Origin: Armatimonadota bacterium
GTDB taxonomy: Bacteria > Armatimonadota > SYMT01
Direction of reading: 5' to 3'
Length of the DNA stretch: 64,000 bases
Assembly: GCA_046292385.1 (NCBI GenBank)
Contig: JBKBRF010000022.1
Span: 32,001-96,000 of the forward strand
In this document: in pieces, positions 1-64,000 of the stretch
Position numbering within the stretch: position 1 is the first letter of the stretch
How the letters are laid out: the number at the start of each line of letters is the position of its first letter
Notes under the pieces: generated by a model
What the model was told of the DNA's origin: nothing
Databases searched by the model: none
Seen by the model: the letters and a program-made list of their open reading frames with translations, nothing else
Translations under genes and position numbers: made by a program

Positions 1-2
1 GG

Positions 3-1232
3 GCGCCCGATGCGTTGGCGACGTGGGAGCAGCTGCGGGGCTATCCGGAGGGCAGCCGCGAGCCGCCGGAGGAAGCGGTCTACGTGCCGCAGCTCACCCA
101 GCCGCTGCGGCAGCGGACCGCGCGGGAGCTTCGCGGGCTGGCGCCGGAGCAGGTGGTCTCCACCGCTTCGCTTTCCGGGGTGCTCCAGTGGCACCTGCCG
201 AAGGCGTTCGCGCAGCACGACTCGCATTCGGACGCGGAGCTGGTGACGGCGCGGCTGGTGCGGTCGCTCTACTGGCAGGGCCTGGTGGCGGTCGACGACC
301 CGGAGCGGCCGCGTCACTTCCGTCTCACCCCACTCGGGCTGCGCACGCTGCGAGGCGACGCCTCGATCCCGCTGGTGCCGGAGGAGCACCAGTTCTTCCT
401 CCAGCCGAACGCGGAGATCTTCGCCCCGCCGAACCTCTCGCCGTGGGTGCTGTTCCACCTCCGCCGCTTCACCGGGGAGAAGAAGGGCGGTCCGGCCGGG
501 ATGTACCCCGTCAACGCCGATTCTCTGCGCCGCGCCTTCGACTCCGGTGTCAAGCCGGCGGAGGTCCGGCAGTTCCTGGAAGGGTTCTCCCGCACCGGCC
601 TCCCGGGGAACGTGGCGGAGCTGATCCAGACTACCGGCCGGCAGCACGGCCGGATCCGGATCGTGCCGGCCGGCTTCGTGCTGGTGACCGACGATCCGGC
701 GCTGCTGGACGAGCTGGGCGCGGTCCGCACCGTGAGCGAGCTGGTCGGAGAGCGGCTCACGGAGCGCGCCGCGCTGGTGGAGGGCTCGCAGGTCGGCGAG
801 CTGCTCCGCCGGCTGCGGGCACGTGGTTACGCGCCGGCCAACGAGGCGGAGACCCAGCTCGAGCTCGGACTGCCGGCCAGCCCCGAGACGGCTCCGCCGC
901 CGCCGGAGCCGCGCCCGGCCGCCGCGCCCGCCGTCGACTGGTCGATCTTAGAAGCGCGGGAAGAGCTGGTCATCGAGCCGGGCGAGCCGGTCGCCGGAGA
1001 CGCCGCCGTCCTCGACCTCCTGAAGCGCGCCAAGGCGCAGCGGCTGGAGGTGGAGCTGCTGCGCCGCGCCCCCCGCTCCGGCGAGGGCCGCATTACCCTC
1101 TGGCCAACTTACGTAGACCAGACGGTGGTAGATGGTTACTGTCCGGAGCTTCAGAGCGACCACAGCTACAAGATCGCGCAGATCGAGTCCGCCCGCCTGA
1201 CAGGAGAATCGTTCGCCGGTGAGTACCTATAA
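3..1232 (+). CDS. XPB-associated helicase-domain protein (Helicase_C_3-like) with C-terminal WYL-like domain; 5' partial
   Basis: ORF open from window edge; 'FFLQPNAEIFAPP...YPVNADSLRRAFDSG...LPGNVAELI' resembles the XPB N-terminal-like domain; C-terminus 'VDGYC...DHSYKIAQIESARL' is WYL-like; overlaps xpb start. Confidence 0.7.
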   Translation, partial: APDALATWEQLRGYPEGSREPPEEAVYVPQLTQPLRQRTARELRGLAPEQVVSTASLSGVLQWHLPKAFAQHDSHSDAELVTARLVRSLYWQGLVAVDDPERPRHFRLTPLGLRTLRGDASIPLVPEEHQFFLQPNAEIFAPPNLSPWVLFHLRRFTGEKKGGPAGMYPVNADSLRRAFDSGVKPAEVRQFLEGFSRTGLPGNVAELIQTTGRQHGRIRIVPAGFVLVTDDPALLDELGAVRTVSELVGERLTERAALVEGSQVGELLRRLRARGYAPANEAETQLELGLPASPETAPPPPEPRPAAAPAVDWSILEAREELVIEPGEPVAGDAAVLDLLKRAKAQRLEVELLRRAPRSGEGRITLWPTYVDQTVVDGYCPELQSDHSYKIAQIESARLTGESFAGEYL

Positions 1233-2976
1233 CCCGCTGAATCCCCTGATCGTGCAGTCCGACCGGACGCTCCTCCTGGAGGTGCAGAGTCCGCTCTACG
1301 AAGACGCGCGGGAAGCGATTGCCGGCTTTGCGGAGCTGGAAAAGAGCCCGGAGCATATCCACACCTACCGGATCACGCCACTCTCTCTCTGGAACGCCCG
1401 CGCCGCCGGGATGGAGCTGCCCGACATGGAGGCGGCCCTCTCCCGGTTCAGCAAGTTCGAGGTCCCGCAGAGCCTGCTGGCCGACATCCGCGACCTCGTA
1501 TCCCGCTACGGCCGGCTGAAGCTGGTGAAAGAGGGCGACCGCCTGCTGCTGAAGAGCGACGACCCGGCCCTGATCGCCGAAGTCTGGCACCAGAAGAAGG
1601 TCCGCGCCCTCTTCCGCGAGCAGGTGAACCCGCTCACGCTGGAAGTGCCGCTCCTTCACCGCGGCCTCGTCAAGCAGTCGCTCCTGAAGATCGGTTGGCC
1701 GGTCGAGGACCTGGCCGGCTACGCCCCCGGCGCCCCGCTCACGCTCTCCCTGCGCGACACCATGCTGCGCGGCCGCCCCTTCGGCCTGCGCGATTACCAG
1801 GTGGAGGCGGTGGAGAACTTCTGGGTCGGCGGCACCGAGCGCGGCGGCAGTGGCGTGCTGGTGCTGCCGTGCGGGGCGGGTAAGACCGTCATCGGCATCG
1901 CGGCGATGGCGAAGGCGCAGATGCAGACGCTGATCCTCGCCACCGGCATCACCGCCGCCCGGCAGTGGCGCGACGAGATCCTGGACAAGACCGACCTCCC
2001 CGCGGAGGCGGTGGCGGAGTACAGCGGCGAGGAGAAGAACCTGGCGCCGGTCACCATCGCCACCTACCAGGTGCTCACCTACCGTAAGGGCGGCAAGAAG
2101 GACCGCAACCCGGACGAGCCGGAGGACCTGGGCAACTTCCCCCATCTCGCCCTTTTCAGCGCGCAGAACTGGGGTCTCATCATCTACGACGAGGTCCACC
2201 TGCTCCCCGCCCCGGTCTTCCGCATGACGGCGGAGATCCAGGCCAAGCGGCGCCTCGGCCTCACCGCTACCCTGGTGCGGGAGGACGGACGCGAGGACGA
2301 CGTCTTCTCCCTCATCGGCCCGAAAAAGTACGACGTGCCGTGGCGCGTGCTGGAGAAGCAGGGCTGGATCGCGGAGGCGCTCTGCAGCGAGATCCGGGTC
2401 GCCATGGACCAGGAGAAGAAGATGGAGTACGCGGTGGCGGAGCGCCGGGAGAAGTACCGGGTCGCCAGCACCAACCCCGTGAAGCTCTACACGCTCGACC
2501 GCCTCCTCCGCCGCCACGCGAACGACAACGTGCTGGTGATCGGCCAGTACATCGAGCAGTTGGAAGAGATCGCCCGCCGCTACGGCGCGCCGATCATCAC
2601 CGGCAAGACCGCCAACCGGGAGCGGGAGAAGCTCTACCACGCCTTCCGGACCGGCGAGCAGAAGCTGCTGGTGGTGAGCAAGGTCGCCAACTTCGCCATC
2701 GACCTGCCCGACGCCAACGTCGCCATCCAGGTCTCCGGCACCTTCGGCAGCCGCCAGGAGGAAGCCCAGCGCCTGGGCCGCGTCCTCCGCCCGAAAGGCG
2801 AGGGCAACCCGGCCCACTTCTACTCGCTCGTCACGCGGGATACCGTGGACCAGGACTTCGGCGTCCACCGGCAGCTCTTCCTGACGGAGCAGGGCTACCG
2901 GTACGAGATCCTGGACGAGAGCGACCTGATCGAAGAAGGCGAGATCGAAGACGCCGCCGCGAAGCTGCTCGGCTAG
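1219..2976 (+). CDS. xpb: XPB/Rad25/Ssl2-family SF2 DNA helicase
   Basis: Walker A LPCGAGKT, DEVH, GLTAT, QRLGR motifs; N-terminal 'PLIVQSDRTLLLEV...ELEKSPEHIHTYRITPLSLWNA' typical of bacterial XPB. Confidence 0.93.
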   Translation: MSTYNPLNPLIVQSDRTLLLEVQSPLYEDAREAIAGFAELEKSPEHIHTYRITPLSLWNARAAGMELPDMEAALSRFSKFEVPQSLLADIRDLVSRYGRLKLVKEGDRLLLKSDDPALIAEVWHQKKVRALFREQVNPLTLEVPLLHRGLVKQSLLKIGWPVEDLAGYAPGAPLTLSLRDTMLRGRPFGLRDYQVEAVENFWVGGTERGGSGVLVLPCGAGKTVIGIAAMAKAQMQTLILATGITAARQWRDEILDKTDLPAEAVAEYSGEEKNLAPVTIATYQVLTYRKGGKKDRNPDEPEDLGNFPHLALFSAQNWGLIIYDEVHLLPAPVFRMTAEIQAKRRLGLTATLVREDGREDDVFSLIGPKKYDVPWRVLEKQGWIAEALCSEIRVAMDQEKKMEYAVAERREKYRVASTNPVKLYTLDRLLRRHANDNVLVIGQYIEQLEEIARRYGAPIITGKTANREREKLYHAFRTGEQKLLVVSKVANFAIDLPDANVAIQVSGTFGSRQEEAQRLGRVLRPKGEGNPAHFYSLVTRDTVDQDFGVHRQLFLTEQGYRYEILDESDLIEEGEIEDAAAKLLG

Positions 2977-3132
2977 CTTTAGAGGGATGAAGGCTGAGGG
3001 ATGAGGGATGAATTCCCGAACCCCTCAGCCGCCCACTTTGATCAATCGAGCCCATCGGCTCGTGCTCGACGAACAGCCTTCTCGCACTTACGCTCCAGTG
3101 CGTGCCCACATCGAGGCAACGCTCCCCGAATT

Positions 3133-3229
3133 GGTCATTCTGAGCCCCAAGCACGGCGGAAGGCCGGCCATCCTGAAGGAACGGGGTCGCCCCATCGATC
3201 ACCGTCATCCACTTCGATCAAGGCACCTT
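3133..3229. repeat. Dispersed ~90-bp repeat, copy 1 (copy 2 at 37150-37236)
   Basis: Shared blocks GGTCATyCTGAGCC, GGCCGGCCA, GGTCGCCCCATCGAT, CACTTCGATCAAGGC in the same order. Confidence 0.7.
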
Positions 3230-3240
3230 TCACCGAATTT

Positions 3241-3399
3241 GTCATTCTGAACGCAGTGAAGAATCTCGGCAGCCGTGTCGGTCCGGAGTTCGCATCCCCG
3301 TGACGAGGGATCGGCCTGGCCGGGCGGTCCCGAACGAGCGGGCTCATCTTGCCCCCGGAGCGTCGAGTGACGTAGATCCTTCACTGCGTTCAGGATGAC
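3241..3399. repeat. REP-like inverted doublet, copy 1
   Basis: GTCATTCTGAACGCAGTGAAGAATCTCGGCAGCCG (3241-3275) and inverted GACGTAGATCCTTCACTGCGTTCAGGATGAC (3369-3399). Confidence 0.85.
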
Positions 3400-3563
3400 C
3401 GCCGGGGAGCCGAGCCGAATACACCTGGGCCCTCCACCGGCAGGACATGACGGTGCGAACCCTGGCAGGGAGTTCCTCGAGGCGGTCAATGCCGGAGAGC
3501 GAAGGTCACCAGCGAGCAGGAGAAAGAGTAGGAGCAGGACCTCCCGTACACAGGGGTCCGGAT

Positions 3564-3682
3564 TCATCCCTCATCCCTCATCCCTCATCCCTCATCCCTC
3601 ATCCCTCATCCCTCATCCCTCATCCCTCATCCCTCATCCCTCATCCCTCATCCCTCATCCCTCATCCCTCATCCCTCATCCC
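3564..3682. repeat. Heptamer tandem repeat (TCATCCC)17
   Basis: 17 perfect units counted directly; short inverted array at ~2981-3012. Confidence 0.97.
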
Positions 3683-3745
3683 TCATCGTTCGAGAAGCCT
3701 TCCTACAGTGGGGGGCGCGTCCTGCCATAATCGGAGCAGCGAACG

Positions 3746-3777
3746 AAAAAAGCCCGGGGGCCGCTAGGTCCCCGGGC
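3746..3777 (-). terminator. Intrinsic terminator
   Basis: Minus strand GCCCGGGGACC-TAGC-GGCCCCCGGGC followed by T6. Confidence 0.8.
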
Positions 3778-3904
3778 AATACACTAGGTTGATCGAGCGG
3801 AGTAAGAAAACTCCTCTCGCCGACAGGATACCAGAGCGAGGGAACGTTTGGGTTCCCTCGCTCATTGCGTTTTCAAGAGGTGATCGCCCCCGGAGCGGGC
3901 GGTC

Positions 3905-4693
3905 TTATGTCGCCCGAGCAAGCGGCGCGAGGCGGTTCGGGCCCTTCCCCAGGCGCACCGCCTCCCGGATCGCGGCGGTGACCAACTCTTTCGCCGCGGC
4001 GCACGCTTCCGGCAGCTCCGCGCCGAGCGCCAGGTGGGCGGTGAGGGCGGCGGAGTAGAGGCAGCCGGTGCCGTGGACCGGACCCTCCCCGACCCCGAGC
4101 CGCTCGCCGGGATACTCCCGGAGCTCGCCACGCCAGTAAAGGGTGTCGACCGGGTCGCCGGGCAGGTGGCCGCCCTTGATGACGACCGCCTCCACTCCGA
4201 ATGCGGAGATCGCCGCGGCGGCCCGGCGGAGGCTCTCCCGATCGTGGATCTCGATCCCGCTCAGGATCGCGGCTTCCACCGCGTTGGGAGTTACCACCCG
4301 CGCCTGCGGCAAGAGCTGCCGTCGCAGCGCCTCCAGGCCGCGGGAGCAGAGGAGCGGAGTGCCGTCCTTCGCCGCGAGCACCGGGTCGACCACCAGGTTC
4401 GGGAGGCGGCGGCGGCGAACCCGCGCGGCGACCACCTCGACGACCCGCGCGCGGCCGAGCATGCCGGTCTTGGCGGCGGCGATCGGCAGGTCGGTCGCCA
4501 CGGCATCAATCTGCTCGCCGATAAACCGCGGCGGGACGTGGTGCACGCGCCGGACCCCGGCGGTGTTCTGCGCTGTCAGCGCCACCGCCACGCTGGCGCC
4601 GTAGACGCCGAGCGAGTGGAAGACCCGCAGGTCGGCCTGCAGGCCCGCGCCTCCACAGGTGTCCGAGCCGGCGATGGTGAGCGCGACCTTCAC
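3905..4693 (-). CDS. thiD: Hydroxymethylpyrimidine/phosphomethylpyrimidine kinase
   Basis: ALTIAGSDTCGGAGLQAD, TAQNT, KTGML, TPNAVEA, KGGH, HGTGC motifs. Confidence 0.95.
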   Translation of the reverse strand: MKVALTIAGSDTCGGAGLQADLRVFHSLGVYGASVAVALTAQNTAGVRRVHHVPPRFIGEQIDAVATDLPIAAAKTGMLGRARVVEVVAARVRRRRLPNLVVDPVLAAKDGTPLLCSRGLEALRRQLLPQARVVTPNAVEAAILSGIEIHDRESLRRAAAAISAFGVEAVVIKGGHLPGDPVDTLYWRGELREYPGERLGVGEGPVHGTGCLYSAALTAHLALGAELPEACAAAKELVTAAIREAVRLGKGPNRLAPLARAT

Positions 4694-4697
4694 CCCG

Positions 4698-5492
4698 CTA
4701 TCCCAGACCTGCCACCAGCGCCGGCAGGTCTCGTACGCCGGAAAGCACCCAGTCCGCCCGCTGCTCCGCTGGGATCTGCTCCACCTCCTCCGCGCGGGTG
4801 ACGCCGGAGAGCACCAGCGCCGTCCGCAGGCCGAGTCGCTTCGCGCCGAGGATGTCGGTCTCGGAGCGGTCCCCCACCATCAGCGCGTTCTGTGGAGCGG
4901 AGCCAGTCAGCTCCAGCACCCGCGCCCACATGCCGGACTCCGGCTTGCCGATCGTGATCGCGGGGACGCCGGTCGAGACCTCGAGCGGCGCCACCATCGC
5001 GCCGCCGCCGGGGATCTCGCCGGTCTCCTGGGGAAAAGTCGCATCCCGGTTGGTCGCCACGAAGCAGGCGCCGTGGACCTGGATCTGTTCGTGCGCGCGG
5101 CGCAGCTTGTCGTAGGTGAGCGAGCGGTCGAGCCCGGCCACGACGTAGTGGGCGGGTGTCTCGTCGTCCGCGGCCAGCACCTCCATGCCGATCTCGCTCA
5201 GCTCGCGCCGCAAGCCGGACTCGCCGATCACGTAGGCCCGCTTCCCCGCGGCGCCCTGGCCGCTAAGATAGAGCGCGGTCGCGTAGGCGGAGGTGACCAC
5301 CTGCTCCGCGCGCGTGGGGTAGCCCATGCGGGAGATCTTTTCCGCGTAGTCGTCGCGGCTGCGAGTGGAGTTGTTCGTCAGGAAGAAGAGCGAGTGCCCC
5401 GCGGAGTCGAGCTCCCGCAGCGCCTCCAGGGCGCCGGGGATCGGGGTGTCGCCCAGGTACACCACACCGTCCAGATCGAAGATCAAAACCAC
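4698..5492 (-). CDS. HAD-IIA family hydrolase (NagD-like)
   Basis: FDLDGV, LTNNS, GKP, MVGDRSETDI; GTG start with GAGGAG RBS. Confidence 0.92.
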   Translation of the reverse strand: MVLIFDLDGVVYLGDTPIPGALEALRELDSAGHSLFFLTNNSTRSRDDYAEKISRMGYPTRAEQVVTSAYATALYLSGQGAAGKRAYVIGESGLRRELSEIGMEVLAADDETPAHYVVAGLDRSLTYDKLRRAHEQIQVHGACFVATNRDATFPQETGEIPGGGAMVAPLEVSTGVPAITIGKPESGMWARVLELTGSAPQNALMVGDRSETDILGAKRLGLRTALVLSGVTRAEEVEQIPAEQRADWVLSGVRDLPALVAGLG

Positions 5493-5801
5493 GCCGCACC
5501 CTCCTCGCCGCCGCTCGCGCGATCCGGAGCTCCGTCCCTGCCGCTCCGGGCTGGAGAAGTATATACCGATCCGGACCGCGGGGGAGCGGCCAACCACAGG
5601 GAGCCCGGCACGGTGGGCGGCGAGAGAGCCGGTTATTTTTCCGACAAGCGCCGGCGCGGCAGGTGGAGCAGCTCACCGGCGCGAACAGTGAGGATACTCT
5701 TATACCAGCCGCGGCGCCAGCAGGATCCGGAGCCGGGGTTAACATTGCTGCTCTCCTCTTCGGGCGGTGAGCGGCGCTACTGTTCGTAACTTCATTAGCT
5801 A

Positions 5802-7940
5802 ATGACAGATCCTGCCGTGTTCCCGCGGCGCTCCTCCGCTCCGGAGGAGCGAGGGCACGTGGATTCGTGCCTGCTGCTTGTTCACTGGGCGGAAGTAGTC
5901 CGTCACCTGCCGGGCTGCTCTCCCGCGCTCCTGTCCCACGCCCTGCACCGGCGCCTGGGGACGGAATTCACCGACCTCCGCGGCCTGGCGGTGCTCCCCG
6001 CGACCGCCGGGGAGGAGCTGCGGCGAGTCTTTGAATGCTGGGGCATCGAGTGCGAAGCCCCGGAGCGCCACCACTCCCTGGAAGAGCTGCTCTCCCGCCG
6101 CCAGATCACGGCCAACACGGTCCTGGCGGTGACCACCACCACCTCCGGCGAAGAGGCGGTGGCGGCGGCGCGCGGGCTGGGGGCGCGGGTGACGATCTGG
6201 ACTCCGGAGGCGACCGCCGGCGCTGCCTGCAGCGGGGCGGAGCTCCGGCGGCTCCAGGACGAGCTCCACCTGGAGACGGCGCATCCGGTCGGCCTCTTCG
6301 TCGACTGGCCCTACGTCCTGCGGACGCCGCAGGCAGACGGCGACGCGCCCCGGACGACGCTCGCCTACCGGCTGCTGTGGGCGGCGCGCCTCACCGGATC
6401 GCTCGTCACCGCCCGCTTCTTCGGCATCGACGGCTGCCCCCACGGGGCGGACCTGGCCGGCGTCGCGGCGGCGTGGCCGGAGCTCTCCGTGAACGCGTCG
6501 GAGGCGGAGGGGCCGATGCGCGCGGAGCTGGAGGCGCTGCTGGACGATCCACACGCGCCCCACACCTGGATTCTCACCACGGAGGCACCGTGGCTTCCGG
6601 AGCTCGCGGAGCGGGCACGCTCCCGCGGGATCCGCGTGCTCTGGTGGCGCGCCCGGCCGGCCGGGGAAAGCGCCCCGCCGGAGTGGACGCTGGACGGCTG
6701 CTCGGACCTGAGCCCGCTGCTGGCGGCGCCGGCCCACCCGGACGCCTGGCATCCCCAGGCGCCGATCCGGGCCAGCCAAACCGTAGTCCGGGCGCGGGTG
6801 GAGCCGCGGCCGCCGGCCGGCACCGCCCCGGCCGGCGCGGCGCCGGGACCGATCCCCGCCGACGCCCGACTGGGACCCTGGCTGCGGCTGCTGTTCTACA
6901 CGGAGTGCGCCCTGCGGCGGCACGGGTGGAGCCGGATCTCACTGCGGCGGCTCGCGGCGCACCTCGCGGAGTCCGAGGAGTTCGGTCCCACCACCGCCAA
7001 CAGCCTCGTCTGGCTGAACCGCGCCCGCGACGAGGGGCTGCTCCTCTTCGACCAGGAGACGCGCAGCGGGGAGATCTCCCACCGCGTCACCGTCTGCCAC
7101 CCCAATCCGGAGCACCCGCTCACTCGCACGTCGGTGGAGGTGCCGGACCGCTGCCTACGCCTGCTCCGCCAGATGCTTCACCGCATGCCGTGGGTCAGCT
7201 TCAAGCTGCTGCGGAACGTGCTGCTGCGAGAGCAGTGGCTCGGGGGCCCGCCCTACTTCCTCGACGAAGCGGCCGTGGACGAATGGCTCAACTTCCTCAT
7301 CCAGTGCAGCGCCGTGCGGATGAGCAAGGAGCCGAACATCGAGAACCCGGAGTACCCGGTCACCGCCCTGCGCCTGAACGAGCAGCACCCGGTGGCGCGC
7401 GCCTACGTCCCCACCCCGGAAGAGGCGCGCCGCCTCGGCGCGGAGCGCGCCGTGCTGGCGATCGACCACTTCCTGATCCGCAACCGCAAGCCGTGGATGG
7501 CGATGGGCGCGCTGCGCCGCAGCCTCTCCGCGATCCACCGGGAAGAGCTGCAGACCCTGCTGCAGGGGCTGCAGAACCTCGGCGCGCTCGTCACCGAGAG
7601 CTACCCGAACCCGCAGAAGGAGCACGCCACCACCGGCTGCCGGCTGCGGCGGGACGAGCCGTTCGTTAAGGGGACGCTGCAGACTCGGGACCTGATCGTC
7701 AGCGTGGCGCAGGGCCAGCAGCAGGGTCGGGGCTGGATCCCGCTCTCCGGCCTGGAAGCCGAGCTCGACGCGCGGCTCGACGCCGCCCCCGCGGAGCGAC
7801 GCGCCTGGATCCGGCTGCTTCGCGACGAAGGGCTGCTGGAGCTCGACCAGGAGCACGACGCGGAGGAGGACGAGCCGTGGGGAGACACCCGCTGCCGCCT
7901 GAACGCCGCCGACCCGGTGGTGCGCCAGATCGTCGGCTAA
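5802..7940 (+). CDS. Hypothetical protein: degenerate NYN-like N-terminal domains plus four ~80-aa winged-helix/LOTUS-like repeats
   Basis: 712-aa ORF; 'VGLFVDWPYV' NYN-like first strand; four repeats ending T-x-C/L-R-L-N-xx-HP/DP. Confidence 0.6.
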   Translation: MTDPAVFPRRSSAPEERGHVDSCLLLVHWAEVVRHLPGCSPALLSHALHRRLGTEFTDLRGLAVLPATAGEELRRVFECWGIECEAPERHHSLEELLSRRQITANTVLAVTTTTSGEEAVAAARGLGARVTIWTPEATAGAACSGAELRRLQDELHLETAHPVGLFVDWPYVLRTPQADGDAPRTTLAYRLLWAARLTGSLVTARFFGIDGCPHGADLAGVAAAWPELSVNASEAEGPMRAELEALLDDPHAPHTWILTTEAPWLPELAERARSRGIRVLWWRARPAGESAPPEWTLDGCSDLSPLLAAPAHPDAWHPQAPIRASQTVVRARVEPRPPAGTAPAGAAPGPIPADARLGPWLRLLFYTECALRRHGWSRISLRRLAAHLAESEEFGPTTANSLVWLNRARDEGLLLFDQETRSGEISHRVTVCHPNPEHPLTRTSVEVPDRCLRLLRQMLHRMPWVSFKLLRNVLLREQWLGGPPYFLDEAAVDEWLNFLIQCSAVRMSKEPNIENPEYPVTALRLNEQHPVARAYVPTPEEARRLGAERAVLAIDHFLIRNRKPWMAMGALRRSLSAIHREELQTLLQGLQNLGALVTESYPNPQKEHATTGCRLRRDEPFVKGTLQTRDLIVSVAQGQQQGRGWIPLSGLEAELDARLDAAPAERRAWIRLLRDEGLLELDQEHDAEEDEPWGDTRCRLNAADPVVRQIVG

Positions 7941-8061
7941 GAAGCCTCCACCCGGGCTGGGGATAGGACTGCCGGCGAGAGGGCACCTACGCGGGCGCCG
8001 GTACAGTCCGGCGGTGTGGACCCGGCCGGGCGGTGGTATCCTGACGAAGGAGGATTCAAGG

Positions 8062-8919
8062 ATGCAGCGGCGACCCCTGGGCAGGACCGGAGAGGAGCTC
8101 TCGATCATCGGCTTCGGCGGCATCGTGGTGATGGACGTCGACCCGTCCGAGGCCGCGTCGGCGGTTGCGGAAGCGGTCGACCGCGGCATCAACTACTTCG
8201 ACGTCGCCCCCAGCTACGGAAACGCCGAAGAGCGCCTCGGTCCCGCGCTGGAGCCGTACCGGGACCGCGTTTTTCTCGCCTGCAAGACGATGAAGCGCTC
8301 CCGCGAGGAAGCCGCGGAGGAGCTGCGGCAGTCGCTCACCCGGCTCCGCACCGACCGCTTCGACCTCTATCAGCTCCACGCGATGACGACGCGGGAGGAC
8401 CTGGAGACCGCGACCGGCCCCGGCGGCGCGCTGGAGGCGATCCTGGAAGCCCGGGAGCAGGGCCTCGTCCGGCACGTCGGCTTCAGCGCCCACAACGTGG
8501 AGGTCGCGCTGGAGCTGATGGACCGCTTCCCGTTCGACAGCATCCTCTTCCCGATCAACTGGACCGAGTACTTCCACGCCGGCTTCGGGCCGCAGGTGGT
8601 GGAGAAGGCGGTCGAGAAGGTGGTCGGCCGGCTCGCGCTCAAGGCGATGGCGCGGCAGAAGTGGCCGGAGGGCGCGGACCGCGACACGTGGCCCAAGTGC
8701 TGGTACGAGCCGTGCCAGGATCCCGCCGAGGCGGCGCTGGCGCTCCGCTTCACCCTGAGCCAGCCGGTCACCGCGGCGATCCCTCCCGGGGACCTCCACT
8801 TCCTGCGGCAGGCGATCCGCGTGGCGGAGAGCTTCGAGCCGATCTCGGACGCGGAGCGAGACGAGCTGCGCCGGCGCGCGCGGGAGCTGGTGCCGTTCTT
8901 CGAGCTCACCCCCGCCTGA
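8062..8919 (+). CDS. Aldo/keto reductase
   Basis: RRPLGRTG, GINYFDVAPSYG, LRTDRFDLYQLH, GFSAH; AGGAGG RBS. Confidence 0.92.
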   Translation: MQRRPLGRTGEELSIIGFGGIVVMDVDPSEAASAVAEAVDRGINYFDVAPSYGNAEERLGPALEPYRDRVFLACKTMKRSREEAAEELRQSLTRLRTDRFDLYQLHAMTTREDLETATGPGGALEAILEAREQGLVRHVGFSAHNVEVALELMDRFPFDSILFPINWTEYFHAGFGPQVVEKAVEKVVGRLALKAMARQKWPEGADRDTWPKCWYEPCQDPAEAALALRFTLSQPVTAAIPPGDLHFLRQAIRVAESFEPISDAERDELRRRARELVPFFELTPA

Positions 8920-8972
8920 TCGGCGCTTCCGGGTGGGAGCGAGTGTGCCCCCACGCTCCCACCCGGACCCAG

Positions 8973-9995
8973 CTACGGCTTCTGATCCCCTTCCGGGAGC
9001 AGGAACTGCGGCTCCTTCGCCGCCCCCTTGGGCTGGAGCGGCGGGGTCTCAATCCTCGGCAGAGACACCCCCTGCGGCTGCGCCGGCTGCCGGCGCTGGG
9101 GTGCGTCCGTCCGCGGGGCCGGGTGCCGCGCGCTCTCCGCGTGCGCGTCCCCCGCTACGTGCCCCGTCAGGATCGACTCCCGGACCTGCGACATCACGTC
9201 GGCCAGTCCGCCCGGCGTGTGCGGGATCATCACGGTGTTGGTGCGGCTGCTGCCGCCCACTTCCTTCAGCATGTCGAAGTACTGCGTGAGCAGGATGAGC
9301 TGCATTACGTCGGCCGGCGTCGCGCCCGGCACGCCCGCCTGGAAGCTCTCCACGCTCTCCCGAAGTCCTTCGACGATCGCTTTCCGCTGGCCCGCGATCC
9401 CCTGGCCGTGCAGGATCGTCGACTCCGCGGAGCCCTGCGCCTGCTTCACTTTCAGGATGCGCTCCGCCTCGCCGCGCTCCTCCGCCGCCTTCCGCAGGCG
9501 AGTGGCGGCGTTGATCTCGTTCATCGCGTCCTTGACCTTGGCATCCGGGTTGATGTCGTTCACCAGCGCGCGGACGATGCCGTAGCCGTACTGGGTCATC
9601 GTCTCCTGCAGGTTCTGCTTCACGGCGGTGGCGATCTCGTCCTTGTTCTGGAACACCTCGTCCAGCGGCATCCCCGGCACGGCGGAGCGGACCTCGTCGA
9701 AGATGTACGACTCGATCTGCGTGATCGGGTCGGCCAACTCGTAGAACGCCTCCTTCACCCGCTCCGGGATCACGTAGTACTGCACCGCGATCAGCAGGTG
9801 CACGAAGACGTCGTCCTTCGTCTTCGTCTCCACGTTCACCTGCAGCTCCTGCACCTTGAGCGAGACGCGCCCCGCCACGCTCTGCCACGGCAGCACCAGG
9901 TAGGTGCCGGCGTGCAGCACCTTCTCGAACCGTCCCCACGACTCGACCACGGCCGCGGTCTTCTGCCTCACGACGATGAAGTATGGAATCAACAT
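8973..9995 (-). CDS. SPFH/band-7 domain protein
   Basis: VETKTKDDVFV, IESYIFDEVRSAVP, AMNEINAA, LLTQYFDMLKEVG. Confidence 0.92.
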   Translation of the reverse strand: MLIPYFIVVRQKTAAVVESWGRFEKVLHAGTYLVLPWQSVAGRVSLKVQELQVNVETKTKDDVFVHLLIAVQYYVIPERVKEAFYELADPITQIESYIFDEVRSAVPGMPLDEVFQNKDEIATAVKQNLQETMTQYGYGIVRALVNDINPDAKVKDAMNEINAATRLRKAAEERGEAERILKVKQAQGSAESTILHGQGIAGQRKAIVEGLRESVESFQAGVPGATPADVMQLILLTQYFDMLKEVGGSSRTNTVMIPHTPGGLADVMSQVRESILTGHVAGDAHAESARHPAPRTDAPQRRQPAQPQGVSLPRIETPPLQPKGAAKEPQFLLPEGDQKP

Positions 9996-10159
9996 GGCTC
10001 CGCTCTCTCCTCTTCCGGTGTCACTTTGGGTCCAGGTTCCGCTTCGGCCCCGCCGCGGCCTCTCTCGGCCTCCACTCCACGAAACGCGGGAAACACGCGC
10101 CGGTTGCGGTACCGGGATGCCCCCGGCGACTTCGCGTGCGGCTCGGGTAGAATGCCGGT

Positions 10160-11680
10160 ATGCCCCTGGGAACGGTGAGCGTGGTCTACGGGCCGCGGTG
10201 CGAGGTGATGGACGGCGGCGTCGCCCTCCCCTGCCTGCTGCGCGGCCGGCTGAAGCTGGCGGCGGGCTCGCTGGCGGTTGGGGACCGGGTGGAGTACCGG
10301 CGGGTCGATGAATGCACCGGCGTGGTAGAGCGCGTGCTGGAGCGGCGGAACCAGCTGGCGCGCCCCGCGCGGGAGCGGACCCGCCGCCGGGGCGCCGGCC
10401 CGGCCCCGGAGCAGGTGGTGCTCGCCAACCCGGACCAGGTGGTCTTCGTCGCCGCCGCGCGCGACCCCGGGATCCACTTCGAGCTGATGGACCGCGCGCT
10501 GGCGCTCGCCCGCGCCTCCCGCCTGCCGGCGGCGATCTGCGTCAACAAGATCGACCTGGCGCCGCGCGGCGAGATCGAGCGCCTGATGCGCCCGTACGAG
10601 CAGCTCGGCATCCCGGTGGTCTACACCAGCGCGGAGCAGCGCAGCGGCCTGGAGGCGCTCCGCCCCTACCTACAGGACCGCCTCTCGTTCTTCTGGGGCG
10701 GCTCCGGCGTGGGGAAGTCGAGCCTCATCCGCGCCCTCACCGGCGAGGAAGTGCGAGTCGGCCGGTGGCGCACCGACAACCCGCGCGGGCCGCACACCAC
10801 CAACGTTACCCGGCTCTACCCGCTGCCGTTCGGCGGGCTGATCGCCGACACGCCCGGCTTCGACTGGCTGGAGCTCGACACGGTCCAGGAGGACGAAGAC
10901 ACGCGCGTGGACGCGCTGCTCCCGGAGGCGGCGGATCACGCGCCGCTCTGCCGCTTCCCCGCCTGCTCCCACTGCGGAGAGCCGGACTGCGCGGTGATGG
11001 CGGCGGTCGTGGCGGGAGAGATCGACCGCGGCCGGTACGCGCGGTTCCGTGCGGAGATGGCGGAGACGCTGCCCACGCCGGACCTGCCGCTGGAGTTGTA
11101 TGCGGAAGGCGACGACCTGCTCTTCCGGATGCGGGAGGGCAATAGCTCGCTCTGGACCACCTTCCGCTTCTTCCACCTCTTCCAGCGGGAGCGTCCGGAG
11201 CGCGCGGGACTGCTGGGGGCGCTCGGCGCGCCGGCGGACGGTCGCGACCACTACTGGGCGGTCTTCCAGGAGAAATGGCTCGGCACCGAGAGCCGATCCG
11301 TGCTGCAGGCGAAGCTGACCTGGCTCTCCTCCGCGGTGAGCCCGCCGGAGCCGGGCGAGGAGGTGGTGCTGCGCGACCGCGGCATCGTCCGCGGAATCGG
11401 CCGCGTCCGAGAGCTCCGGCCGGCCGCCCACCCGTGGCGGCTCCGCCAGCCGCTGAAGGGCACCGCCATCTACGAGGCACGCGCGTTCTGGACCGACCTC
11501 AAACCGCCTGCCGGGGTGGAGCTTCCGGAAATCTCCGGAGAACTGCTCGTGCTCGGTTCAATCGACCGCTTCGAGGTGATCCCGGAGCTCGGAATGGGCG
11601 TGCTTACGCGGCAAGAGGCCGGCTGGGTGCTAGACTTTCTGGAGGTCGGCAGCGCGGAAGACGCCCTGGCCCACGGGTAA
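10160..11680 (+). CDS. rsgA: Ribosome small subunit-dependent GTPase A with ~200-aa C-terminal extension
   Basis: Circularly permuted G motifs NKID, GGSGVGKS, HTT, DTPG; Zn finger CRFPACSHCGEPDC. Confidence 0.88.
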   Translation: MPLGTVSVVYGPRCEVMDGGVALPCLLRGRLKLAAGSLAVGDRVEYRRVDECTGVVERVLERRNQLARPARERTRRRGAGPAPEQVVLANPDQVVFVAAARDPGIHFELMDRALALARASRLPAAICVNKIDLAPRGEIERLMRPYEQLGIPVVYTSAEQRSGLEALRPYLQDRLSFFWGGSGVGKSSLIRALTGEEVRVGRWRTDNPRGPHTTNVTRLYPLPFGGLIADTPGFDWLELDTVQEDEDTRVDALLPEAADHAPLCRFPACSHCGEPDCAVMAAVVAGEIDRGRYARFRAEMAETLPTPDLPLELYAEGDDLLFRMREGNSSLWTTFRFFHLFQRERPERAGLLGALGAPADGRDHYWAVFQEKWLGTESRSVLQAKLTWLSSAVSPPEPGEEVVLRDRGIVRGIGRVRELRPAAHPWRLRQPLKGTAIYEARAFWTDLKPPAGVELPEISGELLVLGSIDRFEVIPELGMGVLTRQEAGWVLDFLEVGSAEDALAHG

Positions 11681-11688
11681 CGAACCGT

Positions 11689-11775
11689 GTTGCAGGTTTG
11701 CAAGTTGTCAGGTTGGCAGGCTCACTGTCCCCGACGAGCGGGTTCGGAACCTGTAACTTGCAACCTGGCAACCTG
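11689..11775. repeat. Inverted pair of degenerate 7-8-mer arrays (TTGCAGG/CCTGCAA type)
   Basis: Left arm 11689-11720, right arm 11748-11775; same motif recurs at 28008-28094. Confidence 0.7.
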
Positions 11776-11799
11776 TTATTGGCTCGGAGTTGACGTCGA

Positions 11800-12477
11800 A
11801 TGCAGCATCTGATCGAAGGGCTTCACCAGTTCCGTACGGATATCTTCAGCTCGCAGCGGGAGCTGTTCGAGCGGCTCGCCCACGGGCAGCGGCCGGAAAC
11901 GCTGTTCATCACCTGTTCGGACTCCCGCGTGAACCCGAATCTGCTCACGCAGACCGGCCCGGGGGAGCTGTTCATCCTGAGAAATGCCGGAAACATCGTG
12001 CCGCCGGCCGGCGCGCCGGTGAGCGGCTCCGCGGCGACGATCGAGTACGCGGTGGAGGCGCTGGGCGTGCGAGACATCATCGTCTGCGGCCACTCACTCT
12101 GCGGCGCGATGGATGGCCTGCTCCGCCCGGAGCAGCTCGAGCGCCTGCCGTTGATGCAGGCCTGGCTCTCGCACGCGCGGAAGACCGGAGAGATCGTGCG
12201 GGAGAACTATCGCCACCTGTCCGGCGAGGCGCTGCTGATGGCGGCCATCGCGGAAAACGTGCTGGTGCAGCTGGAGCACCTCCGCAGCTATCCGGTGGTC
12301 TCCCAGGCGATCGATGAAGGGCGTCTCACCCTGCACGGCTGGGTCTACAAGTTCCAGACGGCGGAAGTCTTCGCCTACGACCCGGAGCAGGGGCAGTTCA
12401 CGCCGCTCGCCGCGTCACTCGGCTCCTCGCTCCCGGGCCTCGTCCCGAGCGCCCACCCTACCGGCCCCATCAGCTAA
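11800..12477 (+). CDS. Beta-class carbonic anhydrase
   Basis: CSDSR, RNAGNIVPP, CGHSLCGAM zinc ligands. Confidence 0.95.
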   Translation: MQHLIEGLHQFRTDIFSSQRELFERLAHGQRPETLFITCSDSRVNPNLLTQTGPGELFILRNAGNIVPPAGAPVSGSAATIEYAVEALGVRDIIVCGHSLCGAMDGLLRPEQLERLPLMQAWLSHARKTGEIVRENYRHLSGEALLMAAIAENVLVQLEHLRSYPVVSQAIDEGRLTLHGWVYKFQTAEVFAYDPEQGQFTPLAASLGSSLPGLVPSAHPTGPIS

Positions 12478-13773
12478 TCAGCGAGAGCGGGCCGTGAGCG
12501 CGCTGAAGACCTCCTCGACGCCGGCCGCCATGCGGGCCACGCTGAACCGGTCCAGGACCGCCTCGCGGCCGGCAGCGCCGAGAGCCCGCGCGCGGTCCGG
12601 GTCGAGGAGCAGCTCTTCGATCGCTTCGGCGAGGGAGAGGGGGTCATCCGGCTCGCACAGTACTCCCCCTCCGGTCTCCGCGATCAGCTCCGGGAACGCC
12701 GCATGACGCGGCTGCACCACCGGTACGCCGGCCGCCAGCGCTTCGAGCACGTAGAGGCCGAACGACTCTCCATAGGTGGCCGGCACGGAGAAGACAGAGA
12801 GCCCGCGCAGGAGCTCGATCTTCTCCTCCCGGCTCACGTTCGGGAGGAACCGCGTATCGGGAGCGAGCCCCTTCTCGGAGAGCCGGTCCTTCATCCGCTC
12901 GACGAACACCTCGTCCGCGGCGGTGCAGGCTCCCGCCACCCGGAGCTGAAGCCGCGGGACGCGGTCCCGCGCGCGGAGGAGCAGGTAGGCCTCCACGAGC
13001 GTCTCCAGCCCCTTGGCGGCGCACATCCGGGCGAGGTACCCGAGCACCGGCGGGTCGGGCCGGGTCGCGGCGGGCGTGTAACCGTCGAGCAGGATGCCGG
13101 GATAGACCGGATGCACCTTCTCCCGCGGCAGGCGAGCCCGGTCGCACATCAGGTCGCCGTAGTAGCGGCTCACCGGGAGGAACGCATTCACGTCCGCGGC
13201 GCGCTCCTGCACCGCGGCCCAGGAGGCGCTCCGCTCCGGCTCCGGGAGCGCGTCGAGGAAGGTGTCCTCTCCCTGCAGCAGGCAGACGATGGCGGCGCCG
13301 GTGCGCTCCTTTAGCCGCCGCGCCAGCCCGAGCAGCAGCGCGTTGGAGAGGCAGATGACGTCCGGCTTGCCTTCGGCCGCCATCCACTCGACCAGCCGCT
13401 CCACTTCCTTCGCCTGGTGGCCCTCTTCTCCGCGCAGCATGGAGAGCGTCAGCTCCCCCAGCTCCCGCGCGCTCGTCATGCCCGCCTTGCGGCCGGCGGC
13501 GCGGAGCAGCGCGGGCGAGTCGAAGAGACGGTCGAGCCAGCGCGGGGTCCGGCGGAAGAGCGACAGCTTCTGCTGCAGGTAGACGTTGATCCCGCCGAAC
13601 AGGACCGGCGTGCCCGCCGTGGCAGGCGGCTCGTCCAGCGCCAGCGGCAGGTACATCGGCACCAGCAGCGCGTCGTGCCCGCGCCGCCGCAGCTCCGAAA
13701 CGAGGGCGTTGTCCCGGATGCAGGTGCCGCAGTAGAAGCTGCCGGTGCCGGCAGTGAGCTGGACGATGCGCAT
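12478..13773 (-). CDS. Glycosyltransferase family 4 (GT-B)
   Basis: ESFGLYVLEALAAGVPVV (ExFG-x4-E motif); N-terminal YCGTC. Confidence 0.9.
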   Translation of the reverse strand: MRIVQLTAGTGSFYCGTCIRDNALVSELRRRGHDALLVPMYLPLALDEPPATAGTPVLFGGINVYLQQKLSLFRRTPRWLDRLFDSPALLRAAGRKAGMTSARELGELTLSMLRGEEGHQAKEVERLVEWMAAEGKPDVICLSNALLLGLARRLKERTGAAIVCLLQGEDTFLDALPEPERSASWAAVQERAADVNAFLPVSRYYGDLMCDRARLPREKVHPVYPGILLDGYTPAATRPDPPVLGYLARMCAAKGLETLVEAYLLLRARDRVPRLQLRVAGACTAADEVFVERMKDRLSEKGLAPDTRFLPNVSREEKIELLRGLSVFSVPATYGESFGLYVLEALAAGVPVVQPRHAAFPELIAETGGGVLCEPDDPLSLAEAIEELLLDPDRARALGAAGREAVLDRFSVARMAAGVEEVFSALTARSR

Positions 13774-14328
13774 TCAGTCCTCGGCGGCGGGAAGCGGCGG
13801 CAAGATCTCCAGCACCTCGGCCAGGGCGGCGCCGTCCGGCCGGGAGAGCACGTTGCGGCGGCCGTAAAGGGTCGCCGGCTCGAAGAGGCCCAGCGCCGCC
13901 GCGATCTCCGGGTTCGGCTCCACCGCGAAGAACCCGCTGGGACAGCTCCCGTGCTCGATCTGGTGGATCGCCAGGATCGTGCCCAGGGGACAGCGGCTCT
14001 CCAGGATGAGCGGACGCGCCGCCTCCGGAAACTGGTCGCAGTGGATCACGATGGCACCGTACTCCACCGCCCGCCCGCTGTCGCCGGTCACCAGCACGAC
14101 CTGCCGCATCAACGCGTCGCCTTCCAGCCGGCGCTCCAGCAGCCGCAGGGAGATTCGCTCACCGTGGAACCGCTCCAGGGTCGGCGTCATATCGCGATCG
14201 TGGACCAGCAGGCCCCGGTACGGCTGGGGCATCTCCGGCCCTTCCACCGGCCGCGCCTGCGGCAGCGGCTTGCCCGCGGCGCGATAGAACGCGTCGAGCG
14301 GGTAGAGCAGCGTGTTCACCGGCTCCAT
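13774..14328 (-). CDS. Chorismate pyruvate-lyase-like (UbiC/DUF98 fold) protein
   Basis: LLVHDRDMTPTLE, RQVVL, PLGTIL, YGRRN, EVLEILPP match the UbiC/UTRA-fold pattern; translationally coupled to neighbours. Confidence 0.65.
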   Translation of the reverse strand: MEPVNTLLYPLDAFYRAAGKPLPQARPVEGPEMPQPYRGLLVHDRDMTPTLERFHGERISLRLLERRLEGDALMRQVVLVTGDSGRAVEYGAIVIHCDQFPEAARPLILESRCPLGTILAIHQIEHGSCPSGFFAVEPNPEIAAALGLFEPATLYGRRNVLSRPDGAALAEVLEILPPLPAAED

Positions 14329-15686
14329 CAGGCGTAGCGGGCGTTCCGGTGCTGCGGAAGGAAGAATTCGTGAAGCAGGCGGTCGGCCTGCAGGAGGCCC
14401 TCACGGTTGAGGCGCAGCTCGTCGCCCTCGATCGAGAGGAAGCCCCAGTCCTGCAGCCGGGCCATCGGCTCGGCAAACTGCTCGGTGATCTCCGCGCCGA
14501 ACTTCTCCCGGAAGTAGCCGGCGTTCACGTGCCCCAGCTTGAACTGCAGGATCAGCTCGCGGATCAGCCGCTCCTCCGCAGTCGGCGTGAGCGCCCGGTA
14601 GATCGGGAGCCGTCCCGCGTCCAGCTCCGCCAGGTACGGCTCCCAGTTGTGCTGGTTCTGGAAGTGCGTTCCGCCCACGTGCGAGAACGAGGCCACGCCG
14701 AGCCCGATCAGGTCGGCGCCGCTCCAGAGGCAGTCGCGATAGAGGAACTGGGTCCGGCTCGGGTCCTTCACGGCGGTGTAGGCGCTCTTGACCGTGTAAC
14801 CGGCCCCTTCCAGCCGCTCGAAGGCATACTGCACCCAGGCGCGCTTCTTCGCCCAGTTCGCCACCGGCGCCACCTCCGCGCCCTGCTCCCTCATCTCCCG
14901 GAAGATGGTGGTGTTGTACGGGATCTCCATCTGGTAGATCGTCACGCTGTCCGGCGCGAGCTCCAGCGTCCGCGATACGGCGCGCTCCCAGCCCTCGTCG
15001 GTGTCCCCCATCATCCCGGCGATCAGGTCGATGTTCACCTGCGGGAAGTCGTTGTCGCGGATGAAGCCGTAGGCGCGGTCGATCTCCTTGGCGCCGTGCG
15101 CGCGTCCGTTCAGCTTCAGCGTGCGCTCGTCGAAGTGCTCCACACCGAGGGAGAGCCGCGTGACGCCCATCTCCCGCAGGAACTTGACCTTCGGCTCGCT
15201 GAGCGTGCCCGGCTCGCACTCGAACGTCACCTCTTCGGCCTCGTCCCACGACAGGAGCTGCTTCATCCCGTCGGTGAGGTAGGTGAGCTGTCGAGTGGAG
15301 AGATACGAGGGCGTGCCGCCCCCGAAGTAGATGAACTTCGGCTTCCGGCCGCCGAGGAACGGCTTCTCCACGTAGAGCGAGAGCTCCCGCAGCGCCGCGT
15401 CGAGGTAGCCCTGGATCTCGGAGGAGTTCTTGTCCGTGTAGACCCGGAAATAGCAGAAGTGGCAGCGGCGGCGGCAGAACGGAATATGGAGGTACTGGCC
15501 CAGGACGGTTCCCGGAGCCGGCTCCCGCTCCAGCGCCGCGCGGGCGTCGGCGGCCTGGTCGGTCGACCAGAACGAGTAAGGGGGGTAGTTGGAGACGAAA
15601 TAGTTGCCTACCCGCGTCTCTTCATCCGATTCGATCTGGATGAGCTGCCCGGCTCCGGTCGTGCTCGTCTGCGCCGCTGTCGACAT
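14328..15686 (-). CDS. HemN/HemW-like (coproporphyrinogen III oxidase family) radical SAM enzyme
   Basis: YLHIPFCRRRCHFC, YFGGGTPS, RLSLGV, VNIDLIAG. Confidence 0.9.
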   Translation of the reverse strand: MSTAAQTSTTGAGQLIQIESDEETRVGNYFVSNYPPYSFWSTDQAADARAALEREPAPGTVLGQYLHIPFCRRRCHFCYFRVYTDKNSSEIQGYLDAALRELSLYVEKPFLGGRKPKFIYFGGGTPSYLSTRQLTYLTDGMKQLLSWDEAEEVTFECEPGTLSEPKVKFLREMGVTRLSLGVEHFDERTLKLNGRAHGAKEIDRAYGFIRDNDFPQVNIDLIAGMMGDTDEGWERAVSRTLELAPDSVTIYQMEIPYNTTIFREMREQGAEVAPVANWAKKRAWVQYAFERLEGAGYTVKSAYTAVKDPSRTQFLYRDCLWSGADLIGLGVASFSHVGGTHFQNQHNWEPYLAELDAGRLPIYRALTPTAEERLIRELILQFKLGHVNAGYFREKFGAEITEQFAEPMARLQDWGFLSIEGDELRLNREGLLQADRLLHEFFLPQHRNARYA

Positions 15687-15728
15687 CGTGCTGGTCCTCT
15701 ATTCGTCCGCCGTCCTCGTGCCGGACCG

Positions 15729-16874
15729 CTACGCGCCGAACGCGTAGACGTAGCCGTCGTTCGCCCCGAAGATCGCCAGGCCGTCCGAAACCGCCGGCGA
15801 GCTCATCACCGGCTGGCCGACTTCGTACGACCACAGCTCCTTGCCGTCCGCCAGGTTAACCAGGTAGACGCGCCCGTCCTCCGAGCCGAAGATCACCTTC
15901 CCGTCCACCACCACCGGCGAGCTATCGACCTTGCCGCGCGTGCGGAAGGTCCAGATCCCCTTGCCGGTCTGGCGATCGATGCAGTGGAGCTGCTTGTCCC
16001 GGCCGCCGATCACGATCCGGCTGCCCACTACCGCCGGCGACGAGAAGTAGGGGAAGTTGCGGTCGCGGTAGGTCCAGAGCACCTTGCCGGCCTGCACGTC
16101 GGCGCAAAGCACCTGGTTGCCGTAGTGCCCCAGGTAAGCATACCGTCCGTCGACCGCCGCTGATCCGGCGATGTAGTCGCCGATCTCGACGTCGCGCACC
16201 CGCTTACCGGTCGCCAGGCTCACCACGTAGAGCTTGCCGTCGCAGCCGCCGAAGATCACCTGCCCGCTGCTGATCGCGGGGGTGCCGTTGACGTAGTTGT
16301 CGGTCTCGTGGGTCCAGACCGCCTTACCGGTCGCCGCATTCACGCAGTGCAGCCGGTTATCGTAGCTGCCCACCAGCACCCAGAGACCTTTACCGCCGGG
16401 GGCCGAAGCGACATTTGCCGCGCCGAGGATCTTGTCCTCGGTCTTGTACCGCCACGCCAGCTTGCCGGTAGCGGCGTTCAGCCCGTAGAGGTAGCCGTCG
16501 TCCGCGCCGATCACCACCACGCTGCCCGCCAGGCACGGCGCCGCTTCGATCTTGCCGCCGGTCTTGTACGACCAAAGCCGCTGACCGTTGCTCTGGCGCA
16601 GCGCGAAGACGGTGCCGTCGCCGCCGCCTACGAAGACCTTCCCGCCGGAGACCACCGCGGTAGCGGCCGGCTGGTTGCCGGTCTTGAACTTCCAGACCGG
16701 CCGGAGCTTGGCCGGAAGCTTTCCGGAGGCGAGGCCGAGCTGCCGGGCGCTCCCGCGGAAAAGCGGCCAGGCGGCACCCGCGGCGCTGGCGGTGCCCGCC
16801 AGCAGCAGGCCGAGCGTGACCCCCGCGAGGGCACGGCGGGTCAGGCGAGGAGGGATGTCGGGGCGTACTTCCAT
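15729..16874 (-). CDS. Secreted PQQ-binding-like (BamB-like) beta-propeller protein 1
   Basis: Signal peptide (LTRR..., AAAWPLFRG); repeated 'xLxAxTGKxxW' and SSP blades; start approximate. Confidence 0.88.
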   Translation of the reverse strand: MEVRPDIPPRLTRRALAGVTLGLLLAGTASAAGAAWPLFRGSARQLGLASGKLPAKLRPVWKFKTGNQPAATAVVSGGKVFVGGGDGTVFALRQSNGQRLWSYKTGGKIEAAPCLAGSVVVIGADDGYLYGLNAATGKLAWRYKTEDKILGAANVASAPGGKGLWVLVGSYDNRLHCVNAATGKAVWTHETDNYVNGTPAISSGQVIFGGCDGKLYVVSLATGKRVRDVEIGDYIAGSAAVDGRYAYLGHYGNQVLCADVQAGKVLWTYRDRNFPYFSSPAVVGSRIVIGGRDKQLHCIDRQTGKGIWTFRTRGKVDSSPVVVDGKVIFGSEDGRVYLVNLADGKELWSYEVGQPVMSSPAVSDGLAIFGANDGYVYAFGA

Positions 16875-16987
16875 GTTCGGGCTCCGTGGCAGATCACCAT
16901 GGTATACGCAAGTACCACGCAACTATGAGGCGAGGCCGGCGTGATGGTTTCGGAACGCCACGAAGACGCAGTACCCCGGGACGCGCT

Positions 16988-17116
16988 TCAGAGGCCGAGC
17001 TCGTCGACCGATTCGGCAAGCAGCGCCCGGTCGATCAGCTCGTCGCAGGCTCGTGAAAACGCCTCGTCGCGGGCTTCTTCCAGCCACTCGGTGATGATGC
17101 CGGCGTCTTTCAACAT
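16988..17116 (-). pseudogene. 42-aa ORF resembling the C-terminus of Rpn/DUF4351-type proteins
   Basis: MLKDAGIITEWLEEARDEAFSRACDELIDRALLAESVDELGL*; weak RBS. Confidence 0.35.
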
Positions 17117-17180
17117 GAGTAAGATCCGTCACGGGCGCGCTGCGCTTCGACGACGTTCCCCTCTCGGGAAACGGTGGCAA

Positions 17181-17539
17181 GTGTCGCACGCTGTAAAGTT
17201 ACGCCGCTGACGGCGCAGGCGGGACTTGCCGCCGTCCGGCGCTCCGGAGGGGCGCGAAATGCTCGGCCGCCTTCGATTTCCCACCCTAGTCATCCTGAAG
17301 GCACTGAAGGATCTACGTCGCCCCGTCTGCGCCGGAGCGGGAGGCTTGACGCACGGAAGGGCACCGGCAGCAGAGTCCGCGTCACCCGCCTGCGTACTCC
17401 GTTCCCTTCCGGCTGCCGAGATCCTTCACTGCGTTCAGGATGACTGGGATGTACGCCGGAGGCAGCCGTTCGTCTCTCCGGATAGAGCGGCAGAACCTAC
17501 GCCGCCCCCCGGGGGCACCAACTTTACAGCGCGCGACAC
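17181..17539. repeat. 20-bp inverted repeats enclosing REP-like doublet copy 2
   Basis: GTGTCGCACGCTGTAAAGTT (17181-17200) / AACTTTACAGCGCGCGACAC (17520-17539), 1 mismatch; inner REP arms at 17289-17319 and 17410-17444. Confidence 0.8.
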
Positions 17540-17634
17540 AAGCTCTCGCCCCCGCGTCAGCGGGGTCCAACACGAAATTCCCTCCACGCCGGGGTGATCC
17601 GAACTGTGCCTTTCAATGCAGCTCGACCGGCTGC

Positions 17635-18807
17635 TCAGACACCGGCTCCCGCTCCGAGGACGGCGCGATAGAGCGTTGCGAACTCTGCCGCTCCGATCTC
17701 GCGGGGGTTGAAGCGGGCAGTCCACTGCGCCGCCGCCTCCCCCGCGAGCAACTCGACGTCGACCTCTCCGGCCGGCACCGCCGAGGTCTCACTTCCGAGC
17801 CGGAGTAGCGCCTCGAGACGGCTGACCAGCCGCTCCACCGCCTCTTCGGCCGGCGCATCGGGGGCAGCGATGCCGGCGAGGACGGCCAGGTCTCGGTAGG
17901 TCTCGCGCGCCTGCGGCTCCGCCGCGTTGAACCGGACCACCTGCGGCAGCATGAGCCCGACGGCTATCCCGTGCACGGTGCCGTGGTGGGCGGTGAGCGG
18001 GTTCGCGGCGGAGTGCGCGGCGCCGAGCATGCTGTTCTCGATCGCGAGGCCGGCGTAGGCGGCGCCGAGTTGCATCCGCGCCCGGGACTCCAGGTCGTCC
18101 GGCTGCTCCAGCACTCGCTCGAGTGCCCCGGCCGTCAGCCGGAACGCCTCGCGGGCAAAGAGGACGGAGATCGCGTTCCGCTTGCGGGTGACGGCCGACT
18201 CGACCGCGTGCGCCACCGCATCGATGCCGGTGGCGTGGGTGACGTGCCGCGGCTGCGAGACGGTGAGCGTCGGATCGAGCAGAGCGATGCGGGCTGCCGC
18301 CTTGGGGTCCCCGCACGCCATCTTCTGGTGCGTCTCGTCGTCCGCGATCAGCGCGAACGACTGGCACTCGCTGCCGGTGCCGGCGGTAGTCGGCGCGGCG
18401 ATCAGCGGCAGCATCGGGCGGGTCGCCTTGCCCACGCCCCAGTAGTCGTGCATCCGGCCGCCGTTGGTGAGCAGGAAGTTGGCGCCGCGCGCCGTGTCGA
18501 TGCTGCTCCCGCCGCCGAGGCCCAGGAGCCCGTCGATCCGCTCGTCGCGGGCGAGGTCGCGGCACGCCTCCACGTCTCGCGCCGTGGGATTCTCCCGGAC
18601 CCGGTCGAAGAGCGCCAGCTCCACGCCAGCGGAGCGGAGGGCCGCGCCGGCCCGGTCCACGTGGCCGGCGGCGACGATCCCCGGGTCCGTGACCACCAGG
18701 ATGCGGGTAATGCCCAGCTCCCGCGCCAGCTCTCCGAGCCGCTCGATGCTGTTGTTACCGAAGACGAGGCGAGTGTGCGGCCGGAAATCGAAGCCGGAAG
18801 AGATCAT
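17635..18807 (-). CDS. Iron-containing alcohol dehydrogenase
   Basis: GLGGGSSID, PTTAGTGSE, DAVAHAVE, AHSAANP...HG metal ligands. Confidence 0.93.
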   Translation of the reverse strand: MISSGFDFRPHTRLVFGNNSIERLGELARELGITRILVVTDPGIVAAGHVDRAGAALRSAGVELALFDRVRENPTARDVEACRDLARDERIDGLLGLGGGSSIDTARGANFLLTNGGRMHDYWGVGKATRPMLPLIAAPTTAGTGSECQSFALIADDETHQKMACGDPKAAARIALLDPTLTVSQPRHVTHATGIDAVAHAVESAVTRKRNAISVLFAREAFRLTAGALERVLEQPDDLESRARMQLGAAYAGLAIENSMLGAAHSAANPLTAHHGTVHGIAVGLMLPQVVRFNAAEPQARETYRDLAVLAGIAAPDAPAEEAVERLVSRLEALLRLGSETSAVPAGEVDVELLAGEAAAQWTARFNPREIGAAEFATLYRAVLGAGAGV

Positions 18808-18975
18808 TAGGGTCTAGGGTTCAGGGGCCAGGGTTTAGACCCCAACGGTGGGCGCACCCGGGATCCGTAAGGAGAGCACCGCAGCTAGAAGCTTGAGATT
18901 CGGGTCCAGGGTAGCTCGCGTGAGGCGGCAGTCGTTACCGCAGCCACACCCTGGACCCTGGACCCTAACCCCTAG
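18808..18975. repeat. Inverted pair of heptamer arrays (AGGGTCT/CCCTGGA type)
   Basis: Left arm 18808-18838, right arm 18947-18975; same motif at 29721-29814 and 63211-63241. Confidence 0.7.
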
Positions 18976-20402
18976 AATGCCGAGCGCTGGATGGCGCGGC
19001 GGCGGTAAAGGAACTCGAAGAGGTTGCCCTCGTGCGGCTGGTCCCACTCCACTCTCGACGTAGGGAGCGGCCCCAGGTTCAGCCGATCGATGAGCGGAGA
19101 GCCGATGAGCGCTTCCGTCCACGCCGGGTCTTCGGTGAGGGCGGTCACCACGAGCGACGGCCCCATCTGCTCCAGCATGCGGGACTGCGGCATCTCGACC
19201 ACGCTGGCGTACGGAAAGAGGAACTCCCGGTTCGCCAACGGGTGCTCCCAGGAGTCGCAGCGGACGATCGTGGGGCGCAGGTAGGTACAGCCGTCGAGGG
19301 AGACGGAGCGCTCGCCGGAGCGATAGCGCGCCGTAACGTCCTCCGCGCCGGGGGTGCCGAGCCCGTCGTCCAGCGCGGCGGTGATGTACTCCGCCATCTT
19401 CGGGTTGGCGAACCCGGCGAGCTTTGCGTCCGGATCTTCCGCCGGCTTCGGCTCGATCTGCGCCAGCCGCTCCGCCACCGCCGCGGCAATCTCATCCCCG
19501 TAGCGCGGCGTCAGGATCGCGGAGGCGTTGATGCAGCTCCGGCCGCTGTTCTCCGCGATGGAGGCGGCGATCAGGTCGACGAACTCCGGCCAGCGCTCGA
19601 CCATGTCGTCGCCGATCAGCACCTTGCTGCGGCCGGGACCGTGCACCTGCACGCCCGGGTTGCCGGCGTAGCGCTGGACCGTGCTCTCATCGCCGAAGAT
19701 CAGCGCGCGGCCGCAGGTGTCCATCACCGCGCCGCTGCCCTCGTGGTCGGTCGGGTAGAAGCTGAACGCCTCCGGCGGCGCGCCCGCGGCGATAAACGCC
19801 TGGATCACCCGGTACGGGGTCCACGGCTCCTCGCGACCCGGCTTGAGCACCACCGGCACCTTCAGCGCCACCGCTGGCATCCAGAGCGAGTTCACGCCCG
19901 GAGAGTTGCTGGGCAGCACCACCCCCAGCGCGTCCGTAGTGGCGAAGTAGCTCACCGGCACGCCCGCCTGGGTCCCGAAGCCGGAGTCGATCACCTCCGG
20001 GTCGAGGCCGCGGGTGAGGCCCTTCAGGACGGTCGGCATCTGGCTGAAGACCTGGTGGATCTTCCCCATGTTTCGGCGCACGAGCGCGTGCGGCAGACCG
20101 CTGGTGTGGGAGAGGGAGTCGACGTACTCGTCGGAGGTCTGCGTCCGGCCGTCGGTGCCCAGCGGCAGGGTGCCGCCCATGAAGAGGTCGCCCGCGTGGG
20201 AGCAGAGGTCGAGGAGCTGCACGACGGTGAGCGACCTGAACGCGTCCCGGTTCGGACGCCGCATGTCGCGCCGGATCATCCCGGCATTCGCCTGGCTGAT
20301 CTCGGCCACCGGCTCGCCGGTGCGGATGCTGGTGATCTTCACGCGGTCCAGGCTCTCGTACGGCTGGCCCCGGCGGATCACCGGAATATGAGGAATCGAC
20401 AT
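18972..20402 (-). CDS. Aldehyde dehydrogenase-fold protein, GriD/EhpG-like reductase component
   Basis: LPSNSPGVNSLW, LKPG, HGPGRSK, catalytic ENSGRSC, EFLFP. Confidence 0.82.
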   Translation of the reverse strand: MSIPHIPVIRRGQPYESLDRVKITSIRTGEPVAEISQANAGMIRRDMRRPNRDAFRSLTVVQLLDLCSHAGDLFMGGTLPLGTDGRTQTSDEYVDSLSHTSGLPHALVRRNMGKIHQVFSQMPTVLKGLTRGLDPEVIDSGFGTQAGVPVSYFATTDALGVVLPSNSPGVNSLWMPAVALKVPVVLKPGREEPWTPYRVIQAFIAAGAPPEAFSFYPTDHEGSGAVMDTCGRALIFGDESTVQRYAGNPGVQVHGPGRSKVLIGDDMVERWPEFVDLIAASIAENSGRSCINASAILTPRYGDEIAAAVAERLAQIEPKPAEDPDAKLAGFANPKMAEYITAALDDGLGTPGAEDVTARYRSGERSVSLDGCTYLRPTIVRCDSWEHPLANREFLFPYASVVEMPQSRMLEQMGPSLVVTALTEDPAWTEALIGSPLIDRLNLGPLPTSRVEWDQPHEGNLFEFLYRRRAIQRSAF

Positions 20403-20483
20403 AACTCGTTTACTACCCGGCGCTCCCCGGTGCCCGGGGAGCGCCCTCTACCATGGAGCGCGGAAGACAGCCGCGCCGACTTT

Positions 20484-21740
20484 CTACTTCTTCCGCCCGC
20501 CGACGGAGATCAGGTGGCTCTCCGTCCGCAGGTACATCACGCCATCCGCGACCGCCGGAGTGGAGTGGCTCGCCTCGCCGAGCTCGCTGCGGCCAAGCAC
20601 CTGGAGCTCGTCCGAGGCGGCGATTACCACCACCTCTCCCTGCGCGTTGATGGCGTAGAGCTTCCCGTTCACGCAGACCGGCGAGCCGAAGAAGTTGCCG
20701 CCCACCCGCTCCATCCAGACCGTTTCACCGGTGTCGGCGTTGATGCAGTGGACGATCCCGGCATCGCCCCAGATGAAGACGCGGTTCCCGATCGCGATCG
20801 GCGTGGGGACGTAGGCGATCCCGCGCTTCACCTCGTAGGCGATCTGCGGCGCGGTCTTCCCGGCGCCGGAGCCGGGCTTCACCGCGAACGTCTGCTTGTC
20901 CCCGCCGCCGTTGCCGGAGCCGGCGAGGATCAGCCCGTTCTCCAGCACGATCGGTGACGAGACGTTGCGCGCGCGATACAGGTCCCGCAGCTCCCAGTTC
21001 AGCTTACCGTTCGCGGGGTTCAGGCTGGTCATGCCGTGGGCGCCGTTGGTGAAGATCACCTCCGCCGGGCCGCCCTCGGGGCGGTAGACCACCGGGGTGG
21101 CGTACGGCGCGTCCTTGCTGAACCGCTCGTACTGCCAGCGCACCTCGCCCGTCTTCGCGTCGAGCCCCACCAGCAGGCCGTTCTCCGCCTCCGGCTCCTT
21201 CGCCACGATCACGATGTCCCCCACCAGGATCGGTGAGGAGCCCGCGCCGTGCTGCGCCTTGTAGCGCCCGAGGTCGCGCGTCCAGAGCGGCTTGCCGCTG
21301 TGATCGAGGGCATGGACCTTGAACGCGTCGGGAGTCCCCCAGATGAAGTAGACCCGCTCGCCGTCGACCGCCGGGCTGCCGGAGGCGGCGTTGTTGTACA
21401 TGTGCAGGCCGTACATCGGGTACGGCTGGGAGTAGGTCCAGGCGATCTTGCCGGTAGCCGCGTCGAGGCAGTGCAGGTGCCGGGTGCCCGTCTCCTGTTC
21501 CGCGCTCGCCAGGAAGAGCTTCTTCCCCCAGAGCACCGGTGAGGAGTGACCGATCCCCGGCAGCTTGACCTTCCAGTTGTAGTCCGCCGGGGTGAACTGC
21601 ACCGGCACCGTCGTCGCCTTGCTGATCCCGGAGCCGTTGGGCCCGCGGAAACGGGTCCACTCCTGCGCGTGGGCCGGAGCGCAGCAGACCAGCGCCAGCG
21701 AGCCGGCCGCCAGGGAGATTCGCCACCACCGTCTGCTCAT
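20484..21740 (-). CDS. Secreted PQQ-binding-like beta-propeller protein 2
   Basis: Signal peptide AHA-QEWTRFRGPNGSG; SSP repeats; C-terminal STPAVADGVMYLRT. Confidence 0.88.
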   Translation of the reverse strand: MSRRWWRISLAAGSLALVCCAPAHAQEWTRFRGPNGSGISKATTVPVQFTPADYNWKVKLPGIGHSSPVLWGKKLFLASAEQETGTRHLHCLDAATGKIAWTYSQPYPMYGLHMYNNAASGSPAVDGERVYFIWGTPDAFKVHALDHSGKPLWTRDLGRYKAQHGAGSSPILVGDIVIVAKEPEAENGLLVGLDAKTGEVRWQYERFSKDAPYATPVVYRPEGGPAEVIFTNGAHGMTSLNPANGKLNWELRDLYRARNVSSPIVLENGLILAGSGNGGGDKQTFAVKPGSGAGKTAPQIAYEVKRGIAYVPTPIAIGNRVFIWGDAGIVHCINADTGETVWMERVGGNFFGSPVCVNGKLYAINAQGEVVVIAASDELQVLGRSELGEASHSTPAVADGVMYLRTESHLISVGGRKK

Positions 21741-22318
21741 GATCCGCTCCTTTCACTAGGCCCGTTCGGCCTAGCTAGGACTTCAATGCCTTCACCCGTC
21801 ACCACAAAGTGCGAGTCGAGGTTCTCGCTGCGCAGTAGGCGCCAGTGCTCTCCAGGCAGCGAGTCGTCCGGCCAGACTTCCAGACAGCACCCCTCGCTCA
21901 GCTCCAGCCGGAACCCGCCGACCGAATCGGCGGCAATTGCCTCAACCCGGAGCGGCTTCGCCTCGTGCTGCCGTAGAAACTCCTGCATCCGCTCGGTGCG
22001 ACGGTTCGGGTCTCGATCGTAGTCGAACGTCTCCCAATCGAGATCCGGATCATCCCCGGCCCGATAGTAGAGATCCCGGCGAGCTACGACGATTCCCTCG
22101 GGTCCGGTGATTCGCCACGAACACTGGACGTGCAGTCCCCAATCAGGCCGGAGCGCCAACTCGCCTTTGCCGCGGCCACGCTCCCGAATGAACTCACGCA
22201 GCTCGCCGAACTGGAAGACTTGCAAGTCCCCCGCGCGGTGCGACCCACAGAGGGGCTGCCCGTGCAGCGCGGCGAGCGCCGCCGCTATCTGCTTTGGATC
22301 CAGTAGCAAGCGTGCCAC
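21737..22318 (-). CDS. Hypothetical protein
   Basis: Globular-looking ORF (WGLHVQCSWRI...EHWRLL); stop overlaps the next ATG; start approximate. Confidence 0.65.
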   Translation of the reverse strand: MARLLLDPKQIAAALAALHGQPLCGSHRAGDLQVFQFGELREFIRERGRGKGELALRPDWGLHVQCSWRITGPEGIVVARRDLYYRAGDDPDLDWETFDYDRDPNRRTERMQEFLRQHEAKPLRVEAIAADSVGGFRLELSEGCCLEVWPDDSLPGEHWRLLRSENLDSHFVVTGEGIEVLARPNGPSERSGS

Positions 22319-22374
22319 CTTCGGTCTCGGGCACCAACCTCGCGACACGAGTTCGATTGAGGACTGGTCACTCC

Positions 22375-23445
22375 CTAGTAAACGCCCTCGATCGTCTTCT
22401 TCTCCATCGCGCCGAACGGCCGGACCTCGCCGACGCCGTCCCACGGGAAGCGCTCTTCCCACGGCTCGCGGCGGATCGCCTCGTCGCGCTCCAGGAAGCG
22501 CGGCATGAAGAACTCCTTCGTGAGCGTGCTCAGCTCCACGCGGCCCCACTCTCCGTAGTCGACGGTGCGGTCGGTGTCGTTCGGGTCGACCACCCGCAGC
22601 ACGGCGCGCGGCTGCGGCGCGTGGTAGGTGATGCTCCAGTTGTCCTCCGCGGAGAGCGGGCGGCTGCAGGCGAGGCCCATCAGCGTGTTGCCGTAGGTCG
22701 GGACGAACTGGGCGCGGTTGTCGAGCACCTCTTCCACCAGGAAGCGGACGTTCTGCGGCGTCATCTGGGTCCCGCCGCAGAAGACGCCCTTGATGCCGGC
22801 GTCCGGCACGGAGAGCTTGTCGTCGAGCGCTTCCAGCAGCTTGGGAGTGGTGAAGAGGCAGGAGATCTTCCGGTTCTTCAGCAGCACCGCCCCCTGCTCC
22901 GCCACGTGGTCCTTGTACTTGTTCGCCGTGGCGGCGTCCTTATCGGCGATGAGCCGCTTCACCCAGCGGGGATCGAGGTCGACGTGGTAGCAGGAGCCGC
23001 CGCGCACGTGCGCCAGGTGCTCGATGCAGAGCCGGAGGCGCCGCGGCCCGGTGGGGCCAAGCATCAGCCAGTTGCCGCCCTTCGGGAACGCTTCCTCGTC
23101 CAGCGTCTTGGAGAACTCCTCGTAGTCGCGCAGGTGGTCTTCCCAGGAGACCCGCTGCTTCGGCATGCCGGTGGTGCCGCCGGTCTCGAAGACGTAGAAC
23201 GGCCGCCCGGCGTAGGCGCGCGGCACCCACCGCTCGTTCGGCTCGTCCCGGAGCCACTCGTCCTGGAAGTGCGGGAAGCGCTTCAGGTCCTCGTAGGACT
23301 CCACTTCCTTCGCGGGGTCCCACCCGGCCTGCCGGGCCCAATCGAGCCAGAACGGGGAGCCGGTCTCCGGGGAGAAATGCCACTGCACGATCTCGCGCAC
23401 GTGGGCGTCAAGCTGTTCCTTTGCGGCACTGGGAGATAGCGTCAA
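22375..23445 (-). CDS. EhpF/GriC-like truncated adenylate-forming enzyme
   Basis: WHFSPETGSPFWL, FETGGTTGMPK P-loop, GPTGP, DLDPRWVK, YGNT, YGEWGRV, ERD, C-terminal IEGVY recalled as EhpF/GriC signatures. Confidence 0.82.
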   Translation of the reverse strand: MTLSPSAAKEQLDAHVREIVQWHFSPETGSPFWLDWARQAGWDPAKEVESYEDLKRFPHFQDEWLRDEPNERWVPRAYAGRPFYVFETGGTTGMPKQRVSWEDHLRDYEEFSKTLDEEAFPKGGNWLMLGPTGPRRLRLCIEHLAHVRGGSCYHVDLDPRWVKRLIADKDAATANKYKDHVAEQGAVLLKNRKISCLFTTPKLLEALDDKLSVPDAGIKGVFCGGTQMTPQNVRFLVEEVLDNRAQFVPTYGNTLMGLACSRPLSAEDNWSITYHAPQPRAVLRVVDPNDTDRTVDYGEWGRVELSTLTKEFFMPRFLERDEAIRREPWEERFPWDGVGEVRPFGAMEKKTIEGVY

Positions 23446-23533
23446 CGTCGTGTTCCTTCTACAGCCTCACCGGCATCCGTATTACCGATCCAAAGCTCTG
23501 GGCCGCGTGGGCGGCGCCTCGCGAGCGGGACAC

Positions 23534-23980
23534 TTACCAGAGGTACCGCTCGTCGTATTCGACTTCGTACTCTCGCAGCAGAGTCAGGTATTCCTCCTGA
23601 AAAGTAAGCTTCCGGTGGTGGGTTTCCTGCCTGGCGATGTAGGAGCGCACTTGAGGAACGTCTCCTACCCCTACGGTGAATGCTCCGTACCCATCCTGCC
23701 ATGCAAAACGGGAGCACCCCTGCACTCCGTGAATCCACTTCGACGATTCGTGCTTCACCTCCCGCAAGAGATCTGAGAGGCGATGTGTCGCTCGGAGCCC
23801 CGCCAGAAGGTGGATGTGATCGGCAACGCCTCCAGCGGCAAGCAGTATGCCGTTCTGACTCCGGATTACTCCGCCCACGTAGGCGTAGAGCCGATCGCGC
23901 CAGTCGCTCTCTAGCCACGGCTCCCGGTTCCTGGTGCTGAAGACGATGTGATACCGAAGCGAGACGTGCGTGGACGACAC
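23534..23980 (-). mobile_element. tnpA: IS200/IS605-family Y1 transposase, probably REP-associated (RAYT-like)
   Basis: YHIVFST, HUH motif DHIHLL, WQDGYGAF, catalytic YI-xx-Q; no tnpB; REP-like repeats upstream. Confidence 0.88.
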
Positions 23981-23992
23981 CGGTCAGTCCTC

Positions 23993-24513
23993 CCGCCCTT
24001 CCAGGGCGGTTTCATTTCATGCGCTGCTTTCCGGGGGCTGCGCTGCGCTGACCCCCGGCTACCAACTCGTGCCCCTCCGGGGCACCCCCGCCGCGATCCC
24101 TGGGCCTTCCCTTCCTTCGGCCGCCTCGTTCCCCGCACTTCAAAGAGGGCTGTGTGCTCCCTCATCCGCTTTCGGAATGCGTCCCCCGGCAATCACCTCA
24201 CGCCCGTCTGGGGAATGGCTGTGCGGTCATCCATGGCCCGCTAGCTCACCACTTGGGGTGAGTCAATCGCCTGAGATCAGCGTAGCGCAGCCGTTGTCTC
24301 GCCCGCGGCGCCTCCGAGGGGCACCCCCTCCCCAACTTTGGTGACCCGATCCGCCTATACCGCGGTGGGAGAGCTATCCTTCGATCACGATAGATCCGCA
24401 TCCCGTAGTGAATCCCGGCGCCCCGGAGGGGCGTCGAGACGATAGCCGGGGGTCAGCGCAGCGCAACCCCCGGACTCCGCCGGTCCACCGTCCCCTGCGC
24501 CCTGAAGGGGCGC
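23993..24513. repeat. Inverted pair of composite REP-like elements upstream of tnpA
   Basis: Core TCCGGGGGCTGCGCTGCGCTGACCCCCGGCTA (24030-24061) vs inverted 24443-24474 (31/32 identical); each flanked by CGCCCTTCCAGGGCG-type and GCCCCTCCGGGGC hairpins. Confidence 0.85.
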
Positions 24514-24548
24514 GAGAACCTGACGGTGACAGCTCTTCTTCGCGAGGA

Positions 24549-26135
24549 TCACCCACTACTCACCTCCCGCGAGGGAAAGTACCGGTCGATCGTCTTCCGG
24601 CTCGGGGGCGGGGTCAGCAGCGAGACAACCACCACCAGCACGGCGGAGATCACACACATCGGGAGGACCGGCAGGTAGCCGTAGACCGTCACGCTGGCGG
24701 GGCCGCGCAGGAAGAGGTCGCCGAGGGCCGGGAAGATCTGCACCGGCGGCTGGCCGCCCGCGGGGCGCATCGGGTCGCTGAGCGTCTGCAGGTACCAGGT
24801 GCCGAGCACCGCGAAGGTGACCCAGAGCGCGGCGGCGAGGGCGCCCCACTTGGTGCTGCGTTTCCAGAAGAGCGCGGCCAGCATCACCGGGGCCAGGGCG
24901 GCATAGCCGCTGAAGGCGAAGCGGATCGCCAGCTCGAAGATGCCGGCCCGGTCCTTCAGCTGCAGCGCGATGACGTAGGCGGTCAGGGCGATCAGCACTA
25001 CGAAGGCGCGGCCGGTCCAGACCTGCGCCTTGTCGCCGAAGCGCTCTTTGCCGCCGTAGTAGGCGAAGACGTCTTCCGTGAACATCGTCCCGAGCGCCAG
25101 GATCTGGCTGTCGGAGGCCATCACGCACGCCATGATCCCGGCTCCCAGGGCTCCGGCCACCACCGTGTTGGTGTGCTGCGCCAGGAGCTGGATCATGATG
25201 TCGTCCGACTCCCCCGGCTTCAGCCCCGGGATCTGGCTGGCGCCGACCACGCCCAGGTAGACGGCGGGCAGCCAGATGGCGGCGATGCAGAGGGGGTAGA
25301 GGATGACGGTCTTCTTGAAGTGGCCCACCTTCTCCGCCGTCATGCACATGATCGCGATGTGCGGGAACATGATCGAGGAGAGCGGGATGAACATGTAGCT
25401 GAAGAACTCTTCCGGCGTGATCCGCTCGCGGCTCAAGAGCTGCGCGGGCGGCGGCCCGTGCTCCGGCTTGGGGGCGTACTTCAGGCCCTCCATCACCTGG
25501 TCGAAGCCGCCCAGGCTCTTCGCCAGCAGCGTGAGCGCGATGGCGCCGAAGCAGAGGAAGAGCAGCGTCTGGAAGGCGTTCACCCACGCGGTGCCGCGCA
25601 TCCCGCCGAAGAAGACGTAGCTCATCACGACGAGCGCCACGATCCCGCCGCCGACGGCGTAGCTCACCTGCCCGCCGCTGATCGCCTCCAGCGTCTGCCC
25701 GCCGCCCATCACGCCGATGATGATGTACGGCACCAGCATGGCGGCGGTCAGCGCGAAGAGGAAGGTGCCGATCCCGCCGCACTCCCAGCGGTCTCGCAGG
25801 TACTGCACCTGCGTCATGTGGCCGAACCGCTTCCCGAGGCTCCAGAGCCGCGTCCCGATGAAGAAGATCGTCAGCGGGATCACCAGCGCGGAGGAGGAGG
25901 CCATCAGCCCGAAGACGCCGATGCCGCGCTGGTACGACATCCCGGAGCTGCCCAGGATGGCGAACGCGGTCATGTTCGTCCCGAAGAGGGAGAGCAGGAA
26001 GACGACGGGGCCCAGGCTCCGGCTGGCGAGGAAGAAGTCCTCGCCGGACGCCTTGCCGCGGCGGAAGGCGAAGATGCCGATGTAGAGCACCACCGCCAGG
26101 TAGCCGAAGACGATCCACGCGGGGTTGAACGTCAT
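24549..26135 (-). CDS. Sodium:solute symporter family protein
   Basis: [28 protein letters not shown], ~13 TM segments; ATGA overlap with upstream small gene. Confidence 0.92.
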
Positions 26136-26362
26136 GCCGGCCGCTCCCCGCCCTCGCCGACCGTTTCCGCCACTTCCAGCTCGCGCGGCCAGGCGAAGCG
26201 GACCAGCACCCACATCAGCGCCGAGGCGAGCAGGCAGTAGGCGAAGTGATAGGCGAGGCCGATCGGCAGGAAGCCGAAGACGAGGGTCTTATCGGTCCAG
26301 AGCCAGGTGTCCTGGTGCAGCAGGATCACCCCCAGCACCAGAAAGCCGAGCAGCCACTTCAT
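26132..26362 (-). CDS. Small 2-TM SSS-associated membrane protein (DUF3311-like)
   Basis: 76 aa, [21 protein letters not shown], directly upstream of the SSS gene. Confidence 0.8.
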
Positions 26363-26414
26363 AACGCCAGTCCTCGCGCTCCACCGCCCGCGCGTGCCGT
26401 TCGCGAGGGAGCAA

Positions 26415-27959
26415 TCACTCCGGCAGCTCCTCCGCCTTCGGCTCCGGCAGCCAGAAGCTGGTCACGAGCCCGATCGCATAGACCGAGAAAGCGACGATCG
26501 CGGCGGCGACCGCCAGCTTCTCCGGAGCCGTGTTCCCCGGCACCACGTTAGCGAGCTGGGTGGTGACCAGCGCGGCGGAGGTGCCGAGCATGCGCCCGCC
26601 AATGTTCGCGGCGAAGCTCTCGCCGGTGCCGCGGAGGTGGGTCGGATAGACGCGCGGCAGGTAGTTGCCCCAGAAGCTGAACTGCGCCACCGTCAGCACC
26701 CCCGCGAGGGCGGCGCCGATCGTGAACAGGCTCAGGTTGTCCCGGCCGGGGAAGTAGAAGACGAGCGGGATCAGGATGAGGCCGGGGATCTGGAAAAGCC
26801 GCAGCAGGTTCCCGCGGCTGGCGATCAGCACCGCCAGCGCCGCCAGGATCATGCGCCCCACCAGGCCGCCCATCTCCTGGGCGAACTGGACGCTCGCCAC
26901 GTTCGTCTCGGTCTTCTCCCGCACCTCGGCGCCGACCTTCGGGAGCTTCCCGATGATCGCGTCGACCTGCTCCGCGGGCAGCGCCGCGAGCTGTGGGATG
27001 GCACGGACCGCGTCCGGCTGCTGCGGGGGAGGCATGCGCGCCGCTTCCCCGAGCTGGCGCATGGCGGCGGGGCGGGCCTCTGGCGGAAGCTGCTGCAGCT
27101 CGGTCATCTCCGCGCGCATGATGGCGCGGTTCTGGTCGAGCACCTGCGGCAGGCCGGGCACGATGCGCGGGATGTGCTGGATCGCGCCGAAGGCGGCGCC
27201 GTAGCTGCACGCCATCAGGATGGTGGTCACGATGGTGGTGCGGCGGAACGCCGGCTGGAACAGCTCGCCGATGCTGGGACGCCGCAGCGTGCCCGCCGCC
27301 TTCTTGGCCGCCCACGCGGGCGACTCCGGCAGGAACGGCCGGATGATCATCAGCGGCAGCGCCGGGATCACGCCGGAGATCAGGGTGTAGCGCCACGCCT
27401 GGTGGTCGCCGTGGATCGCGGGGAGCGAGTCGGCGTAGAGGACTGCCAGCCCGTAGGCGGCGGTGACCATCACTCCGCCCAGCGAGGAGGCCGCCTGGGT
27501 CCAACCGAGCACCGCCTCCCGCTGCCGCCCGTGCGGGAAGAGCTCCGCGATCCAGGCTACCGCCGCCACGAACTCCACGCAGACCCCGATGAAGGTGGTG
27601 GTGCGGAAGAAGAGCAGCATCGGGATCGACGTAGCGAAGCCGGCCGCCATCGCGGAGAAGGCGTAGAGCAGGATGCTCCAGACCAGCACCTGTCGCCGCC
27701 CGAACCGGTCGGTCAGGTAGCCGCCCAGGAGTCCGAAGACGCCGCCGAAGAGCGCGGGGACGTAGAAGAGCATCCCCACCCACCGGTTAAACTCCGCCGA
27801 GCCCGGCTGGATGCCGCCGAGATCCATCAGCGCGGGCCGCACGATCAGCGGCAGCATCAGCAGCTCATAGATGTCGAACGCGAAGCCGATGGCAGCGACG
27901 ACACAGATCAGCCACTGCGTCGTGGTAAGCCGGGGAGCAGCCTGGGGTGACTCGGACAT
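26415..27959 (-). CDS. MFS transporter
   Basis: GFAFDIYE, GYLTDRFGRR motif A, YPTHLRGTG. Confidence 0.92.
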   Translation of the reverse strand: MSESPQAAPRLTTTQWLICVVAAIGFAFDIYELLMLPLIVRPALMDLGGIQPGSAEFNRWVGMLFYVPALFGGVFGLLGGYLTDRFGRRQVLVWSILLYAFSAMAAGFATSIPMLLFFRTTTFIGVCVEFVAAVAWIAELFPHGRQREAVLGWTQAASSLGGVMVTAAYGLAVLYADSLPAIHGDHQAWRYTLISGVIPALPLMIIRPFLPESPAWAAKKAAGTLRRPSIGELFQPAFRRTTIVTTILMACSYGAAFGAIQHIPRIVPGLPQVLDQNRAIMRAEMTELQQLPPEARPAAMRQLGEAARMPPPQQPDAVRAIPQLAALPAEQVDAIIGKLPKVGAEVREKTETNVASVQFAQEMGGLVGRMILAALAVLIASRGNLLRLFQIPGLILIPLVFYFPGRDNLSLFTIGAALAGVLTVAQFSFWGNYLPRVYPTHLRGTGESFAANIGGRMLGTSAALVTTQLANVVPGNTAPEKLAVAAAIVAFSVYAIGLVTSFWLPEPKAEELPE

Positions 27960-28007
27960 CGTGATTCTCGCGGAGAGGACGAAGGGAGCGGGTAGTGGGG
28001 CGGGGTT

Positions 28008-28094
28008 GGTTGCAGGTTTTCAGGTTAGCAGGTTGCAGGTTCACACCACGCGGGGCGCCGGAACCTGGAACCTGCCAACCTGCAACCTGCTAAC
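28008..28094. repeat. Inverted pair of degenerate TTGCAGG/CCTGCAA arrays
   Basis: Left arm 28008-28042, right arm 28061-28094. Confidence 0.7.
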
Positions 28095-28102
28095 GAGCGG
28101 CT

Positions 28103-29641
28103 TTACTTACCGATCGCGTAGAGGTGGGTCTGGGTCGCCACGTAGAGCGTGCCGTTCGCCACGATGGGAGAGGAGTAGACCGGCGCGCGCATGTCGATGC
28201 GGCCCAGCTCCTTCATCGTCTTGTCGGCCGCCAGCATGATGATGTCGCCGTCCTCGGTGCCGAAGTAGACCTTGCCGTCCGCCGCCAGGGTGGAGCCCCA
28301 GATGTGACTCTTGGTATCGAAGACCCAGTACGGCTTGCCGGTGTTGGCGTCGAGGCAGTGCACGAAGCCACTGTAGTCGGCGGAGATCACCAGGTCGTTC
28401 ACGATCGATGGCGTGGAGATCGAGCGGGCGATCTTGTCGTAGCACCAGACCACGCCGCTGCCGCTCGCCGCCTTCGCCGGATCGATGCAGACCAGGTTGC
28501 CGACGCCCTCGCCGTGCTCCGGGTCCTGCCCGATGTTGATGAAGACCTTGTTCTTGTAGAAGACCGGCGTGGAGATCACCTCGCTCGGACCATCCGGCAG
28601 CGCGTACTTGATCGGCTTGCCGTCCTTCGTCCGGTAGTGCGGTGGGTTCAGGTCGACCTTCCAGAGCTGCTTCAGAATGTCGAGGCCGTCGTCCGCCTTC
28701 ACCGGGTTCACGTCGTATCCGTAGGCGAAGCCGTCGCCGCCGCCGTAGATGATCTGCCGCTGCCCGTTGACCGTCGCCAGCGTGGGGGACGACCAGTTGC
28801 AGTGCAGGGTGCGGGCGGAGATGCCGTCCGCCTCTTCGGCCATCAGCTCGCCGGTCTGCTTGTTCAGCACCGCAAGGGCCGGCGCCTTGGGGTTCGGGAT
28901 GTTGGTGTGGGTCCAGTCGACGCCGTTGGAAGTCGCCAGCACCACCCGGTCTTCCAGGATCAGCAGCGAGTTGCTGGTGGTGTTGTGCGGGAAGACGCCG
29001 AGCTCTTCGCGCAGGTCGTAGACCCAGATGATGTCCGCGTCTTTCGGGCCGACTTCCATCGCCGGGTTGCCGGGGCCCGCCAGGTACTGGCCTTCCGTCT
29101 TGTAGGGGCCGTCGTTCCCGTTCGCCATCCCGTTCACGTCGAGGCAGATCGCCTCGCAGCGGTTGGTCACCAGGTAGACCCGGTCCCCTTCCACCGCCGG
29201 TGAGGAGCAGATGCCGAGATACTCCCAGTCGCTGACCTTGCCGGTGCCGAGCTTGGGTACGGCAAGCTGCCAGAGCAGCTCCCCGGTCTTCTCGTCGAAA
29301 CACATCACCACGCTGCGGTCGCCGGTCTGCTTCGGGTTGCGCAGGCCTTCGTTGTTGGTGCCGACGAAGACCTTGCCGCCCGCTACGGTCGGGTTGCCGT
29401 ACGACTGCGAGCCGAGCTTGGCCACCCACCGCACGTTCTTGGTGGTGGCCATGTCGATCTCTTCGGTGTTGCCCTTGAAGCGGCCCGGATCCCACTGCTG
29501 CGGGAGCCCGGTCTCGTCCGAGACCATGTTGCGGGAGGAGTCCCGCCCCCACTGCGGCCAGTCGGCCGCGCTGGCGGCGATGGAGAGAGCGCCCAGCGCC
29601 ACCATGGAGGCCACGCCGATCCGCCGGAGCTTCGGTGTCAT
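28103..29641 (-). CDS. Secreted PQQ-binding-like beta-propeller protein 3
   Basis: Signal peptide ASA-ADWPQWGR; repeated 'CxDxxTGxxxW' blades. Confidence 0.88.
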   Translation of the reverse strand: MTPKLRRIGVASMVALGALSIAASAADWPQWGRDSSRNMVSDETGLPQQWDPGRFKGNTEEIDMATTKNVRWVAKLGSQSYGNPTVAGGKVFVGTNNEGLRNPKQTGDRSVVMCFDEKTGELLWQLAVPKLGTGKVSDWEYLGICSSPAVEGDRVYLVTNRCEAICLDVNGMANGNDGPYKTEGQYLAGPGNPAMEVGPKDADIIWVYDLREELGVFPHNTTSNSLLILEDRVVLATSNGVDWTHTNIPNPKAPALAVLNKQTGELMAEEADGISARTLHCNWSSPTLATVNGQRQIIYGGGDGFAYGYDVNPVKADDGLDILKQLWKVDLNPPHYRTKDGKPIKYALPDGPSEVISTPVFYKNKVFINIGQDPEHGEGVGNLVCIDPAKAASGSGVVWCYDKIARSISTPSIVNDLVISADYSGFVHCLDANTGKPYWVFDTKSHIWGSTLAADGKVYFGTEDGDIIMLAADKTMKELGRIDMRAPVYSSPIVANGTLYVATQTHLYAIGK

Positions 29642-29720
29642 ACTCTGTCTTCCTCGGTGCCCGGTGCCCGCCGACCGATCGGCCTAGCAGCGAGCGGAGA
29701 GTCGTGCTTCTCAAGTGGAA

Positions 29721-29814
29721 GAGGGTGTAGGGTGTAGGGTCCAGGGTATGGCGGCGGTGCGGCTTCGCCGCGGCTCCGGCCCCCTGGACCCTACACCCTA
29801 CACCCTGGCCCCTA
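29721..29814. repeat. Inverted pair of heptamer arrays (AGGGTGT/CCCTACA type)
   Basis: Left arm 29721-29748, right arm 29781-29814. Confidence 0.7.
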
Positions 29815-32115
29815 CTTGTTCGGGGTAACGGAGATGTTGTCTACGTAGACGGAGAACTTGCTCTGCGGCGCGAAGCCGAAGATGCCGGGAGCGCCTTCCT
29901 GGTGCGCATTCTTGTGCGGGACCTCGAGGGTCCACGCCGCCGGCTCCGCGTCGCCCTTCTTCCACACCTTCGCGCGGACCATGCCGGCGCCGTCCGGAGC
30001 CACGTCGACGCGGGTGACCATCCGGTACCAGACCTTCGGCTGCCACGCGAACGGCACCGCCACCTTGAGCCGCTCGTGGTTGGAGCTCACTTCCAGCTCC
30101 TGCGAGTTACCGCTCAACGCGATGGCATACCGCTGGTTGATCAGGCCGATCGTCGACTGGCTCCGCCGGTTGCCGTCCGACATCACGTCCGCTTCCAGGG
30201 TGTAGCTGCGGGTCTCCGGCTGACTAAGGAAGAGCATCGACCGCTGAAAGAGCGGATTGTCCAGCGTCTTTGCCAGCACCTTGTTGCCGTCGATCTCCCG
30301 CACGTCCCACTTGAAGCGGGCGCCGATCCACGGGAGCGGCGGGTAGGCGAACTTCACCGGCGGCGTATCCATCGTCGTCTCGGTGAGCTCCATCCCTTCG
30401 AAGTCCTGCTTCAGCGGGAGGCCCGGCAGGATGCGGCCGCGGAAGGTGCCCTTCAGGTCGCCGACCGTCGCCTGGAACGCCCCCGCGGAGGGGGTGAGCG
30501 CCGCGTCCGCCACCAGCTCGCCCTGCGCGTTGAAGCTGGCGTTCATCTCGGAGCGGACGCGGGCGGTCGGCGGGATGAATTTTGCCCACTTCACCTGGTT
30601 CGCCGGGTAAACGCCGGTCACGACGCCGTTCGCGTCGATCCCACGCACCCGGAACTTCTGCGTCTCACCCGGCCGCAGCGTCACCTCATTCGGGATCACC
30701 TGCAGCGCCACCGCGGGGCCCGGCTTCGGGGCCGCGGCTTCCGGCGCCGGCCGCGGGGGCTGTCCGCCGCTGCGGCTGCCGAAGCAGTAGACCTTCTCGG
30801 TGCTGGTGACGTAGACCTTGCCGTTCCAGACCGCCGGCGCGCCGAGGCACTGCCCCTCGAGCTGCACCTTGGTCAGCTCTTCCACGCCGGTGTCGGTCGG
30901 CTTCAGGATGTAGAACAGGCCGTTGGTGACCGGCACGTAGAGCTTGCCGTCCGCGTAGAGCGGGGAGGCGTGGAGCTCGTCCGGACCGAGCCGGTGCTCC
31001 CACTGGATCTTGCCGGTGTTGGCGTCGACCGCGTAGAGGATGCCCTTGCTCGACATCTGGTAGATGCGGTCACCGACCAGCACGGGCGAGGTCGAAAAGG
31101 CGCCGAGGTTATTGCGCCAGACTTCCGCGCCTTTGTCCAGCACCGGCGTGCCGCCGCCTTCGGCCGGCTTCGCCGCCGCGTTGATGTTGACGGCGATCAT
31201 CCGGCCGATCTCGGAGGTGTCGAGGTTCTCCGCATCGTGGATCGCGATCGCTTTGTCCTTGTGGAGCACGACCGACGAGTTGATCCCACCCGCCGACATC
31301 GGGTACTTCCAGATCGGCTGCCCGGTGCGCACGTTCACGCAGACCAGGTTTCCGCAGCCGGTGCCGGTGTACATCACCCGCTTGCCGTCCTTCCACGCCA
31401 GCAGCGGCGGCGCGAAGGAGTTGTCCTTCGGCCGGTCGCCGGGGGTGGAGGCCCACACGAGATCACCCGTGCGCTTGTCGTACGCGTAGAAGCGGTCCGC
31501 CGCCGGCCCTTCCGCGCCCCAGTTGCTGGTGATGGCGCGGATGATCACCAGGTCGCCGTCGATGATGGCGGAGCCGGTGCGGCCGTTCGGAAAGGTGAGG
31601 CGGCCCAGGTCCTCCATCAGGGAGTGACCCCACTGCCGCTTTCCATCGCCGGAGAAGCAGGCGAACTCACCCGCGGAGCTGAGGACGTAGACGTTCCCGG
31701 TCTCCGGATCGACGGTGGGACTGCCGATCGAGTACCGGTTGTAGATGATGTCGCTCAGGAAGTCGTTGAAATAGTGCGCCCACTGCCGCTGGCCGGTGTT
31801 GGCGTCCATGCAGACGAGCGCCTCGCGCAGGTCCGGCCCGTCGCCCTCGTAGCCGAAGACGTAGAGCTTGCCGTTGGCGACCACCGGCGTGCCGCGGGCG
31901 GCGAGCTTGACATCCCAGAGGTGGTTTTCACCCCCCGGCTTCCAGACCGAGGGCAGGCCCTTCTCGGCGGAGGTGCCGTCCTGCTGCGGCCCGCGCCAGG
32001 ATAGCCAGCCGGTCGCTTTGGCCTGCGCGGCGGCGCCGGAGACGGCGCACACCCCGGCCAGAGAGAGCGCCAGGCCCGAAACCAGGGCCACTGGCAGCGA
32101 CTTCATCTTCCCCAT
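29812..32115 (-). CDS. Secreted PQQ-binding-like beta-propeller protein 4 with C-terminal Ig-like/beta-sandwich domains
   Basis: GGAGAGGAG RBS; signal peptide; WLSWRGP; propeller repeats then ~300-aa beta-rich tail. Confidence 0.85.
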   Translation of the reverse strand: MGKMKSLPVALVSGLALSLAGVCAVSGAAAQAKATGWLSWRGPQQDGTSAEKGLPSVWKPGGENHLWDVKLAARGTPVVANGKLYVFGYEGDGPDLREALVCMDANTGQRQWAHYFNDFLSDIIYNRYSIGSPTVDPETGNVYVLSSAGEFACFSGDGKRQWGHSLMEDLGRLTFPNGRTGSAIIDGDLVIIRAITSNWGAEGPAADRFYAYDKRTGDLVWASTPGDRPKDNSFAPPLLAWKDGKRVMYTGTGCGNLVCVNVRTGQPIWKYPMSAGGINSSVVLHKDKAIAIHDAENLDTSEIGRMIAVNINAAAKPAEGGGTPVLDKGAEVWRNNLGAFSTSPVLVGDRIYQMSSKGILYAVDANTGKIQWEHRLGPDELHASPLYADGKLYVPVTNGLFYILKPTDTGVEELTKVQLEGQCLGAPAVWNGKVYVTSTEKVYCFGSRSGGQPPRPAPEAAAPKPGPAVALQVIPNEVTLRPGETQKFRVRGIDANGVVTGVYPANQVKWAKFIPPTARVRSEMNASFNAQGELVADAALTPSAGAFQATVGDLKGTFRGRILPGLPLKQDFEGMELTETTMDTPPVKFAYPPLPWIGARFKWDVREIDGNKVLAKTLDNPLFQRSMLFLSQPETRSYTLEADVMSDGNRRSQSTIGLINQRYAIALSGNSQELEVSSNHERLKVAVPFAWQPKVWYRMVTRVDVAPDGAGMVRAKVWKKGDAEPAAWTLEVPHKNAHQEGAPGIFGFAPQSKFSVYVDNISVTPNK

Positions 32116-32276
32116 CGTCGGAAACTCCTCTCCGTGCGCGTTCGAGGCGCCTGGATCGTCTGTCGACGGCCCCTCTGTAGCTGAGCGAGCCGGGAAATCA
32201 ATGGTGGTTGAGGATTTGTGGAGCGGCAGCGCCTTTTCTGTTGCCCTGGCCGCCGCAGCTCCCACGGACGCTCGCG

Positions 32277-33494
32277 CTACTTGCCGCGAACGTCCACGCA
32301 GGTCACCACACCCTGGTGGCTGCGGGCGTAGATCCGGCCGTTCGCCAGCGTGGGCGAGGTCCAGTACGTCCCGCGTCCCAGGCGCGCCCGGGCCAGCTCC
32401 GTGTACTTCTGCGGGGTGGCCTGGACCACCAGCAGCTCGCCCCGCTCCGTCAGTACGATCAGTTTGCCGTCCGCGGAGATCAGGCCTCCCTTGCCCATTC
32501 CACGCTCGCGCCAGCGCTCCTGCCCGGTCTTCCAGTCGATGCACTTCAGCGTGTTCTGATCGTTGCCGAAGAGCGCCCCGGCCACCAGCACGCAGCTATT
32601 GAAGTGGTTGCGCATGTTCCGGTTCTGCCAGACCGGCTTCGGCCGGCCGCCGGCGAGATTCAGCAGCGCGCCGCCCTTCTCGTAGTTCGAGGAGATGAAG
32701 ACGCTTCCGCCGGAGAAGATCGGATCGGCCGCGTTCACGTCGTAGGAGGTCTGCCAGGGGAAGCTCCAGAGCCGGCGGCCGTTGGCCGGGTTCACCGCCA
32801 CCAGCCCCTCCGCGGTGAAGAGCGCCACGCCCTTCTGGGTGCCGGCCGTAAACGGCAGCGGCGAGGAGTAGCCCGCGGTGCCGCCGCCGCTCTTCCAGAG
32901 CACGCTGCCGCGCCCGTCCAGCGCGATGCCCGCCGTTCCGACGTTGTAGAGGACGCGGCCCTCGTGCACCAGCGGCGAGCCGGCGAAGCCCCACCGCGGC
33001 ACGGCGGCGCCGGTCTCCCGCCGCAGGTCCTTGCCCCAGATCCGGCGGCCGGTGGCGGCATCCAGGCAGAGCGCGTGCCCTTCCCGGCTCAGGGTGTAGA
33101 CAACGTTTCCGTCGAGGGTCGGCGCCGCCCGCGGGCCGCCGTAGTCGCCCGCGGCGCAGGCGTAGGAGTACTTCCAGACCGGCCGGCCGGTATTGGCGTC
33201 CAGGCAGTAGACGGTGTCCTGCCCGTTGGCATTCCCCAGCGTGTAGAGCCGGTTGCCGCGCACGGAGACGGCGGAGAAGCCCTCCCCCACGTTCGCCGTC
33301 CAGAGCTGCTTCGGCCCGGCACCGGGCCAGCGAGAGAGCCACCCCTTCTCCGCGGAGATGCCGGTCCGCTGCGGCCCCCGCCACTGCGGCCAATCCGCCG
33401 CGGCGGCGGGAAGCACCGCTCCCAGCACGAGCAGCGGCACGAGCGCCAGGCGCCGGGAGCCGCCGGGACGGAGCTGAATCGGAATGCGTGTCAT
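32277..33494 (-). CDS. Secreted PQQ-binding-like beta-propeller protein 5
   Basis: Signal peptide AAA-ADWPQWRGP; propeller repeats; WTSPTLANGRIYAR. Confidence 0.88.
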   Translation of the reverse strand: MTRIPIQLRPGGSRRLALVPLLVLGAVLPAAAADWPQWRGPQRTGISAEKGWLSRWPGAGPKQLWTANVGEGFSAVSVRGNRLYTLGNANGQDTVYCLDANTGRPVWKYSYACAAGDYGGPRAAPTLDGNVVYTLSREGHALCLDAATGRRIWGKDLRRETGAAVPRWGFAGSPLVHEGRVLYNVGTAGIALDGRGSVLWKSGGGTAGYSSPLPFTAGTQKGVALFTAEGLVAVNPANGRRLWSFPWQTSYDVNAADPIFSGGSVFISSNYEKGGALLNLAGGRPKPVWQNRNMRNHFNSCVLVAGALFGNDQNTLKCIDWKTGQERWRERGMGKGGLISADGKLIVLTERGELLVVQATPQKYTELARARLGRGTYWTSPTLANGRIYARSHQGVVTCVDVRGK

Positions 33495-33589
33495 CCTCTC
33501 ACCTCACCGTCTACAGGAACGCCCGGACCGCAAGGCTCCAACCCGCCGCACGGCGGCTCCCAAGCATCCGGTGGAGACGCGGACGTCCA

Positions 33590-33601
33590 TCGTAATTACG
33601 A
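33590..33601. promoter_or_regulatory. Candidate operator palindrome TCGTAATTACGA
   Basis: Perfect AT-rich 12-bp palindrome ~95 bp upstream of the first beta-propeller gene. Confidence 0.3.
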
Positions 33602-33741
33602 GCCGCGCGAGCGAAGCTCACGACCGCAAATGAATCGCAATATGCTCCCGTTCGGCAAGCGCCGCGCTGGGGCCTGCGCTCTCGCGGTTTACCGAAGCGC
33701 GCGATCTCGCCGGGCCCGGCGGTCCTCCGACGAGGGCAGGC

Positions 33742-34608
33742 CTACCACCGGATCTCCGGGGGGAAGTACTCCGCGATCAGCTCCCGGTAGTACGGCGTCA
33801 GCGCCGCCACGTCCGGGCGGTCCTCGCCTTTGGAGTAGAGGTCGTACGGGTTGAAGGCGCGCACCCAGGGGAGTAGCTCCCGGTCCCGGGCGTCGGTCAG
33901 GTGGGTGTAGGCGCCTTCGCGGTGCCAGGCGTAGAACGAGTGGAAGCGGATCATCGCCAGCGCTTCGGCGGGCAGGTACTCCTTCACCACCTGGTAGAGG
34001 TACTCGTCGTGGCCCCAGGAGAGGTGGACCCGGTCCAGGCCGATGCCTTCTTCATAGATTCCGCAGGGGGTCTGGTACGCCGGCACCTGTGCGTCCGGGT
34101 TCTCCGCGAAGAGCTCCGGGAAGACGACGCGCTCCGAAAAGGCGCAGCCGACCGGGAACGTGTCCCCCACCACCGCCCACTGCGGCTCCCCGAAGAAGCA
34201 GAGCACCTTGCCGAGGTCGTGGATCAGGCCGGTGAGGATGAACCAGCGCGGGTGCCCGTCGCGGCGGATCGCCTCCGCCGTCTGCATCAGGTGCTCAATC
34301 TGGGAGAGGTCGGTATCCGGGTCGCTGTCGTCGACCAGCGTGTTCAGCCACTCCATCGCCTCCCAGATCCCCATCCGGCGGCGGTCGAGCGACAGGTACT
34401 CCGCCTTCTTGCCGCGGACGAACTCCAGTGTCTGGTGACGGTGGTTGAGCCGGTAGAACTCCTTCACGCTCGGACGCGCCTCCGCGCGATAGTCGCGGAA
34501 CGCCTCCGGCGCCTTCCCGCCCGCCGCGGGGTAGCGCAGCTGGGGCACCGTCTCCCAGTCGTCGAGATCCGCGAGCGGGGTGGTCGGGGCGGACTCAGTG
34601 GGTTCCAT
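33742..34608 (-). CDS. miox: Myo-inositol oxygenase (HD-fold di-iron)
   Basis: [60 protein letters not shown]. Confidence 0.93.
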
Positions 34609-34798
34609 GCGGCTCCTCCGGGGCGGGTCCTGCTCCCCGCCACTTCAGATTACCGCGGAGAGGTGGCGCATGAGAAAGCGGGCACCGCGGAAGGCTCGGA
34701 GATCTTCCGGCGGCGCCCGCCTCGGGACACCCCGACGTTGGCCGGGAGGCGGGATGTCCTGCGGGTCCGTTCCAGCGCTGGGGACCGCGAACGGAAAC

Positions 34799-35647
34799 CT
34801 ATCCGGCTTCGGCCAGGAGCGCCGCCAGCTCGGCGGCGAGGGTGCGGAGCTGGTCCGCCCGGTCCGCCGAGATCTTCTTGCCGCGCTGCGCGCGGACATG
34901 ATCGTCGAAGCACCGGAGCGCCGTCCCCGCCGCGGCGAGGTCTTCTGCCTCGACTGCCGCGCGGACCGCCGCCAGCTTGTCTTCCAGGCTGCTGCCGAGC
35001 CCGCACACCGAGCCGTCCGCGCGTCCCGCCGCCAGCGCTTCCTCCAGCGCCTCCAGCGCGGCGCCGATCGGCACCGGCACGTTCCCGTAGCAGACGTTGT
35101 CGACCGCGATGAACTGCGCCTCGCCCGGCACGTTCGCTACCGTCACGCGGGTAATCGTCCCCTGCCGGGCGATGAAGCCCACGAACGTCGGGCCGCCGTC
35201 GGTCAGCGGCACCAGGTAGCTCTGCGAGCCGGCAGTGGTATCGACGATCACCTCCACACCGCCGCCGGAAAGGAGCGCCATCACGTCGAGGCCGACCGCC
35301 GTCACGCCCGGGTTCACCTCCAGCACCAGCGGGTTGAAGTTCCGGTTGGAGAGGAGCACGCGAGACTGCAGCGCGGGGAGACCCGGGAAGAGCTCATCGG
35401 AGATCACCATGAGATCTCCGGGGTCGCCGTCGGTGGAGCGCAGCTCCAGGCCCGGGTAGGCGAGCGTCTGGAAGTGGGAATTGTCCTCCAGCTCGGTGAA
35501 GTCGAGGCGGGCGAGGTCGTCACCGGAGGCGGCGGCGAAGTCGGCCCGCTGGCCGAAGTACTCGAGCTGCTGCGCGTGGGCGACGCGCGGCTGGAGCAGG
35601 ATGGCGGCCACGAGAGCCGAAAGCAAGGCGAAAGATCGACGGGTCAT
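34799..35647 (-). CDS. Secreted hypothetical protein with C-terminal helical (FIMAH-like) domain
   Basis: Signal peptide AHA; beta-rich core; tail 'FDDHVRAQRGKKISADRADQL'. Confidence 0.65.
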   Translation of the reverse strand: MTRRSFALLSALVAAILLQPRVAHAQQLEYFGQRADFAAASGDDLARLDFTELEDNSHFQTLAYPGLELRSTDGDPGDLMVISDELFPGLPALQSRVLLSNRNFNPLVLEVNPGVTAVGLDVMALLSGGGVEVIVDTTAGSQSYLVPLTDGGPTFVGFIARQGTITRVTVANVPGEAQFIAVDNVCYGNVPVPIGAALEALEEALAAGRADGSVCGLGSSLEDKLAAVRAAVEAEDLAAAGTALRCFDDHVRAQRGKKISADRADQLRTLAAELAALLAEAG

Positions 35648-35964
35648 CAGGGCTCGTTCCTCTAAAGGTCGCCGGCCGCCCTCAAGAATGCGTGGCGAAG
35701 CACTTCTCTACCGGCACCCATAAGATCGGGCGGTGAGGAGCGTCATCAAATCATCCGGTCGGCGGAGCCGGCGCTCGCTCTTTTGCCGGAATGAGGCCGT
35801 CCCTTTGAAAGGAGACTGAGCCGCGCGAATGCACGTAACATGGTAGAGACGCTGCCGTCGAATACCTGGGAACCTTCACCCCCTCCGCGGGGACTAGGAA
35901 CAGAAGCCGCTCCGACCACTGGCTGCCGCGGCAGCCACGAGGCTGCGCCGGCCGAGGATCCGCC

Positions 35965-37131
35965 ATGCCAATCTTCCACTCCTTCTCACGCCTGACCGGG
36001 GTCGTTCTGCTCACGCTTGGCCTCGTTACCTCCGCCGGCGCGCAGGAGCTCTCTGCAGAGCGGGCGCGCAGTCTCTTCGTCGACGTGGAGCGCGTCTCCC
36101 GATTGCCGAAGGAAGACCAGAAGGAGCACGTCCGACGGATGTATCACGAGGTCTTTCCGGCGGTCTCCGACCTGAAGGCGGCCGGCGCGAGCACGATGCC
36201 CGCCCCACCGCTGCCGATCGACAACATGACGCCGGACGACGCCGCGGCCCGGGTGCTGGAGCAGGAGGGGGTGGAGGGACTGCGAGACCGGACCCGGCGC
36301 AAGGTGCTCTCCCTGCTGGCGCGCCATCCGGAGTCGGTGAAGCCGCTGGTGAAGTCCGACCTCCGCTCGCTGGAGCGCAGCGACGTGCTCCGGGGGCTCT
36401 CCGCCGCCGGCCGGCTGCAGCTTCAAGAGGCGCTGGACGGCGTGCTGAAGATCTTCCGGGCGGACCGCCAGGAGGCAGAGCAGGCGGCGCTGACGCTGCG
36501 GGACCTGAACGATCCGCGGGCGATCCGCGCGCTGGTGGAGCGGGACAAGAACCGCCCGACGCAGTATTACGAGCTGATTCGCCCCCTCCAGCGCGGCCGC
36601 TCCGCCGACCCGGCGCTCGTGAAGCTGCTCCGGCACAAGTCGGCCGTGATCCGGGAGCAGGCGGCCTACGCCCTCACCGACTCGGGTGACCCGGACCTCG
36701 CCTCGCACGTGCGTCGGCTGGTGAAAGACGCGGATGCGCGGGTGCGAGGGCAGGCCGCCGAAATGGGGTTCGCGCTGAGCGGGAGCGCTTTCGAGAAGGT
36801 ACGACCCAGCCTGACCGAGCTGCTGCACGATCCGGAGCGGGCCGTCCGGCTCACCACCGCCACCGGCTTCGCGCAGCGGCAGGATGCCACCGCCGGCCCC
36901 ACGCTGCTGACACTGCTCCGGGACGCCACGCTCGACGCGAAGGCGCACGGCGCCGTCGTCCGCGCCATCCAGAGCCTGACGGGGACCGCGTTCGGCTACG
37001 ACACCAGCGAGAGCGGCTGGCAGCCCGGCACGGAGAACAACCGGCAGGCGATCCGCCGCTTCGAGGAATGGATCCGCCGCCAGGGTGCCCTGAACATCGA
37101 CCGCCGTTCGCGATCCCGCGCCGACGGATAG
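35965..37131 (+). CDS. Exported HEAT-repeat protein
   Basis: Signal peptide; repeats LxxLLxDxxxxVRxxAAxxL. Confidence 0.8.
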   Translation: MPIFHSFSRLTGVVLLTLGLVTSAGAQELSAERARSLFVDVERVSRLPKEDQKEHVRRMYHEVFPAVSDLKAAGASTMPAPPLPIDNMTPDDAAARVLEQEGVEGLRDRTRRKVLSLLARHPESVKPLVKSDLRSLERSDVLRGLSAAGRLQLQEALDGVLKIFRADRQEAEQAALTLRDLNDPRAIRALVERDKNRPTQYYELIRPLQRGRSADPALVKLLRHKSAVIREQAAYALTDSGDPDLASHVRRLVKDADARVRGQAAEMGFALSGSAFEKVRPSLTELLHDPERAVRLTTATGFAQRQDATAGPTLLTLLRDATLDAKAHGAVVRAIQSLTGTAFGYDTSESGWQPGTENNRQAIRRFEEWIRRQGALNIDRRSRSRADG

Positions 37132-37149
37132 CAGCCCGGCCGATCAGCG

Positions 37150-37236
37150 GGTCATCCTGAGCCGCCGGGCCGGCCACCCCCGAAGAAGCGGAGGTCGCCC
37201 CATCGATAGCCGTCCGGCACTTCGATCAAGGCGCCT
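37150..37236. repeat. Dispersed ~90-bp repeat, copy 2
   Basis: Matches 3133-3229 block-wise. Confidence 0.7.
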
Positions 37237-37279
37237 CTCCTCGAGAGCCGGACGGCGGCAAAGCGCTTCTGCGCCTCGT

Positions 37280-37501
37280 CTACGCTTCGGGCTCCTCGGC
37301 GGGCTCCGCGGGGCTCTCCGCTTCTGCCGACCCGGTCTCATCCGCCTGGGCGGCTTCCCACGCTTCTACCTGGTCTGCCAGCGCCTCCAGCGCGGCGAGG
37401 CGCTGCCACATGTTCTGCACGGCGCCTTCCGGTGAGCCGGTGCGGCGGGCAAGGTCGAGCAGGCGCTCTTCCCCGGGGGCTGGGTAGGGTCCGTCCGGCA
37501 T
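37280..37501 (-). CDS. Small acidic hypothetical protein (73 aa)
   Basis: GAGGAG RBS, ATG at 37501. Confidence 0.55.
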   Translation of the reverse strand: MPDGPYPAPGEERLLDLARRTGSPEGAVQNMWQRLAALEALADQVEAWEAAQADETGSAEAESPAEPAEEPEA

Positions 37502-37702
37502 GGTCGCTCCTCGTGTACTACAGGGCGCTCGCGCGGCGCCGCCGGGGTAGTTTACCACGCAGGGGGCCGGCTCCTTGCGCTCGACGCTCGTTGATCCTGG
37601 TTTTGCGAGGGAATCTTCGCGCGGGCGTCTAACTGGAAGCGGCGCCGGGCCGACCTGCCCGCCGCCTCGTTGCCCGGTTCAGCCGGGACCCGGAGACCGT
37701 TG

Positions 37703-38086
37703 ATGCGCAAGGTAGTCACCAGCGACCAGCTTCCCAAACCCGCCGGCCCCTACTCCCCCGCCGTCATCGCGGGCGATTTCGTGTACGTCTCGGGCCAGGG
37801 CCCCACCGATCCTGCCACCGGCGAGATGGTGCTCGACAGCGTGCAGGCCGAGACCCGCCAGGTGCTGAAGAACGTCCAGGCGATCCTAGAAGCGGCCGGC
37901 ACCAGCCTGGAAAACGTGGTCAAGTGCAACGTCTACCTCGCCGACCGGCACGATTTCGCCGCCATGAACGAGGTCTACAAGGAGTTCTTCCCTCACGACC
38001 CGCCGGCCCGGACCACCGTACAGGCGCACCCCCCGGTGGAGATCCGCGTCGAGATCGACTGCGTAGCCTACCTTCCGCGCGGCTGA
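37703..38086 (+). CDS. RidA/YjgF family enamine deaminase
   Basis: GPYSPA, YVSGQ, FAAMNEVY, PPART, VEIDCVA. Confidence 0.93.
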   Translation: MRKVVTSDQLPKPAGPYSPAVIAGDFVYVSGQGPTDPATGEMVLDSVQAETRQVLKNVQAILEAAGTSLENVVKCNVYLADRHDFAAMNEVYKEFFPHDPPARTTVQAHPPVEIRVEIDCVAYLPRG

Positions 38087-38329
38087 GGCGCTGGCGGGAA
38101 GCAAGGCCAGGGAGCCTGCAGCCCGGCACACGCTGACGAAGCCGTGCCGGAGCCCAGGGGTCGCCAGCGAGCAGGAGCAAGAGTAAGAGCAGGAGCAGGA
38201 TCTCCCGTTGACGGAGGGTTCGGCTTTAGCCTTTAGCCTTTTGCCTTTAGCCTTCAGAAGTGGGAGGAGTGCGCCCCGGACGCGGCCAACCGCTGCGTCG
38301 GGGGCGCTGTTGCCCCGCCGTACTCTGCT

Positions 38330-39364
38330 GTGACCGGACTGCCTGTGTCTGAGCCTTCCCCTTTGCCGCCCCAGTCCCCCAAGACGGCCGGTGACCGCGG
38401 CTTCTTCAAGTCCGCCGCGCGCCTGTTGGCCCCGCTCGTCGTGCTCGTGCTGATGGCGATCTTCTTCGCCTGGATCACGGGTGGGCGCTATCTCCAGCCG
38501 AACAGCCTCACCGACATCGGTCAGCAGGCGGCAATCATTGTGATCGTGGGGATCGGGCAGACGCTGGTGATCATCGCGGGCGGGATCGACCTGTCGGTCG
38601 GCGCGGTGGTGGCGTTCAGCGGCAGCCTGGCCGCGGTGCTGATCCTGGAGGCGGGGTTCCACCCGATGGCCGCCGCGGCGATTGCCGTGCTGGCCGGCGG
38701 CGCCATCGGGTTCTTCAACGGCTTCACCTCCGTCAAGACCCGCGTCCACCCGTTCATCATCACCCTCGGGTCGATGATGATCTTCCGCGGGCTCGCCCTC
38801 TGGCTCACCGGCGCCAGCAACACGGACCTGCTCCCGGAGACCTTCACCGGCCTCGCTACCGGAAAGTTTCCGCTCGGGCCGCGGAGCGAGATCTACGTTC
38901 CGAACATCCTGATCGTCTACATCGTGGTGCTGGGAGTCGTCACGCATCTGATGCTCACCCGCACCCGGGTGGGACGCTACTGCTTCGCCATCGGCAGTAA
39001 CCCGGAGAGCGCCCGCCTCTCCGGCGTCAACGTCGGCCGCTGGACCACCCTCTATTTCGCCCTGGCCGGCCTGCTCTTCGGGTTCGGCGGCATCGTGCAG
39101 GCCGCCCGGGTCGGCATCGGTCAGCCGACAATTGCGGAAGGGATGGAGCTGGAAGCGATCGCCGCGGCGGTGATCGGCGGCACCAGCCTGGCGGGCGGGC
39201 AGGGCTCCGTGGGAGGCACCATCATCGGCGCGCTGCTCATGGCGGGCCTCCGCCAGGGGCTCCGGATGGTGGGGCTCCAGCCGTACTGGCAGACCGTGGC
39301 GCTGGGGGCGGCGATCGTCGTCGCGGTGATTTACGACCGCGTCAGCCGCCGCAGCACCACCTGA
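38330..39364 (+). CDS. Sugar ABC transporter permease (RbsC-like)
   Basis: GGIDLSVG, PFIITLG, AIGSNPESARLSG, ELEAIAAAVIGGTSL. Confidence 0.93.
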   Translation: MTGLPVSEPSPLPPQSPKTAGDRGFFKSAARLLAPLVVLVLMAIFFAWITGGRYLQPNSLTDIGQQAAIIVIVGIGQTLVIIAGGIDLSVGAVVAFSGSLAAVLILEAGFHPMAAAAIAVLAGGAIGFFNGFTSVKTRVHPFIITLGSMMIFRGLALWLTGASNTDLLPETFTGLATGKFPLGPRSEIYVPNILIVYIVVLGVVTHLMLTRTRVGRYCFAIGSNPESARLSGVNVGRWTTLYFALAGLLFGFGGIVQAARVGIGQPTIAEGMELEAIAAAVIGGTSLAGGQGSVGGTIIGALLMAGLRQGLRMVGLQPYWQTVALGAAIVVAVIYDRVSRRSTT

Positions 39365-39379
39365 TCCTGGAACTGGAAA

Positions 39380-40417
39380 GTGAAAGCCATGCATCGCAGA
39401 CTCCTGCTCGGAATGACCCTCGCCGCCGGTCTCTGCACCGGCTGCATTCGCGAGACGGCGCCGCCCGCCGCCAACACCGGCGGAGAGCCCGGGGCCGCCT
39501 CCGCCTCCGCCGTGGAGACGCGGAGCAAAGACGAGACGCTCGAGATCGCGGTGGTGCCGAAGGGCCTCACCCATCAGTTCTGGCAGACGATCCGCGCGGG
39601 GGCCGAGGAGGCCGGCAAGGACGTGAACGCCAGGATCCTCTGGAACGGGCCGAAGTCCGAGACGGAGATCCAGGACCAAATCGACATCTTGAAGAACTAC
39701 GCCAGCCAGGGGGTCGACGGCATCGCGGTGGCTGCGACTAACGCGAAGGCGCTCGCCCGCCCCGTGGAAGAGCTGGACGCCCAGAAGATTCCGGTGGTGG
39801 TGATCGACTCCGGAGTGGAGTCCCAGGTCCCGCGCTCCTTCATTGCCACCGACAACGTCGAGGCGGCGAAGCTGGCGGCGAAGGAGATGGGCCGGCTCCT
39901 CGGCGGTAAGGGGAAGGTCGCCGTGCTGTCGTTCCTGAAGGGCGCCGGTACTTCCGACGAGCGGGAGCGCGGCTTTCTCGAGGGAATCAAGGAGTTCCCC
40001 GGAATCGAAGTGCTCGAGCCGGTGGAGACGAAGAGCGACTCCGCCCGCGCGGCGGACCAGATGGAAACGCTGATCACCCACCACCCGGACCTCGCCGGCG
40101 TCTTCGCCTCCAACGAGCCGAACGTCGTCGGCGCGGCCAAGGTGATCCAGGACAAGGGTCTCGCCGGCAAGGTGAAGCTGATCGGCTTCGACGCCAGCGA
40201 CCCGGAGATCGAGTACCTGCAGAGGGGCGTGGTGCAGGCGATCGTGGTCCAAGACCCGTTCAAGATGGGCTACGAAGGGGTGAAGGCGCTGGCGCAGATC
40301 CTCCGCGGCGAGGGGACGCCGAACCCGCGCATCGACACCGGCGCTACCGTGGTCACCCAGGAGAACCTGGACGACCCGAAGGTGCAGAAGCTCCTCTACC
40401 CGCTGGGCAAGAAGTAG
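39380..40417 (+). CDS. Sugar ABC transporter substrate-binding lipoprotein (RbsB-like)
   Basis: Lipobox CTGC; VPKG..HQFW, IATDN, GFD, VQDPFKMGY. Confidence 0.92.
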   Translation: MKAMHRRLLLGMTLAAGLCTGCIRETAPPAANTGGEPGAASASAVETRSKDETLEIAVVPKGLTHQFWQTIRAGAEEAGKDVNARILWNGPKSETEIQDQIDILKNYASQGVDGIAVAATNAKALARPVEELDAQKIPVVVIDSGVESQVPRSFIATDNVEAAKLAAKEMGRLLGGKGKVAVLSFLKGAGTSDERERGFLEGIKEFPGIEVLEPVETKSDSARAADQMETLITHHPDLAGVFASNEPNVVGAAKVIQDKGLAGKVKLIGFDASDPEIEYLQRGVVQAIVVQDPFKMGYEGVKALAQILRGEGTPNPRIDTGATVVTQENLDDPKVQKLLYPLGKK

Positions 40418-40548
40418 CGCTGCCGGCCTTCGAGCCGGCAGCCAGCTCCACAGCCTCCGTATCTTGGGCGATGCGGAGGCTGTTCGTGTACCGGCAGCTA
40501 ACCTGTCACCGTAGTATCTCTCGCGGAACTATCCGCAAGGAGGACCAC

Positions 40549-41145
40549 GTGCTTACCAGACGCGCATGCCTGGGGACGGGGGTCGCCGGCGCGCTGCTCT
40601 TCGGAGCGCTCACGGCAGCCCCCGCCCAGGCTCCCGAGCCGCTCAAGGTCGGGGAGAAGGCTCCGGAGTTCACGCTGAAGAGCGTCGACGACAAGACCGT
40701 CACGCTGAGTGAAGTCGCCAAGAAGAACAAGGCCACCCTGGTCAACTTCTTCTTCAACGGCTGAGGCTTCTGCAGGTTGGAGTTTCCACACCTTCAAGAG
40801 GCATACAAGAAGTACAAGGACCAGGGATTCGAGATCATCGCCATCAACGTGAGCGCCCGCGACACACCGGAGGCGATCAAGAAGCTCTTCACCGATGCCA
40901 AGCTCACCTTTACCGCGGTGAAGGATGACATCGGTGAGAACATGCGCGGCAAGACGATGGCGGCGTACGGCGTCCGCGGCTGTCCCACCAACTTCGTGGT
41001 GGACAAAGACGGCAAGATCGTCGCCAGCTGGGTCGGCTTTAACCCGCAGAACGGCGCCAAGCACCTGAAAGAGGAGTGGGCGAAGCTCGGCTTCAAAGAC
41101 GACAGCGCCGCGCCGGATGGCGAAGCGAAGCCGGACAACCAGTAA
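40549..41145 (+). CDS. Exported redoxin/TlpA-like thioredoxin-fold protein with in-frame UGA (UxxC; probable selenoprotein)
   Basis: AGGAGG RBS and GTG; LKVGEKAPEFTL...LVNFFFNG-TGA(40762-64)-GFCRLEFPHL...PTNFVVDKDGKI; ORF track splits it in two. Confidence 0.85.
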
Positions 41146-41348
41146 CTCCCTCCCCCATTCGAGACGAAGCAGATCGAGAGCCGGGAGGCCGCGCGGAGCT
41201 ACCGCCGCCTCCCGGCTTTCTTGCCTCAGCGGCCGCTGACACTCCCGGGCACCCGCCCGCGCGCAGCCGGGCGAGGAGCCGCGCGGACGGCTGTCCAACC
41301 GTGATGGGAAGCGGCGAATCCCGCCCTCCGCACTCCTCCCTCAGCCCG

Positions 41349-42284
41349 ATGCCCGCCACCTGGTCCGCCTCTCGCACCCGCACCTTTCAGGAATGCCGGC
41401 GGAAGTACTACTACCGGTACCACCTGGCACCGCTGGGCCGCCGGCCGGACGCGCCGCCGGAGGCGGTGCAGGCGGAGCGCGTGAAGGACCTGGTGGGGCT
41501 GGAAGCGTGGTGCGGGGACCTGGTCCACCGCGTCATCGAGACGGCGCTGCAGCACTGGCGGGCACGGCGCACCTTCACGGCGGAGGACGGCACCCGCCTG
41601 GCGCAGCGGGAACTGAGCCGGCAATTCCGCGCCTCCCACCAGTTCTGGCAGGCGCATCCGGAGGAATTCGTCCACCGCCCCACGCTGCTCGATCTCCACT
41701 ACTACGGCGACGGCACCCTCCCCCGGGAGCGCGCGGCGGAGTTGAAGGAGCGGGTCTTCACCGCCGTCTCCGGCTTTCTCCACTCCCGCTTGGCGGAGCG
41801 GATCCAGCGCGCGCTGCCGGGCGGCTGGCTGCCGATCGACCGCCTCGCCGCCGCGCGCCTGGACGAAGGGCTCACGATCTACGTGCGGCCCGACTTCGCC
41901 TACCGCGAAGGCGAGTGGCTCCACATCCTCGACTGGAAGACCGGCCGCTCCGACCCGTTCTGGGAGCTGGTACAGGTCACCTGTTACGCGCTCTACGCGG
42001 CGGAGAAGTGGAGCCAGCCGCTGAGCTGCATCGTCCCGCAGATCGTCCACCTCTACCCGGAGCTCCGGATCGCGGAGACGGAGTATACCGAAGCGTCCCT
42101 CCACGACGTGCTCACCTTCATCCGGGAAAGCCACGGCGAGATTGCGGAGCTCTGCGGCGAAGAGCCGCTCCCGCCGGCGGAGCGGTTCCCCTTCTGCGAC
42201 GATCCCGGCCGCTGCCGGTGGTGCCAGTTCCGCGGACTCTGCGCCGGCGCCGCCCGCGCCGCGGCCGAGGGGGCCCGCGGGTGA
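41349..42284 (+). CDS. PD-(D/E)XK nuclease family protein (AddB/Cas4-like Fe-S Cys motif)
   Basis: WSASR..FQECRRKYYYRY, RPD, ILDWKTG, QxxxY, CRWCQFRGLC. Confidence 0.85.
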   Translation: MPATWSASRTRTFQECRRKYYYRYHLAPLGRRPDAPPEAVQAERVKDLVGLEAWCGDLVHRVIETALQHWRARRTFTAEDGTRLAQRELSRQFRASHQFWQAHPEEFVHRPTLLDLHYYGDGTLPRERAAELKERVFTAVSGFLHSRLAERIQRALPGGWLPIDRLAAARLDEGLTIYVRPDFAYREGEWLHILDWKTGRSDPFWELVQVTCYALYAAEKWSQPLSCIVPQIVHLYPELRIAETEYTEASLHDVLTFIRESHGEIAELCGEEPLPPAERFPFCDDPGRCRWCQFRGLCAGAARAAAEGARG

Positions 42285-43384
42285 GCACCCGGCGGACGCT
42301 CGGGATGGCGCTCGGCCTGCTCGCCCTGGTCTCCGCGGCCGTATTCGGATACCGCTCCGTCGATTCCGTCGCCGGCAGCCAGGGCTGGAACGACTTCGTC
42401 GAGAGCGGTTACCCGCTCTCCGTCCTGTTCGGGATCCTGGCGCTGGTGGTCGGCCCTGTCGTCCTCGCCGAGCACCGCCGGAGCCGGCTCTACCGCGCCG
42501 CCGCGAGTGGCGACGTCACCCGTCTTCGGCGGCTGGTGCGGCACTGGGCCTACCTCGACGGGCGCTACCGCGGCGCGACGATCCTCTCCCATGCCGCGGC
42601 CGGAGGACATCTCCCCTGTGTCGAGCTGCTTCTGGAGGCGGGCGCCCTGCCGGACGCAACCGGCGCCCGCGGCTGGACCCCGCTGATGTCGGCCGCGCTC
42701 AACGGCCGGGAGGCGGTCACCGCGCGGCTCCTCCGGGCCGGCGCCGACCCGAACCGGCAGAACCAGCCGGAGCCGGGCGCTCCGGAGGGCTCCACGGAGT
42801 TCGAGCCGTCGGCCCCGGGGGACCCAGGCGGCTGGACGCCGCTCCTGCTGGCATGCTGGAGCGGCGATGGCTTCAGCACCTTCCGCCTGCTCGCGGCGGG
42901 CGCGGAGCCGAACCACCGCTCCGGCCACGGCTACACGGCACTCGGCCTGGCCGCGGAGCGGCGCCACTTCCACCTGGTCCGCTACCTGCTGGAGTTCGGA
43001 GCCGACCCGCACCTGCCGAGCCGGGGACAGTCCCCGTTCGAGGCGCTGCTGGGCGCCGGTCCGCCGATACTCGCCCTCTACCTGCTCACAGCCACGCGCA
43101 CGCCGGCGTCGACCGCGCTCCCCATCGCCGTGCGGTGCGGGCGGCCGGAGCTGGTGGAAGAGCTGCTGCGGAGGGGTGCCGACCCGAACGCGGAGGGCGG
43201 CAGCGCGCTGGTGGAGGCAGTCTACCGGGGCGATGCCGGGCTGGTCCGGCTCCTCCTGGAGCGCGGCGCCGACCCGTCGGTCACGAATCACCGCGGCGAG
43301 CCGCTCCTCCAGATCGCCCGCCGCCGCTCGTATTCGGAAGTGGCGGCGCTGCTGGAGAGCGCCGGGAGCACCGGGGCAAGCTAA
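42281..43384 (+). CDS. Membrane-anchored ankyrin-repeat protein
   Basis: Two N-terminal TM segments; GWTPLMSAA, GWTPLLLA, LLxxGADPN repeats; GTGA overlap. Confidence 0.88.
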   Translation: MSTRRTLGMALGLLALVSAAVFGYRSVDSVAGSQGWNDFVESGYPLSVLFGILALVVGPVVLAEHRRSRLYRAAASGDVTRLRRLVRHWAYLDGRYRGATILSHAAAGGHLPCVELLLEAGALPDATGARGWTPLMSAALNGREAVTARLLRAGADPNRQNQPEPGAPEGSTEFEPSAPGDPGGWTPLLLACWSGDGFSTFRLLAAGAEPNHRSGHGYTALGLAAERRHFHLVRYLLEFGADPHLPSRGQSPFEALLGAGPPILALYLLTATRTPASTALPIAVRCGRPELVEELLRRGADPNAEGGSALVEAVYRGDAGLVRLLLERGADPSVTNHRGEPLLQIARRRSYSEVAALLESAGSTGAS

Positions 43385-43584
43385 TGGCGGGACACCGGCA
43401 GGAAGAGCGGCGTCTTAGGGATAAAGTTACAGCCGGCCGGGACCTACCGAACGAGCCCTCCCTGCACGGCATGTCTCCCCAGGAAATGCCCATGGGAACC
43501 TCGCCCTCCTCTGTCCCCACGCGCCGCCGCGGCCTCTACGCGCGCCGGCCGGACTCGGAAGTCCCCCGCCCCTTCGGCGCAACC

Positions 43585-44898
43585 ATGGAATCGCTGGAAG
43601 CGAGACTTCGACGACGCGAGCGCGAGCTCGGCGCCATCCGGCGCATCACCGCGGCCCTCTACGCGCGCACCCACCTCGACGACCTGGTGCGGCAGACGCT
43701 CGACGTCGCCATCGAGACGGTGGAGGCGACCGGCGGCACGATCTACCTGCACGACCCGAAGAAAAACGTCCTGATCTTCAAGTGGGTCGTCGCCGCGCCG
43801 GAGATCGCCGCCCGCCTCCGCGGGATGGAGATGCCGGACGACAAGGGGATCGCCGGAGAAGTCTTCCACACCGGCACCGGCCGGGTGACGCTCGACGTCA
43901 CCAAAGACCGCAATCACAACCGCGGCGTCGACCAGAAGACGCAATTCGTCACGCAGAACATCATCACCGTCCCGATGCGCAGTATGGGCGGCCGCACCAT
44001 CGGCGTGGCCCAGGTGCTGAACCGCCGGGAAGGCGAGTTCGACCAGGACGACCTGGAAGTCGTGGAGGTCATCTGCGCCCAGGCCGCCTCCGCCATCGAA
44101 ACGGCGCGGCTCTACGACGAGGCGCGCCGCGCCAGCGTGATCAACCTGATCGGCGACATCAGTCACGACGTCAAGAACCTGCTCACCCCGGTGGTGACCG
44201 GCATGCAGACGCTCGAGATGATGATGGACTCGATGTACGAAGACCTCGACAAGGCGCTGCCAAAGGTTCCGGACCCGGTCCGGGACGAGGTGAGCTGGGC
44301 GGTCGACGGCGTGCGCGGCTTCTACCAGGAAGCGATGGAGATGGTGTACGACGGCGCCCGCGACGCGCAGGAGCGCGTGCGGGAGATCGCGGACGCCATC
44401 AAGGGGATCGTCGCGGAGCCGCACTTCGAGCTGACCGACTTCCGCGAGCGCGCGGAGGCGGTGGCGAAGGTGCTCAAGCTGGTGGCGGAGCGGAAGGGCG
44501 TGACGATCGCCCTCGCCGGCATCGAAGAGACCGGCCCCGTGGAGCTCGACCGCAAGAGCATCTACAACGCGATCTACAACCTGATCAACAACGCCATCCC
44601 GGAGACCCCGGAAGGCGGCACCATCTCCGTCAGCGCCCGTCCCACGGAGCTGAACGGCGTCCCGGCGCTGGAGATCCAGGTCGCCGATACCGGGCGCGGC
44701 ATGCCGCCCCACATCCGGGAGCGGATGTTCACCGACAGCGCGATCAGCACCAAGCCGGGCGGCACCGGGCTGGGCACCCGCATCGTGAAGAACGTGGTCG
44801 ACCTCCACCACGGCACCATCCGCGTCGACAGCGAGGAGGGCCGCGGCACCACCTTCACCCTCCGCATCCCGACGCGGCAGCCTGAGGAAACGCGTTAG
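43585..44898 (+). CDS. GAF-domain sensor histidine kinase
   Basis: GAF (GIAGEVF...VPMR...QVLN); H-box SHDVKNLLT; NLINNA, DTGRG, GTGLG; alternative in-frame start at 43384. Confidence 0.92.
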   Translation: MESLEARLRRRERELGAIRRITAALYARTHLDDLVRQTLDVAIETVEATGGTIYLHDPKKNVLIFKWVVAAPEIAARLRGMEMPDDKGIAGEVFHTGTGRVTLDVTKDRNHNRGVDQKTQFVTQNIITVPMRSMGGRTIGVAQVLNRREGEFDQDDLEVVEVICAQAASAIETARLYDEARRASVINLIGDISHDVKNLLTPVVTGMQTLEMMMDSMYEDLDKALPKVPDPVRDEVSWAVDGVRGFYQEAMEMVYDGARDAQERVREIADAIKGIVAEPHFELTDFRERAEAVAKVLKLVAERKGVTIALAGIEETGPVELDRKSIYNAIYNLINNAIPETPEGGTISVSARPTELNGVPALEIQVADTGRGMPPHIRERMFTDSAISTKPGGTGLGTRIVKNVVDLHHGTIRVDSEEGRGTTFTLRIPTRQPEETR

Positions 44899-45030
44899 CT
44901 GGGACAACGGGTGAGGAGCTCGGTTTGCCCTCGAACTGTCCGGCCGGCAGTTTGGAAGCCTGTGACGGTCGGCGGATAGGATCCGCTCCGCATTTGACGC
45001 CCGCCTGGCGAACGCTCGCGCGCCCCGGAG

Positions 45031-45175
45031 GAAGGGCCGCGCAAGCGCGTCACTCCTAAAAGTCCCGGAGGGCGCTCCGCTACGACGGCGCCAAGATCTC
45101 CCGGCGAGATGCTCCTCGCGGGCAGCGGGAGGAACGAATCGGTGCTGCCGGAGTGACGCGCTTGCGCGGCCCTTC
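45031..45175. repeat. Perfect 26-bp inverted repeat (REP-like doublet)
   Basis: GAAGGGCCGCGCAAGCGCGTCACTCC (45031-56) / GGAGTGACGCGCTTGCGCGGCCCTTC (45150-75). Confidence 0.85.
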
Positions 45176-45416
45176 ATTCACGGTGAAGTCGCATCCGTGA
45201 GGTACGATGGGCCTCAGCTCCTCCCGCTGCGGTGAACCTTCTCCCTTCTTCCATCTTGCAATGCGACTTTTACGCCGTCTCCGTCGTCCAAGGAATGAAC
45301 GCGCAAGGTCTCTGCCGGGACGTGTGCTCCGTGGGCTCCGGTTTGGCGCGGCCGAAAGGCCGTGTGTATAATTCCGGAGTTCTCCCCCGGTCTCCGAGCC
45401 GACATCGGAGTTAGGG

Positions 45417-45734
45417 GTGCTCATGGGGGCGGCCAGGCTGATGAAAGAGGGCGCGCGGCAGGTACCGGATTGGGTGGGGCGGGGCGTGGGCCTGGCGGTC
45501 TTCGGCCTCGGAATCATCCTGCTGGTCTACGTCTTCTTCGCGACGAACCAGCTCGGCTCGCTGCTGCCGCCGGCGGGGGAGAAGATCCCGCCCAGCGAGT
45601 GGGCGCTCCGGCTCGGGGCTCCCTTCATCGTAGAGCTGGGCAAGCTCTTCATCTCCGGCCTCATCGCCTCCTGGATCGCCGCCCGCGGGGCACAGATGTA
45701 CGCCGCCGCGGGGCGGGCACTTCCCGGCGAGTGA
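45417..45734 (+). CDS. Small 2-TM membrane protein
   Basis: Two hydrophobic segments; TGTATAAT extended -10 at ~45365. Confidence 0.65.
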   Translation: MLMGAARLMKEGARQVPDWVGRGVGLAVFGLGIILLVYVFFATNQLGSLLPPAGEKIPPSEWALRLGAPFIVELGKLFISGLIASWIAARGAQMYAAAGRALPGE

Positions 45735-45887
45735 TGCTCGTAACTGATACCGGTTGGCAACATCTCTCTTCCCGAGTAGGGATTTAGAGGGCCGGTGTCG
45801 AACCGAAGTCCATTCGGCGAGTCTCGTCTGTCCGTTCCACCGGGCGCCCCGGCGCCCGCTCTCGCCGTGCTCACCTGGAGGTCGTCC

Positions 45888-47888
45888 ATGCCTCGTGCCA
45901 AAGTCGGAGCCGCCGTCGCAGCCGCCTGCGCCTCGGCGTTGCTCGCCGCGCCCGCCAGCGCGGACTGGACCGTCTACGGCGGTAACCTAGAGAACAACTT
46001 CTACACTACGGAGAAGCTGACGGCCCCGCTGGGAGTGGAGTGGAAGCACGCCACCAACCGCTCGGCCGGACGTCAGGGGAACCGCGGCGGCGCCATCATC
46101 AAGGATGGGGTCGCCTACTTCGCCTCCGGGCCGCAGCTCCTCGCGGTCGACGCCAAGACCGGCGAGCTGAAGTGGCGGGCGCCGGAAGCGGACCCGAACG
46201 ACACCTCGATTCCGAACGTCTCTTCCACGCCGACAATCGGCGACCAGTTCGTCTACGTGCCGGACGCCAAGGGGATGCTCTCCGCATACCGCCTCCAGGA
46301 CGGCTCGCTGGCGTGGCAGTTCCGCACCGGCAGCGCCATCAACGCCTCGCCGGTGCTGGTGGGAGACTCCGTCATCTTCGGGTCGGACGACGACTACGTC
46401 TACTGCATCGACGCCCGCACCAGCGACCTCCGCTGGAAGTCGAACGAGCGCGGCAAGGCGATCCGCCTCTCCGACGACCCGAACGGGGCCCCGGTGGTCT
46501 ACAGCGGCGTGGTCTACGTGAGCAGCCGCGACATGAAGGTGTGGGCCTTCGACGTGCTGAACGGCCGCATCCTGTGGTCGCAGCGGATGGCGGCGCCGAG
46601 CGCGGAGCTCTCTCCGGTCGCCGCGAACGGCCGCATCTGGATGGCCGCCGGCACCAACATGTATTCGTTCAGCCTGCGCGGCGGCAACTTCCGCACCTAC
46701 CCGCTGGGGCAGTCGCTGGAAGGTGAGATCACCACCACCCCGCTCATCACGGACGAGTTCTGGTTCGTGGGAGACCGCACCGGCTGGTTCCACGCCTTCA
46801 AGAACACCGGCAGCCCGGTAAAGCTGGCGAGCGGAGAGCCGTGGCGGGTGAAGATGGAGGGCCGCCCGATGGCTGCCCCGCTGATGACCCCCACCTCGAT
46901 CTTCGTGACGACCGACCGCGGCTTCATCTACGGGATCGACCTGAGCACCGGCAAGATCAACTGGACCTACCGCATGGAAGCCCCGAAGGGGATGGTCGGC
47001 GATCTCCAGCAGTTCTACGCGCTGCGCGCGCCGCTGGCGGTGGATAACGGCAAGCTCTACGTGGTGGGCGATGACGGCAGCCTCACCTGCATGTCGAACC
47101 AGGCCGAGGACAGCGAAGGCCCCGAGATCGTGATCCGCCGTCCTACGAAGGGGACGATCATGAACGGCCTGCCGCCGATCCAGATCTCCGCCTACGTGTG
47201 GGACGAGGGCACCGGCGTGAACCTCGACACGATCGAGATGCTGCTGGACGGCCAGCCGATCGAGCAGGACGAGCGGCCCTACTACGAGCGCCGCGCCACG
47301 CAGCGCACCGGCTGGGTCTACAACCCAATGACCCGCGTCCTGAGCTTCGAGACGCTGAAGGCCGAGGAGGGCGGCACCGACCTGCCCCTGGCCGACGGTC
47401 CGCACAAGATCACGATCTATGCCTCGGACTGGCGCGGCAACACCTCCATGCTGGAGTGGAACTTCACGGCCGATAACAAGCTGCCGCCGCGCGCCGTGAA
47501 GGTGAAGGAGAAGCCGACCGGCCGCGGACAGGGCGCACCGGGCGCCGCCGGACCGGGTGGTCCGGGCGGATATCCGGGTGGTCCGGGCGGACCGGGCGGT
47601 TATCCCGGCGGACCCGGTGGAGCGGGCGGATACCCCGGCGGACCGGGCGGAGCGGGCGGTTATCCCGGCGGGCCGGGTGGCCTGGGCGGTAACCAGGGGC
47701 AGTTCCGCGGCGGCCAGGGCGGCTACGGCTATCAGAACCGCGGCGCCGGTGGATACTTCGGCGGCGGCGGCCGGGGCGGCTTCGGTGGTCGCGGCGGCGG
47801 TTCCGGCGGCTATGGCGGCGGCGGCGGCTACGGTGGCGGCGGCGGCTATGGCGGCGGCGGTGGGCGCCGCGGCGGTCGCGGCTTCTAG
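45888..47888 (+). CDS. Secreted PQQ-like beta-propeller with Ig-like domain and Gly-rich low-complexity tail
   Basis: GGAGG RBS; signal peptide ASA-DW; propeller repeats; (GGYPGGPGG)-type repeats then RGG tail. Confidence 0.85.
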   Translation: MPRAKVGAAVAAACASALLAAPASADWTVYGGNLENNFYTTEKLTAPLGVEWKHATNRSAGRQGNRGGAIIKDGVAYFASGPQLLAVDAKTGELKWRAPEADPNDTSIPNVSSTPTIGDQFVYVPDAKGMLSAYRLQDGSLAWQFRTGSAINASPVLVGDSVIFGSDDDYVYCIDARTSDLRWKSNERGKAIRLSDDPNGAPVVYSGVVYVSSRDMKVWAFDVLNGRILWSQRMAAPSAELSPVAANGRIWMAAGTNMYSFSLRGGNFRTYPLGQSLEGEITTTPLITDEFWFVGDRTGWFHAFKNTGSPVKLASGEPWRVKMEGRPMAAPLMTPTSIFVTTDRGFIYGIDLSTGKINWTYRMEAPKGMVGDLQQFYALRAPLAVDNGKLYVVGDDGSLTCMSNQAEDSEGPEIVIRRPTKGTIMNGLPPIQISAYVWDEGTGVNLDTIEMLLDGQPIEQDERPYYERRATQRTGWVYNPMTRVLSFETLKAEEGGTDLPLADGPHKITIYASDWRGNTSMLEWNFTADNKLPPRAVKVKEKPTGRGQGAPGAAGPGGPGGYPGGPGGPGGYPGGPGGAGGYPGGPGGAGGYPGGPGGLGGNQGQFRGGQGGYGYQNRGAGGYFGGGGRGGFGGRGGGSGGYGGGGGYGGGGGYGGGGGRRGGRGF

Positions 47889-47924
47889 CCCATCCCCGGC
47901 CCACTGAAACGGAACGGACAGGCA

Positions 47925-47956
47925 AAGAGGGGGTCGCCGCATGGCGACCCCCTCTT
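47925..47956. terminator. Hairpin between convergent genes (probable bidirectional terminator)
   Basis: 14-bp perfect stem AAGAGGGGGTCGCC-GCAT-GGCGACCCCCTCTT. Confidence 0.75.
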
Positions 47957-47975
47957 GTCGTAGGCGGGGCTCCGG

Positions 47976-48551
47976 CTAGTGCCGGATGAACTCCGCGCGC
48001 CGGGCCCACTCGCTTTCCGGAGCCTCGTCCAGAAGCCGGTTCCAGCCGTCCAGCAGCCGCTGCGAGTCGTTGCTCGACTTGTAATCCGCTACGGAAGCCC
48101 AGTAGCGCGCTTCCGGATGACGCGTCGGGTCGCCCTCCGTGATCCGGAGCGCCTCCTGCGCCAGCTCCCGGGCGCGATCGAACTGCTGCTCGTCGATCGC
48201 CGCCTTCAGCCGCGCCAGCGCCATCTCACCCAGGAACCGCTCGGGATCCAGATAGCCCTGGCTCCGCCTGTGCTCCACCCCCTTAGCGTCGAGCACGATC
48301 AGGGTGGGAGTCCACGGGGTGTGGAACCGCTCCATCACCTCCGGTCGCTCCGCCACGTTGAACTGCACCGGCACGAAGTGCTCGGCGATATACCGCTCCA
48401 CCTCCGGGTTCGGGTACGTCACGGCACCCATCGTCTTGCAGCCGCCTCAGCCGGGGTTGAAGAGGTCGACCAGGACCAGCTTCCCCTGTCGCTGCGCTTC
48501 TTGTGTCGCCTCCTCCAGGGAGTGGCGCCAGTTGATGTTCTCACCAGCCAT
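47976..48551 (-). CDS. Thioredoxin-family protein with in-frame UGA (UxxC; probable selenoprotein) and TPR-like tail
   Basis: GGAGG RBS; MAGENINWRHSLEEA...KLVLVDLFNPG-TGA(48449-47)-GGCKTMGAVTYPNPEV...WTPTLIVLD. Confidence 0.85.
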
Positions 48552-48778
48552 TCTGCACCTCCGGAGCCGGGAGTCCGATGACCCGGCCCTCGAAGGGAGA
48601 CTACCCGCCGGGAGCCCGCCGCACACGGAGAGATGCAGACCGAACCCCTTCAGGCGATGGGGAGAGGTGGGAACGGCGATGAGCGGGATGTCCCTGAGGG
48701 CGAGGAACGAGGCGGAACACGGCGGACGGCACCCTCCGGAAGTGGAAGAGCCGCCCTCCTGCCTCGAGCTTCTGGCCG

Positions 48779-49351
48779 TCAGCGGCGCCGCTGCGGGGCG
48801 GACCGCCAGCGCTTCCAGACATTGGGCACCTGGATCCCGCCGAGGCTCCGCTGGAGCTCGCTGAGGTCAATCCGCAGCTGCTCGATCTCGCCGCCGAGGC
48901 CCTGGAAGCTCCGCTGCAGCCCGGTGATCTGGGACCGGAGCTCCGCAATCTGCGCGGAGACCCGGCGCAGCTCGGCGGTGTCGGCCGGAGGTCCCGGAGG
49001 GCCCGCGGGTCCCGGCGGTCCCACGGGACCTTGCGGCCCCTGCGGCCCCTGCGGTCCCCGTTCCCCCTGCGGTCCCACTAGCCCGCGTCCCGCGTGCTGG
49101 AGCCCCCGCTCGATCTCCGCCTGGACACGCTGAAACGCGATCGCGGCTTCGTAACGAGTAATCGCACGGCGGCCCTGGAAAGTTTCGTCGGGATAGCCGG
49201 TGAAGACACCCTTCTCCGCAAGCTGGTTCACCGCGTCGAACGCCCAATGGCGGGGTGGCACGTCGCGGAAGGCGCCTTGCTGCGCGGACGCGGGCAAGGC
49301 GGTCGCCAGCGTCAGGCCGGTCAGCAGTGCGAGTACGTGGAGCTTTCTCAC
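48779..49351 (-). CDS. S-layer homology (SLH) protein with collagen-like G-X-Y repeat and coiled coil
   Basis: Signal peptide; [14 protein letters not shown]...GYPD..F.G...ITRYE; 10 GXY triplets. Confidence 0.85.
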
Positions 49352-49760
49352 CGTAACACCCCTCCCGCGCTCCCACGGGTGGAGCGCTCGCCTCGGGGAT
49401 TGTACCGGCTCCCGCGGGGAACGGCAAACCCGCGCCAGGCGGCGCACAACCGGCCTGGCCGAGCTCGCTCGCGAAAACGAGGTTCTGGGAGACCGTTGGT
49501 AAGATCGGGAAGCTGCTCCGGTGCCCCGCTGACGCGGGGCGCGAAAGCAAGCATTCGCACTCCAGATGCCGGCTCGAGCTGGATTCCCTCTCGGCGAGAG
49601 GGAGACTTCACCGCAAGCGGAATCTCGCCGGCAACATCCTCGCGCGGAGTTCTACCCTCCCGCAGGACGGGGCCCCCGAGTACCACCCCCAAACGGCCGC
49701 GAGGGCCCCCGCCCGTGTGGACGGAGGCCCTCGCCAGATCGGAGGCCGCGGAAGCGGCGA

Positions 49761-50354
49761 CTACTCCTTGACCTGGACCGACTTGATCACCACCGGCTCC
49801 AGCGGCACGTTCTGGTGCGGACCGCGGTTGCCGGTGCGGACGTTGACGATCTTGTCGACCACGTCCATCCCCTTGGTCACCTTGCCGAAGACCGCGTAGC
49901 CGTAGCCCTGGGCGCTCTCGTCCCGGTGGTTCAGGAAGTCGTTGTCCTTCACGTTGATGAAGAACTGCGACGTGGCGCTGTCGATCACCTGGGTGCGCGC
50001 CATCGCCAGGGTGCCGCGCTCGTTCTTCAGCCCGTTCCCCGCCTCGTTCTTGATCGGCGCGCGGGTCTTCTTCTGGTCCATGTCCGGCGTGAACCCGCCG
50101 CCCTGGATCATGAAGTCCGGGATCACCCGGTGGAAGATGGTGCCGTTGTAGTGGCCGTCCTTCATGTACTGCAGGAAGTTCTTGGCCGACTCCGGCGCCT
50201 TGTCCTGGAAGAGCTCGATCTGAATCTCGCCCAGGCTGGTCTCCATCACCACCAGGGGGTTCTTCTTCTTCGCTTCCCCCGCCTCGCTGTCGCCCGCCAG
50301 CACGGCGGCGGCGAGCACAGCGCAGGCGAGGATCCCCAACTGCAGAATCGACAC
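49761..50354 (-). CDS. Exported cyclophilin-type peptidyl-prolyl isomerase
   Basis: [33 protein letters not shown]. Confidence 0.95.
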
Positions 50355-50404
50355 GGACTACTCCTTTCAGAGCCTCCGGGCCCGCGGGTCGCGGGCTCGA
50401 CAGG

Positions 50405-51154
50405 TTACTTCGAGATCTCGACGTCCTGGATCAGGATCGGCTTGGTGGGAACGTCGCCGGGAGTCGTCTCCACGGCGGCGATCTTGTCTACCACGTCCAT
50501 CCCTTTGGTTACCCGGCCGAAGACCGCGTAACCGAAGTCCCGAACGCCGTGATCCAGAAAGTCGTTGTGCTTCAGGTTGATGAAGAACTGGGAGGTGGCG
50601 CTGTCGACCTCGCCGGTGCGGGCCATTGCCAGGGTGCCGCGCTCGTTCTTGAGACCGTTATCCGCCTCGTTCTTGATCGGAGCGTGGGTCTCTTTCTCCG
50701 TCATGTCCGGAGTCATGCCGCCGCCCTGGATCATGAAGTTGGAGATCACGCGATGGAAGATCGTGCCCTTGTAGTGGTCCTCGTTCGCGTAGCGGACGAA
50801 GTTCTCTACGGTGATCGGCGCCTTGTCCGGGTAGAGCTCGATCTCGATCGGCCCCATCGAGGTCTTGATCACGCCCTTGATCGTCTTACCCGGCGCGGCG
50901 GTCGCCGCAGGCTCCGCGGTGCCCGCAGGGGCGTTCCCCTCCGCCGGCGCGTTCCCGGCGTCGCCGTGCCCCTCGCCCGGCGCGTGGCCGTGACCGTCGT
51001 CCGCGCTGTGGCCGTGACCGTCGTCCGCACTGTGACCGCCGGCATTCGCGGCCACGGTACCGCCCGCAGGCGGCTCCTCCGCCGGCTCGCAGCCCGCGAG
51101 CACCAGCCCCAACGCCAGGCACGCAGCTCCAACTCCCAAAGAGATCAGCTTCAT
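50405..51154 (-). CDS. Cyclophilin-type PPIase lipoprotein with His-rich linker
   Basis: Lipobox [12 protein letters not shown] x2; [14 protein letters not shown]. Confidence 0.93.
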
Positions 51155-51236
51155 TCGATTTCAAGTCCTTAGACGGAAGAAGAAAGATGAAAGAACAGGG
51201 AGAGAGTTGAGACCGAACATCCGAAGGTTCGGATTT

Positions 51237-51272
51237 CATCCCTCATCCCTCATCCCTCATCGCTCATCCCTC
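51237..51272. repeat. Short (TCATCCC)n array
   Basis: About 5 units. Confidence 0.8.
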
Positions 51273-52061
51273 AGAGGGGTTCTCACGATTGACCGGCACC
51301 GCCGCGCGGGGGAGCCAGTAGCCGCCGTCCACGCGGAGCACGGCGCCGGTGATGTAGTCGGCCGCGTCGGAGCAGAGGAAGGCGATCGTTTGCCCCAGCT
51401 CTTCGATCGTTCCCATGCGCCCCCACGGCAGCTTCGCGGCTTCCCGCTGCAGCTCATCCTCACTCAGGAACTGGCGCTCGCCCGGGGTGTCGGTCCACCC
51501 CGGCTGCACCACGTTCACGTTGATCCGGTGCGGGAGCAGCTCGGTCGCCATGGTGTGCGCCATCTGCTCCAGCCCCGCCTTCGCCGTATTGTACGGCAGC
51601 GAGTTCGGCAGCGGGATGAACGCCAGCACGGAGCTGACCATCACGATCTTTCCGCCGCGCCCCTGCGCCGCCATCTGCCGCGCCGCCTGGCGGCTGCAGT
51701 AGAACGGCGCCATCAGGCTGACCGCCCACGTCTCCCACAGGTCCTGCGGCTCCAGCTCCAGAAACGGCTTACGGATGCTGCGGTAGGCGTTGTTCACCAG
51801 GATGTCGATCCCGCCGAACCGCTCCACCGTCGCCGCGAGCATCCGGTCGACCGCGGCGTGCTCCGCCACGTCGGCCTGGAACGTCATCGCGTCCCCGCCG
51901 GCAGCCCGGCACTCCTCCGCCACCGCGTCCGCTTCCTCGCCGTGGCTGCGGTAGTTGATCACCACCCGCGCTCCGCAGCGCGCCAGCTCCACCGCGCACC
52001 CGCGCCCGATGCCGCGGGAGGCGCCGGTCACCACCGCCACTTGTCCGTCCAGGTCGACCAT
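51264..52061 (-). CDS. Short-chain dehydrogenase/reductase
   Basis: TGASRGIG, LVNNA, YNTAK, VDGG. Confidence 0.93.
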   Translation of the reverse strand: MVDLDGQVAVVTGASRGIGRGCAVELARCGARVVINYRSHGEEADAVAEECRAAGGDAMTFQADVAEHAAVDRMLAATVERFGGIDILVNNAYRSIRKPFLELEPQDLWETWAVSLMAPFYCSRQAARQMAAQGRGGKIVMVSSVLAFIPLPNSLPYNTAKAGLEQMAHTMATELLPHRINVNVVQPGWTDTPGERQFLSEDELQREAAKLPWGRMGTIEELGQTIAFLCSDAADYITGAVLRVDGGYWLPRAAVPVNRENPSEG

Positions 52062-52264
52062 TCCACCTCATCCCGCGCCCCGGCAATCCGCCAGGGCGAG
52101 TTTACCCGAACGGCCGCACCACTGTCCTAGACCTGTCGAACTCGACCAAGCACCTGGATTCACAGCGCTAAAACAGGGCACCGAAATCGCAATAAAATCG
52201 CAATACTCGAGAACAGGACGACCGAAGAGAGGGGAGAAAACTATCAATTTCAGAGGAGAGTTCA

Positions 52265-52801
52265 ATGAAGCGCAGTTTTCTAGGTAGTTGTTTTGCGCTC
52301 TGTGCGTCGTTGTGTGGCAGTGTCTTGGCGACCACCTACTCCCTCTCCGGCCAGATCCACAGCGGAGAGTGCAGCGTCCACTTCCCCAATCACGATGTTT
52401 CATTCTACACATACGGAAGCCTAGAGGCTGGCCATACCACTGGGCCGCACTGGCCACCCGATAGCTCTTGTCATCGCGTGTACAGCACTGCTGGCTTCGG
52501 GAACGATCCCGCTCAGATGACGATCCACGCAACGAACCTCGATCCAAACTGCACGTTTTTCGGTATGCCGGTCTACGGCCGCGCTCTAGTCGAGGGGGAT
52601 GGTTGTGCAACCGTTGCCGGCCCGAATGGGGTCGTCCTAATCCCGGAGACTAGCGTCGCTCTTGATGATCAGGCCACTCCTAAGACCCTTCATGGAGGCG
52701 CTAACTTCACGGTCCAAAACATCTCCAACTGCGACTTCGTAATGCAGTGGGATTCCACGGGGGATGTTGGGGGACCCTGGACACGGATAAAGCCGCTCTA
52801 A
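52265..52801 (+). CDS. Secreted hypothetical protein (lower GC)
   Basis: GAGGAG RBS; signal peptide; beta-rich, 5 Cys in the mature part. Confidence 0.65.
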   Translation: MKRSFLGSCFALCASLCGSVLATTYSLSGQIHSGECSVHFPNHDVSFYTYGSLEAGHTTGPHWPPDSSCHRVYSTAGFGNDPAQMTIHATNLDPNCTFFGMPVYGRALVEGDGCATVAGPNGVVLIPETSVALDDQATPKTLHGGANFTVQNISNCDFVMQWDSTGDVGGPWTRIKPL

Positions 52802-52825
52802 CTCATCCGCCAATCGAAGGGAGGC

Positions 52826-54028
52826 ATGGTTGCCATGAATGGTCAGCCGAAGCTGTTCTTCATAGCGGCGATCTGCGTAATCTGCGGTAGCCCAATGCCG
52901 GGAGCAGCGCCGCCAGCACCGTCGAGTTTGGAGAGCGATCCCCTCCTTCAACGGAACACTGCTGTCACTCCGAAGGTTCATCGCCTCTCGCAGGTGCTGG
53001 AGCGAATCGAGTCGGCGACGGGTCGGGTGGTTCGCAAATCGAAGTTTGTTCCCGACCGGGAGCTCTTTGCCGGGATGAAGCCACAGGAGGCCCGGCACAT
53101 GATGGAGGCTCTACCGCCGGTCCTATCCGTTGATGGCTACCGTTACGACTGGCGAGCCTTTCGGCGCGGAGAGGCGTTCGGTTACCTGCTGGTCAGGCAT
53201 CCGGCGGATCGACGGCGCGCCGCGTCCGAGGTACGGCGGCGACTCGGTACGGCTCTCGCCAGCGCGCCGAAGTACACACCGGTGTCCGGAACGCCCCGTA
53301 ACGCGAATTCGGCGGTGCCGGCGCGATACGCGCTGCTCCGGGGGCTCCCTGCCCGCACGCTCGATCAAGCGGTAGGCCAGGCCCTCGCACAGGGACAGTC
53401 CGTGCTGCCGCTCTCGATGTTCGACCGGCGCACGCTGGTGGATGCCACCGGCCGGGTCACCGCCACAAGCGGGGACCGCACGTCGGGTGGAGAGACGGTC
53501 ACCTTCTCCTGGCGCGATATCGAGCGGGGGGAGGGATACGTGGTGCTGCGGCCGGAGACCACTCGCGCTGGAGAGACCGGTCTGCGCCTCTTCATCGGCA
53601 CGGGTGCTGCTCCCGCAGCCGGCCAGCCGATCACGGGTCCGACCTCCGAACTGATATATGGTACGGAGAACGAGGATCTCATGGACAGTCTCCGGACCAC
53701 CAGGAAACCCGGAGATGCGGGACGTGCGCTGCGACCCGAGCCTCCTGTGGATCGGGTGACCGTTCGCGCGCAGCAGGAACTGCAAGACGGGGAAACCGCA
53801 CTCGCCAATGTCCTCCGGCAGCTCGCAGACGAAAGCCGCCGTCCCGTAGTGGCTGCCGTCACTCCCAAGAGCGAAGATGTTGATTTGCGCCTCTCCGCTG
53901 ACATCGTCAGCCAGCCGGTCGCAGACGCACAGAGGACCATCAGTGCGCGCTACCGGTTAGGGATCATTCCCGCGGAGAGAGCCCTGCTGTTCCGCAAAAG
54001 ACCACCTCCAGTAGCGCGCCCTCGCTGA
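52826..54028 (+). CDS. Secreted hypothetical protein (possible STN/secretin-N-like domains)
   Basis: GGAGG RBS; signal peptide; 'LSQVLERIESATG' and 'LANVLRQLADES' repeats. Confidence 0.55.
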   Translation: MVAMNGQPKLFFIAAICVICGSPMPGAAPPAPSSLESDPLLQRNTAVTPKVHRLSQVLERIESATGRVVRKSKFVPDRELFAGMKPQEARHMMEALPPVLSVDGYRYDWRAFRRGEAFGYLLVRHPADRRRAASEVRRRLGTALASAPKYTPVSGTPRNANSAVPARYALLRGLPARTLDQAVGQALAQGQSVLPLSMFDRRTLVDATGRVTATSGDRTSGGETVTFSWRDIERGEGYVVLRPETTRAGETGLRLFIGTGAAPAAGQPITGPTSELIYGTENEDLMDSLRTTRKPGDAGRALRPEPPVDRVTVRAQQELQDGETALANVLRQLADESRRPVVAAVTPKSEDVDLRLSADIVSQPVADAQRTISARYRLGIIPAERALLFRKRPPPVARPR

Positions 54029-54089
54029 TGATCGGTGACCGCTCAGGGATCGCCCCAAGCTCTGCTGTCAGTACGACCCGAGCTTGGGG

Positions 54090-55061
54090 TCAGCCCTTCA
54101 CTGCGTGGATATACTGCGCCAGCGTCTCCGGCATGATGTTGCCGCCGCTCAGCAGGACGATCGTCTTGCCGCGCGTCCGCACTTTCCCGGTGAGCAGCGC
54201 CGCCACGCCGACGGCGCCGCCTGCTTCGGTCACCAGCTTGGCGTGCTCCACGAGCCAGCGGATCGCCCCCTTCACTTCCTCATCCGTCACGAGCACCATC
54301 TCGTCCACGTAGCGCTGGATATGCGCCAGCGGGAGCGCCCCGGGCGCGGCGGCGATCAGGGCATCGCAGATGGTGTTGAGCTCCGGGAGGCGGTAGACCT
54401 CTCCCCGGCGGAACGACTCGTAGACCGCCGCGGAGCCGGTCGGCTGGACGCCGATCACCCGCGCGGAGGGGCGCAGCTCCTTCACGGCGGTCGCCAAGCC
54501 GGCGATCAGGCCGCCGCTGCTCACCGGCACCAGCACCGTCTCCACGTCGTCCAGCGCTTCCACCATCTCCAGGCCGATCGTTCCGTGACCCCGGATCACG
54601 TCCCGGTTCTCGAAGGTGTTGATCGCGCGGATGCCCCGCTCCGGCTCCAGCGCAAAGAGGGTGCGCCAGCGGGCGTCGTAGTCGTTCTCGCAGAGGATCA
54701 CCTCCGCCCCGTAGCGGCGAGTTTTCGCGATCTTCAACGGCGAAGTGCTCTCCTGCATCACTACGGCGGTGGGAATGCCGAGGAGCCGGCCCATGTAGGC
54801 CCAGGCGCTCGCGAAGTTGCCCGACGAGGAGATCGCCGCGCCTTTCGCCTGCTGCTCCGGCGGCAGGCTGCGGAGCATGGTGTACGCCGCCCGCGCCTTG
54901 TAGCTGCCGGTCACCTGCAGGTTCTCCGTCTTCAGCCAGACCGGCGCCCCGGCGATCTCCCCCAGCTCTTCCGAGCGCAGCAGCGGCGTGTTCACGATCT
55001 CCGGCGGCAGCGCGGCGCGCGCGGCCCGGATCTCCTCCAACGGCACCAGTCTCTCGTCCAC
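54090..55061 (-). CDS. PLP-dependent threonine/serine dehydratase family protein
   Basis: LKTENLQVTGSYKAR, SSGN, GHGTIGLE, VPVSSGGL, LSGGN. Confidence 0.92.
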   Translation of the reverse strand: MDERLVPLEEIRAARAALPPEIVNTPLLRSEELGEIAGAPVWLKTENLQVTGSYKARAAYTMLRSLPPEQQAKGAAISSSGNFASAWAYMGRLLGIPTAVVMQESTSPLKIAKTRRYGAEVILCENDYDARWRTLFALEPERGIRAINTFENRDVIRGHGTIGLEMVEALDDVETVLVPVSSGGLIAGLATAVKELRPSARVIGVQPTGSAAVYESFRRGEVYRLPELNTICDALIAAAPGALPLAHIQRYVDEMVLVTDEEVKGAIRWLVEHAKLVTEAGGAVGVAALLTGKVRTRGKTIVLLSGGNIMPETLAQYIHAVKG

Positions 55062-55205
55062 CTCGGCTCCTCCCAGCGGCCGAGGTCGATCACCCCGGCG
55101 CTTCCCCGTTCCCCGTTTAGCGCGTCCGCACCTGTCGGATAACCCCTGTAAAGGCGCGGCACGAAGCCGTCCCTGGAAACCACGGTCCAGGAGAGGGAGA
55201 AAAGG

Positions 55206-55754
55206 ATGAACACCCGGCTGAGTAGACTCGGGCTCTATTGTGGGGCGGTAGCCCTGGTGCTGGCACTGCTGCCGTGGCGCCCGGGGATCGTGCTGGGAGA
55301 GAGCATGAGCCCCACGATCCGGAACGGGTCGGTCTACGTGATGGACTGCAGCCCCGCCGCGAAGCAGTCCCTTCAGCGCGGCGACGTGGTCGTGTTCCGT
55401 GAAGCCGGGGAGACCTACATCAAGCGCATCGCGGCGGTCGGCGGCGACACGATCTACCTGCTCCGATCCCGGGACGAGAGCTTCAACTACGACGTGGTGA
55501 TGGACTGGCAGCTCCCCGCCGCCCGGCGGGCTTTCGGCCGGGGGGCGCGGCGACCCGTGGTGCTGGTGGCACGAACGCTGCCGCCCGGAATGGTCTTCGT
55601 CCTGGGCGACAACCTGGCAAACTCGCTCGACAGCCGCTGCCTCGGACCGATCGCGGTCCGGCAGATCGTCGGCAAGATGGTGGGAGCCCCCGCGGCCACG
55701 GAGGAGCTGCGGCACGTGGCGGTACACTCCGGGCCGCTGCCGGATCGGGTGTAG
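55206..55754 (+). CDS. Signal peptidase I (S26), paralog 1
   Basis: GESMSPT, YIKRI, VLGDN..NSLDSR. Confidence 0.9.
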   Translation: MNTRLSRLGLYCGAVALVLALLPWRPGIVLGESMSPTIRNGSVYVMDCSPAAKQSLQRGDVVVFREAGETYIKRIAAVGGDTIYLLRSRDESFNYDVVMDWQLPAARRAFGRGARRPVVLVARTLPPGMVFVLGDNLANSLDSRCLGPIAVRQIVGKMVGAPAATEELRHVAVHSGPLPDRV

Positions 55755-55854
55755 CAGTCTTCCGGTCGCCACAGCAAAATCGCAACGTATTCGCCCAACC
55801 AGCTTTCACCCTCCCGGGAGGCGCCGTGCGTCTATGCGACCAGGAGGTTGCGAG

Positions 55855-56475
55855 ATGCTCGGGAGGGTGTGCCGGCGGGCAGGGTTCGGAACGGCGGTGC
55901 CGGTAGGCTTGCCGGTGGTCGGCAAGGGCGCTCCGCGGCGGCGGCTTACCCTGCTCGCGCTCCTGGCGCTGCTCTTCGTGTACCACCTCGTCTCTCCGGT
56001 AAAGGTAGGGGTGGTGGTGGGCGAAAGCATGCTTCCCTCGCTTCAGAACGGCGGCGTCTACCTGCTCGACCGTACCGCGTACCGCCACCACGGCGTGGTG
56101 CCGGGCGACGTGGTGGTGCTCAACCGGGGCGGTCAGCGCTACGTCAAGCGCGTCATCGCCGTGGGCGGCGAGGTGGTGCACCTGATGAAGCACCGCGGCA
56201 GCGAAGAGTACGACCTCATCCCCGCCAAGCGACTGGAGACGGCGCGGCGGGTAGCCAGTCACCCGCGGTGGAGCGGCACCATGAAGCTCGTACGCTGGGT
56301 TCTGCCGCCGGACACCTGCTTCGTGCTGGGCGACAACTTCATGGACTCGATCGACAGCCGGCACTTCGGCCCCATCACCATCGACCAGATCGAGGGCCGG
56401 GTCGTGGGCGCGGCGGAGCGCCAGCCGGAGCGCGAGTGGGTCCGCGCCGAGCCGGTCGGGCCGGCGAGCTCCTGA
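55855..56475 (+). CDS. Signal peptidase I (S26), paralog 2
   Basis: GESMLPSL, YVKRV, VLGDNFMDSIDSRHFGP; AGGAGG RBS. Confidence 0.9.
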   Translation: MLGRVCRRAGFGTAVPVGLPVVGKGAPRRRLTLLALLALLFVYHLVSPVKVGVVVGESMLPSLQNGGVYLLDRTAYRHHGVVPGDVVVLNRGGQRYVKRVIAVGGEVVHLMKHRGSEEYDLIPAKRLETARRVASHPRWSGTMKLVRWVLPPDTCFVLGDNFMDSIDSRHFGPITIDQIEGRVVGAAERQPEREWVRAEPVGPASS

Positions 56476-56480
56476 CGCGC

Positions 56481-57479
56481 CTACTCCGTCTCGAGCGCCC
56501 GGATCTCCTTCTCCACCTCGGAGAGCTGACTGCGGAAGCCGTGCATCTGCGAGCTCATCCGGGTGAGCCGCTCGTCCGCGGGAGCCCGTGAGGCGGCGGA
56601 GGCGGCGGTCATCGACCAGATCACCCCGGCCGCACCGACGGCGAGGGTCGGCAGCAGCGTGACGGGGGCGACGGCGCCGAGTGCCAGGTGGATCGCGCTG
56701 GAGGTGCCCGCCGCCAGCACCAGCGCCGCCCCGCTCTGTGGGCTGCGCACCCAGGAGACCGGCGCGCTGTCCAGGTTCTGACGCCGCACCTGCAGCAGCC
56801 CCTCGAGCTGGCGGGTCTGGCGCTCCAGGGCGGCCCGCTGCATCCGCCGGTCCCGCAGCAGCCGCGCCCGCGCCCGCCACAGCACCAGCAGCACCGCATA
56901 GAACGGCTGATGCTCCGCGCCGGGCCGCACCGCCAGCGTGCCGAAGGTCCCCAACGTCACGTAGAGCGGCACCGATTCGCCCTGGCTCGGCAGCGGCAGC
57001 GGCACCGACTCCGTAGCCACCGCCAGCGCGCGGCAGCCTGCCGTCTGCTGCAGCAGCGCCTCCAGGGTCGGGTGCAGGCGCGACTGGTCCGAAACCGGCG
57101 CCAGCTCCGGTGCGGGAACGCCGGGACAGTCCCACGCCTCCAGCGCTGCCTTCAGCAGGCGCTCGCGAGTCTCGCGCCCGGCCGCGTCCCACGCCTGCCG
57201 GAGGTAACACGCCAGGATGGCGCGCTCCCGCTGGGCCAGCGCGCCGCCGCCGGGCACCAGCGGGGCCATGCCAAGCTTGCGTCCCAGCTGGTCCAGCAGC
57301 GCGTCGTGAGTGGTGATCGGGAAGATGCCCCAGAGGTAGGTGCCGGTCGCCTTTCCGAGGGCGCGGACCACCTCCTCGGGCGCGGCACCCGGCCGCGCGC
57401 CGCAGGCGGTCGTCACCTGGCGCATCTCCGTCGCCGTAAGCTGGCGCAGCACGCGCAGCATGTCGTTCGGCTGGCTCAT
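56481..57479 (-). CDS. Hypothetical protein, N-terminus YaaW/UPF0174-like, C-terminal TM hairpin and coiled coil
   Basis: 'ALLDQLGRKLG...ERAILACYLRQAWD...RERLL' pattern. Confidence 0.55.
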   Translation of the reverse strand: MSQPNDMLRVLRQLTATEMRQVTTACGARPGAAPEEVVRALGKATGTYLWGIFPITTHDALLDQLGRKLGMAPLVPGGGALAQRERAILACYLRQAWDAAGRETRERLLKAALEAWDCPGVPAPELAPVSDQSRLHPTLEALLQQTAGCRALAVATESVPLPLPSQGESVPLYVTLGTFGTLAVRPGAEHQPFYAVLLVLWRARARLLRDRRMQRAALERQTRQLEGLLQVRRQNLDSAPVSWVRSPQSGAALVLAAGTSSAIHLALGAVAPVTLLPTLAVGAAGVIWSMTAASAASRAPADERLTRMSSQMHGFRSQLSEVEKEIRALETE

Positions 57480-57670
57480 CCCGCTCGTCCCCCGGCCCAC
57501 ACCCGACTCACCTCATTATGAACGTAGATGACGCGTCCACGGTTCGCGCCGGTTCCGCCACTCGAACCGGACTCACCACGGAGAGCGCTGAGGATGCGGA
57601 GAGGAACCTAAAGGCAGAGAGAACAGGTCTGCGCACCAAGCACCGTTCGCCGCCAGAGCGCGTTCGAGCT

Positions 57671-57803
57671 TCATCCCTCATCCCTCATCGTTCATCCCTC
57701 ATCCCTCATCGTTCATCCCTCATCGTTCATCCCTCATCGTTCATCCTTTATCGTTCATCCTTTATCGTTCATCCTTTATCGTTCATCCCTCATCGTTCAT
57801 CCC
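57671..57803. repeat. Heptamer array TCATC(CC/GT/CT), 19 units with higher-order periodicity
   Basis: Direct count; alternates TCATCCC, TCATCGT, TCATCCT, TTATCGT. Confidence 0.95.
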
Positions 57804-57870
57804 TCCGAGGACGGATTGCCGATCGCGCCGAACCGCTTCCGAGGGAGCGCCCGTCCGCCGGGCGGAAAGG

Positions 57871-59559
57871 ATGGACGGCGTGGAGTCGACGGGGACTACC
57901 ATCGGAATTCTGCTGGCCGGCGTCGCCGTGGTGGTGGGGGGAGTGCTGCTCCTCCGTCTCCACGCGTTCCTGGCGCTGCTGCTCGGCGCGCTGCTGGTGG
58001 GAGCGCTCACCCCGCCGGGAGCGGTGGAGCGGTTCGCGCTGGAGAAGGACGCCCTGAAGATCCTGGGCACCGACCCCGGAGCACGCTCCGTCACGCTGCC
58101 CGCCGCAGATCCCCAGGCAATCCCGGTCGGCACTCCGTTCCTGCTGGTCCGCCGGAGTTCCGCGACCGGTCGCTACGAGGCGGTGGCGCGGCTCGCGGTG
58201 GAGCGACACGTCAGCGACGGAGCTGGCAAGACCGGGGCGGTGGCGCGGATCGAGGGAGACGGCGTGCTCCCCGCGCCGCGCGACCTGGTGGTGCCCCCCT
58301 ACGCCCTGGCCCGCGCCCGCAAGGCGGTCGACCAATCGGTCGGCGAGCGCGTCGCGGCCGGCTTCGGCGGCACGGCCACGAGTATCGGCATCCTGATCGC
58401 CATGGCCTCCATCGTGGGCCTCTGCTTGCTGCAGAGCGGCGCCGCCGACCGCATCGTCCGCACCGCGCTGCGGCTTACCGGCGAGGCGGGAGCGCCGCTC
58501 GCGTTCCTCCTCAGCGGCTTCCTGCTCGGCGTGCCGGTCTTCTTCGATACCGTCTTCTACCTGATGATCCCCCTGGGTAAAGCGCTCGGGATGCGGACCG
58601 GCCGCTGTTACCTCTTCTACGTCCTCACCATCGTCGCGGGCGGCACGATGGCGCACTCCCTTGTGCCCCCCACCCCCGGGCCGCTTTTCGTGGCGGAGCA
58701 GCTCAACGTCAGCATCGGGGCGATGATGGTGGCGGGGACGGTGGTCGGTCTCGCCTCCAGCGCCTTCGGCTACTTCTTCGCTAGGCTCGCCAACGAGCGC
58801 TGGCCGGTGCCGCTCCGCGACTCCCTGGAGATGCCGCTGGAGCAGCTCCAGGCCCTCTCGAAGCGCGCGGAGCACGAGCTGCCGCCGTTCTGGCTGGCGG
58901 TAATCCCGATCGTGCTGCCGGTGGTGCTGCTCGGCGGATCCGCGATGGCGGAGGCGGCCGGCTGGGAGCCGTCCGCGCCGCTGCGGCCGTGGGTGCAGGC
59001 CGGCTCCGATAAGAACATCGCGCTCGCGCTCGCCGCCCTGATCGCCCTGCTGACGCTGGCCTGGCAGCGCCGGCCTTCCCGTGAGGAGCTCTCGGAGTCG
59101 GTCCGAGGCGCGGTGACCAGCGCCGGGGAGATCATTCTGATCACCGCCGCGGGCGGCGCCTTTGGAGCGGTGCTGCAGCAGACCGGCGTGGCCGGGCTCG
59201 TCTCGGAGCTGCCGCGCAGCTCTCCCGCGGTGCTGCTGACCCTGGCGTTCCTGATCACCACGGCGATCCGCACCGCCCAGGGCTCCGCCACCGTCGCCAT
59301 GATCACCGCCGTCGGCGTGCTCTCCGGCCTCGCCGCGGACGGGCTCGGCTTCCACCCGGTCTACCTGGCGCTGGCGATCGGCTGCGGCTCCAAGCCGATT
59401 GCCTGGATGAACGACAGCGGCTTCTGGGTCATCACCCGCATGAGCGGCATGACCGAGGCGGAGAGCCTGCGCTCCGTCACGCCGATGACCGCCCTGATGG
59501 GCGTGGTCGGGCTGCTCGTCACCCTCGTCCTCGCCACCCTCTTCCCGACGCCGTTTTAG
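57871..59559 (+). CDS. GntP/gluconate permease family transporter
   Basis: LHAFLALL, SGAADRI, VFFD, PPTPGP, ITAAGGAFG, AQGSATVA, NDSGFWV. Confidence 0.92.
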   Translation: MDGVESTGTTIGILLAGVAVVVGGVLLLRLHAFLALLLGALLVGALTPPGAVERFALEKDALKILGTDPGARSVTLPAADPQAIPVGTPFLLVRRSSATGRYEAVARLAVERHVSDGAGKTGAVARIEGDGVLPAPRDLVVPPYALARARKAVDQSVGERVAAGFGGTATSIGILIAMASIVGLCLLQSGAADRIVRTALRLTGEAGAPLAFLLSGFLLGVPVFFDTVFYLMIPLGKALGMRTGRCYLFYVLTIVAGGTMAHSLVPPTPGPLFVAEQLNVSIGAMMVAGTVVGLASSAFGYFFARLANERWPVPLRDSLEMPLEQLQALSKRAEHELPPFWLAVIPIVLPVVLLGGSAMAEAAGWEPSAPLRPWVQAGSDKNIALALAALIALLTLAWQRRPSREELSESVRGAVTSAGEIILITAAGGAFGAVLQQTGVAGLVSELPRSSPAVLLTLAFLITTAIRTAQGSATVAMITAVGVLSGLAADGLGFHPVYLALAIGCGSKPIAWMNDSGFWVITRMSGMTEAESLRSVTPMTALMGVVGLLVTLVLATLFPTPF

Positions 59560-59616
59560 GGACCGCTGCCCCGCGGGTAGGTCCCATGCAGCGGCGAGCC
59601 AGGAAGTGAGGCGGGC

Positions 59617-59886
59617 ATGGGGATCCGAGAGACGCTGGAGCGAGTAGCCGAGGCGGTGACGCGCCACGAGCACGGAGAGGTGGGAGACGGGGAGCGGGAA
59701 GCCGACGCTGGCGCACGCGAGATCGATCCGACCGCCGGGACGGCCCGGTTCGGCGTGCTGCCGCTCTCCAGCCCGCCGGTTGACCCCAGCCTGGAGGAGA
59801 GCCGGGAGACGGTGCTCCCGGCCAGCGAGAATCCCCAGGGAATGGATCGAGACGCCGACGGCTTCCCTCGATCCGAAGGAGGCTAG
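59617..59886 (+). CDS. Small acidic hypothetical protein
   Basis: ATG with GAGG RBS; fills the gap between genes. Confidence 0.45.
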   Translation: MGIRETLERVAEAVTRHEHGEVGDGEREADAGAREIDPTAGTARFGVLPLSSPPVDPSLEESRETVLPASENPQGMDRDADGFPRSEGG

Positions 59887-59924
59887 CAGGCTCGCGGCCT
59901 GCCAGCCATTCGCCAGCGCATCGA

Positions 59925-60947
59925 TCAGCTTCTCGAGCCGACCGACGCCTTCACGATCTGCGGAGCGGCGGGCACCAGCGTGGCCGCCTGCTTCTGGTAC
60001 TTCTGGTCCGAGTCGTAGACCACGAAGAGGTTGGTGAGCGGCCGGCCCGGCACCACGCGGGTCTTCCCCTGGTGGTAGAGACCGGTCGAGTCCCCGCCGT
60101 CCAGCGCCATCGCGTCGACCGCTCCCAGGCTCCGCATCACGCTCGCCAGCTCCCGCAGCAGGAGCGGACGCTGCACCGCCACCAACAGCAGCTTGCCCTG
60201 CTTCGTGAGGCCCAGCGCGGCGCGCTTCTTGCGGCGGAAGACCGCCGGGTCGCGGAAGCCCTCTGCTTCCGGAGCCAGGCTCCGCTTTCCGTCCGTGAGC
60301 AGGCGCGGACCGGCACGAAGCATCGTCTCCGCCTGGGCGCCGGTGTAGGTGCGGCCCGGTCGCCACGTCTCGATCTTCGCCCCGCGGTCCGGGTGATAGG
60401 TGAAGACGGTGCCGACGAACCCCTGGTGGATCATCTGGCCGCCGACGACGATACTGCCCACCGGCACCGCCGAGGTGGTGCAGAAGTAGGTCCCGGTGAT
60501 CGCCGCGACCGGCCGGGTGCGGCTGATCATGGACGACCACGTATCGCGATACCCGATGCCGTACTTGCTCGTCGCGATACCGAGGTGCACTTCCGGCCGC
60601 CGCAGGTCGGCGTGCACCACGTGGACCGGCACCCCGGCGGCCCAGCGCTTCTGGTACACCACCGCCGGCTGCGGCTTGACGGGCCGGGACGGCTTCTTCG
60701 CGACGTTCGGCTTCTTCGCGACGTTCGGCTTCTTGTCCGGTGCGGGCTTCGAGCTCGCCGGAGCGGTCTTCGCTGCTTTGGGTGCCGGCTTTGCCTTCGC
60801 GGGGGGCGAGTCGGCCCGGGCAGACGGGGAAGCCGTGATCTGCCGCAGCAGCGCGCGCCCCTGGGGAGAGAGGATATATCCAGTCGGAAGCGCCAGCGCG
60901 GCAAGCGCCAGCGCCTTCGCGATGAGAGAGCAGTTTGAGTACCGCAT
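59925..60947 (-). CDS. Exported phosphodiester glycosidase (NAGPA/DUF2233-like) family protein
   Basis: AAITGTYF, AGPRLL, RAALG, AMALDGGDST; N-terminal anchor and Pro/Lys linker. Confidence 0.85.
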   Translation of the reverse strand: MRYSNCSLIAKALALAALALPTGYILSPQGRALLRQITASPSARADSPPAKAKPAPKAAKTAPASSKPAPDKKPNVAKKPNVAKKPSRPVKPQPAVVYQKRWAAGVPVHVVHADLRRPEVHLGIATSKYGIGYRDTWSSMISRTRPVAAITGTYFCTTSAVPVGSIVVGGQMIHQGFVGTVFTYHPDRGAKIETWRPGRTYTGAQAETMLRAGPRLLTDGKRSLAPEAEGFRDPAVFRRKKRAALGLTKQGKLLLVAVQRPLLLRELASVMRSLGAVDAMALDGGDSTGLYHQGKTRVVPGRPLTNLFVVYDSDQKYQKQAATLVPAAPQIVKASVGSRS

Positions 60948-61049
60948 CGAGCCTCCGGACCAGGTAAATCCGGGCTCTCTACGGTAAGGGGACGGCAGAG
61001 GAAGTGCAGCCGAGCGCCGCACCCTACCGGATGGTAAGCTGCGGTCTCT

Positions 61050-61180
61050 CTTCTCTTCCGTGCCTGCGAGGTTAGCTGACGGGCTCGAGCAGAAGAGTAC
61101 TCGTCCACCGGCAAGCCGGCAGATACGCCCCAGGGTTGGTTCCCCCGCCTCCCTACCGGGAGCTCGGCGCCTGGTTGTAA
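61050..61180 (-). ncRNA. c-di-AMP (ydaO/yuaA) riboswitch
   Basis: Minus strand GCGCCGAGCTCC..GGAGGCGGGGGAACCAA..TGGGGCGTATC...GAGCCCGTCAGCTAACCTCGCAGGC matches ydaO conserved blocks; 5' UTR of 59925-60947. Confidence 0.85.
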
Positions 61181-61383
61181 ACCGGGCACGGCTGGCCGCC
61201 GCGTCCGGGCTATCGTATCCTGATGGTTGACACTATCTTAGACGCGAAAACGCCTCCCTGCGTTCCTACCTTCCCTCAGGCCGCCGCTCGGGCCGCTATC
61301 CGTACCGATCCGGGATGTCCCTCGTTCATGTGTGAGGGCCCGGCGAGTGGTAGTGCCGGAGCCTTGCGAGGAGGAGCCAAGCC

Positions 61384-61986
61384 ATGACCGTGGAAGACGT
61401 GCTTCAATGGGCCATCCCGGATCCCAGCCTCTGCCGGGAGCGGGCCGACCTGCTGCGGGCGGAGCACCCCGGCTACACCGACGAGCAGCTCGCGTGGGTG
61501 GCCGTGAAGGCGACCCGCCGCTGGGCCGTCCTGGCCGGCGCTGCCTCCGGGGCGGTGGCCAACCCGCTGATCATGGCGCCCGCCTCGATGGCGGAAGTCG
61601 GCTACGTCCTGCGGGAAGAAGGCAAGCTGGCCGGGGTGATCGCGGCGATCATGGACCCGGACAGCCTGAGAGAGATCGACACCTTCCACGGCGACATCCT
61701 GAGCGTCCTCTTCCCCGGCGCCGTCAGCCAGCTCCTGCAGCAGCTCGGCGTACGCGGAGGACAGGTCGGCACGAAGACGCTCATCCGCAACGTCCTGAGC
61801 AAGGGCCTGATCCGGCAGCTCCTCCGGCTCGCCGCCCGCTTCCTCAAGATCCGCATCACGCAGAAGGCGATCGCCTCCAAGATGCTCCCGGTCATCGGCG
61901 GCGGCATCGGCGCCGCGTGGAACTGGAACGAAGTGCAGTCGGTCGGCCGCCGCGCCATCCGCTACCACCGCCGGCGTCGAGTGTAG
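61384..61986 (+). CDS. EcsC-like family protein
   Basis: AGAASGA N-terminal helix; C-terminal KMLPVIGGGIGAAWN...VGRRAIRY. Confidence 0.7.
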   Translation: MTVEDVLQWAIPDPSLCRERADLLRAEHPGYTDEQLAWVAVKATRRWAVLAGAASGAVANPLIMAPASMAEVGYVLREEGKLAGVIAAIMDPDSLREIDTFHGDILSVLFPGAVSQLLQQLGVRGGQVGTKTLIRNVLSKGLIRQLLRLAARFLKIRITQKAIASKMLPVIGGGIGAAWNWNEVQSVGRRAIRYHRRRRV

Positions 61987-62221
61987 CGGGAGGCGGGCCG
62001 GGCGGTTAAGCGAGCCGGGCGGTTAATGAGAGTCTGCGGTTCACTCTTCGACGGCAGGCCCCACCTGTCGCCAACAGGGCGTCCGGAGGACGCTTGGCCG
62101 AAGGCCGACGAGCGAGGTATTTTAATGCCTCGCGGCCCCGCGAGCGTCTGACCCCACTTCGTGCCTTGGTTGCCGCGGTTTCAACCGCCCGACCACCCGA
62201 CCCTACCCTCACTCTCTGGAA

Positions 62222-63232
62222 ATGCACGTTCTCCTCATCGGCGGCACCCGCTTTGTCGGCTACTTCCTCACCTGGCGCCTGCTCGCGGGCGGACACCGGG
62301 TGACGCTGCTCAACCGCGGCACCCTGGCGGACCCGTTTGGGGAGCGCGTGGAGCGGCTGCACGTCGACCGCCGCAGTCCCGCCTTTGCCGGGGCGCTGGC
62401 GGGGCGCAGCTTCGACGCGGTGGTCGACTTCGCCGCGTACGACGCCGCCGACGCCCGGGGGGCGGTCGAGGCGCTCCGCGGGCGCGTGGGGCACTACCTC
62501 TTCATCAGCACGGGGCAGGTCTACCTGGTGCGCCAGGGAGCGCCGCGGCCGGCGCGGGAGGCGGATTACGACGGACCCCTGCTCCCGGAGCCGGCCGATC
62601 CGAGAGATCGCGACGGCTGGATTTACGGGGTGGAGAAGCGCGCGGCGGAGGAGTTGCTCGCCGCGGCGTGGGAGGAGCACCAGTTCCCCGCCACGCGGCT
62701 GCGCATCCCGATGGTCAACGGGGAGCGCGACTACTACCGCCGGATCGAGAGCTACCTCTGGCGGCTGTTGGATGGCGGCCCGGTGCTGCTCCCGGATGGC
62801 GGCACGCAGGTCTGCCGGCACGTCTACGGCCAGGAGGTGGCGCGCCTGGCGGCGGGCATCCTCGGCAGTCCGCGCACCTTCGGCCAGGCGTACAACCTCT
62901 GCCAGCAGGAGGAAGTGACCGTCGCCGAGGCGGTCCGGCTCCTCGCCGAGATCCTCGGATCGAGCGCGCCGCTCGTGCCGATCCCCGCGGAGCAGCTCCG
63001 CGGAGCGGGAATCGAGCCGGTGGAGATCTCCCCCTTCAGCGGGCGCTGGATGTCCCACCTCGACCCTACCCGCGCGCAGCAGGAGCTCGGGTTCACCCAC
63101 CGTCCGCTCCGCTCCTACTACGAGTCGATCGTCAGCAGCTTCCTCGCCCACCCACCCTCCGATCGCCCCGCCGGCTACGCGCACCGGGCGACGGAGCTGG
63201 CACTGCTCCAGGGGCTAGGGGCTAGGGGCTAG
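62222..63232 (+). CDS. NAD-dependent epimerase/dehydratase family protein
   Basis: IGGTRFVG, LNRG, YLFIST, YGVEK. Confidence 0.9.
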   Translation: MHVLLIGGTRFVGYFLTWRLLAGGHRVTLLNRGTLADPFGERVERLHVDRRSPAFAGALAGRSFDAVVDFAAYDAADARGAVEALRGRVGHYLFISTGQVYLVRQGAPRPAREADYDGPLLPEPADPRDRDGWIYGVEKRAAEELLAAAWEEHQFPATRLRIPMVNGERDYYRRIESYLWRLLDGGPVLLPDGGTQVCRHVYGQEVARLAAGILGSPRTFGQAYNLCQQEEVTVAEAVRLLAEILGSSAPLVPIPAEQLRGAGIEPVEISPFSGRWMSHLDPTRAQQELGFTHRPLRSYYESIVSSFLAHPPSDRPAGYAHRATELALLQGLGARG

Positions 63233-63409
63233 GGTGTAAGGTGTCGAGCTCGAAAGGCGGCCGGTGCTTGCCGAGGGCAGAGTCGACCTCGGGAGGTGCG
63301 GTTTCATCCCTCATCCCTCCGCCCTCATCCTTTCTTGACACCCCCCGGGGCCGATGGTAAGGTGGCCGCACTCGTAGTACCGTTCGATTCCATAGCAGGA
63401 GGCCCCGCC

Positions 63410-64000
63410 ATGCCCGCTCAGAGCCGCTGGCCCGCCGGATGGCAGACCGTCCTCGAGCAGAAGCTGCTTCGCAAGGTAGACAAGCCCGCCCGCTACTCCG
63501 GGGGCGAGTGGAACATCGTCGTCAAGGACTGGGACCGGACCGATCTCAAGTTCGTGGTGCTCTACCCGGACACGTACGAGCTGGGGATGTCCAACCTGGC
63601 GATCCAGATCGTCTACGACATGGTCAACCGCCGCGACGACGCCCTCTGCGAGCGCGCCTTCTGCCCGTGGGTCGACATGGAAGCGCTGATGCGAGAGCAT
63701 CAGGTGCCGCTCTACGGCCTCGAGTCGCGCCACCCGCTGAACGAGTTCGACGTCGTCGGCTTCTCGCTCGGCTACGAGCAGACTTACACCAATATCCTGA
63801 CGGTCCTCGACCTCGGCGGCATCCCGCTCACCACGGACGCGCGCGGCGATGACGATCCGATCGTCCTCGCGGGCGGGAACTGCGTCTTCAACCCGGAGCC
63901 GGTGGCGGACTTCATCGACTGCTTCCTGATCGGGGAGTGCGAGGAGGTGCTCACGGAGTTCCTCGACACGGTGAAGGCGACCCGCGGGCTGCCCCGGGCG
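63410..64000 (+). CDS. TIGR03960-family B12-binding radical SAM protein; 3' partial (absent from ORF track)
   Basis: VDKPARYSGGEWN, YPDTYELGMSNL, CERAF, FDVVGFSLGYE, LDLGGIP; AGGAGG RBS. Confidence 0.88.
   Translation, partial: MPAQSRWPAGWQTVLEQKLLRKVDKPARYSGGEWNIVVKDWDRTDLKFVVLYPDTYELGMSNLAIQIVYDMVNRRDDALCERAFCPWVDMEALMREHQVPLYGLESRHPLNEFDVVGFSLGYEQTYTNILTVLDLGGIPLTTDARGDDDPIVLAGGNCVFNPEPVADFIDCFLIGECEEVLTEFLDTVKATRGLPRA

Follow-up and report, generated by a model that had tools for sequence, protein, structure and literature searches.

Does a run of 17 minus-strand genes, in which five exported propellers accompany an aryl-acid reductase, a radical SAM enzyme and a glycosyltransferase, encode a single system, and if so, what would that system make or handle? 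The genes (Table 1) lie in a window of 64,000 nucleotides, the whole stretch of DNA analysed, from an Armatimonadota genome. A first-pass annotation had proposed that they convert chorismate via an aryl acid and aldehyde to a benzyl alcohol, which is then tailored, glycosylated and transported, possibly as a cofactor or ligand for the propellers, and this interpretation is partly supported by the findings below. Gene calling recovers the 17 consecutive genes it had listed between positions 12478 and 34608, Pfam and NCBIfam profile matches agree with its family assignments, and the coupling it had noted is evident at four junctions, where a stop codon overlaps or directly adjoins the next start (DUF3311/SSS, hypothetical/propeller 4, radical SAM/UbiC-like and UbiC-like/GT4). 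Its gene list required amendment in two respects. The conserved system takes in 14 of the 17, not all of them, and it extends to genes on other contigs of this genome that encode a flavin halogenase, a PaaK-like ligase, a 4HBT thioesterase and a MacB-type ABC exporter. The system is undescribed; our literature searches returned no description of its like.

Table 1. Genes of the locus in order of transcription (positions in the window)
Gene	Coordinates	Strand	Profile match and remarks
Myo-inositol oxygenase (MIOX)	33742..34608	-	MIOX, E 5e-114; neighbour only
Propeller 1, 405 aa	32277..33494	-	PQQ_2, E 6e-34; variable member
Propeller 2, ~767 aa	29812..32115	-	PQQ_2, E 9e-30
Propeller 3, 512 aa, eight blades	28103..29641	-	Best conserved propeller
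MFS transporter, 514 aa	26415..27959	-	MFS_1
DUF3311 small membrane subunit of symporter	26132..26362	-	DUF3311, E 5e-10; stop overlaps SSS start
Sodium:solute symporter (SSS), 528 aa	24549..26135	-	SSF, E 3e-42
IS200-like Y1 transposase (tnpA, RAYT-like)	23534..23980	-	Y1_Tnp, E 2e-21; insertion
EhpF/GriC-type adenylating enzyme, 356 aa	22375..23445	-	Short AMP-binding protein without ANL C-terminal domain
Hypothetical ORF, ~200 aa	21737..22348	-	Insertion specific to this genome
Propeller 4, 418 aa	20484..21740	-	PQQ_2, E 8e-39; variable, chiefly Armatimonadota loci
EhpG/GriD-type ALDH-fold reductase, 476 aa	18972..20402	-	Divergent Aldedh, E 3e-13
Iron-type alcohol dehydrogenase (Fe-ADH), 390 aa	17635..18807	-	Fe-ADH, E 3e-49
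Propeller 5, 381 aa	15729..16874	-	PQQ_2, E 1e-46; PQQ_2/BamB-like
HemN-like radical SAM enzyme, 452 aa	14328..15686	-	Radical_SAM and HemN_C; stop overlaps UbiC-like start
Chorismate-lyase-fold (DUF98/UbiC-like) protein, 184 aa	13774..14328	-	Optional de novo module
GT4 glycosyltransferase, 431 aa	12478..13773	-	Glycos_transf_1, E 5e-30; universal set

That the gene system is real is confirmed by its order, which recurs across related loci beyond chance. We compared 80 related loci from other genomes, taking as denominators those loci with a flank of sufficient length. The core order (propeller 2, propeller 3, an SSS or MFS importer, the EhpF-like adenylase, the EhpG-like reductase and the Fe-ADH) recurs in Armatimonadota, Verrucomicrobiota, Lentisphaerota and Planctomycetota. 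The reductase keeps its place in 45 of 56 loci and propeller 3 in 49 of 61; Fe-ADH lies downstream of the reductase in 38 of 52, propeller 2 is found upstream in 42 of 54, and an SSS or MFS gene precedes the adenylase in 45 of 69. Propeller 5 is retained in the same order less widely (19/40), as are the radical SAM, UbiC-like and GT4 genes (7/38 each).

Clustering of these genes in other genomes, which the first-pass annotation had put forward as the check on its proposal, is accompanied by co-occurrence. Across a sample of 151 genomes from the phylum of the window, two nested sets of parts emerge, the larger present in 13 genomes and the smaller in nine of these, counts that come from four related families of one phylum, in which related genomes are not independent. 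The larger set comprises the EhpF-like adenylase that defines the 13 genomes, propellers 3 and 5, the GT4 enzyme and the permease of the MacB-type ABC exporter. Orthologues of propeller 3 (at least 60% identity), propeller 5 (at least 50%) and GT4 (at least 51%) occur in all 13 and also in G063, the only one of the 138 other genomes to carry the GT4 orthologue. The permease shows 48-64% identity in 11 of the 12 other carriers, 40% in G091, whose copy is part of the cluster, and 52% over a partial match in G063. Each member of the smaller set (the UbiC-like protein, the radical SAM enzyme, the halogenase and the PaaK-like ligase) is found in nine of the 13 EhpF-positive genomes and in none of the 138 others. 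Co-occurrence holds even in genomes such as G026 and G036, where the parts are dispersed over large contigs. In Verrucomicrobiota, the two carriers among 121 genomes were too few to repeat the co-occurrence test. Given that about 20 genomes without EhpF have distant versions of the permease, propeller 5 and GT4 genes (34-43% identity), with the permease adjoining a propeller in three of them, these three may have a broader role in the envelope and be merely borrowed here.

The adenylase is a full-length homologue of EhpF, as had been suspected, aligning over residues 14-356 with PDB 3L2K/3HGU (E 1.6e-52). Species genomes contain 562 adenylase-related stretches; 120 homologues among the matches listed are 72-87% identical, and identity ranges from 57 to 87% across the four phyla. 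The ALDH fold claimed for the reductase is likewise evident from its end-to-end alignment with the ALDH encoded after the ehpF homologue of a phenazine cluster (26% identity, E 4e-39), and an ALDH of a haloarchaeal plasmid can also be aligned with it over the full length. Residues C290 and N166 are invariant in 48 sequences, as is H254 within an HGPG stretch. A model of the complex between the EhpF-like and EhpG-like proteins scored 0.79, compared with 0.33 for the best control, a mark attained by 58 of the 80 solved complexes and two of the 110 mismatched pairs; these counts apply only roughly because the model was built on our own alignments. At least 78% of contacts were common to the runs, the partners had pLDDT values of at least 91, and the predicted interface places reductase residues 17-48 against adenylase residues 205-270. 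The modelling supports the prediction that the two proteins bind each other. Elsewhere, plasmid-borne EhpF homologues, some of which NCBI names arylcarboxylate reductase, adjoin ALDH genes within aromatic pathways (phenazine and aminodeoxychorismate-type clusters), and at some loci the EhpF/EhpG pair stands alone amid unrelated genes. One report describes GriC/GriD as adenylating 3,4-AHBA and then reducing it to the aldehyde (PMC10179220).

Genes of the smaller set could supply a hydroxybenzoate-type acid. The UbiC-like protein matched nothing in Pfam at E values up to 5, including both chorismate-lyase models, and its AF2 model (pLDDT 94) has the chorismate-lyase/DUF98 fold that had been proposed for it. 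Foldseek places it closest to the DUF98 protein AF1396 (2NWI; TM 0.66/0.76), with UbiC (1G81) at TM 0.55/0.60, and its homologues carry the JGI name chorismate-pyruvate lyase. Because the fold is also that of the ligand-binding domains of GntR regulators, the protein could bind its ligand rather than cleave it. The radical SAM gene occurs in the same nine genomes, adjoining the UbiC-like gene; in metagenome loci it is directly upstream of that gene in 39 of 43 cases and is itself preceded by propeller 5 in 18 of 33. The enzyme falls under all NCBIfam cut-offs (best match the STM4012 family, 179 versus 380 bits), and any reaction ascribed to it would be a guess. The motifs WxWxIP and GxGxxG, which are marks of halogenases, are present in all 32 scored halogenase orthologues and in the copy of this genome, and the best NCBIfam match is CmlS. 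Some metagenome loci present the system in contiguous form, in the order propeller 5, radical SAM, UbiC-like, halogenase, GT4, thioesterase, PaaK-like ligase and ABC exporter. A pairing of chorismate lyase with a flavin halogenase that acts on 4-hydroxybenzoate is described in one source (PMC10579414), and another reports that the DUF98-type enzyme Rv2949c produces p-hydroxybenzoate, which is then activated by an AMP ligase (PMC7205293).

An acid could also be taken up from outside. The start of the SSS gene was corrected to position 26135. The MFS protein best matches the aromatic acid/H+ symport family of NCBIfam (100 bits, under the cut-off), and in some genomes MFS takes the position of SSS, an orthologue lying upstream of the adenylase at six loci (L051, L055, L057, L061, L071 and L072). 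A haloarchaeal plasmid likewise carries an SSS-EhpF-ALDH triad, with an SSS homologous to that of our locus. Given that the importers adjoin the reductase and that the de novo branch is optional, uptake of the acid would be at least as central as its synthesis from chorismate.

All five propellers are PQQ_2/BamB-like, and their N-termini read by eye as Sec-type signal peptides; those of propeller 5 orthologues read as Sec-type or lipoprotein-type, not Tat-type. Propeller 3 has a mean column identity of 63% in an alignment of 51 sequences, with many invariant His, Asp, Asn and Glu residues, and its AF2 model (pLDDT 90) is similar in fold to YxaL, BamB, tetrathionate hydrolase and PQQ dehydrogenases. 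A 535-aa ORF (28107-29714) was rejected as the third propeller, being an off-frame shadow of the 512-aa frame. For propeller 2 the most probable start is the ATG at 32115, preceded by a GGAGAGGAG box; the C-terminal part of this protein (~315 aa) has no Pfam match and yields only an Atlas lead (Big_2/Laminin_G, score 0.89).

With these characteristics in mind, the window appears to contain the greater part of a conserved system by which an aromatic compound is made or salvaged. We propose, with about an even chance of being correct, that the optional module makes a hydroxybenzoate-type acid, which may be halogenated, and that the universal module brings it in, reduces and glycosylates it, and exports the result for use with the propellers. 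Most likely, the UbiC-like protein, PaaK-like CoA ligase, halogenase, radical SAM enzyme and thioesterase would convert chorismate to a tailored, probably halogenated, acid of this kind; alternatively, the acid would enter through the SSS/DUF3311 or MFS importer. The EhpF-like enzyme would adenylate it, and the bound EhpG-like partner would reduce the acyl-adenylate to an aldehyde by means of its conserved cysteine. Fe-ADH would then form a benzyl-type alcohol, which GT4 may glycosylate. The GT4 enzyme has a CxxC motif at its N-terminus and lies under every NCBIfam equivalog cut-off, and its family matches give no pointer to the acceptor. The product would leave through the MacB-type exporter, and the Sec-exported propellers would bind or act on it. 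Which acid is used, in what order the steps run, what GT4 glycosylates, which way the transporters work and whether the propellers take part at all are matters of inference; the one observation that points to the product as a putative propeller cofactor or ligand is the genome-level co-inheritance of propellers with enzymes.

Importers beside a biosynthetic reductase are unusual, and catabolism fits this arrangement as well. The propellers might be extracellular enzymes that free or modify plant or humic aromatic acids, which would be imported, reduced to less toxic alcohols, glycosylated and exported, a catabolic or detoxifying route that we consider unlikely. An importer directly upstream of the reductase in so many loci, an MFS protein nearest to aromatic-acid symporters, and the absence of the de novo module from four of the 13 carriers are all in keeping with it. 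So is the haloarchaeal plasmid, whose triad is located next to an IclR regulator and an amine oxidase. The invariant polar residues of propeller 3 are enzyme-like, and cofactor-free propeller enzymes such as tetrathionate hydrolase (Z 28.6) exist. However, nine of the 13 carriers have the chorismate-lyase-fold protein, halogenase and CoA ligase, which no other genome sampled possesses, and this points to synthesis. Moreover, ring-cleavage and hydroxylase genes are absent from the conserved order, and the route would spend ATP and two reducing equivalents while gaining neither carbon nor energy.

We judge it quite unlikely that the locus is an ordinary specialised-metabolite cluster for a halogenated phenolic glycoside serving as antibiotic or signal, with propellers and importers that are accessory (for self-protection or re-uptake) or unrelated. 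An adenylase this similar across four phyla is unusually constrained for secondary metabolism, and it is inherited together with propellers 3 and 5 even where the genes are unlinked. Such a cluster would nevertheless account for the plasmid homologues of EhpF/EhpG and GriC/GriD, all of which lie in antibiotic-type aromatic clusters, for a gene complement (chorismate lyase, halogenase, thioesterase, ligase and exporter) that is typical of pathways to halogenated phenols, and for the MarR regulator that adjoins the halogenase in this genome. However, four carriers lack the synthesis genes yet retain those for import, reduction, GT4 and the propellers, and thus a needed compound is a better fit than a weapon.

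It is very improbable that the 17 genes are merely unrelated operons on one strand, since a 1103-bp gap around the transposase, another of 760 bp between Fe-ADH and propeller 5 (713 bp if the longest ORF is taken), two inserted genes, and promoter and terminator scans no better than shuffles are outweighed by an order kept in 80 loci, four phyla and metagenome loci and by co-inheritance at the genome level, which contradict this view for 14 genes and leave it standing only for MIOX, the transposase and the hypothetical gene. These three had been counted as members, but neither MIOX nor the transposase has a match in the 80 loci, and the three matches to the hypothetical gene reflect out-of-frame overlap with the adenylase gene rather than true counterparts. 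GC3 is 0.70 for the transposase and 0.71 for the hypothetical gene, compared with 0.87-0.95 for the other 15 genes. The hypothetical ORF has a weak Pfam match to DUF6188 (E 0.047), and REP-like inverted repeats (24030-24082 and 24422-24474) are located beside the transposase.

A common sample of 151 genomes from the window's phylum was searched for nine proteins of the system, whose presence and absence form a nested pattern (see the table). Genomes that encode the EhpF-like adenylase, hereafter called carriers, keep a universal set in which the GT4 glycosyltransferase and an ABC exporter occur together with the exported propellers 3 and 5. An optional set, which comprises the UbiC-like protein, the HemN-like radical SAM protein (rSAM), a halogenase and a PaaK-like ligase, is confined to a subset of the same genomes. 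The first-pass annotation had proposed profiling the co-occurrence of such proteins across genomes, and within the window's phylum the parts do co-occur in the 13 carriers. EhpF was not found in one further genome with several of the parts, G063, which is an assembly of 660 contigs. In two carriers assembled into few, large contigs (G026 and G036), the parts lie hundreds of kilobases apart or on separate contigs, yet all are retained. The carriers span four families, although related genomes are not independent, and in two of these families the positives are one genus or one genome only, which argues against simple vertical inheritance. Among 121 sampled Verrucomicrobiota genomes EhpF was found in only two, too few to repeat the co-occurrence test. 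Distant permease, propeller-5-like and GT4-like genes (34-43% identity) are also present in about 20 genomes without EhpF (e.g. G027, G071 and G103), in three of which an FtsX-type permease directly adjoins a propeller. This distant set may represent an older envelope module that lent parts to the present system.

All 17 genes of the cluster lie on the minus strand, and start and stop codons abut or overlap at four junctions. Pfam and NCBIfam matches bear out the gene list of the first-pass annotation, namely GT4, a HemN-like rSAM, five PQQ_2/BamB-like propellers, an iron-dependent alcohol dehydrogenase (Fe-ADH), a divergent ALDH fold, an AMP-binding protein, a Y1 transposase, an SSS symporter with DUF3311, an MFS transporter and MIOX. 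The AMP-binding protein is 356 aa long, and a 184-aa protein that lacks any family is also encoded. Propeller 3 is the 512-aa frame, to which an adjoining 535-aa ORF is an off-frame shadow, and propeller 2 probably starts at 32115. The N-termini of the propellers, when read by eye, look like Sec signal peptides.

Homologues of the adenylase number in the thousands (72-87% identity among the 120 matches listed), and a scan using one genome per species yielded 562 related stretches. The best 80 of these loci, which come from Armatimonadota, Verrucomicrobiota, Lentisphaerota and Planctomycetota, were compared with all window proteins by tblastn, and those nearest to the window carry an Armatimonadota label, which places the window probably in the same phylum. 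The recurrent order is (propeller 1), propeller 2, propeller 3, SSS or MFS transporter, adenylase, (propeller 4), ALDH, Fe-ADH, (propeller 5), (rSAM, UbiC-like, GT4), where parentheses mark genes that are not always present. The EhpF/EhpG pair stands alone at three loci, at one of which Fe-ADH is also found. A promoter and terminator scan returned one promoter-like and 11 terminator-like sites, a count not above that of shuffled sequence. No Rfam match at E <= 0.1 was obtained in 11000-37000, and thus there is no riboswitch clue in this interval.

Features of the cluster and of related sites. Coordinates refer to the window unless a contig or locus is named. Conserved order: loci among the best 80 of 562, with denominators restricted to loci with enough flank. 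Metagenome: loci among 80 fetched by a UbiC-like profile, with denominators restricted likewise.
Feature	Position	Strand	Conserved order	Metagenome	Genomes of the phylum
Beta-carbonic anhydrase (downstream flank)	11800-12477	convergent			
Whole cluster	12478-34608	-			
GT4	12478-13773	-	7/38	17/31	13/13 carriers + G063 (at least 51% identity)
UbiC-like (184 aa)	13774-14328	-	7/38		9, all EhpF-positive; 0/138 others
rSAM	14328-15686	-	7/38	39/43	same 9; 0/138 others
Propeller 5	15729-16874	-	19/40	18/33	13/13 carriers + G063 (at least 50% identity)
Fe-ADH/propeller 5 gap	16875-17634				
Inverted-repeat pairs in this gap	17181-17200/17520-17539; 17282-17314/17419-17451				
Fe-ADH	17635-18807	-	38/52		
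Inverted repeat, ALDH/Fe-ADH gap	18937-18973				
ALDH-fold reductase	18972-20402	-	45/56		
Propeller 4	20484-21740	-			
Hypothetical ORF	21737-22348	-			
Adenylase (EhpF-like)	22375-23445	-		5/22 (same locus)	13/151
Symporter/adenylase interval	23446-24548				
Y1 transposase	23534-23980	-			
REP-like 53-nt inverted repeats	24030-24082; 24422-24474				
Transporter (SSS or MFS)			45/69		
Propeller 3	28103-29641	-	49/61		13/13 carriers + G063 (at least 60% identity)
Propeller 2/propeller 3 gap repeat	29722-29806				
Propeller 2	29812-32115	-	42/54		
Propeller 1	32277-33494	-			
282-aa protein (upstream flank)	34799-35647	-			
MarR + flavin halogenase (L093)	C12:143100-145038 (contig end)			26/42 (halogenase)	same 9; 0/138 others (halogenase)
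Thioesterase, PaaK-like ligase, ABC ATPase, permease (L094)	C10:85663-93105			11/26 (thioesterase); 9/22 (PaaK-like)	PaaK-like: same 9; 0/138 others. Permease: 48-64% identity in 11 of the other 12 carriers; 40% in G091 (inside cluster); 52%, partial, in G063
SSS-EhpF-like-ALDH triad, Halalkalicoccus jeotgali plasmid 2	L084:6508-10566				
EhpF/GriC homologue with futalosine genes, Streptomyces angustmyceticus plasmid	L083:5823-12044				

The adenylase is a full-length counterpart of EhpF. A phmmer search against the PDB aligned its residues 14-356 with residues 22-366 of the 366 in EhpF (3L2K/3HGU, E 1.6e-52), and because the 356-aa protein stops at the same point as EhpF, it lacks the ANL C-terminal domain. 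Pfam AMP-binding matches over residues 188-291 only, with no match to AMP-binding_C. The ALDH-fold gene lies directly downstream at 45 of the 56 loci, and the same layout is seen in phenazine-type and Streptomyces plasmid clusters. On plasmids, homologues of the adenylase occur inside aromatic clusters, some of them of phenazine type, and in each case an ALDH-family gene comes next; NCBI gives some of these homologues the name arylcarboxylate reductase. The ALDH-fold protein and the ALDH encoded beside an ehpF homologue align along their entire lengths (26% identity over 472 columns, E 4e-39), and the former is 28% identical to a haloarchaeal partner. Residues C290, within GRSC(I)NAS, and N166 are invariant in 48 orthologues, as is one His in an HGPG stretch. 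C290 aligns with the Cys of the EhpG homologue and, going by ALDH motifs, is presumably the catalytic nucleophile. The Pfam matches of the adenylase and of the ALDH-fold protein at E <= 0.01 included neither LuxE nor LuxC.

A predicted complex of the two proteins supports the binding of the adenylase to the reductase. The model scored 0.79 compared with 0.33 for the best control, and the mark applied to such scores is reached by 58 of 80 solved complexes and two of 110 mismatched pairs, counts that are only rough given that the alignments used were our own. At least 78% of contacts are common to the runs, the partner pLDDT is 91 or higher, and in the model an N-terminal stretch of the reductase (residues 17-48) touches residues 205-270 of the adenylase.

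A route from acid through acyl-AMP to aldehyde is proposed for the pair, in keeping with GriC/GriD (PMC10179220) and, reportedly, with the EhpF structure study. The pair resembles EhpF/EhpG (D-alanylgriseoluteic acid, Pantoea) and GriC/GriD (grixazone, Streptomyces griseus), which are two-protein aryl carboxylate reductases, in possessing an adenylase that matches EhpF over its full length and likewise lacks the ANL C-terminal domain, and a following ALDH-fold partner with end-to-end homology. For GriC/GriD, one paper describes adenylation of 3,4-AHBA followed by reduction to the aldehyde (PMC10179220). However, the phenazine and 3,4-AHBA genes of those clusters are absent here, and the pair is instead joined to an importer, Fe-ADH, GT4 and exported propellers. 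Moreover, the adenylase is far more conserved, with 57-87% identity across phyla compared with 35-39% to plasmid homologues.

Two plasmid loci place homologues of the pair in other settings. On the Halalkalicoccus jeotgali plasmid, all three members of an SSS-EhpF-like-ALDH triad are homologous to window proteins, and the neighbouring genes encode an SDR, an IclR regulator and a primary-amine oxidase. This haloarchaeal triad argues that the link between importer and reductase predates the propeller cluster. On the Streptomyces angustmyceticus plasmid, a homologue annotated as 'arylcarboxylate reductase' sits amid genes of the futalosine pathway (MqnE, MqnC and 1,4-dihydroxy-6-naphthoate synthase), a setting which suggests that this homologue reduces a naphthoate.

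The UbiC-like protein has no Pfam match even at E <= 5. Its AlphaFold2 model, built with 36 homologues, has a pLDDT of 94, and Foldseek places first the DUF98 protein AF1396 (2NWI, E 6e-8, TM 0.66/0.76), then UTRA domains of GntR regulators, and then E. coli chorismate lyase UbiC (1G81, E 2.5e-4, TM 0.55/0.60). A profile of the 36 homologues likewise reaches DUF98 2NWI at E 0.0015, JGI labels homologues as chorismate-pyruvate lyase, and residues R75, E52, R157 and E174 are invariant. Thus, the UbiC-like label assigned in the first-pass annotation holds at the level of a predicted chorismate-lyase/UTRA fold. At two metagenome loci of near-identical gene content, a lone UbiC-like gene is found amid unrelated genes.

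The rSAM scores below the cut-offs for HemN (172 of 325), HemW (158 of 205), HutW (169 of 400) and STM4012 (179 of 380), and these identities are rejected. Judged by its sequence, which includes a CxxxCxxC motif, it is a separate HemN-like subfamily. NCBIfam and the Atlas yielded generic GT4 names only for the glycosyltransferase, and hence gave no clue to its acceptor.

The system extends beyond the window. Loci of Planctomycetota, Verrucomicrobiota and Lentisphaerota have a gene for a flavoprotein of the Trp_halogenase family between the UbiC-like and GT4 genes, and a 4HBT thioesterase gene follows GT4. In 80 metagenome loci fetched with a profile of the UbiC-like protein, the contiguous form of the cluster reads propeller 5, rSAM, UbiC-like, (halogenase), GT4, thioesterase, PaaK-like ligase and ABC ATPase. 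The window's own genome carries the missing parts at two sites on other contigs, one with MarR and halogenase genes and the other with the thioesterase, the PaaK-like ligase, the ABC ATPase and a 1154-aa FtsX/MacB-type permease. Given that the two metagenome loci best matching the window (L095 and L099) hold GT4, thioesterase, ligase and ABC genes in one row, the cluster of this genome is split over three contigs. Near the sites on the other contigs of this genome, a sulfatase gene is located on the opposite strand.

The halogenase matches Pfam Trp_halogenase at E 1e-26, and both this copy and all 32 of the 32 orthologues scored contain WxWxIP and GxGxxG, which we take to be marks of flavin halogenases. 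Its best NCBIfam match is the chloramphenicol halogenase CmlS, at 211 bits and under the cut-off of 900.

Several known systems share features with this assembly. The end products of the mycobacterial Rv2949c/FadD22 route are glycosylated phenolics. Here, a chorismate-lyase-fold protein is co-inherited with a WxWxIP flavin halogenase and an aryl-acid-activating ligase, which is comparable with that route and with the routes to halogenated phenols of the Bmp5/Bmp6 system and the 4-BP cluster. In one published precedent, a chorismate lyase is paired with a flavin halogenase whose substrate is 4-hydroxybenzoate (PMC10579414), and another report describes a DUF98-type lyase and an AMP ligase in mycobacterial phenolic glycolipid formation, where 4-hydroxybenzoate is made from chorismate and then adenylated (PMC7205293). 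Unlike these routes, the present system lacks a P450, a polyketide synthase and a carrier protein, the acid would be reduced rather than decarboxylated or extended, an extra HemN-like rSAM is present, and the lyase does not match a Pfam lyase model.

The qhp operon for maturation of quinohemoprotein amine dehydrogenase combines a radical SAM protein, a halogenase-like flavoprotein, an ABC exporter and a periplasmic propeller subunit. The same kinds of part are combined here, and the flavoprotein scores 128 bits against NCBIfam QhpG (cut-off 240). However, this flavoprotein scores higher to CmlS, the rSAM has a HemN_C tail and no SPASM-type match in Pfam and NCBIfam scans, and the ORF lists, as read without a dedicated search, contain no gene for a small precursor peptide. 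We therefore treat the resemblance as an analogy only and do not claim membership.

A further parallel concerns chemical logic. White-rot fungi reduce (chlorinated) anisate or hydroxybenzoate to the aldehyde and alcohol inside the cell, and the alcohol feeds extracellular oxidoreductases, while an engineered gastrodin pathway uses UbiC, a carboxylic acid reductase and an ADH before the alcohol is glycosylated. Reduction in the cell followed by use or glycosylation of the alcohol is the common element. However, the enzyme families and organisms are different, and any oxidation by the propellers here would be hypothetical.

Propeller 3 is predicted to be eight-bladed (pLDDT 90), and it is 53-70% identical to 50 aligned orthologues, with many invariant His, Asp, Asn and Glu residues. 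Its fold neighbours in Foldseek and VIA-align searches, at 12-22% identity, are a mixture of scaffolds (BamB, YxaL), designed propellers and enzymes (tetrathionate hydrolase, PQQ dehydrogenases), and they do not discriminate between functions. The eight-blade fold is common to PedH, XoxF and ADH (Z 27-28). The BamB equivalog TIGR03300 was considered and rejected, since propeller 5 scores 174 bits and the other propellers 51-70, all under the cut-off of 285. The PQQ dehydrogenase model TIGR03075 gives 32-95 bits against a cut-off of 480. No PqqC match was obtained in this 98%-complete genome, which does not prove absence given that control genomes are silent as well, and no PqqE match rises above its cut-off in the same genome. 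A preprint states that many bacteria import PQQ (10.64898/2026.07.10.737718), and its uptake from outside is possible. For propeller 5, Tat export was also considered on account of an RR pair at the N-terminus in the window, but 39 orthologues show ordinary Sec or lipoprotein N-termini by eye, and this option is rejected. The C-terminal part of propeller 2 has no Pfam match, and its Atlas lead, Big_2/Laminin_G, is under 0.9.

Taken together, the optional set could lead from chorismate to a tailored hydroxybenzoate-type acid by way of the lyase-fold protein, the CoA ligase, the halogenase, the thioesterase and the HemN-like rSAM. By means of the universal set, the acid would be imported, reduced in two steps, glycosylated and exported. 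Carriers that lack the optional set would have to obtain the acid externally, and this tentatively favours a needed compound, both made and salvaged, over a weapon or plain catabolism. A more specific proposal, which we put forward as speculative and rather unlikely, is that the compound acts as a small redox cofactor, shuttle or prosthetic group for exported propellers with eight blades, which would form a new enzyme class that shares the quinoprotein fold without relying on PQQ. Some lineages would make the compound, a halogenated or methylated hydroxybenzyl glycoside, from chorismate, and others would only import its oxidised acid form, re-reduce it with EhpF, EhpG and Fe-ADH, re-glycosylate it and export it through the ABC system. 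The compound would then be a public good, much like a vitamin, that some members of the four phyla produce and others scavenge.

Several hundred species in these phyla carry the system; most are uncultured bacteria of soil and water, known for their many unexplained PQQ-like propellers. Tying two of the best-conserved of these propellers to a defined small-molecule pathway offers a first experimental handle on their role. Two-protein carboxylate reductases of the EhpF/GriC type are rare, and this would be the first used outside antibiotic pathways. The nested distribution also predicts cross-feeding of an aromatic compound, since all carriers would import and process it and only some would make it. 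No description of the system was found in open-access papers or bioRxiv. The present analysis contributes the nested presence and absence pattern, the observation that propellers, GT4 and exporter are co-inherited with the reductase even when unlinked, a test of the fold of the UbiC-like protein, a modelled contact between adenylase and reductase, and the three-contig split of the cluster.

Not every gene in the row belongs to the system. MIOX, which the first-pass annotation had listed in the row, was matched at none of the 80 loci. The hypothetical ORF and the Y1 transposase, also listed there, are insertions, with GC3 values of 0.71 and about 0.70, respectively, compared with 0.87-0.95 in the 15 other genes; the sole matches of the ORF among the 80 loci are out-of-frame overlaps with the adenylase gene. 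This ORF of about 200 aa, situated between the adenylase and propeller 4 genes, has a weak DUF6188 match and a single genomic copy, and its stop overlaps the propeller 4 start. The transposase is IS200-like (GC3 0.70 compared with about 0.93 in neighbouring genes), separates the symporter gene from the adenylase gene and is flanked on one side by the REP-like repeats. This interval resembles a RAYT/REP insertion by which the operon is interrupted.

Other intergenic regions have features of their own. The gap between propellers 2 and 3 contains a perfect 25-nt inverted repeat with GGGTGTA/ACCCTGG-type units, and a related copy occurs in the ALDH/Fe-ADH gap; both may be intergenic hairpin elements. 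The 760-bp gap between Fe-ADH and propeller 5 has two inverted-repeat pairs, no frame with coding-like GC3 and no Rfam match, and it could house an internal promoter or an RNA of no known family. Upstream of the cluster, the 282-aa protein is encoded on the same strand, has an N-terminus that is hydrophobic and signal-like, and matches a FIMAH domain weakly, and downstream the cluster is bordered by a convergent gene for a beta-carbonic anhydrase.
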